Below, one piece after another: positions 1-44,229 of a DNA stretch of 44,229 nt (the first letter of the stretch is position 1; every line of letters starts with the position of its first letter). The stretch covers positions 78,906 to 123,134 of the forward strand of contig PS015073.1 of the NCBI GenBank assembly GCA_048213135.1, in the 5' to 3' direction. The stretch is from Reclinomonas americana ATCC 50394. Lineage: Eukaryota. The notes beneath the pieces are model-generated. The model did not search any database and was not told the origin of the DNA. It saw only the letters and a list, made by a program, of their open reading frames with translations. The translations under genes and the position numbers were made by a program.

Positions 1-240
1 TCCTCGTTTCCTACTCCTCCTCTCCTCTCCTCTCTCTCTCCTCCTCCTCCTCTCCTCTCTCCTCTCTCCTCTCTCCTCTCTCCTCTCTCCTCTCTCCTCT
101 CTCCTCTCTCCTCTCTCCCTCTCTCCTCTCCCCTCTCTCCTCTCCCCCTCTCCTCCCCCTTCTCCTTCCCCCTTCTCCTCCCCCTTCCCTTCCCCCCTTC
201 TTTCCCTTCCCCCGTGCCTCCCCCGTCTCCTTCCCCCCCT
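1..240. repeat. CT-rich low-complexity intron tract
   Basis: Almost pure C/T, upstream of the acceptor at 273. Confidence 0.95.
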
Positions 241-273
241 TGTTGCTCACTTGGCATCCCACCACCGTCGCAG

Positions 274-3200
274 TCTCAACAACGTCATTCGCAAGATGAC
301 GTTTCCTCAAGCATCAGTGGTCTCGACCACGCCTTCCACCCTCACCGGCACCTCATCGTCGCTCGTCACCGCCAGTGTCACGGGACTCACCACCAATACT
401 CTCTATTACTACCGCGCGGTGGCCACGTCGTCTGCGGTTCCTATCATCGGCAACGTATTCAGCGTTACCACCATGTCCAGCGCACCACAGCTGGCCAGTA
501 CAACGACAGCCGTGACCGCCGACAGCGCTGCCACCATGTACGGGACGGTCAACGCCAACGGCGTTGGTTCTGCCTCTGTCAAATTCGAGTTTGCGACCAC
601 GATGCCGGCGTTTGTGTGGAATGTGTCCACGGTTGCCGGGTTGGCAACAGTGTTTGGTACAGCAAATGGAGTTGGATCCGCCGCTCGCTTCAACGCACCG
701 CAGGGCATCACTCTCGACGGCCTCGGCAATGCATATATCACGGACACCGGGTACGTGCACAGTGACTGCACTCACATGTCTTATGCGCTCAATTCTTGTG
801 CTCGCTTTTATGTCGAACAGGTATAGCACCATTCGCAAAGTGGTGCTCAGCTCGTTCACTGTGAGCACATTCGCCGGCACTGCCGGATTCCGCGGGTACT
901 TGGATGGTACCGGCAGTGCTGCACGTTTCAATTCGTGCGTACACTGTTCCTCTCGAGCAAGTATTGTGCAGCACAAGCTGTCTAACTTTCTGGGGTTGGC
1001 AGTCCTGGGTCCGCGTCTTACGACACTGTCAACAACTTCCTGTATGTGGCCGACACCCTCAGTCACACCATCCGTCGTATCACCACCGGTGGTGTGGTGA
1101 CCACCATCGCCGGGCAGCCAGGCACTCCGCTGTGGATCGACGGCACTGGAAGTGCAGCGGCGTTCAATTCGCCACGCGGCGTGTTTGTGGACCCCGTCGG
1201 CCAAATGCTCTATGTCGCTGATACATCCAACCACGCCATTCGGTGAGCTGAAGGAGAAGAAAAAAGAAGAAAAGACTACGTCAAAGTTGAAAGGGAAGAG
1301 TAAGAGGAACATGAAGAGGAAGAGGCGGAAAGAGTGCTACGTGGCTCAGATATCTTGTTTGTGTGTGTGTGTGTGTGCGTGTACTTGTGAACGTGGAAGA
1401 GCGACAGAGTGCGAGAGATTCACCTGGCAAGCCTACATCTCTGCCCTAAATGGATGCGTTGTGCATGTACGCGTGAGAGAAGGAGCGTGCGAGACAAGGA
1501 CAGAATACTGGAGGCAGAGAGAAATATAGCTGGATCATGTCTCTCTCTCTTTCTCTCTCGTGGTGCTTTCTCTTCTCGTGTTGCCCGCTGGCCTTCTCCC
1601 ATGAGTTAGTCACTTTTTCCTTTGTCGTGCAGCACGGTCACTGCGGCAGCCGGTGGTACAGTGGTCACACTATTTGGATCAGGCCCAGCGTCCTCCGGCA
1701 GCACAGACAGCAGCGGCGGCACTCCAAAGTTCAGCAGCCCGTACCATGCTGTGTTCGATCGGGCCAACAACTTGCTCTACATTGTGGACCGTTCCAATCA
1801 TTGCATCCGGAAAATCGACCTCAGCACTATGCTAGTGACGACCTTTGCCGGCACCAAAGGGAGCAGTGGGTTCACTGACGGTCCCGTCGGCGTGGGTCGT
1901 TTACGCCTTCCCACTTCAGCGACGCAAGATACTGCGAGGAATGTGTTGTATGTGGCCGATGTTGCGTCGCTAGAGCATCTGAGAAGCGTTTATCTGTTGT
2001 TGTGTTCTCACCAGTGTGTTGTCTCGACGCAGCAAACGTCCAACAGCATCCGATCTGTATCCTCCACCGGCGTGATCACGACAGTCGCTGGTTTGGCGTC
2101 ACTTACAACCGACTCAGTTGACGGCGCGTCATTGGCTGCACGATTCAATCAGCCCGTTGCGTCTCAATACAGCACTTGAATGCGTGGCCATCTTGTGCCT
2201 CACACATTGAATGCAGTACGGCATCGTGCTGGACCCGGTGTCGGGCATCCTGTACATCACCGATCAGTCCAATTACACGCTACGTACACTGACGACTCCG
2301 ACGGCCACGTCGGTGGCTGGCACACCGAGTCCTGTCACAGGCTCATCGACAGTGACCGCCAGCGGTGCTGCAACGGCACTAACGCTGCGAGGGACGTACT
2401 ATTATCGCATCGTGGCGACGATTGGCCTGGTGGTGCAGTATGGCACGCTCCGCACGTTTGTGGCCGAAGCCACGTTTACCGCATCGACTCCAACCAATGT
2501 GTTCCAAGTTGCCGGTCAGTGTTTGTCGTTGACGCGCACCGACAGCGCGCAGAATGTGGGAGCCGATGCGCAAGCGGTGGTGCTCAGTGCCACGACTTGC
2601 AGCACGGGGTGCGTGGTGATGGAAAGAGAGAAAGGAGAGAAGAGAAAGAGAGAAGGATCGTGTGCATCCATGCGTCAGATCGTGTTGTGGAGCATTGTGT
2701 TTATGAGTTGCTCCTGCACATTTGTGTGTATGCGCACATCCTCATAGAGTGACGGGGAGTTGTGTGCTTGGTTTGCATCTCTCTGTGTTTCTATGTGCGT
2801 CCGTAAGTGAGTGCTGTGTGTGCTGTTGAGTTCTTGAATTTCTCCTCACTCCCTGTGGATGTGTGCATTGTGTACATTGAGTGTGTGTGTGGATGTGTAT
2901 GTGTGTGTCTCTCGAAGCATCATGTGCATGAACTTTGCCTCTCTCTCTCTCTGTCAGCGCTTGTGTGTGTGCGTGTGCATGTTGCAAACCGTTGCCCACT
3001 TAACGTGTCCCTGTCAGTAACGATTTCTTCTCTCTCTTTCTCATATTCTCTGTTGCAGCTTCGCTGTGGCCTTCTCCCTCCCAGCGACAGTGGTGTCGAA
3101 CACGCAAGTTCTTGCCACCATCAACGGATCATTGTTGATGCCGGCCACCACGTACCGAGTGTGCGGTCGCATGTCGTCTTCGTCGCCGTACTATGATGCT

Positions 3201-6200
3201 GGTTCTGTGCAGGCGTCAGGTGCGGTCTTGTTGCTCACTTTTTATTCCCCGTCGATACGGTCTCCTGATTTGTTGCGCCTCCTTCATATTTTCAGTTGCC
3301 GTCACGCAAGTGTCGCCGCTCGCGCTGTTCCGCCGTGCGTCAGAGGTGGTGACAGTGACTGGCACCTCGTTGCCCAACTTGTCGTCCGACTCGCAAGCGT
3401 ATGCACTGTCATCTGGCTCGACTTGCGCAGCGGCTTCATCGTCAGTGGCAATCACCGCGTCATATCCGTCGACGACCAGCTCGACGTTCACATTTGACTC
3501 GTCGTCGCTGGCGGTGGGAACGTACACGCTTTGCGTGCGGTGCGTTGTCTGTGTTTCTTTGTGTTGTTTGCCTACGCTGCTGCAATACCATTGCTCATCC
3601 TCACTGTGCACACTCACAGACCCGTTTCGGCGTGCACGAGCTGGGCGGCGCTGACCACCATTACGATTCCGTCATTCAGCCTGTCGCCGGCTGTGATTGG
3701 TTCCTCAGCTACGGCGCAGATCACGATCAGTGGCACTCTGTTTGTCAATGTGTTTGGATCGGACAGCAGTGCGCTCAGCTTTGGGTGTCAGGAGAGCGTT
3801 GCGCAAGCTACGGCAGCTGCCGTGACGGGCACGTACACCAGTGCATCGCTGATGAAAGCTACGCTGGATACGACCAGCATTCCATCGGGCGCCTACACTC
3901 TCTGGTGCGTCTGCATGGAGAGTCTCGTGCTTGTTGTGCGTTTTCCACGGGTTACTGATTGTTGGTGTCGATGCGCACAGCATTCGATGGAGTGCGTCAG
4001 CAGTCGCTGGCGCGCTCGGCGTGGTCAACATTGCCCGTGCGACCTCTGTGTCACCGGCTCTGGTCTTTATCAATGCCAGCAACTCGTGAGTTTGCTGAAG
4101 AGTGATGCACTCGAGATGTTGAATTTGGAACTCATGATGCCCCTTCATCCAACAGTCATACGGTGCAAGTCGGAGGTGGTGGATTCGTGTCATCATTGGC
4201 CAGCGACGCTTCCCTATTTGTGGTGTCGTCGTCGTGTGCGGCCGCGGCACCGACAGCAGTAATGTCAACGTCGACACAGTCGACGCAGTATATCGATGCA
4301 CAGACGTTGTCAACCAGCGTCGTGAGTGCCTCGGCGACGACGCCAGCGGGTAACTATCAGCTGTGTGAGTTTGGGGGAGCGAAGAGAGAAGAATATGCAG
4401 TTCATCGGCTTGAGTGTCGCTTTTATCGTTCTCATGCCCGGGTGTTCTTATACAGGCATTCGGTGGTCGACTGGTGCAACGACATACGAAAGTGCTGGCG
4501 CCTTGGCGCTGGCTTCTGTCTCAAGCATTGCGCCGCCGATTATTCCTGCGGGGTACAGCACGCAGCTGCAGATCTCGGGTGGTGGCTTCTTGGCGTCGCT
4601 GCAGACGGTGGCGCGCATGCTGGTGTTGACCAGCGGCTCGTGCAGCGTGAGCGCGGACACGACGGCGGGTGTGGGCGGGATAGTCGATTCAGTGACGGGC
4701 TCGTCAGCCATAGCAGTGACGGTGTCACCAAGCTCGTCGTTGACCGGTGGTGTGTATCGCGTGTGTATGCGTGCGACACCGACTTCGGCATACGAGGATG
4801 TCTATCCAGCTGGGATTTCGATTGGTGAGTGACTTGACACTTGTGCATTGTTGCAAGTTGGCTGGGCTCGCGTCTTTCCTCTCTGTCTTGCTTCCCTTGT
4901 GACTCACTCGTGTTGTGTTTGTGTTCAATGTGCAGTTTCTGCGTCGACATTCAGTCCGTCGACCAAACTGCTCGGCGAGGGCGGAACGCTGGTGGTGACG
5001 GGAGTGGGACTGTCGGTCAATGGTACGGTGCGCACAGTTCGCATCGAGCCGGGTTCGGTTTGCACGAGTGGCGCTGGGTCGACAGCTGCTGGTGGCACAG
5101 TGACGATGACGAGTGCAAACATGAGCCACAATGCGGGACTGACGGAACTGACGGTGACGTTGACGGGCGGATTGAGTGTGGCAGGTCCATATCGAGTGTG
5201 CGTGGAGTACATGAGTACGGTTGACAGTGACGATGTGTTTGTTGCGGTGGAGAGTGGCGTGGTTCTTGTTGGTGAGTGATTGCGGTAAAGGAGGGGGAAA
5301 GACGGGTAGAGAAGGGGGGAAGAGGAGGAAGAGAAGGGAAGATAAGGTGTGAGAATAATCGAGAAGGAGACACAGTGTGAGAGGTTGTGTGACGAGACAA
5401 CGGCACGTGTTGATCTTGTTTCCAATCAAGATCTCAAGCACGCTTTGTTATAGATATAATATCGAATCTCGGAGAGACATACCAGAGCGATGTACACTGT
5501 TGCTGATGAAGTCCGTTGCGCACAGCGACCGTGTCCGGGATTGTAGCACCAGGCGAGGTCGTGGCTGCTGCTGGCGGATCGACTGTGGTGATTGGCGGTC
5601 AGGGACTGGGGAGTGCATCGATTCGGGCAGTGAGGTTCGAGAGTGGCAGCATGTGCACGACGGGCGGTGGAGCGCCGAGTGGACCGTATGTGGATGTGAG
5701 CAGCAGTGGCGGCGGTGTGTCGACGAACGCAGGCAATGGGTACACGTCGACGACGGTGACGCTGCCGGCGGCTGGCGGATTGCCTGCTGGAGTGTGGATT
5801 GTGTGTGTGGAGTTTGCGGGCAGTGCGATTGGGAGCGGATCGTTTGTGCGGGTCGCGGGTGATGTGGTTGCGAGTTGCGTTGAAGCGGGAAGATGTTTTA
5901 AACAAGAGGGTCGGGTGTGAGAGTGCGAGAGTGTGAGGCAGATAATTCCTGTATTTTTTGCAGAAGTGTTGAACTTGTCCCGTTGTGTGTTATCTTTATG
6001 TCTCTCCCGTTCTTGTTGTGTTTCTCACTTTCTTGTTGTGCTGATTAGCTTTGATCTCTTTCTCTCTCTTGTCACTTTCACTCACTCTTCTCTATCCCCT
6101 TCTCCAGCCACCACGAACAGCGCTGCGTCGAGCTTCAGTCCGCACTCGCAGTTGCCAAATACGGTGACCACGATTGTGATCACGGGTGTATCGTTGGCAC

Positions 6201-8864
6201 CTCGTGTGGGTGTGAGAACGGTACGAGTGGAACCCGGCACCGTGTGTACCAGCGGCGCGGGCAATGTGCCGGTCATGGGAACTGTGACGGTTCCGTCGAC
6301 ATCTGCGATGCAACTGTCGGTGAACGGAGGGTGGACGGAGTTGAGTGTGTCGGTGGGAGCATTTGCGACGGTGGGGACACGAGTGGTGTGTGTGCAGTAT
6401 GCGTGGACACCGGTTGCGGCGGAGACTTATGCGCAGGTGGCGGATTTTTTTGTCGTGTACGGTACGCTTCATGATTTTTTCTCTCTCACGGTGTGTAACG
6501 AGACTTACGTGTTTCTTCTGGTTGTCACAGATATTCCATTCGCCTTCAGTCCCTCCACGGTGACACCGCCGCTGCCGTTCCAGCTGGTGGTGTTCGGCGT
6601 GCTGCTAAGTGCATCGACCGTGTCTGCAGTTCGGGTTCAGCGCAGTCCATTGTGCAGCTCTGGTGCAGCAGCGGCATCGTTTGCGTTGGATTTCGCGGGC
6701 GCGGATCTCGACTTTGCTGTCGATTTCTCCACTGTCTCCGCCATGGTACCACAACTGGATCCAGCATCGTACAGCGTGTGCGTTCGGATGGCGCCCTCAC
6801 TCTCTGCGGCTGGATTCGTTCGTGTCTCTTCATTCTCTCTCAACGTGTTTGCCGGTGCGTGTGCTGCTGCCACCACACTGTGTGCTTTCCTCTCACTCGT
6901 CTGTTTGCTTACTTCCGACAACAGGACCATCGATCTCCATGGTCGCCCCACTGCCGGGTGCGACGTGGGTGCGCCGCAACGCGTATTCGGTGTCGTGGAC
7001 GTGCTACAGCGTTGGACAGGCGGTGATGATTGATACGGTGGATGTGTTGCTGCTGCATGCCACGGGAGCCGCCCATTCGTTTTCTATTGCCAGTTGCGCG
7101 CACACTCCATGTCCTCGCGTCTTCACCCTTCTGCGTGCATATCATGTCGACCAACCACGTGCTCGCAGACAACGTACCGTGCGTGTGCGACGGCCAGACT
7201 GTGAATCGCCTGCCAAGCGACTGGGCCGTCAGCCCCGATGTGCTCACCGACAGCGGCAACGAAGTGGTCGTACAGCAAGTGGTTCCGAGTGGCACGCCGC
7301 CACTCACTGCCTGGTCGAGAATCCAAGTGCAGCCGCGACAGATTGTCGTCTTGTATCCCACCGACGCCATCAATGTGCACAACGACAGTGTGATTCCAGT
7401 GACGTTTGCGTGCAATCGCAGCGAGCTGCGTCGCGTGCGAGTGGCGGTGACTGTGCCGAATGTAGATGTGGACTCGCTGGGCAACTTTGAGTTCACGGAT
7501 GTGCCGCAGAGTCTGCCAGCTCGCGACCGCGACCTGGCCGACGAGGATTCGCAGCGGGTCGACCTCAGCAGTCCGCTTCTGCTGGCATCGTACGTGGTGA
7601 ACGCCACGTGCGACACTGCCGTGCCGAACTTGTTTGCGTTCAATGTCACGTCCTGGGAGGGTCCGCCACTGTTGCGCATCCTTGTGCTTGACGATTTCGA
7701 CACGGACGAGCTGCTTGTCGGCAAGTCCGGCACGATTGTGCTGGTTGACAATCAAGGCAATGCTGCCACTGCTGCTGGTGCAACTGGTGATGCTGGTGGT
7801 GGTAGTAGCAGCGGTGGTGTAACTGGCGTTGGTGGAGGAAGTGGTGTGGGACCGGTGGATGGGGGAAGTGCGGTTAATGGCGACTCATCGTCATCGTCGT
7901 CGGATGTGCAAGGACCTACGTCTGATGGCGGAGCTGTGAAATATTGGTGGTGGATCTTCTTGGTCATTACGGCTGTCGCGGTCTCGATCCTCATGGTGGT
8001 GTGGTGGCGACGCCGGCGAAGACATGACCGTCGGGTAGAGGAAGCACGCGCGTTGATGGAGGCGGACATGACGGAGCAGATGGAGATGGTTGATGTCGAG
8101 GAAGAGATGAGAGGTTTGGGGAAGGGAGATGGAGGGAGGGAATGGCGAGGGAGGGAATGAGAGAGCAGAATTGGCAAGGAAGGGAAAGATGGAGAGAATG
8201 GGAGATTGAGAGGCGGATAAACAGAGTGTGTGAGAGAGTGTACATGTGGGAGAGCGAGGAGCGATATTGGGCTTGAAATCAGGAAGAGAGAGAGAGGGAG
8301 AGAGAGAGGGAGGGAGAGGGAGAGGAGCAGAGGGAGAGGAGCAGAGGGAGAGGAGCAGAAAGAGTGAGGGAGAGGAGCAGAGGGAGAGGAGCAGAAATAG
8401 CGAGGGAGAGAGCGAGAGAGAGAGGGAGAGAGGGAGAGAGGGAGAGAGGGAGAGAGGGAGAGAGGGAGAGAGGGAGAGAGGGAGAGTGAGTGCGTGAGAG
8501 AGAGAGGGAGAGAGAGAGAGGAGGAGAGAGGAGAGGAGGAGAGAGGAGAGGAGGTAATTAAATTAGTAGGAAGATACTCGACCTAGTTTGGTGGCAGTCG
8601 ACGAAGCGGTAGGTGTGATAGAATGAGATGACAGCTAGAACGACTAGAGTGGATAGCAGCNNNNNNNNNNNNNNNNNNNNNNNNNNNNNNNNNNNNNNNN
8701 NNNNNNNNNNNNNNNNNNNNNNNNNNNNNNNNNNNNNNNNNNNNNNNNNNNNNNNNNNNNNNNNNNNNNNNNNNNNNNNNNNNNNNNNNNNNNNNNNNNN
8801 NNNNNNNNNNNNNNNNNNNNNNNNNNNNNNNNNNNNNNNNNNNGAGCGTGTGCTGAGCGTACGC

Positions 8865-8913
<49 letters not shown>

Positions 8914-10174
8914 GAGAGAGGGAGAGAGGAGAGAGGGATTAAATTATTGGAAGATATCGCCATTTGTGGGCAGTCGCAAGCGAGGTGTGATGAATGAGAT
9001 GCAGCTGAACGACTAGATGGATAGCAGCAGACAGATGACTGTGATGTCAGTGTACGGGAGAAAGATAATTCATCGCGAGATCCAGTCAGGCAGGGGGTAA
9101 AGTGAACGCGAAAGAGATGCGGCTAAACGACCAGATATATAGCAGCAGAGAGACAGACGACTGTGGTGTCAGTGTATGGGAGAAAGGTATTTCATCACGA
9201 GAACGAGGCAGGCAGGGGGTAAAGTGAATGTGAATGGGATGCAGTTGAGCCATCACATGGATAGTGGCAGAGAGACAGACGACATTTATTTCAGTGTAGT
9301 GTTGGGAGAAAGATACTCATCCAGCACGGCAAAGGGGAAATGGAATGTGAACGGGATACGGCTGAAGTCAACTGTGGGTCGACTGTCTGAGACAGATTTC
9401 TCATGCGACACAATAGCGCATCTCTGTCGAACTCTTTTCAATTGTTCACTCCCTTTTATTGTCACGTGCAGATGAACCCGTCGGTACTGGACTCACAGCG
9501 CTGCTGGTGCGTAATCGCAGAGAAGACGTATTTCGCAGTAGAGAGCTGCTTCTTGTCACACGCAAAGATTCAGCATGAGCAAACCCACCTGAGTGTTTGC
9601 GGCTCTTTTGCTGACGATGAATCGTGCAGGCACCACCGCCTCCACCACCTTTGCCACCTGTCGGCTTTGCAATTCCTCGACAACACAACTTCCAACAGAT
9701 GTTGCAGGCATTCCAGTCGAGACAACGTCACCTGCAGGAGGTGAGCTGGCCAGGCTTTCGCTATGCGCTCGCACTCAGCACCTAACTTTGAGGCAAACAG
9801 ACGGCTGACCGAGACCTCCCGTACCCACCCTCCGTTGATGACGATGCGAGGCTGCTTGAATTGCCTGGTGAGTGTGCTCTCTCTGAAATTGTGAGTCCGT
9901 CCTCTCATGTCGTTCTCCACCCCACCAGGCCTGCGATACGAGGCGATTGTGTTGACGAGCGCCACGATAACCACCCCTTCGAATTCTGAGCGCGATGATC
10001 CATTTGTTATAACTCGACCTTCTCTGCGTTGCGTAACATCGCAGTGCCAGTGTGTACTGCCTCACGTGCTCATGCGGTCTGTGTGCAGTGTTGCGACGCT
10101 TGGTGGAGGAGCGACTGCGGAGATATAGTGGGCGTCCGCCATTGACCGATGACCGTGATGCGGATGTGGAGTGA
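274..10174 (+). CDS. Gene A (5'-partial): NHL-repeat / FN3-like / Ig-like type-I membrane protein
   Basis: Manually spliced GT-AG exons with consistent phases: 274-750, 821-934, 1003-1242, 1633-1960, 2033-2155, 2217-2608, 3059-3219, 3296-3539, 3620-3904, 3981-4085, 4156-4364, 4456-4824, 4936-5271, 5526-5873, 6108-6461, 6531-6854, 6925-7092, 7169-8113, 9472-9506, 9630-9740, 9801-9867, 9929-10027, 10089-10174 (TGA). Splicing restores NHL motifs (FNxPxG...YVADxxNxxIR) and GxYxLCxR motifs across junctions. Confidence 0.85.
616..2300 (+). other. 6 NHL-type blades (third propeller), gene A
   Basis: Blades FNAPQG, FNSPGS, FNSPRG, FSSPYH, LRLPTS, FNQPYG. Equivalent regions are about 16250-17990 (B) and about 32815-34510 (C). 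Confidence 0.8.
2460..7760 (+). other. About nine Cys-paired IPT/Ig-like repeats plus about two repeats of a second beta-sandwich type, gene A
   Basis: Units of about 110 aa start with S-x-S-P...V-T-V-T-G, carry a central Cys and end G-x-Y-x-[LV]-C-[VIM]-R. The last units start SISMVAPLPGATWVRRNAYSVSWTC. Fold assignment is by eye only. Confidence 0.6.
7942..8007 (+). other. Transmembrane helix, gene A
   Basis: YWWWIFLVITAVAVSILMVVWW, preceded by a Gly/Ser linker and followed by RRRRR (positive-inside). Confidence 0.9.
8280..8553. repeat. GA-rich microsatellite-like tract
   Basis: (GA)n and GGGAGAGA units in intron 8114-9471; paralogous tract at 24780-24891. Confidence 0.9.
8995..9370. repeat. 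Imperfect tandem repeat of about 120 bp (about 3 copies), intronic
   Basis: Recurring gatgcRgYtRa...atggatagYRgcagagagacagacgac...gggagaaagRta...ggcagggggtaaagtgaa near 8997, 9117 and 9238; paralog at about 24950-25290. Confidence 0.75.
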
Positions 10175-10264
10175 AGCGGTTTGCGGAACGAAAAACGCAA
10201 AGTAGACAGCGAGTCGAGGCATTCTCTCTCGATTGGGCAGGAATCGGCGTGACCGTGTGGAGTA

Positions 10265-10314
10265 TGGTATGGCCATATCAAGCAGTTTTTGGTATGGCCA
10301 CATCAAGCAGTTTG
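10265..10314. repeat. 25-bp tandem duplication in the A-B intergenic spacer
   Basis: tggtatggccatatcaagcagtttt / tggtatggccacatcaagcagtttg. Confidence 0.85.
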
Positions 10315-10468
10315 ATTGGCGAAATTATTGTCTACTTTCCATTCGTCTATTTGTTTGTGTTTGTGCGTGTGCGTGTGATTATTCGTGTTTTGCGAGTACG
10401 CGCGCGCACGTGTGTGTGTTCACTTGCTTTGTTATTGTGACACCAAGCGTGCGTGTCTATTTGCTGCG

Positions 10469-10720
10469 ATGATGTTCGAGGCAAGTTTGTCTGCAAAAAA
10501 AAGGAAACGACAATGTCGGCGGCAGCAGCGCTGGCAGAGGTGAGACACACCACTGCGCAGTTCTCACACGAGAGAGGCAGAGAGCACAGAGTGTGCATGT
10601 GTTCATTATTGGACAAATCATCGCTCTCACACACACTCACACACTCACTCACTCCACAGTGTGTTGCTGCTGCCACTGCTGCTCCTCCTCGTCGCCTGCT
10701 CGCCTCCACTCGCACACGCT
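10469..10720 (+). other. Signal peptide of gene B, split by intron 10540-10659
   Basis: Spliced sequence MMFEASLSAKKRKRQCRRQQRWQSVLLLPLLLLLVACSPPLAHA|AQ has a basic n-region, a Leu-rich h-region and an A-x-A cleavage motif. Gene C has the same layout (26425-26480 plus 27078 onward). Confidence 0.75.
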
Positions 10721-11210
10721 GCACAGACAGTGGCCACTGGCCCCGCGAGTGAGATCCTCGTCAATGGCGCCACCATGAGCGCACTGGCCTCCGCCAATGA
10801 TCAGCCTTCGACCGCGGTCTCCATGCAGTATGGTACCTCGCAGACCATGTTTTACTCGTATTCTTCGGTGTTGGGAGGCACGCCACCGGCGCCGGGTTCG
10901 ACGCTGGGCACGGGCACAGCGGCGCAGTTCTATGGACCTGCTGGAATCGCTGTTGACTCGCTGGGCAACGTCTATGTGGCGGATCGGTGAGGGAGAAGAG
11001 GGAGTCTGAGAGAGATGGAGGAGAGAGGGGGAAGAGAGGGAGAGAGAGAGAGGAGAGGAGAGACAGGGGACAGGAAGGGGGAGAGGGAGAGGATGGGCAC
11101 CGATTCGTGGTGTGAAGGACTCTGCGTAGGAACAAGTGGATGTGGCTGGGATCGCACACTAGTTTGTGCTTCGTGTTGATGCATGAGTTGGGAGTGGGAT
11201 TGGTGATTCA

Positions 11211-11242
<32 letters not shown>

Positions 11243-11385
11243 GGAGGGAGGAGGATGACGGCATCTTCTTGCAGCTGCGGAGACTGGCAGTCGGTGAGTG
11301 AGATCTGTGCCGGAGACGCAGCATGAGCCGCACTTGTTTATTCACAGAGACACACCAAGGAAGATGAAGACTGATACTCGCGACG

Positions 11386-11421
<36 letters not shown>

Positions 11422-14400
11422 TGAGAGTGAGAAGGAGGAGGCACACGCACGCACACTGAGCTGCGCCCGAGAAGAAACAAGGAACTTCCATTGCCGTGGT
11501 TGCCTTCTCCCTTTGTTCCACGCTCCCTCGTGTCTCCTCCAACGCTTGCCGCTCACACACTCCGTTGCCTCGACGCAGGCTCAACTGTGTCATTCGGTTC
11601 GTGCAAACTCGCAACGCCGATGGTTGCTTTTTGTCGGCTCTGCATTGAATGTGTCGTCGCGCAGAGCCATATCGCCAGCCGCAGTCGTCACTGCCCTCGC
11701 TGGTTTGGTCGGGAATGGAGGAACCGCAGACGGAATCGGCACAGGTATTGCCCCTTTTTGCGGTGCATTTAAATACACGAAGCGCTCACACACACACACA
11801 CACTCTCTCTCTCATATTCTCTTCCCACCTCCGTGTCTTCTCTATTGCGTTACCCTTGCAATTGCCTTCCCGCTTTGCCTTTTTGCCTTGCCTTCCTGTT
11901 TCCTTCGCTTGTTCCGTGCCCCTTTGCTTCCCCCCTTTGCTTCCCCCCTTTGCTTCCCCCCTTTGCTTCCCCCTTCGCTTCCCCCTCCCCCTCCCCCCTT
12001 CTCCTTCCCCCTTTCCCTTCTTCTCTTCCCGTTTGCAGCCGCTCGCTTCCTTTTCCCGCGCGACCTCGTCGTCGACAACAGCAACGTGCTATGGGTGGTG
12101 GACGTTGCGTCGCATGTTTCCGTACTGCGCTGCTGCTGTAGTTTTGAAATTCTGACCTCCCTCTATAGACTTCAAACCACTGCATTCGCAAAGTCACCAT
12201 CACCGGCGCTCCCATTGGTGTCGTCACGACACTGGCCGGCACGTGCGGCTCATCGGGCAGTGTGGACGGCACGGGAAGCGCGGCGCGCTTTCAGGTCGGT
12301 CTCGTGAAGCGGCTGTTGGTGGCAGATCCATGCTGGATATTCACTCTCCCTTGCAGAACCCTTTTGCCGTCGACTTCGACACAGTAACAGCATCGCTCTA
12401 CGTGACCGACGTTGCGTAGATTGCACCGCGCGCACGATTTTTCCTTCATCGATTCATCTTTTCGCCCTCTCTCATGCAGTACGAGAACTCAACAATTCGG
12501 CGAATCACCATTCCCGGCGCCGTGGTCACCACCATTGCTGGCGCGGCAGGAACCCCGGGTAACGTCGATGGCACTGGCAGTGCCGCCCGCTTCAATAACG
12601 TGCGCCCCTGTGTCCTCCAAATCCCTCTTGCACCTCGCTCATTGCTTCGCATCATCGTGCAGCCTTGGGGAATTTCTGTTGACTCAGCAACTGGCCTCGC
12701 TTGGATCGCCGACACGAGTAATCGACTCATCAAAACAGTTGCGTGTATTAACCAGCTCGTTGCTTTCTCTGTTGTCTCTCACGACCCGTATTTGCAGATG
12801 ACAATTCCTGGCGGTACGGTGACCACCGTGGCAGGTACGACTGCGCTCAACAGCATTATAGACGGCAACGGCACGGGTGCTGTGTTCAATGTGCCAGTCG
12901 GTGGCTGTCTTGATGGCGCTGGGTTCTTCTACGTTGTCGAACTCTACACGCATTGCTTGCGCCGCGTGTCGATCACCGCCCCGTATACCGTGACATCGGT
13001 TGCCGGTATGTGTTTCTTCTCTCCCGAGTGTACCGAGTTGTCTGCTCACTCCAGCGTGGTGGGCAGGCCAGTGCGGCTGGTCTGGCTATGCTGACGGCAC
13101 TGGTGGTATGCCTCTGGGTCGCATGTTCTATCCGGTTGGTTGTCGATCGGACAAGGCCGGAACAGTGTACATTGCCGATACCAGCAACAATGCCATTCGC
13201 CGTTACGTTCCCGCAATGCCGGCGTTGAACACATTTGCCGGTTCCGTCAGCAACGCCGGCTCCACCAATGGCTCTCCCGGTCGCCTTAACAATCCGAATG
13301 ACGTGGCGGTTGACTCGATGGGTAATGTGGTGGTCGCAGATGTTGCGTGAAACGGCGAAGGGAGTGTGGTGACAGAGGCAGAGCCAGGATTGAGTGTCCG
13401 TAATCTTTGAGTCGCTGCGTCAATGCTTGATTGTGCTTTGTCTGAATCACGTCGTTTTCTCGTTCGTACTTCACCAATCGTATTACTTGTTTGTTTGTCT
13501 TCTCCTGGGTATCCCTCTTGCGTCACACAATCTGTTAGTGTCTGTTATCATGCGTCTTTTCCTCGCTGCCTCTTTCGCGCTCTCATTTGTCTCTGGTTCC
13601 GATTACTTTATCGCTTCATGTGAATGTCTTTGTCGTTTTGTTGTGCCCTCCATTCGTACATGACCAGCCTCCTTGTCCCTCAGTTGTCGCTTGCTTCTTC
13701 CTCCGTCTTTCCCTGTTCAGACCGGCAACCACGCCCTTCGCTACATCACTGCCGCCGGAGTGACCAGCACGTTGGCGGGTCAGGTGGGTACGCCGGGCAC
13801 GGCGAACGGCACATCGACGGGTGCTCAGTTCAATGGACCGCGCGGTGTTGGCATTGATTCCACAGACACGATCTGGGTTGCTGACTCGGGCGCTCACACA
13901 ATTCGTAAGGTCTGCGATGTGTTGCATTCTGGAGACTCTCTCTTCACCCATTCTGAGTCATACTCCCCCGGCAGGTGACCCTTGCCGGCGTAGTGACCAC
14001 GTTTGCGGGCACTGCCAGCACTGCAGGCATCGGCAGCGGTGTGCCTGGTCTGCTCAGCAACCCGGGCGACGTGGCCACCGACTCGGCCATCACGAACATG
14101 TTCGTCGCCGACACGGATTCCAACACGATTCGCAAGATTGTCGTGTCGACTGGTTCCGTCTCCACGTTTGCCGGCAGCACCACGGGCGTTTCAGGGTCGG
14201 CCAATGGAACTGGCACTGCCGCGACGTTTAGCGGTAAGTGTAGGTGGAGAGGATACAGAAGCGCAGCAAGAGATGGAAAAGGGAAAGACAAGAACATTGA
14301 GAGGCAGACAGTGAAGGAGCGGAAGAGAGGGAAAATGGTTGTGGCGGAACATAACGAACAGTGGCTCTCGGGTGTGCATGATTGGAAGAGTACTGCCTTT

Positions 14401-17400
14401 CTCACGGATAGTTATGCACCGCCCTTTCGATGGGCTGGCTTCCTTCTCACGTGCTTTCCAGAGAGACAGATGTAAAGAGTTAATGAGGGTTTGGAGCAGT
14501 GACTTACCTCGTGTGCTAGACTGGCAGAGCGCTGGTTTGATATCCGTCTTGGAGAGAAATGCAGTCAAATTACCATTACTCTCTCTCTCTCTCTCTCTTT
14601 CTTCTCACGCACTTTTCTTCTTCGCCTGTTCACTATTCTTGCTTCGTCCCCTGCTCATCATTCTGCATTATCGTTTTCCTTTAATCGTTCTCGCGGCTTA
14701 CCTTTGCTCGCACTCGCCTAGGCCCCACCAGCATTGTCGTTGGCCCGACTGGCATCGTGTATGTCGCCGACTCGAACAATCGCATGATTCGCGCCATCAC
14801 CGCTGCTGGTGTGGTGACGACCCTTGCTGGATCGACTATACCAGGAAGCACTGATGCCACGGGAACTTCGGCACGTTTCAACAACGTGATGGGCCTTGGC
14901 ATCAGTGCGCTTGGTGATGTGCTGTACGTTGGTGACAACAATAACCACGGCATTCGACGAGTGACCACTGCAGCCGGTGTGACCACCACATATGCGGGTG
15001 GCTACAATGGCCCAGGATACATTGAGGGCACTGGCCCGGCCGTGCGATTCTTCTTCCCGTTTGGTCTGGCGGTGAACTCGGCGGGCGATGTGTACGTGGC
15101 TGACAGGTGCGGTTGGGTGAAGTGAGAGTGATAGAGGGACAGGGATGAAGCGTGGCTACTGATTGCGCTGTTCAGTCCGCGGGTTACTTCTCGTCCCGTC
15201 CCGCCCTGTTCATCCACCGTGCTGCTTCTTCTTCTCGCTCCTCTGTCGCTCCGCACTCCTCTGTCGTTCCCCACTCCTCTGTCGCTCGTCACTCCTCTGT
15301 CGTTCTCCACTCCTCTGTCGCTCGCCACTCCTCTGTCGCTCGCCACTCCTCTGTCGCTCGTCACTCCTCTGTCGCTCGTCACTCCTCTTTCACTCGCCAC
15401 TTCTCTCTCGTTCTTCACTAATCTGTCGCTCGCCACTCTCTGTCGCTCGCCACTCTCAGTCGCTCGCCACTCTCTGTCGCTCGCCACTCCTCTGTCGCTC
15501 GCCACTCCTCTGTCACTCTCCTCTTCTTTGTCGTTTTCCACTCTTCTGTCGTTTTCCACTCCTCTGTCGCTCCCCACTCCTCTGTCGCTCGCCACTCCTC
15601 TGTCGTGCTCCACTCCTCTGTCGTGCTCCACTCCTCTGTCGCTCGCCACTCCTCTGTCGCTCGTCACTCCTCTGTCGCTCTCCACTCCTCTGTCGCTCGC
15701 CTCTCCTCTGTCGCTCGCCACTCCTCTGTCGTGCTCCACTCCTCTGTCGCTCGCCACTCCTCTGTCGCTCGCCACTCCTCTGTCGCTCGTCACTCCTCTG
15801 TCGCTCGCCACTCCTCCGTCGCTTCCCCTTTTCTCCTTCCCCCTTGTCACTCTCATTCCCCCTTTACTCCTCTCTCATAATCACTTGCATCCCACCATCG
15901 TTGCAGCCTCAACAACGTAATCCGCAAACTGGCAATTCCTCAAGCATCAGTGATCTCGGCCACCCCTTCCCCCTCACCGGCACCTCAGCATCGCTCGTCT
16001 CCGCGACAGCCACGGCACTTACCACCAATACTCTCTATTACTACCGCGCGGTGGCCACGTCGTCTGCGGTTCCTATCATCGGCAACGTATTCAGCGTTAC
16101 CACCATGTCCAGCGCACCACATCTGGCCAGTACAACGACAGCCGTGACCGCCGACAGCGCTGCCACCATGTACGGGACGGTCAACGCCAACGGCGTTGGT
16201 TCTGCCTCTGTCAAATTCGAGTTTGCGACCACGATGCCGGCGTTTGTGTGGAATGTGTCCACGGTTGCCGGGTTGGCAACAGTGTTAGGCGCAGCAAATG
16301 GAGTTGGATCCGCTGCTCGCTTCTATCAGCCGCAGGGCATCACCCTCGACGGTCTCGGCAATGCGTACATTGCGGACAGCGGGTGCGTGCACAGTGACCT
16401 CACTCACATATCTTGTGCGCTCAACTATTGTGATCGCGTCTGTCGCCGAACAGATATAGCACCATTCGCAAAGTGGTGCTCAGCTCGTTTACAGTGAGCA
16501 CACTCGCCGGTCTTGCCGGGTTTCGCGGGTATTCTGATGGTACCGGAAGTGCAGCACTTTTCAATTCGTGCGTGTGCAGTGCATCTCTCTTACGGATATT
16601 GCAAGGCTCAGTCTCATCTGCTTAACATTCTGGGGTTGGCAGTCCTGGCTCCGTGTCGTACGACACTGCCAACAACTTCCTGTACGTTGCCGACAGCTTG
16701 AGTCACACCATCCGCCGTATCACCACCGGTGGTGTGGTTACTACCATCGCCGGTCAGGCAGGCACTCCGCTTTGGGTCGATGGCACTGGAAGTGCATCGG
16801 CGTTCAATTCGCCGCGTGGCGTATTTGTGGATCCTGTCGGTCAGCTACTGTATGTCGCTGACACGTTGAACAATGCCATTCGGTGAGTTGCTGGGAAAGC
16901 AGAAACACGAGGAGGAGGACGGGGAATGCAAATCAGATACAAAAGAGGATGCTGCCGAAGAGGAGGAAGAGGAAGAGAAATTGGAAGAGAAGAGAAATAG
17001 GAAGAGAAAGAGGAAGAGGAATAGGAAGAGAAAGAGGAAGAAGAGGAAAAGAGAGTGGAGCGTGGTTCATATACCTTGTTGTGTTTGCGCGTGTGTGCGT
17101 GTGAAAGTGAGTGCGAGAGATTCACAAAGCAGCATCTCTGCCCCAGGTAGAAGCGTTATGCATGTACGCGTGAGAGAAGGAGCGTGCGAGACAAGGACAG
17201 AATACTGGAGGCAGAGAGAAATATAGCTGGATCATGTCTCTCTCTCACTCTTGGTGCTTTCTCTTCTCGTGTTACCCGCTGGCCTTCTCCCATGCGTTTC
17301 TCACTTTTTCCTTTGTCGTGCAGCACGGTCACTGCAGCAGCCAGTGGCACAGTGGTCACTCTGTTTGGATCAGGCCCAGCGTCGGCCGGTAGCACAGACA

Positions 17401-20400
17401 GCAGCGGCGGCACTCCCAAGTTCAACAGCCCGTACCATGTTGTATTTGACCGAGCCAACAACTTGCTCTATGTTGTAGATCGCAACAATACCTGCATCCG
17501 CAAAATCGATCTCAGCACTATGCTAGTGACGACCTTCGCCGGCACCAAGGGTGTGAGTGGTTTCGCTGACGGTCCCGTCGGTGTGGGCACCTTGCGCTTC
17601 CCTACTTCGGCGACGCTGGACACTGCGAGGAATGTGTTGTATGTGGCCGATGTTGCGTCATGATAGCATATGACCAAGCGTGTATGTTTGTTGTGTTCTC
17701 ACAAGCGTGTTTCTACTGCGTACAGAACACGTCCAACAGCATCCGATCTGTGTCCTCCACCGGCGTGATCACGACAGTCGCTGGTTTGGCGTCACTGGCA
17801 ATCGACTCGGTGGATGGCGCCTCATTGGCTGCTCGATTCAATCAGCCCGTTGCGTCTTAATACAGTACCTGAATGCGTGGCCAACTTGTGCCTCACACAA
17901 TGAATGCAGTATGGCATCGTGCTGGATCCGATATCCGGCATCCTCTACATCACTGATCAGAACAACTTCACGCTGCGTACGTTGACGACTCCGACGGCCA
18001 CTTCGGTGGCCGGCACACCGAGTCCTGTCACAGGCTCATCGACAGTGACCGCCAGCGGTGCTGCTACGGCGCTGACGCTGCGAGGGACGTACTTTTACCG
18101 TATTGTGGCGACAATTGGCCTTGTGGTGCAGTACGGCACGCTCCGCACGTTTGTGGCAGAAGCCACCTTCACGGCTTCGACTCCAGCCTACGTATTCCAA
18201 GTTGCCGGTCAGTGTCTGTCGTTGACGCGCACCGACAGTGCGCAGAATGTGGGAGCAGATGCGCAGGCGGTGGTGCTCAGTGCCACGACTTGCAGCACGG
18301 GGTGCGTGGTGATGGAAAGAGAGAAAGGAGAGAAGAGAAAGAGAGAAGGATCATGTGCGACCAGATCCGTAGTGAGTGCGTGTTGTGGAGCATTGTGTTT
18401 ATGAGTTGCTCCTGCTTATGTGTGTGTATGCACGCATCCATGTGGTAGTGACGGGGCATTGTGTGCTTGGTTTGCATCTCTCTGTGTTTCTATGTGCGTC
18501 CATGAGTGAGTGCTGTGTGTGCTGTTGAGTTCTTGAATTTCTCCTCACTCCCTGTGGATGTGTGCATTGTGTGTGCATTGAGTGTGTGTGTGGATGTGTA
18601 TGTGTGTGTCTCTCGAAGCATCATGTGCATGAACTTTGCCTCTCTCTCTCTCTCTCTCTCTCTGTCAGCACTTGTGTGTGTGCGTGTGCATGTTGCAAAC
18701 CGTTGCCCACTTGACGTGTCCCTGCCTGAAACGATTTCTTCTCNNNNNNNNNNNNNNNNNNNNNNNNNNNNNNNNNNNNNNNNNNNNNNNNNNNNNNNNN
18801 NNNNNNNNNNNNNNNNNNNNNNNNNNNNNNNNNNNNNNNNNNNNNNNNNNNNNNNNNNNNNNNNNNNNNNNNNNNNNNNNNNNNNNNNNNNNNNNNNNNN
18901 NNNNNNNNNNNNNNNNNNNNNNNNNNNNNNNNNNNNNNNNNNNNNNNNNNNNNNNNNNNNNNNNNNNNNNNNNNNNNNNNNNNNNNNNNNNNNNNNNNNN
19001 NNNNNNNNNNNNNNNNNNNNNNNNNNNNNNNNNNNNNNNNNNNNNNNNNNNNNNNNNNNNNNNNNNNNNNNNNNNNNNNNNNNNNNNNNNNNNNNNNNNN
19101 NNNNNNNNNNNNNNNNNNNNNNNNNNNNNNNNNNNNNNNNNNNNNNNNNNNNNNNNNNNNNNNNNNNNNNNNNNNNNNNNNNNNNNNNNNNNNNNNNNNN
19201 NNNNNNNNNNNNNNNNNNNNNNNNNNNNNNNNNNNNNNNNNNNNNNNNNNNNNNNNNNNNNNNNNNNNNNNNNNNNNNNNNNNNNNNNNNNNNNNNNNNN
19301 NNNNNNNNNNNNNNNNNNNNNNNNNNNNNNNNNNNNNNNNNNNNNNNNNNNNNNNNNNNNNNNNNNNNNNNNNNNNNNNNNNNNNNNNNNNNNNNNNNNN
19401 NNNNNNNNNNNNNNNNNNNNNNNNNNNNNNNNNNNNNNNNNNNNNNNNNNNNNNNNNNNNNNNNNNNNNNNNNNNNNNNNNNNNNNNNNNNNNNNNNNNN
19501 NNNNNNNNNNNNNNNNNNNNNNNNNNNNNNNNNNNNNNNNNNCTTCGCTGTGGCCTTCTCCCTCCCAGCGACAGTGGTATCGAACACGCAAGTTCTCGCC
19601 GCCATCAATGGATTACTGTTGATGCCGGCCACCACGTACCGAGTGTGCGGTCGCATGTCGTCTTCGTCACCGTACTATGATGCTGGTTCTGTGCAGGCGT
19701 CAGGTGCGGTCTTGTTGCTCACTTTTTATTCCCAATCGATGTGATCTCCTGATTTGTTGCGCCTCCTTCAATTTTCAGTTGCCGTCACGCAAGTGTCGCC
19801 GCTCGCGCTGTTCCGCCGTGCGTCAGAGGTGGTGACAGTGACTGGCACCTCGTTGCCCAACTTGTCGTCCGACTCGCAAGCGTATGCACTGTCATCTGGC
19901 GCTACGTGCGCAGCGGCTTCATCGTCAGTGGCAATCACCGCGTCGTACCCATCGACGACCAGCTCGACCTTCACATTCGACTCATCGTCGCTGGCGGTGG
20001 GAACGTACACGCTCTGCGTGCGGTGCGTTGTCTGAGCTGTTTGTTTGGTTTTCACTGCAGTATCCGTGCATCTTATCCTCCCTGTGCACACTCACAGACC
20101 CGTTTCGGCGTGCACGAGCTGGGCGGCGCTGACCACCATTACGATTCCATCATTCAGCCTGTCGCCGGCTGTGATTGGTTCCTCAGCGACGGCGCAGATC
20201 ACGATCAGTGGCACTCTGTTTGTCAATGTGTTTGGATCGGACAGCGGTGCTCTCAGCTTTGGGTGTCAGGAGAGTGTTGCACAAGCTACGGCAGCTGCCG
20301 TGACGGGCACGTACACCAGTGCATCGCTGATGAAAGCTACGCTGGATACGACCAGCATTCCATCGGGCGCCTACACTCTCTGGTGCGTTTGCATGGAGAG

Positions 20401-23400
20401 TCTCGTGCTTGTTGTGCGTTTTCCACGGGTTACTGATTGTTGGTGTCGATGCGTGCAGTATTCGATGGAGTGCGTCGGCAGTCGCTGGTTCACTCGGCGT
20501 GGTCAACATTGCCCGTGCGACCTCTGTGACACCGGCTCTGATCTTCATCAATGCCAGCAACTCGTGAGTTTACCAGAGACTGATGTACCCGAGATGGCGA
20601 ATTTGGATCTCATGATGCCCCTTCGTCTCACAGACACACGGTACAAGTCGGAGGTGGTGGATTCGTGGCCTCGTTGGCCGGCGACGCTTCCCTATTTGTG
20701 GTGTCGTCGTCGTGTGCGGCCGCGGCACCGACAGCAGTAATGTCAACGTCGACACAGTCGATTCAGTATGTGGACGCGCAGACGTTGTCAACCAACGTCG
20801 TGAGTGCATCGGCGACGACGCCAGCAGGAAACTATCAGCTGTGTGAGTTTGGAGGAGAGAAGGGAGAAGAATTTGCTGTCCATCAATGTGAGTGTTGCTT
20901 GCTTCGGTCTCACGCCCGGGTGTTCTCGCACAGGCATTCGGTGGTCGACTGGTGCGACGACATACGAAAGTGCCGGCTCACTGGCGCTGGCTTCTGTCAC
21001 GAGCATCACGCCACCGATTATTCCTGCCGGCTGCAGCACGCAGTTGCAGATCTCGGGTGGTGGCTTCTTGGCGTCGCTGCAGACGGTGACGCGCATGCTG
21101 GTGTTGACCAGCGGCTCGTGCAGCGTGAGCGCGGACACGACAGCGGGTGTGGGCGGGACAGTCGACTCAGTGACGGGCTCGACAGCCATGGGAGTGACAG
21201 TGTCACCTAGCTCGTCGTTGACCGGCGGCGTGTATCGCGTGTGTATGCGTGCGACACCGACTTCGGCATACGAGGATGTCTATCCAGCTGGGATTTCGAT
21301 TGGTGAGTGACTTGACACTTGTGCAGTCTGCATTGTTGCAAGTTGGCTGGGCTCGTGTCTTTCCTCTCTGTCTTGCTTCCCTTGTGACTCACTCGTGTTG
21401 TGTTTGTGTTCAATGTGCAGTTTCTGCGTCGACATTCAGTCCGTCGACCAAACTGCTCGGCGAGGGCGGAACTCTGGTGGTGACGGGAGTGGGATTGTCG
21501 GCCGGTGGTACGGTTCGCACAGTTCGCATTGAGCCGGGTTCGGTGTGCACGAGTGGTGCTGGATCGACAGCTGCTGGTGGCACTGTGACGATGACGAGTG
21601 CAAACATGAGCCACAATGCGGGACTGACGGAACTGACGGTGACGTTGACGGGCGGATTGAGTGTGGCGGGTCCGTATCGAGTGTGCGTGGAGTACATGAG
21701 TACGGTTGACAGCGACGATTCGTTTGTTGCGGTGGGGACTGGCGTGGTTCTTGTTGGTGAGTGATTGCGGGAATGGAGGGGAGAGCAGTGAAGAGAAGGG
21801 GAGGGAAGAGGACGAAGAGAAGGGAAGAAAAGGTGTGAGAATAATCGAGAAGGAGACACAGTGTGAGAGGTTGTGTGATGAGACAATGGCACGTGTTGAT
21901 CTTGTTTCCAATCAAGATCTCAAGCACGCTTGTTATGGATATAATATCGAATCTCGGAGAGACATACCAGAGCGATGCACAACCGTCGTTGATGTAGTCC
22001 GTTGTCATGTTGTTGCCTATTGTGTGTCGATGCGCACAGCAACCGTGTCCGGGATTGTGGCACCAGGCGAGGTCGTGGCTGCTGCTGGCGGATCGACGGT
22101 GGTGATTGGCGGTCAGGGACTGGGGAGTGCATCGATTCGGGCAGTGAGGTTCGAGAGTGGCAGCATGTGCACGACGGGCGGTGGAGCGCCGAGTGGACCG
22201 TATGTGGATGTGAGCAGCAGTGGCGGCGGTGTGTCGACGAACGCAGGCAATGGGTACACGTCGACGACGGTGACGCTGCCGGCGGTGGGTGGATTGCCAG
22301 CTGGAGTATGGATTGTGTGTGTGGAGTATGCGGGCAGTGCGATTGGCAGCGGATCGTTTGTGCGGGTCGCGGGTGATGTGGTTGCGAGTTGCGTTGAAGC
22401 GGGAAGATGTTTTAAACAAGAGGTCGGGTGTGAGAGTGCGAGAGTGTGAGGCAGATAATTCCTGTATTTTTTGCAGAAGTGTTGAACTTGTCCCGTTGTG
22501 TGTTATCTTTTATGTCTCTCCCGTTCTTGTTGTGTTTCTCACTTTCTTGTTGTGCTGATTAGCTTTGATCTCTTTCTCTCTCTTGTCACTTTCACTCATT
22601 CCTCTCTATCCCTCTTTCCAGCCACCACGAACAGCGCTGCGTCGAGCTTCAGTCCGCACTCGCAGTTGCCGAACACGGTGACCACGATTGTGATCACGGG
22701 TGTATCGTTGGCACCTCGTGTGGGTGTGAGAACGGTACGAGTGGAACCCGGCACCGTGTGTACCAGCGGCGCGGGCAATGTGCCGGTCATGGGAACTGTG
22801 ACGGTTCCGTCGACATCTGCGATGCAACTGTCGGTGAACGGAGGGTGGACGGAGTTGAGTGTGTCGGTGGGAGCATTTGCGACGGTGGGGACACGAGTGG
22901 TGTGTGTGCAGTATGCGTGGACACCGGTTGCGGCGGAGACGTATGTGCAGGTGGCGGACTTTTTTGTCGTGTACGGTACGCTTCATGATTTTCTTTCTCT
23001 CTGACGGCGTGTAACGAGACTTACGTGTTTCTTCTGGTTGTCACAGATATTCCATTCGCCTTCAGTCCTTCCACGGTGACAACACCGCTGCCGTTCCAGC
23101 TGGTGATGTTCGGCGTGCTGCTTAGTTCATCGACCGTGTCAGCGGTTCGTGTTCAGCGCGGTCCGTTGTGCAGCTCTGGTGCAACAGCGGCATCGTTTGC
23201 GTTGGATTTCGCCGGCGCGGATCTCGACTTTGCTGCCGATTTCTCCACCGTCTCCACCATGGTACCACAACTGGATCCAGCATCGTACAGTGTGTGCGTT
23301 CGGATGGCGCCCTCACTCTCTGCCGCTGGATTCGTTCGCGTGTCTTCATTCTCTCTCAACGTGTTTGCCGGTGCGTGTGCTGCTGCCGCCACACGGCGTG

Positions 23401-26127
23401 CTCTCTCCTCACTCGATATGAATATTCTTTGACCGCAGGACCATCGATCTCCATGGTCGCTCCACTGCCGGGTGCGACGTGGGTACGCCGCAACGCGTAT
23501 TCGGTGTCGTGGACGTGCTACAGCGTTGGACAGGCGGTGATGATTGATGCGGTGAATGTGTTGCTGCTGCATTCCACGGGAGCCGCCCATTCGTTTTCCA
23601 TTGCCAGTTGCGCGCACAACTCACTCCATGTCCTCGCGTCTTCACCCTTCTGCGTGCATATCATCTCGACCAACCGCGTGCTCGCAGACAATGTACCGTG
23701 CGTGTGCGACGGCCAGACTGTGAATCGCTTGCCAAGCGATTGGGCCGTCAGCCCCGATGTGCTCACCGACAGCGGCAACGAAGTGGTCGTACGGCAAGTG
23801 GTTCCGAGTGGCACGCCGCCACTCACTGCCTGGTCGAGAATCCAAGTGCAGCCGCGACAGATTGTCGTCTTGTATCCCACCGACGCCATCAATGTGCACA
23901 ACGACAGTGTGATTCCAGTGACGTTTGCGTGCAATCGCAGCGAGCTGCGTCGCGTGCGAGTGGCGGTGACTGTGCCGAATGTAGATGTGGACTCGCTGGG
24001 CAACTTTGAGTTCACGGATGTGCCGCAGAGTCTACCAGCTCGCGATCGTGACCTGGTAAACGTGGATTCGCAGCGGGTCGACCTCAGCAGTCCGCTTCTA
24101 CTGGCATCGTATGTGGTGAGCGCCACGTGCGACTCTGCCGTGCCGAACCTGTTTGCGTTCAATGTTACATTGTGGGAGGGTCCGCCACTGTTGCGCATCC
24201 TCGTACTGGACGATTTCGACACGGACGAGCTGCTTGTCGGCAAGTCCGGCACGATTGTGCTGATTGACAATCAAGGCAATGCTGCCGCTGCTGCTGGTGG
24301 TGGCGATGTAACTAGTGTTGGTGGTGGTGATGGAACAGGGCCAGTCGATGGTGGAAGTGCGGTTAATGGCGACTCATCGTCATCGTCGTCGGATGTGCAA
24401 GGACCTACGTCTGATGGCGGAGCTGTGAGATATTGGTGGTGGATCTTCTTGATCATAACGGCAGTCGTAGTGTCGATCCTCATGATGGTGTGGTGGCGAC
24501 GGCGGCGGAGGCGAGATCGACAGTTGGACATGGCGGAACAGATGGAGATTGTCAATGGTGACGACTTGGGCGAGGAGGAGATGCGAGGTGAGTGGTGGGA
24601 AAGGGAAAGGGGAAAGAAAGCCAGACAGAGTGGAGAAAAAGACAAAGGAGTGAGCAGACAGAGAAAAAGAGGGCACCATGTGCTCTTGTCGGTGTGCTCC
24701 CTCTGATTTGCTCGGCGCCAGGCCAGCTGTGCACGTAGAGGAAACGAGTAGTGATGGGCTGTCTCACACTCTCAATGAAAGAGAGAGAGAGTCAGAGAGA
24801 GAGGGAGGGGAGAGAGAGAGAAAAAGAGAGAGAGGGAGAGAGGGAGAGAGGGAGAGAGGGAGAGAGGGAGAGAGGGAGAGAGGAGAGAGGGATTAAATTA
24901 TTGGAAGATATCGCCATTTGTGGGCAGTTGCAAGCGAGGTGTGATGAATGAGATGTAGCTGAATGAGCAGATGGATAGCGACAGAGAGACAGACGACTGT
25001 TATGTTGAAAGGTATTTCATCGCGAGAACGAGGCAGACAGGGGGTAAAGTGAGCGCGAACGAGATGCGGCTGAATGAGCAGATATATAGCAGCAGAGAGA
25101 CAGACGACTGTGGTGTAAGTGTGTGGGAGAAAGATATTTCATCACAAGAACGAGGCAGGCAGGGGGTGAAGTGAATGTGAATGAGATGCAGTTTAGCGAT
25201 CAGATGGAATGGCGGAGAGACAGACAATATAATTTCAGTGTCTGGGAGAAAGGTATTCAGGGGAAATTGAATGTGAACGGGATGCGGCTGAAGTCAACAG
25301 TGGGTCGACTGTCTGAGACAGATTTCTCATGCGGTACAATAACGCATCTCTGTCGAGCTCTCTTCAGTTGTTGACTCCCCCTTTTTGTCACGTGCAGATG
25401 AACCCGTCGGTACCGGGCTCACTGCGCTGCTGGTGTGTAATCGCAGAGAAGACGTATTTCGCAGTAGAGAGCAGCTTCTTGTCACACACAAACTCTCAGC
25501 AAGAAAGAATGATATCGCCCAACTGAATATCCACCGCCTTTTCGCTGACAAGGAGTCACACAGGTACCGCCTCCACCTTTGCCGCCTGTTGAGAATGCTC
25601 TGCCTCGACGACACAACTTCCGGCGAGTTTTGCGAGCGTTTAAATCGAGGCAGCGGCACCTGCAGGAGGTGAGCTGGCCAGTCTTTCGCTGTGCACTCGC
25701 ACTTAGCACCTAACTTTGAGGCAAGCAGACGGCTGATCGGGACCTCCCGTACCCGCCCATCTCTCATGGCGGATCTGGATCACGACTGCTGGAATCTCCA
25801 AGTGAGAATGCCGATGTGTGCTCACGTGAGTCAGTCCTCTCATGTCGTTATTCACCCCGCCAGGCCTGCGATGCGAGGCGATTGTGCTGACAAGTGCGGC
25901 GACGGCCGCTCCAACGTATTCTGGGCACGATGCCGAGACGAATGATCCATTCGTAATAACTCGACCTTCTCTGCGTTGCGTCACATTGCAGTGCCAGTGT
26001 GAGCAGCCTCACGTGCTCATGCGGTCTGTCTATAGTGTTGCGACGGTTGGTGGAGGAGCGACTGAGGAGATATGGCGTGCGGGTACAGACGACAGAGCGT
26101 GGCGCTTCACAGGCAGCTGCAGACTGA
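10469..26127 (+). CDS. Gene B: full-length paralog (about 2,700 aa, 37 exons) with a 1-nt frameshift near 15970
   Basis: ATG at 10469/10472. 5' exons: 10469-10539, 10660-10986, 11579-11596, 11665-11744, 12039-12103, 12169-12294, 12357-12410, 12480-12599, 12663-12737, 12798-13005, 13067-13341, 13721-13909, 13975-14233, 14722-15106. From 15907 the exons are colinear with gene A. Tail exons: 25398-25432, 25564-25668, 25729-25801, 25864-25974, 26036-26127. One acceptor lies in the N gap 18744-19542. Confidence 0.8.
11579..11596 (+). other. 18-nt micro-exon (gene B); paralog at 28320-28337
   Basis: cgcag|GCTCAACTGTGTCATTCG|gttcgt completes the blade VADR-LNCVIR-AISP. In C it reads VADR-ANYVIR-VISP. 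Confidence 0.85.
15236..15822. repeat. 18-bp minisatellite CACTCCTCTGTCGCTCGC (about 30 copies), intronic
   Basis: Direct tandem units in intron 15107-15906; they give rise to the spurious SLATPL/SDRGVA ORFs. Confidence 0.95.
24431..24496 (+). other. Transmembrane helix, gene B
   Basis: YWWWIFLIITAVVVSILMMVWW followed by RRRRRR. Confidence 0.9.
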
Positions 26128-26424
26128 TCAGTGTCGATAATGAATTGCTCTTGCCACGAGGTGGACACACCGTCCCATCGGAGTCGGTCATATTTTCTTC
26201 GTTGCTCTGTGAGGTGGCGAGCATTCTGAAATGCCATTCGGTGCCGGGCGAAATTGCCGCCTATATTGTCTATTTTCTTTGTCACCATCGTGTGCGCCAG
26301 CGTGTCTCTCTCTCTCTCGCTGTTTGTGTGTGTCTCACTCGCTCTCGCGAAAGAAAACAAGAGCGTGTGTGCGTGTGTGCGCGTGCACTTCTTTGTAAGA
26401 AAGAGTGTGTACGAGTGCTGCATC

Positions 26425-27513
26425 ATGTTCGGTTCGACTTTGCGTCACAGCCGGAAAACGCATTGTCGGCGGTGGCTGAGGTGAGGCGCTCACTTTCTCT
26501 CTCTCACATGCAGACTGAAGGCGAGAGGCAAAAGAGAGACGCGCATGAAGCATTGGCTGAATGCATACTAANNNNNNNNNNNNNNNNNNNNNNNNNNNNN
26601 NNNNNNNNNNNNNNNNNNNNNNNNNNNNNNNNNNNNNNNNNNNNNNNNNNNNNNNNNNNNNNNNNNNNNNNNNNNNNNNNNNNNNNNNNNNNNNNNNNNN
26701 NNNNNNNNNNNNNNNNNNNNNNNNNNNNNNNNNNNNNNNNNNNNNNNNNNNNNNNNNNNNNNNNNACACTCTACACTCACACTCACTCCTGCACTCTCAC
26801 TCACTCACTCACACACACACACTCACTCACTCACTCACTCACTCACTCACTCACTCACTCACTCACTCACTCACTCACTCACTCTCTCTCTCTCTCTCAC
26901 TCACTCACTCACTCACTCACTCACTCCCTCCCTCCCTCCCTCACTCTCTCTCTCTCTCACTCACTCTCTCTCGCACACTCTCTCTTTCTCTATCACTCTC
27001 CCTCCTCTCTCTCCCCTTCTTTTTTCTATCCCTCCCTTCCTCCCTCCCTCCCTCCCTCACTCACTCACCCTCTCCAGTGTGTGGCTTCTGCTGCCACTGC
27101 TGCTCCTCCTCGTCGCCTGCTCGCCTCCACTCGCACACGCTGCACAGACAGTGGCCACTGGCCCCGCGAGTGAGATCCTCGTCAATGGCGCCACCATGAG
27201 CGCACTGGCCTCCGCCAATGATCAGCCTTCGACCGCGGTCTCCATGCAGTATGGTACCTCGCAGACCATGTTTTACTCGTATTCTTCGGTGTTGGGAGGC
27301 ACGCCGCCGGCGGCCGGTTCGACACTGGGCACAGGCACTGCGGCGCAGTTTAGTGGGCCGTTTGGTGTTGCCACTGACTCGCTGGGCAACGTCTATGTGG
27401 CGGATCGGTGAGTCTGGAGGGAGATCAGAGGGGAGAGGGGAAGGGAAGATGCGAGGAGAGGGAAAAAAAGGAGAGGGAGAGGGCAGGGGAGAGTGAACGC
27501 GATATGTGTTCCG

Positions 27514-27556
<43 letters not shown>

Positions 27557-27671
27557 GAGAGAGGAGTGTAGGTAGTGGAGTAGAGAAGGAGAGTAGGGAA
27601 GGGAAGAAAGGAGGAACNNNNNNNNNNNNNNNNNNNNGAGGAGGAGGAGGAGAGAGAGAGAGTAGAGTAGT

Positions 27672-27713
<42 letters not shown>

Positions 27714-30700
27714 GAGAGAGGAGTGACTTGGGAGTGACAAGGAGATGGAAGGGGAGAAAAGAGGAGGGCGAAACGAGGGGTGCCAAGGTGGGGAAACGGG
27801 TGGAAAGGTGAGGCAAGGGGAGATGGAAGGAAGGGCAAAGGGGAGACAAGGAGAGGGAAAGAGAAGAGAAAAGAGAGAATGGGGATCGGGAGAGGGAGAC
27901 ACGGAGAATGCAGGGGAAAAAAGAGAAAGATGGAGATGGGGAAATGAATAAGGAAATGCATTGGAGACAGAGAGGAAGGAGAAAGCAAAGTCTTGGAGAC
28001 AGAGAGAGAGAGAGAGAGGAAATGCGTTGGAAAGAGATGCACGGGATGGCAATGACGAGGCGCGCAGAAGAGACTGGGCGTGTGAGGAGATGCGGATTGA
28101 GAAAATGGATGCCAGGAGACACACGCGCACGTTGAGAAGGGCACCGGCAGAACAGACGGAAGCGGGTACAGGATTGAGTAATGCCGCAGGGCACCGAGTT
28201 GTTCGAGAAGGTAGTGCCCTAGAATGCTGGGCTGCGGGTGTTGCAGGAGGATGACTTGCTTCTTTCCTGTCTACCGTCCCTGTGTTGCTCACTCGATTGC
28301 AACTTTCTCGTCACCTCAGTGCCAATTACGTCATTCGGTTCGTGCAAACTCGTGTGCCCCTTGGCTATTTCGTCAGGCCTTAATCTCTCGTCGCACAGAG
28401 TAATTTCGCCAACCGCCGTCGTCACTGCGCTTGCCGGCAATATCGGGAGTTCAGGCACCGCAGACGGGACAGGCACAGGTATTGTCCTTGATTGCGGTGC
28501 ATGTAGAAGTCCGGAGTGCTCACCTCTCTCTCTCTCTCTCTGTGTGCGTGTGCGTCTCTTGTTCATCTTCCTCCTTTCCCCTCCCTTCACTCTCTTGCCT
28601 TCCCCCTTTGCCTTCCCCCTTTGCCTTCCCCCTTTGCCTTCCCCCTTTGCCTTCCCCCTTTGCCTTCCCCCTTTGCCTTCCCCCTTTGCCTTCCCCCTTN
28701 NNNNNNNNNNNNNNNNNNNCCCTCTTTGCCTCCCCCCTTTGCATTCCTCCTTTTCCCTCCTTCTTCGTCTTTCTCCTTGGCCTTCTCTTCCCCCTTTGCC
28801 CTTCTCTCCCCTCTTTGCAGCCGCTCGCTTCAACCTTCCGCGCGACCTCGTCGTCGACAACGGCAACGTGCTGTGGGTGCTGGACGTTGCGTCACATTTT
28901 TTTGCGACGACTTTTTTCCGTCTGCATCCGATGCTAACCGCGGCAGCACTCGTCGGCGCAGGGCGGTAACAACTGCATTCGCAAGGTCACCATCACCGGC
29001 GCTCCCATTGGTGTTGTCACGACTCTGGCAGGCACGTGCGGCTCGTCGGGCAGTGTGGACGGCACGGGAAGCGCGGCGCGCTTTCAGGTCGGTCTCTTGA
29101 AGTGGCTGTTGGTGGCAGATCCATGCTTGTTATTCACTCTCCCTTTCAGAATCCGGCTGGCGTCGACTACGACGCAGGGACAGCGTCGCTCTACGTAACC
29201 GATGTTGCGTAGATCATCGTGCTTTTGCCAACCCCCTCCCCCTGACTATTGCCGCCCCGCAGTACGACAACTCGACGGTCCGTCAAGTCACCGTTCCCGG
29301 TGGTGTGGTCACCACAATTGCTGGCACAGCTGGAACGCCGGGCAACCTCGATGGCACTGGTGCTGCCGCCCGCTTCAACAATGTGCGCCCCCAAGTATCC
29401 TCCAAATCCTTCTTGCACCTCGCTCACTCTTGCCCATCTTCCTGCAGCCTTGGGGAATCGCCGTTGACTCAGCAACTGGCCTGGCATGGATCTCCGACAC
29501 TGGTAATCGGCTCATCAAGACAGTTACGTATGTCTTTCCTTTCATTCCTTGCTCCTGGTTTCTTTCTTGCTTTCCACTCTCTTCTGTTGCTCTCCTTGTT
29601 CCTTACGTCCTTCTCCCCGTTTGTCTTCTGCGTGCAATCTTCTGTTCTTAATTCATGCTTTTTTTCACTCTCACATTGACTTTCAATCGCAGATGACAAT
29701 TCCCGGCGGTACAGTGACCACCGTGGCTGGTACGACTGCGTCGAGCACCATCACAGACGGCAACGGCACGAGTGCCGTGTTCAATGTGCCGGCTGGTGGT
29801 TCCCTCGACGGCACCGGATTCTTCTACGTGATTGAACAGAACTCGCACTGCTTGCGCCGCGTGTCGATCACCGCCCCGTATACCGTGACATCGGTTGCCG
29901 GTATGTGTTTCTTCGTTCCCGAGTGTACCGAGTTGTCTGCTCACACCGGCGTGGTTTGCAGGCCGGTGCGGCTGGTCTGGCTATGCCGACGGCACTGGCG
30001 CTATGCCGCTGGGTCGCATGTTCTATCCGCGAGGGTGTCGATCCGACAAGGCAGGCACACTGTACATTGCTGACGCCAGCAACAATGCCATTCGCCGTTA
30101 CATTCCCGCAACGCCGGCGTTGAACACATTTGCCGGTTCCGTCAGCAACGCCGGCTCCACCAATGGCTCTCCCGGTCGCCTCAACAATCCAAACGACGTG
30201 GCGGTTGACTCGATGGGTAATGTGGTAGTCGCAGATGTTGCGTGAAACGGCGAAGGGAGTGTGGGGAAAGTGAGGTGACAGTGGCTGAGCCAGGATTGTG
30301 TGTCTCAATGCTTGGTTGTGCATTGTCTGAATCGCTGGCAGAGGCGTTCTTCAGTCGTTTTCTCGTTCGCTCTTCACCAATCGTATTACTTGTTTGTCTT
30401 GTCTTCTGCTGGGTATTCCTCTTGCGCTGTTTCCATGCGTTTTTTCCTCTCTGCCTCTCGCGCTCTCATTTGTCGCTGGTTCCGATGACTTTATCGCTTC
30501 GTGTGAATGTCCTTGTCGTTTTGTTGCGCCCTCCATTTGTGCATGACCACCCTTCTTGTCGCTTGCTTTCTCCGCCCTCTTTCCCTGTTCAGACCGGCAA
30601 CCACGCCCTGCGCTACGTCACTGCCGCTGGAGTGACCAGCACACTGGCTGGTCAGGTGGGCACGCCGGGCACGGCGAACGGCACATCGACGGGTGCTCAG

Positions 30701-30815
30701 TTCAATGGACCACGCGGTATTGGTATTGACTCCACAGACACGATTTGGGTTGCCGATTCCGGCGCTCACACGATTCGCAAGGTGTGTACTTTATCCTGCG
30801 GACTCTCTCTCTCTT

Positions 30816-30850
<35 letters not shown>

Positions 30851-33800
30851 TCATTCTTCCTGACATATATTCTCCTCGTAGGTGACGCTTGCCGGCGTGG
30901 TGACCTCGTTTGCGGGCACTGCAGGTACTGCAGGCATCGGCAGTGGTGTGCCTGGTCTGCTCAGCAACCCGGGTGACGTCGCCACCGACTCGGCCATCAC
31001 GAACATGTTCGTCGCCGACACGGATTCCAACACAATTCGCAAAATTGTCGTGTCGACCGGATCTATATCCACGTTTGCCGGCAGCGCCACGGGTGTTTCT
31101 GGGTCCGCCAATGGTACTGGTACTGCTGCGACGTTCAATGGTGAGTGTGTGGGGAGAGAAGAGTTAAGCAAAGCAAGAGATACAGTCTACAAGGTGGAGA
31201 GGAGGGACGATGAGAGAGGCAGAGAGAGAGAGAAAGAGAGAGAGAGAGAGGAGAGTGGAGGAGCAGCATGAAAGTGGCTTGATGGATGGTCACGGATAGT
31301 TATGCACTGCCCATTCGTGGGCTGGCTTCCTTCTCGCGTGCTTTCCGGAGAGACAGAGGTCAAGAGTTAATGAGGGGAGCAGTGAGCTTGCTGCGTGTGC
31401 TAGACTGACAGAGCGCTTCGCCTGTCCACTATTCTTGCTTCGTCTCCTGCTCATCACTCTGCATTATCGTTTCCTTGTGATCATTCTCGCGGCTTACTTC
31501 TTGCTCGCACTCGTCCAGGCCCCACGAGCGTTGTCGTCGGCCCGACTGGCATCGTGTATGTCGCCGACTCGAACAATCGCATGATTCGCGCCATCACGGC
31601 AGCCGGTGTGGTGACGACCCTCGCTGGATCAACATCCTCTGGCTCCACTGATGCCACGGGAACTTCGGCTCGATTCAACAACATGATGGGCCTGGCAATC
31701 AGTGCGCTTGGCGACGTGCTGTACGTTGGTGACAACAATAACCACGGCATTCGGCGAGTGACGACTGCAGCCGGTGTGACCACCACGTATGCTGGCGGCG
31801 CGAATGGCCCGGGATACGTTGAGGGCACTGGCCCGGCCATCCGTTTCTTCTTCCCGTTTGGACTGGCGGTGAGCTCGGCGGGCGATGTGTACGTGGCTGA
31901 CAGGTGCGGTTGGGTGAAGGGACAGTGTGTGAGATAGAGAGGGACAGGGAGGTAGCATTGCTACTGATTGCGCTGTTCAGTCCGCGGGTTACTTCTCGTC
32001 CTGTCCCGCCCTGTTCATCCACCGTGCTTCTCCTTCTTCTCGCTCCTCTGTCGCTCTCCACTCCTCTGCCGCTCTCCACTCCTCTTGCTCCCCACTCCTC
32101 TGTCGTACCTCACTCATCTGTCGCTCGCCACTCCTCTGTCGCTCGCCACTCCTCTGTCGTGCTCCACTCCTCTGTCGTGCTCCACTCCTCTGTCGTGCTC
32201 CACTCCTCTGTCGTGCTCCACTCCTCTGTCGTTCTCCACTCCTCTGTCGTTCGCCACTCCTCTGTTTTTCCCCACTCCTCTGTCGATCCGCACTCCTCTG
32301 CTTCCCCCTCCTTTGTTTTCCCCACTCCTCTGTCGCTCTCCACTCCTCTCTCGATCTCCACACCACCTTCTCCTTCCCCCTTCTCCTTCCCCCTTCCTCT
32401 TCCCCCTCTGTTCCTTCCCCTTGTTCTTCTCCCTTGTCGCCCTCTTTCCTCACTTGCACCCACCACCATCGCAGTCTCAACAACGTCATTCGCAAGATGA
32501 CGTTTCCTCAAGCATCAGTGGTCTCGACCACGCCTTCCACCCTCACCGGCACCTCATCGTCGCTCGTCACCGCCACCATCTCGGGACTTATTGCCAACAC
32601 CATTTACTACTACCGAGCTGTGGCCACCTCGTCTGCGGTACCCATCTACGGCAATGTGTTTGGTGTGACCACCGTGTCCAGCGCACCGCAGCTGGCCAGT
32701 ACGACGACGGCCGTGACCGCCGACAGTGCTGCCACCATGTACGGGACGGTGAATGCCAGCGGCGTCGGCTCCGTTTCAGTCACGTTTGAGTACGCCACCA
32801 CCATGCCGGCTTTTGTGTGGAATGTGTCCACGGTTGCCGGTTTGGCAACAGTGTTAGGCGCAGCAAATGGCGTTGGCTCAGCCGCGCGCTTCTACCTCCT
32901 TCAAGGCATCACTCTCGACGGTCTCGGCAATGCATACATTGCGGACAGCGGGTGTGTGCAATGTCGTTTTCGATAGCCTCATTCATTCCTCTTGTTCACT
33001 CACTCTTGTGACGTTGAACAGATATAGCACCATTCGCAAAGTGGTACTCAGCTCGTTCACCGTGAGCACATTTGCCGGCACTGCTGGGTTCCGCGGCTAC
33101 TTGGATGGTACCGGCAGTGCTGCGCGTTTCAATTCGTGCGTACACTGTTCCTCTCGAGCAAGTATTGTACAGCACACGTTTTCTAACTGCTGCGGTTTGC
33201 AGTCCTGGCTCCGTGTCGTATGACACTGCCAACAACTTTCTGTACGTGGCCGACAGCTTGAGTCACACTATCCGGCGAATCACCACCGGTGGTGTGGTGA
33301 CCACCATCGCCGGGCAGCCAGGCACTCCGCTTTGGGTCGATGGCACTGGAAGTGCAGCGGCTTTCAATTCGCCACGCGGCGTGTTTGTGGATCCCGTCGG
33401 CCAAATGCTCTACGTCGCTGACACATCCAACCACGCCATTCGGTACGTTGTTGGGAAGTGGGGAACGAAGAGGAGAACAGGGAATGCAGGTTAGATATAG
33501 AAGAGGATGCTGCTTAAAATGGAATGAGAAGAGAAATTGAAAGAGAAGAAGATAGGAAGAGAAAGAGGAAGAGGCAGGAAGAGTGCAACGTGGCTCAGGT
33601 ACCTTGTCTGTGTGTGCACGTATGAAAGTGAGAGTGAGAGATTCACCTGAAAGCGTCTCTGCCCTAGCTGGAAGCGTTGTGCATGTACGCGTGAGAGAAG
33701 GAGCGTGTGAGGCAGGGACAGAATACTGGAGGCAGAGAGAAATATAGCTGGATCATATCTCTCTCTCTTTCTTGGCGCTTTCTCTTCTCGTGTCACCCAC

Positions 33801-36800
33801 TGGCCTTCTCTCATGCGTTACTCACTTTTTCCTCTGTCGTGTAGCACGGTCACTGCGGCAGCCAGTGGCACAGTGGTCACTCTGTTTGGATCAGGCCCAG
33901 CGTCCTCCGGCAGCACAGACAGCAGTGGTGGCACTCCCAAGTTCAGCAGCCCGTACCATGCTGTGTTTGATCGGGCCAACAACTTGCTCTACATTGTGGA
34001 CCGTTCCAATCATTGCATCCGCAAAATCGATCTCAGCACTATGCTAGTGACGACCTTTGCCGGTACCAAAGGGAGCAGTGGGTTCACTGACGGTCCCGTC
34101 GGCGTGGGTCGTTTACGCCTTCCCACTTCAGCGACGCAAGATACTGCGAGGAATGTGTTGTATGTGGCCGATGTTGCGTCGCTAGAGCGTCTGAGAAGCG
34201 TGCATTTTTGTTCTTTTCTCATAAGAATGTTGTCTTGACGCAGCAAACGTCCAACAGTATCCGATCTGTGTCATCCACCGGCGTGATCACGACAGTCGCC
34301 GGTTTAGCGTCACTGACAACCGACTCGGTGGATGGCGCGTCATTGGCTGCTCGATTCAATCAGCCCGTTGCGTCTCAATACAGCACTTGAATGCGTGGCC
34401 AACTTGTGCCTCACGCTGCATGCAGTATGGCATCGTGCTGGATCCGATATCCGGCATCCTCTACATCACTGATCAAACCAATTACACGCTGCGTACGCTG
34501 ACGACTCCGACGGCCACGTCAGTGGCTGGCACACCGAGTCCGGTCACAGGCACATCGACAGTGACCGCCAGTGGCGCTGCTACGGCGCTGACGCTGCGAG
34601 GGACGTACTTTTACCGTATTGTGGCGACGATTGGCCTGGTGGTGCAGTACGGCACGCTGCGCACGTTTGTGGCCGAGGCCACCTTCACAGCATCGACCCC
34701 GGCCAACGTATTCCAAGTTGCCGGTCAGTGTTTGTCGTTGACGCGCACCGACAGCGCGCAGAATGTGGGAGCCGATGCGCAAGCGGTGGTGCTCAGTGCC
34801 ACGACTTGCAGCACGGGGTGCGTGGTGATGGAAAGAGAGAAAGGAGAGAAGAGAAAGAGAGAAGGATCATGTGCGACCAGATCCATAGTGAGTGCGTGTT
34901 GTGGATCGTTGTGTTCATGAGTTGCTCTTGCAAATGTGTGTGGATGCACGCATCCATGTGGTAGTGACGGGGCGTTGTGTGCTTGGTTTGCATCTCTCTG
35001 TGTTTCTATGTGCGTCCGTAAGTGAGTGCTGTGTGTGCTGTTGAGTTCTTGAATTTCTCCTCACTCCCTGTGGATGTGTGCATTGTGTGTGCGTTGAGTG
35101 TGTGTGTGGATGTGTATGTGTGTGTCTCTCGAAGCATCATGTGCATGAACTTTGCTCTCTCTCTCTCTCTCTCTCTCTGTCAGCACTTGTGTGTGTGCGT
35201 GTGCATGTTGCAAACCGTTGCCCACTTGACGTGTCCCTGCCTGAAACGATTTCTTCTCNNNNNNNNNNNNNNNNNNNNATTCGCTGTGGCCTTCTCCCTC
35301 CCTGCGACAGTGGTTTCAAACACGCAAGTTCTTGCCGCCATCAATGGATCATTGTTGATGCCGGCCACCACGTACCGAGTGTGCGGTCGCATGTCGTCTT
35401 CGTCACCGTACTATGATGCTGGTTCTGTGCAAGCGTCAGGTGCGGTGTCGTTGCTCACTTTCTCTTTCCCTCGATGTGATCTCCTGACTTGTTGCGCTCC
35501 CTTTATCTCAGTTGTCATCTCGCAAGTGTCGCCGCTTGCGCTGTTCCGCCGTGCGTCAGAGGTGGTGACAGTGACTGGCACCTCGTTGCCCAACTTGTCG
35601 TCCGACTCGCAAGCGTATGCACTGTCATCTGGCGCTACGTGCGCAGCGGCTTCATCGTCAGTGGCAATCACCGCGTCGTACCCATCGACGACCAGCTCGA
35701 CGTTCACATTTGATTCGTCGTCGCTGGCGGTGGGAACGTACACGCTCTGCGTGCGGTGCGTTGTCTGAGCCGTTTGTGTTTTTCACTGCAATCTGTGCAT
35801 CTTATCCTCCCTGTGCACACTCACAGACCCGTTTCGGCGTGCACGAGCTGGGCGGCCCTTGACCCTTGACCACCATTACGATTCCGTCATTCAGCCTGTC
35901 GCCGGCTGTGATTGGTTCCTCAGCTACGGCGCAGATCACGATCAGTGGCACTCTGTTTGTCAATGTGTTTGGATCGGACAGCGGTGCTCTCAGCTTTGGG
36001 TGTCAGGAGAGTGTTGCACAAGCAACGTCTGCTGCCGTGACGGGTACGTACACCAGTGCATCGCTGATGAAAGCCACGCTGGACACGACCAGCATTCCAT
36101 CGGGTGCCTACACTCTCTGGTGCGTCTGCATGGAGAGTCTCGTGCTTGTCGTGCAAATTCAATAGGTCGCTGATTGTTGGTGTCCATGCGCGCAGCATTC
36201 GATGGAGTGCGTTGGCAGTCGCTGGCTCACTCGGCGTGGTTAACATTGCCCGTGCGACCTCTGTGACACCGGCTCTGATCTTTATCTCAGCCAGCAACTC
36301 GTGCGTTTGCTGAAAAATGATGTACCCGAGATGTTGAATTTGGAACTCATGATACCCCTTCATCCAACAGTCACACGGTGCAAGTTGGAGGTGGTGGGTT
36401 CGTGGCCTCGTTGGCCGGCGACGCTTCCCTGTTTGTGGTGTCGTCGTCGTGTGCGGCGGCGGCACCGACAGCAGTGATGTCAACGTCGACACAGTCGACT
36501 CAGTATGTGGACGCGCAGACGTTGTCAACCAGCGTCGTGAGTGCATCGGCGACGACGCCAGCGGGAAACTATCAGCTGTGTGAGTTTGGAGGAGAGAAGG
36601 GAGAAGAATCTGCTATTAATCGATTTATAGTGTCGCTTGCTTCGTTCTCATGCCCGGGTATTCTCACGCAGGCATTCGGTGGTCGATTGGTGCCACGACA
36701 TACGAGAGTGCCGGTGCACTGGCGCTGGCTTCTGTCTCAAGCATTGCGCCGCCGATTATTCCTGCGGGGTACAGCACGCAGTTGCAATTCTCGGGTGGCG

Positions 36801-39800
36801 GCTTCTTGGCGTCGCTGCAGACGGTGGCGCGCATGCTGGTGTTGACCAGCGGCTCGTGCAGCGTGAGCGCGGACACGACAGCGGGTGTGGATGGGACAGT
36901 CGATTCAGTGACAGGCTCGACAGCCATGGCAGTGACGGTGCTGCCGAGTGCGTCGTTGACCGGCGGTGTGTATCGCGTGTGCACGCGTGCTTCCGCCGCC
37001 TCTGGTGTTCCGTATGAGGATACTTACTCCGCCGGTGTCACCGTGGGTGAGTGCGTGTGCTCTCGTTTCCTTCACTTAGCTTGTCTGTCTCACGGTGTGA
37101 AATGATATGTGTGTGTGTGATCAGCATCATTCTCCTCGCTCGTTCCCAGTTCGATTCTTGCCGGCGTCGGTGTGACACACCAGCTTCGTGTGTCAGGAAC
37201 TGGCTTGCTACCGCCTGGTGCACGCACGGTGCCGACAGACCCGGTGGCATTGGTGGTGGATGCTGCGTCCAACCCGACGTGCAGCAATGCCGACATTTCC
37301 GCCGTGCGATACACGACGTCGTTGTCGTCGGCCAGCACCACGCAGTTGGTGTTTGGCTTCGATGCCACCGGCGTGTCGACCAACGTCTATCGACTNNNNN
37401 NNNNNNNNNNNNNNNGTGAGCGTGGCCACAGACGGTCCACTGGCACATGAGGCGCGAAGCACAAACGACGTAGTCGACTGGCTGCCCACGTAACCCCCGC
37501 CGCCAGTCACTGTCACCGTGCCCGGCGTCAGATCTCGCAACATCATTGGTGGACTCGTAGTGGCCGTCGACACAGTGAAAATGCCGAGTGGCGCCAACAT
37601 TGATGGAGGTTGACTGGGAATCTGGGTGCACAAATAGTACACGCCGCCAGTCTGGCCACTTCCGTCCACCGTCAACGACGCCGTGGTTGACGTGACTGAC
37701 CCAACTGTCACTCCCACGGTGGTGGGTACCATACATGCGCTGTCCGATGTCACAAACACAATCAGCGTGCCACCGAAGCCGCTGCCTTTCAGCACCTCAA
37801 TCTGTCCTCCGACAGCCGGAATGGCCGTTGGCGACACCCCAGTAACAACAAACACGCCAATCTGGCCTGCATCCACATATCCGAGGGTCGGCCACAATCG
37901 CACACACNNNNNNNNNNNNNNNNNNNNNNNNNNNNNNNNNNNNNNNNNNNNNNNNNNNNNNNNNNNNNNNNNNNNNNNNNNNNNNNNNNNNNNNNNNNNN
38001 NNNNNNNNNNNNNNNNNNNNNNNNNNNNNNNNNNNNNNNNNNNNNNNNNNNNNNNNNNNNNNNNNNNNNNNNNNNNNNNNNNNNNNNNNNNNNNNNNNNN
38101 NNNNNNNNNNNNNNNNNNNNNNNNNNNNNNNNNNNNNNNNNNNNNNNNNNNNNNNNNNNNNNNNNNNNNNNNNNNNNNNNNNNNNNNNNNNNNNNNNNNN
38201 NNNNNNNNNNNNNNNNNNNNNNNNNNNNNNNNNNNNNNNNNNNNNNNNNNNNNNNNNNNNNNNNNNNNNNNNNNNNNNNNNNNNNNNNNNNNNNNNNNNN
38301 NNNNNNNNNNNNNNNNNNNNNNNNNNNNNNNNNNNNNNNNNNNNNNNNNNNNNNNNNNNNNNNNNNNNNNNNNNNNNNNNNNNNNNNNNNNNNNNNNNNN
38401 NNNNNNNNNNNNNNNNNNNNNNNNNNNNNNNNNNNNNNNNNNNNNNNNNNNNNNNNNNNNNNNNNNNNNNNNNNNNNNNNNNNNNNNNNNNNNNNNNNNN
38501 NNNNNNNNNNNNNNNNNNNNNNNNNNNNNNNNNNNNNNNNNNNNNNNNNNNNNNNNNNNNNNNNNNNNNNNNNNNNNNNNNNNNNNNNNNNNNNNNNNNN
38601 NNNNNNNNNNNNNNNNNNNNNNNNNNNNNNNNNNNNNNNNNNNNNNNNNNNNNNNNNNNNNNNNNNNNNNNNNNNNNNNNNNNNNNNNNNNNNNNNNNNN
38701 NNNNNNNNNNNNNNNNNNNNNNNNNNNNNNNNNNNNNNNNNNNNNNNNNNNNNNNNNNNNNNNNNNAGCGACAGCCATCACGAACAACAGCATTAGTTTG
38801 GGCGTTCCGTATCTGGGTCTGAGCAATGTGTCAGGCACGTTCCAGATATGTGCATCATGGGGAACAGGAGCGCCGTTTTCCAGCGTCGGCACACTTGACG
38901 TGGGTTCGTAACGTGGTGCATTTTCTTTGATGCTGAGATCAATCGACTCACTTGTGTGGATATATATGTGTGTTTACTTTGATGTGCACAGCTGGGTTCT
39001 CGTCCGTGTCACCTGCCGCTGTCAGTATTGGCGGCGTTGGGTCGCAGCAGTCGTTCAGCATCAACGGTCAGTCGTTCACGGACCTCACGGCAGGTGGGGA
39101 TGCGCAGGCGGTAGTTGTTGCGCGGTCGTGCTCTCCGATCAACATGGCGGATGCGTGGACTCGCGTGCCGAGCAGTGTGACCTTTGTGTCGAGTACTCGC
39201 ATCTCGTTTGTGCTTGGCTTGAACGGGTTGGCCCCGATCAACGGGCTTCTTGTGTGCGTCCGCTTCTCGTCGACATCACCGTACACATCAGCCGGAACCA
39301 TTGCGATTGGTGCGTTATTTGTGGAGAGAGAGAGAGAGACAAGAAAGGAGAGCTTGCGACAGTCATTCACATTATGAGTGTGCTCACTTTTATCTATTTT
39401 CTCCGCAGAGGACTTGACGATCGATGCCAGCAGCATTCCAAGCATGGTGTTCCGCGGCTTCGAGTACACTCTTCGATGGCGGTGCTGGTCACGCGATGTG
39501 AATGCTCGAGTGGCGGTGACTGTGCAGCGTGTGAGTGACAGCAGCAACGTGCGCGCTGTGCTCGAGGCCTATCCGGCTCGATGCGATGCTGGCGCCACGC
39601 TCAACTCGCGAGTGTGGGTGGCGGTGGGGATGGACGAGGCTGCTGGGGGCACGTATCAACTGCAAGTGCAGCTGATTGATGTGGACGGACTGTCACTGAG
39701 CCGCACATCGTCTGCATTCGGGTCGTCGCTCAGCAGCATTGTGGTCAACTCGGTGTCGGTGGCGTCGGCGGACAGCGTCAGCCTCGTGTTCACATGTAGA

Positions 39801-42800
39801 AACGCACTTGTCTTGGCCGTGCAGGTGTCGGTTCGGACGGCGACCAGTGCGAGTGCCGAAACGGTGATTGGCAGCAATGTGGCTGCCACGTGCGGGCCGA
39901 GTGCCGCCAGCCAGACGTATGTGTGGCAGCCGAGTGTGCCGTTTTCGGGGGCCGTTGACTTGGCACTGGATGTGGCCGACTTGCCGCGACTGGCGAGTCG
40001 GTCGTCGAGTGCGATGTTTTCGTTGCCGACGATGGATGCGACGGGTGTGCGAGTGGTGGTGCCGACGGGTCACAGTGGTGTGGTGTTTGTGGGTGTGCAG
40101 TACACGATTGGGTGGCGGTGTGCGCGCGCCGCGACCAGCAGCGTCGACGTGACCGTGAATGGAACGATTACGGTGGAGACCGGCGTGTCGTCGACGTGTG
40201 GCGACTTGACGGTGGAGAACACGACGCATTGGACGGTGAACAGCAGTCTGAGCGGATCGAACAACACGCGGGTGTCAGTGCAACAGACGGGCTATGCCGG
40301 CGCAGCCGGTCAGTCGTCCGTGATGCAGGTGCTGACGGCGAGTGCGACTCCGACGGGCGGCATGTTTCCGAGCACTGTGTACGAGGGCTACACGTACTCC
40401 GTGCCGTACACGTGCAATGTGCCTGGCGGCTCCGTGCGGCTGCTGGTATCGGTGACAGGCAGTGCGAATGCGGCGGATACGGTGGAGGTGGCACGAGTGA
40501 CGTCGTCGTCGACCGCGGCGTGTGCGTCGACGGCGCTGAGCTGGACTGTGGCGCGTGCGTCGTTGGCCTTGGGCGGTGCGGCGGCTGGCGGGTACACGGT
40601 GTCGATTGAGGTGATGCACAGTGCACTCGTGTTTGGTGCCGCGAGCGGTGCGGTGAGTGCCGTCGGCCAAGTGGGTGCCGTGGCAGACACGTTCACACCG
40701 GTGCCAGTGGCGATCACTGCTAGCGGCATGCCCAATGTGGTGAGCACTGTCAGCACGGACACGCTGTACCGCGTTCGATTCGGCTGTGTGGCGAATCCGC
40801 TCGTCGGCACGAATGTGGTGGTGGAGGCGACGGCACCGATGTCGACGGCACCGATTGTGATTGGCACTGTGAATGGCGCGACGGCGTGTCCGAGTGGCTC
40901 CATCACCGTTGATTGGCGACCGCCGTCGGCACTGGTGTCTCTGGGCGGATCGGTGGTGTTGTCGGTACGTGATGCGGCTGTTGCTGGCAGCAAGCGCTCG
41001 AGTTCGAGCAGCGTGACGGTGGTCGCGTGGCAGCTGGCGGTGCGCATTGTGTCGGTGTGGCCGGAGCGCGTCAATGTCGGTGTGCGCTGCGCGCATCAGC
41101 TGGTGACGGCGGTGAATGTGGTGGCATCGAGCGGAGTGACGTTGCAGACGGGTGCGCCACTGAGCTGCGCCACTGCGGCGACAGAGAGTTTATTGTGGTG
41201 GAGCACGAGCACGCTGCCTGTGGGGACGTCACTGACGGTGCAGTTGGTGAATGCTGCCGACGCAGTGATTGCGGGAACGACTGCGGCGTTTGTGGTGCCA
41301 GGTGCGGAACGGGGGAAGGGAGGGAGGGGACAGGGATGAGAAAGAGATGACAAGGAGAATGAGAGAGAGTGGGAGGGAGAGAGAGCAAGGAGAGAGGAGA
41401 AGGGAATGAAAGAGAGTGGGAGGGAGAGAGCAAGGAGAGAGGAGAAAGAGGCAGGTCAAGAGAGAGAGAGAGAGAAAGAGAGAGATATTGAGAGGGAGAG
41501 AGTGTAGGAGCGAGAGAGCAAGGAGAAATGCCTGATGACAAACAAGAACAGAGAGCGCGGTATGTACAGAAACATCCACACAAAACGAGACGGCATTGGA
41601 ACAGCAGATGCGGGAGCCGAATGAGAGAGAGAAAGCAAGAGAGATAGAGAGGACATAATGAGGGAGAGAGAGTGGGAGTGAGTGAGCAACGAGGAAACGT
41701 CTGATGACGGACGAGAATAGAGAGCACACAAAGGCGAGACGGCATCGGAGCCGCAGACGTGGGAGAAGAATGCGAGAGAGAGAGAGGAGAGGGAGAAGAG
41801 AAGAACAGAGAGCGAGAAATGAAGAAAACAGCAGTTGATTGACCTGCTCACCCGCTCGTCATGCACAGCATCCGTGTTCAGCGTGACGTCTCTCCAGCTG
41901 CCGTGGACAACACCGCCGACGGCATTTGAGGTCAGCGCCATCACACTTCAAGTGCAGTGCAACCTGCCGTCGGTGACTGCCGTCAGTGTGGCTGTGTTGC
42001 CGGCTGGAGGTGGCGCTGCTGTTGTGGTGGTGCCTTCACAGGCGGTTACGTGCGCGCTTGGAGGAACCACGTTGACGGTGGGACCAGCTGTCGTCGGCGC
42101 GCAGCCGACTGGTGTGTCATACGTATTGCAAGTGACGGGAACGGACGGTGGTTCGTTTGCACCGACTGCCACGTCGTCGGCCTTTGTCTTGTCTGGTGAG
42201 TTTCTGAGGTGATGCAGGTGGACATGTTCGGTGTCTGCCTCTTGCTGACACATCTCACAGCGCCGACGTTTACGATGACGTCGCCTGCCGCCGGCACGGT
42301 CCTGTATCACAACTACCAATACGAGGCAACGGCGCAGTGTGTGCAAGACAGCGCGAGTGGATCGGTCGATGTTGATGTGCTGCTTGTGGGTGGCGGCGGA
42401 ACGACGACTGTCGCTCTCGCCACGGCATCGCCGCTGGAATGTCATCCACGTGCGGCAGGTGCCACCTGGCCAACCGTGTCCTTTGTCACTCCAGCGACGG
42501 CTGCCGAAGGCGTGTGGACACTGCGAGTGCAGTTGAGCTCGTCGCCGACCACCGTTTTCGACGGCGTCAGCGTGACTGTTCGGCGTGTACTGGCCATGGT
42601 GTACCCAGTGATCAGCAGCACGACGCCAATCTTCACGGGCGAACTGATTCGCGTCGGCTTCCAGTGTTTTGGCAATCCGCAAATCACGGCAGTGGAGGTC
42701 ATTGCACGGCAGTCATCTGGAGCGACGATTGTTGTGCGCCGAATCGATCCGTTTGTGTGCGATCTCACCTCCCCGGTGACTGCGTTCGACTGGCGTGTCG

Positions 42801-44229
42801 ACGCGACACTGCCATCGCAGCCGATCGGTCTACTCGTGCGTGACGCGGTGCGCACCAGTGCCGAGTCGGCGGTCATCCAGGTACCGCAGTTGTATCGCAC
42901 GCAGTTGCGCAATGCGTCAGTGCGGGCGGCCGATGGGGATGTGGCGGTGGTGGTGGCCGGTGAGGATATCGAAGTCGGCTGGCAGTGCAACAATCCCGCC
43001 ACACAGTCCATGCAACTGCGCTTGATTCGTGCTGTCAGCAGCCTCACGTCGTCGGCGGCGGAGGCCACGGCGGTGGTGTCGCCGGTGCGATGTTCACCGC
43101 AATGGGACGCGAAGAACGTGTATGTGTGGACACTGCCTGCCGGGGTGAGCACCGACACGTATCAGGTGGAGGTGTACGACAATCTGCGCAACGTGGCGCT
43201 GAGGACGCTGGCGTTTGCCGTGCAACGTGAGTTTGATGAGGAGAGGGTGAAGAGGGGAAGGGGAATGAGAGGGGAAGTGGAAAGAGAGGGAAGTGGAAAG
43301 AGAGGGGAAGGGGAAAGAGAGGGGAAGGGAAAGAGAGGGGAAGGGGAACAGGGGAAGTGGAAAGAGAGGATGGGAGTGCAAGAGAGAGAGAAGCTGAGAG
43401 TGAAGTAGGAGGGGCGAGAAGAGAACGAGATGATTTGGGGTAGCGGGGAAAGTGGTGAAGCGAAGGAGAGGAAGTAGAAAGAGAGGGTGAAAGTGTGCGG
43501 AAAAGAGAAGCTGAGAGTGAAGCAGGAGGGACGAGAAGAGAAACGGGGTGCTTTTGGGTAGCGGGGAAAGTGCTGAAGGAGAAGGAGAGGAAGCCGCATG
43601 AGGAGAGTGCAAGGAAAAGAGAAGCAGTGAGTGAGGCAGGAGGGAGGAGAAGAGAAACGAGATGATTTTGTAGCGGGGAAAGTCCTGAAGGAGAAGGAGA
43701 GGAACTCGCATGAGGAGAGTACAAGGAAAAGAGAAGCTGAGAGTGAAGCAGGAGGGACGAGAAGAGAAACAAGGGGAAGTGGAAAGAGAGTGAAGAGAAG
43801 TGAGGGAAGTGGAAAGAGAGGAGGGAGTGCAAGGAATAGAGAAGCCGAGAGTGAAGCAAGAGGTATGAGAATATACATCGAGCGCATTAGAGTTTGCAGG
43901 GAAAATGAAGGGGAGATAGGGGACGCAGAAAGAGAGGAGCCCGCAGAGCGAGTCCCTTTTGCTCCTTCGATGATGAGGGGGGAAGAGATGAGAGTGATTA
44001 TGTACTCTCTCTGCAAGTGAAGTGCAGAGTCGCTCACCTCATGAGAGAGGGAAGAGTGCTTGTAAATGCAGAATTGGCACTCAGTTTGTGTGTTGCAGCA
44101 TTGCAAGGTAGCGGTGTTTTGTGCTGACTCTCTCTCTCTCTCTCTCTCCACGCACAGGCCTTGTGTGCTGGCGGTGTCATCGGTGCTGTCGACCAAGCTC
44201 GACGCGTTGTATGCGGGCCAGGAGGCCAA
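26425..44229 (+). CDS. Gene C (3'-partial): paralog with an alternative, longer Ig-like C-terminal region; 8-nt frameshift near 35860
   Basis: ATG at 26425 (MFGSTLRHSRKTHCRRWLS, spliced to VWLLLPLLLLLVACSPP at 27078). Colinear with B up to about 36940. Unique exons follow: 37125-38903 (including the inverted piece), 38992-39309, 39409-41301, 41869-42195, 42261-about 43226, and 44158 onward. No TM segment is reached within the window. Confidence 0.72.
26766..26990. repeat. (CTCA)n / (CT)n microsatellite in intron 1 of gene C
   Basis: Direct tetranucleotide repeat. Confidence 0.95.
28596..28742. repeat. 13-bp tandem repeat TTCCCCCTTTGCC
   Basis: Tandem units interrupted by a 20-N gap; a related array (TTTGCTTCCCCCC) lies at 11921-11980 in the same intron of B. 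Confidence 0.9.
32043..32352. repeat. Same 18-bp minisatellite, shorter array in gene C
   Basis: CACTCCTCTGTCG(CT/TG)C units in the paralogous intron. Confidence 0.9.
37416..37907 (-). other. Inverted 492-bp coding segment of gene C between two N gaps
   Basis: The minus-strand frame encodes Ig-like sequence (CVRLWPTLGYVDAG...GGVYYLCTQ...SGPSVATL) and joins in frame at both flanks when flipped. Confidence 0.9.
43385..43865. repeat. Imperfect purine-rich tandem repeat of about 115 bp (4-5 copies), intronic
   Basis: agagaagctgagagtgaagcaggagggacgagaagagaaac-like core near 43388, 43503, 43618, 43730 and 43838. Confidence 0.8.

Follow-up and report, generated by a model that had tools for sequence, protein, structure and literature searches.

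A rigid GTTGCGT donor class that never follows G in tandem NHL-repeat genes of Reclinomonas americana, possibly paired one nucleotide out of register

A single U1 snRNP recognizes 5′ splice sites of great diversity, and how it does so remains to be solved; to our knowledge, shifted and bulged pairing registers have been proven, with reporter genes, in only a small fraction of human sites. Shifted-register 5′ splice sites in human genes were reportedly described by Roca and Krainer in 2009, in Nat Struct Mol Biol 16:176, and the human bulge +2/+3 register is said to have been reported by Roca et al. in 2012. The human shifted-register motif is GUUAAGU-like and such sites are rare; human bulge +2/+3 cases keep the G at -1. 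The normal donor of Entamoeba, GTTTGT, also has a U at +3, but there it belongs to the one consensus that the whole genome uses in the normal register. The standard U1 and U6 sequences are AUACUUACCU and ACAGAGA, respectively. That human cells use the shifted register is well established (Tan et al. 2016, PMC4856993; review PMC9311317), and of 201,541 human 5′ splice sites, 1.5% fall under the validated noncanonical registers taken together (PMC4856993). A donor consensus of GTGCGTG is given for the introns of Ostreococcus lucimarinus outside chromosome 2 (Irimia & Roy 2008, PMC2483917).

We analyzed a stretch of 44,229 nucleotides from R. americana ATCC 50394 (GCA_048213135.1, contig PS015073.1, positions 78,906 to 123,134; hereafter the window), which carries three tandem paralogs (A, B, and C) of a giant gene for an NHL-repeat membrane or surface protein. 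Our main reading, to which we assign a probability of about 0.5, is that genuine introns of these functional genes use a second, rigid donor class, N/GUUGCGU (the slash marks the splice site), at exon ends that cannot be G, and that its 5′ splice-site helix most likely lies one nucleotide out of register.

Like the human shifted-register sites, to the extent that the available accounts describe them, these donors have an extra U after GU, a consensus displaced by one base, a +1 G that would take the place of the -1 G, predicted cleavage at GU, and a non-G exon end. They differ in reading GUUGCGU, in occupying 9 of the 35 introns of one gene, and in pairing very poorly with standard U1; moreover, the human register is experimentally proven, whereas ours is proposed from sequence. 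A GTT intron start is compatible with efficient splicing, as in Entamoeba, but here it marks a second class beside GTGCGT and GTGAGT, with the G displaced to +6. The human bulge +2/+3 sites likewise have one extra U, placed between GU and the shifted remainder of the consensus (Tan et al. 2016, PMC4856993); here, however, no -1 G occurs and the additional base is a U in every case. The atypical canonical core GTGCGT, the majority class in the window, recalls O. lucimarinus, but the intron-poor genome of that species keeps to a strict ACTGAC branch site, whereas the window has loose yTnAy motifs and coding sequence interrupted by an intron roughly every 300 nt; the available text on that species describes no GTTGCGT class (Irimia & Roy 2008, PMC2483917).

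Gene A was identified by self-BLAST paralogy, an NHL Pfam match, and tblastn with NHL proteins (Table 1). Removing 17 introns from positions 274 to 8112 leaves 1840 aa without a stop, and the full model, tail included, encodes 1971 aa; A and B also have colinear C-terminal tails that stay open across the intron at 10028/25975. After intron removal, gene B (35 curated introns) is open over 711, 534, and 1267 aa, with a single 1-nt frameshift near 15970, and gene C over 1142 and 529 aa. Exon lengths are identical in 41 of 46 paralog pairs and differ by a non-multiple of three in one, and intron lengths show such differences in 30 of 48 pairs. Between the paralogs, dN/dS is 0.05–0.19 in the spliced frame (dS 0.12–0.41), which shows selection on this frame.

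Table 1 Positions in the window of the three paralogs and of their 20 GTT-class introns.
Feature	Positions	Strand	Exon end	Intron start	Length (nt)	Remarks
Gene A	1..10174	+				NHL-repeat/Ig-like-repeat type I membrane protein; 5′ end cut by window start; 22 curated introns (I13-I34)
I16, A	1961..2032	+	gat	GTTGCGTCG	72	directly 3′ of Asp of LYVAD
I17, A	2156..2216	+	ccc	GTTGCGTCT	61	3′ of Pro of FNQP; sole frame-compatible GT within 36 nt
I26, A	5874..6107	+	cga	GTTGCGTTG	234	phase 1; same Ig-like-repeat place as canonical I25
I29, A	7093..7168	+	cca	GTTGCGCGC	76	
I34, A	10028..10088	+	tgc	GTTGCGTAA	61	cytoplasmic tail
Gene B	10775..26130	+				start is first in-frame ATG found; upstream signal-peptide exon left out
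I3, B	12104..12168	+	gac	GTTGCGTCG	65	
I5, B	12411..12479	+	gac	GTTGCGTAG	69	
I7, B	12738..12797	+	aca	GTTGCGTGT	60	sole frame-compatible GT donor within 36 nt
I9, B	13342..13720	+	gat	GTTGCGTGA	379	
I16, B	17652..17725	+	gat	GTTGCGTCA	74	
I17, B	17849..17909	+	ccc	GTTGCGTCT	61	
I26, B	22388..22621	+	cga	GTTGCGTTG	234	
I29, B	23607..23687	+	cca	GTTGCGCGC	81	5-nt indel vs A copy
I34, B	25975..26035	+	tgc	GTTGCGTCA	61	
Gene C	27196..37907	+				interrupted by N runs; 3′ part diverged, enters gap; 6 GTT-class donors
I3, C	28886..28961	+	gac	GTTGCGTCA	76	
I5, C	29204..29262	+	gat	GTTGCGTAG	59	
I7, C	29523..29692	+	aca	GTTACGTAT	170	sole copy with A at +4
I9, C	30237..30592	+	gat	GTTGCGTGA	356	
I16, C	34173..34243	+	gat	GTTGCGTCG	71	
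I17, C	34367..34425	+	ccc	GTTGCGTCT	59	

The 20 donors that a sequence-only reading of this DNA had listed were all confirmed, as GTTGCG or, at 29523, as GTTACG, and all 20 are needed for the open frames of A, B, and C. The paralogous intron lengths that it had cited (72/74/71 and 76/81 nt) are likewise correct, and their non-triplet differences support real introns. When any GT was allowed as donor, i.e., without a donor model, our own gene finder picked 12 of the 20 sites, and 13 once longer introns were permitted; the remaining seven have in-frame alternatives and were settled by NHL motif spacing and paralog comparison. Every copy starts with GT, ends with AG, and yields open frames on removal, as U2-type introns should, and yTnAy branch-like motifs (CTCAC, CTCAT, CTGAC, and similar) lie 8–50 nt from the acceptor in 18 of them. 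In branch motifs, acceptor scores, and lengths, the GTT-class introns show no difference from the others. When the cut is placed directly before GTTGCG, I3, I5, and I9 regain the NHL spacing D-x-x-N-x-x-I/L-R, I16 the I-R spacing (with the N one residue later), and I17 the F-x-x-P-x-G spacing; I17, and I7 in B, offer no second frame-compatible GT within 36 nt. Judged by frames, motifs, and paralogs, from which the cleavage sites were placed, the 20 copies look like real U2-type GT-AG introns with exact boundaries.

Other intron types were rejected. A GC-AG donor 3 nt downstream (gtt/GCGT) would add a Val that breaks D-x-x-N-x-x-I-R or F-x-x-P-x-G at five positions. U12-type introns carry an /RTATCCTT donor and a TCCTTAAC branch site; the introns here have GTTGCGT donors and yTnAy-type branch motifs. 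As for an introner-like mobile family, an all-vs-all blastn-short comparison of the curated introns returned only simple-repeat matches, apart from one 13-nt match at the 5′ ends of I34 of B and I3 of C.

The 20 copies represent nine homologous intron positions, and the independent cases may number about six because I3, I5, I9, and I16 share the same NHL-repeat place, immediately 3′ of the Asp in LYVAD. G, T, T, G, C, and G are each present at 9/9 positions. The motif is the local consensus with one extra base, as had been proposed, with G at +6 (9/9) and T at +7 (8/9) where canonical positions have G at +5 (24/25) and T at +6 (16/25). Between paralogs, pair-sites within +1 to +7 are identical in 90 of 91 cases, and identity drops from +8 on. 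Canonical donors have an A at +4 in 9 of 25 positions, yet no GTTGAGT was seen, which makes the GTT class the more rigid one. The A at +4 in I7 of C parallels the alternation of G and A at +3 in canonical donors.

GTTGCG occurs 37 times on the plus strand of the window and 7 times on the minus strand (shuffle mean for both strands, 33.9). The heptamer GTTGCGT was found 17 times, always on the plus strand and always as a curated donor (17/17), with no copy in exons or on the minus strand; shuffled sequences had a mean of 8.4, with 1 in 100 reaching 17. By a rough count, about 20 of the 56 plus-strand GTGCGT in the window are donors. GTTGCG donors account for about a quarter of those in gene B (9/35), and none was seen among the four donors recognized in gene D of the same window. 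Calling the class abundant, or routine in the organism, as the sequence-only reading did, would be an extrapolation from one gene family.

The base at -1 is a non-G at all nine GTT-class positions. Among the 35 curated introns of B, the GTTGCG donors follow G in none and non-G in nine cases, and the other donors follow G in 21 and non-G in five (Fisher p = 2.8e-5), bearing out the -1 rule that had been suggested for this gene. The tally behind that suggestion (9 of 14 non-G versus 0 of 22 G among 36 donors) had the association and the nine GTTGCG donors right, but our total is 35, without the first signal-peptide exon. The -1 base is mostly fixed by the protein, with an Asp codon at four sites and a first codon base at three; therefore, the rule may describe under what circumstances the motif is required, not its mode of recognition.

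The introns, their boundaries, the motif with its conservation, and the -1 rule can be seen in the sequence, whereas the pairing register and its reader, be it RNA or protein, are inferred; we consider a 5′ splice-site helix displaced by one nucleotide the likeliest. The +1 G would fill the place usually held by the -1 G and the +3 U, pairing with A7 of U1, that of the +2 U, the GCGU core would be moved from its normal place at +3 through +6 to +4 through +7, and cleavage would still occur before GU. The earlier proposal of a shifted or bulged register stands as regards the one-base displacement and the -1 rule, and of its two registers the pattern speaks for the shift, but predicted pairing with standard U1 is almost nil. 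With the standard 11-nt U1 5′ end, from which the U1 of the organism itself may differ, RNAduplex gave a mean of -0.8 kcal/mol over 18 GTT-class copies, compared to -3.7 kcal/mol for canonical non-G donors and -7.5 kcal/mol for canonical donors with G at -1, and on this account a plain shifted register is energetically unconvincing here. The shifted helix itself was found for I7 only (-3.5 kcal/mol).

Such weak pairing, in a heptamer that is nevertheless invariant among paralogs at dS 0.12–0.41, might point to a dedicated trans-acting reader, i.e., a U1 snRNA variant, or else a changed U6, U1C, or other factor, whose recognition sequence ACGCAAC would match GUUGCGU along its full length (for example, a U1 with A for C at position 8), so that each donor class would have its own reader. 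We consider this unlikely, if the least improbable of the alternatives: the donor specificity of the heptamer (17/17 against about 20/56 for GTGCGT) and the rigidity of the class, with no GTTGAGT, agree with it, and differing U1 5′ ends inside one diplonemid genome are mentioned in the available text of one report (PMC12621601), but a single spliceosome with flexible registers is simpler and has precedent, and an Rfam search of the window gave no snRNA gene. Its widest form, a code of two registers (or two readers), is equally doubtful; G-ending exons would have G/GUGCGU and others preferentially N/GUUGCGU, read by a dedicated variant U1 (ACGCAAC) or an altered U1C/U6 interface, and GUUGCGU would be a genome-wide, high-specificity signal rather than a tolerated weak site. 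A bulged register, in which U1 and later U6 pair normally at +1/+2 and one U of +2/+3 is bulged, as in the human bulge +2/+3 class, is quite unlikely. It allows as many base pairs as the shifted register and is experimentally known in humans, where 68 such sites were predicted (Tan et al. 2016, PMC4856993), yet the bulged base could be any base and +3 is U in 9/9, and a -1 G, the norm in canonical donors (21/26), would add a G:C pair and occurs in 0/9. The invariant +3 U, the displaced GCGU, and the missing -1 G thus favour the shifted U1 register over a bulge, as far as sequence can tell.

That no special register exists, and that weak donors are simply tolerated in short, intron-defined introns, GTTGCGT being the legacy of a single ancestral intron, or of a handful, that multiplied along with the internal repeats, is hardly probable. 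Four of the nine positions do lie at one NHL-repeat place and may descend from one intron, I25 and I26 occupy one Ig-like-repeat place, and I34 of B and I3 of C have their first 13 nt in common; apart from that match, however, non-homologous GTT-class introns show no similarity past +7, and the protein contexts of I7, I17, I26, I29, and I34 are unrelated. Copying also leaves unaccounted for that +1 to +7 remain constant in introns that otherwise diverge and that the heptamer is absent from exons and the opposite strand. Very improbable is an error in the models themselves, with the true donors elsewhere (for example, at a different GT or at the GC 3 nt downstream) or the genes being unexpressed pseudogenes. 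The boundaries are known from frames, motifs, and paralogs rather than from RNA, several sites have in-frame alternatives, gene B contains its frameshift, and I29 of B (81 nt) would be open if retained. However, its 76-nt counterpart in A must be spliced out, NHL spacing rejects both the +3 GC donor and upstream GTs, the sole canonical alternative, GTATGT at 1948/17639/34160, would remove the LYVAD...N core of a repeat, and the dN/dS values indicate selection on the spliced frame.

Under the reading that we prefer, a rigid second donor class with a displaced helix, the locus would provide a natural test of register choice and of the handover from U1 to U6, since a quarter of the donors of one gene use a rigid displaced motif, never after G, with perfect donor specificity of the heptamer in the locus. 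The class would also matter for annotating genomes of this lineage, since gene finders whose donor model derives from GTGCGT and GTGAGT mis-splice or truncate these genes, as the first models here did. If a variant U1 did turn out to read the class, two donor dialects of the major spliceosome would coexist in one cell.

The introns of A, B and C, three tandem paralogous genes for NHL-repeat membrane proteins on the + strand, are numbered here I1-I34 on B, with the same number for homologous positions. At 25 homologous positions the canonical donors carry G at -1, the last exon base (21 positions), followed by GT, G/A at +3 (22), C/A at +4 (21), G at +5 (24) and T at +6 (16), which confirms GTGCGT, GTGAGT and GTACGT as their consensus. 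At nine further positions (I3, I5, I7, I9, I16, I17, I26, I29 and I34), amounting to 20 copies, the donor is GTTGCG, with T at +7 in 8 of the 9 and with A at +4 in a single copy, a choice that parallels G/A at canonical +3. From +1 to +7 the paralogs are identical at 90 of 91 pair-sites, and identity falls from +8 on. The heptamer GTTGCGT occurs 17 times in the window on either strand, and every occurrence is a curated donor; the remaining 18 GTTGCG hexamers of the + strand have C, G or A as their next base and, apart from two GTTGCGC copies of I29, are not donors. GTGCGT was counted 56 times on the + strand, of which ~20 are donors by a rough count against the curated table. The GTTGCG donors, first proposed by a sequence-only reading, lie far beyond chance within the locus. 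GTT is allowed after G, as I1b and one intron of the neighboring gene D both read g/GTTCGT, a donor in the normal register whose third base is U.

Alternative cleavage sites were enumerated over a range of 36 nt, counting each GT or GC donor and each AG acceptor compatible with open frames on both sides. At I17, and at I7 in B, GTTGCG is the sole GT among the frame-compatible donors in this range; the other sites offer non-consensus GTs or the motif's own internal GC. This GC was rejected because one extra Val would break the NHL spacing, as was a canonical GTATGT with its paralogs, which would cost an NHL repeat its LYVAD...N core. Cleavage directly before GTTGCG yields DTSNHCIR, DYENSTIR, DTGNHALR, DQTSNSIR and FNQPYGIVLD, junction peptides that retain the NHL I/L-R spacing and F-x-x-P-x-G, with the Asn position kept in the first three. 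I26 occupies the same place in its Ig-like repeat as the canonical I25, and at I34 a conserved tail peptide is joined across the intron in A and B. I29 measures 81 nt in B and 76 nt in A owing to a 5-nt indel; its retention would be in frame and stop-free in B and frame-shifting in A. A donor-aware gene finder divides I26 in two, with a putative 21-nt micro-exon between the halves that A and B both conserve; the I26 donor is used with or without it.

In B, all nine GTTGCG donors follow a non-G base, while the other 26 donors comprise 21 after G and 5 after non-G (Fisher p = 2.8 × 10^-5), bearing out the proposal that the class is used only after non-G exon ends. Over the 29 homologous positions I1-I29, G stands at -1 in 0/8 GTTGCG positions versus 17/21 others (p = 1.2 × 10^-4). 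Four GTTGCG positions immediately follow the LYVAD Asp codon and may go back to a single ancestral intron that multiplied along with the repeat, leaving perhaps six independent cases. Protein sequence dictates most of the non-G bases (an Asp codon at four sites, the first base of a codon at three), so the rule is best taken as a choice of donor: GTTGCGT usually serves where no G can be provided by the exon, as in 9 of 14 introns of this kind in B. Two phase-0 sites, Pro at I17 and Thr at I7, could have ended in a synonymous G; every copy there has the rarest codon (CCC and ACA, respectively), which is suggestive only.

The gene models came from a dynamic-programming gene finder of our own. It took codon usage as the exon score, rated acceptors with a matrix trained on its own predictions plus a yTnAy branch term, and accepted any GT as a donor without further preference. 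This donor-blind version picked GTTGCG at 12 of the 20 sites, and at 13 once longer introns were allowed; at the missed sites it chose in-frame alternatives, and these cases were settled by three-way paralog alignments and NHL motif spacing. A version rewarding GTT donors returned 19 of the 20, a circular result not counted as evidence. The final table holds 35 introns in B and their homologues in A and C. With introns removed, A reads through 1840 aa without a stop (1971 aa including the tail), C is open over 1142 and 529 aa, and B over 711, 534 and 1267 aa with one interruption. This interruption lies in the exon following I12 (CCTTCC-CCCTC), where B is one nucleotide short of A and C and the frame shifts; either the draft assembly is wrong in a C run or B has recently become a pseudogene. 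Elsewhere B has an open frame under purifying selection. In the spliced frame, paralog dN/dS is 0.05-0.19 at a dS of 0.12-0.41, and codon usage favors NCG, GTG and CTG (GC3 0.65), a pattern reminiscent of oomycetes, coccidia or euglenozoans. Of 46 paralogous exon pairs, 41 are equal in length and 4 differ by a multiple of three, the remaining one being the B frameshift. Intron lengths differ by a non-multiple of three in 30 of 48 pairs, and the lengths adduced earlier for real introns (72/74/71 and 76/81 nt) agree with the curated table. An origin from mobile introns was rejected, as all-against-all comparison of the curated introns gave no shared sequence or mobile-element similarity. I34 of B and I3 of C begin with 13 identical bases, though at non-homologous positions.

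Window coordinates of genes, introns and other features (slash, exon-intron boundary)
Feature	A	B	C	D	Remark
Gene	1-10174	10775-26130	27196-37907	38767-43408	
NHL region, example of search	1610-1960				
Rejected GTATGT	1948				
I3, first 13 bases			28886-28898		
GTT-class donor with A at +4			29523		
I4		12295	29088		cag/GTCGGT in both copies
I10		13910			aag/GTCTGCGAT; GTGTGT in C; possible two-base displacement after G
I12	1-270	15190-15880	31998-32450		
1-nt deletion		near 15970 (15950-15990)			
I25	5272	21757			ttg/GTGAGT
I26	5874	22388			cga/GTTGCGT
I26 micro-exon	5964-5984	22477-22497			
I29	7093-7168	23607-23687			
I30	8114				gag/GTTTGG; GTGAGT in B
I34, first 13 bases		25975-25987			
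Purine tracts	8160-8950	10990-11430; 24760-24900	27420-28030		

The window is a draft eukaryotic scaffold of ~56% G+C with eight N runs. A, B and C are very large, share 82-93% DNA identity (self-BLAST) and are followed by the unrelated gene D. Their products carry NHL repeats (Pfam PF01436) followed by about ten Ig-like repeats, then a stalk rich in Ser and Gly, a single transmembrane helix and a cytoplasmic tail. In tblastn with NHL proteins, the window was matched on the + strand only, in a frame changing along the gene. The database matches of the NHL exons were NHL proteins alone (32-51% identity); those with a named source were bacterial and no eukaryotic relative was recovered among them, which together suggests an old bacterial origin with later, heavy intron gain. 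An Ig-like exon had no database matches, the C-terminal exon had one weak match among 1.84 billion representatives, and a metagenome scan found no relative. Gene D is a separate gene of repeated Ig-like modules without a Pfam family, an ORF lacking sequence relatives in the range searched and showing weak Atlas resemblance only, to Kre9/KNH-like Ig domains; its recognized donors are canonical, plus one tgg/GTTCGT. Downstream of the last long coding exon and throughout the large introns lie long purine tracts of (GA)n and GGGAGA type; (CA)n and (GT)n repeats are frequent as well. Inside the long intron I12, an ~18-nt unit (CTCTGTCGCTCGCCACTC-like) is repeated in tandem alongside CT-rich runs, and the stretch reads as a spurious 444-aa ORF.

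The displaced donors had been attributed to a shifted or bulged U1 register or to variant snRNAs. In a shifted register, with the U1 helix one nucleotide out of step, +1G would lie opposite C9 and +3U opposite A7, and the prediction is matched by the G and U displaced by one base, the invariant +3U and the lack of -1G. A bulged register, with one U at +2/+3 looped out, would tolerate any base as the bulge and would gain from -1G, yet -1G is absent and +3 is always U. In the excerpts of PMC4856993 and PMC9311317, both registers are established for human 5′ splice sites, and all validated noncanonical registers together make up 1.5% of these sites (PMC4856993).

RNAduplex energies against the standard U1 5′ end, which may not be that of this organism, averaged -0.8 kcal/mol for GTTGCG sites, -3.7 for canonical sites after non-G and -7.5 for canonical sites after G, and the shifted helix was found for I7 only. 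The human shifted motif pairs through AAGU, whereas the core at the GTTGCG donors of the window is GCGU. Given the weak pairing, either pairing energy does not select these sites or they are read by something other than the textbook U1. A dedicated variant snRNA or protein may read GTTGCGT, as the heptamer is rigid and perfectly donor-specific in the window. At gathering thresholds Rfam families gave 0 matches in the window, snRNA genes included, and ARAGORN found 0 tRNA genes. No compensation by acceptor strength, pyrimidine content or length was detected at GTTGCG introns (p = 0.11-0.97). End-to-end intron pairing, as in euglenozoan nonconventional introns, is strong in I16, I29 and I3 of C, and was rejected because GTTGCG introns overall show no difference from the others (Mann-Whitney p = 0.44). 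What stands of the sequence-only reading is the displaced donor class and its strict -1 rule, with the shifted register as the best fit to the motif.

The GTGCGTG donor core published for Ostreococcus (PMC2483917, excerpt) is the same as that of the canonical donors in the window, and the diplonemid consensus (G)/GTATG (PMC12621601, excerpt) does not match the splice sites found here. Among the top-ranked papers retrieved by motif and mechanism, taken as main texts, none described GTTGCGT donors or a lineage with many shifted-register sites. I25 and I26 of A and B split two consecutive Ig-like repeats at equivalent points and in the same phase, one with a canonical and the other with a GTTGCGT donor, and this pair offers a natural comparison of both donor classes within a single gene.
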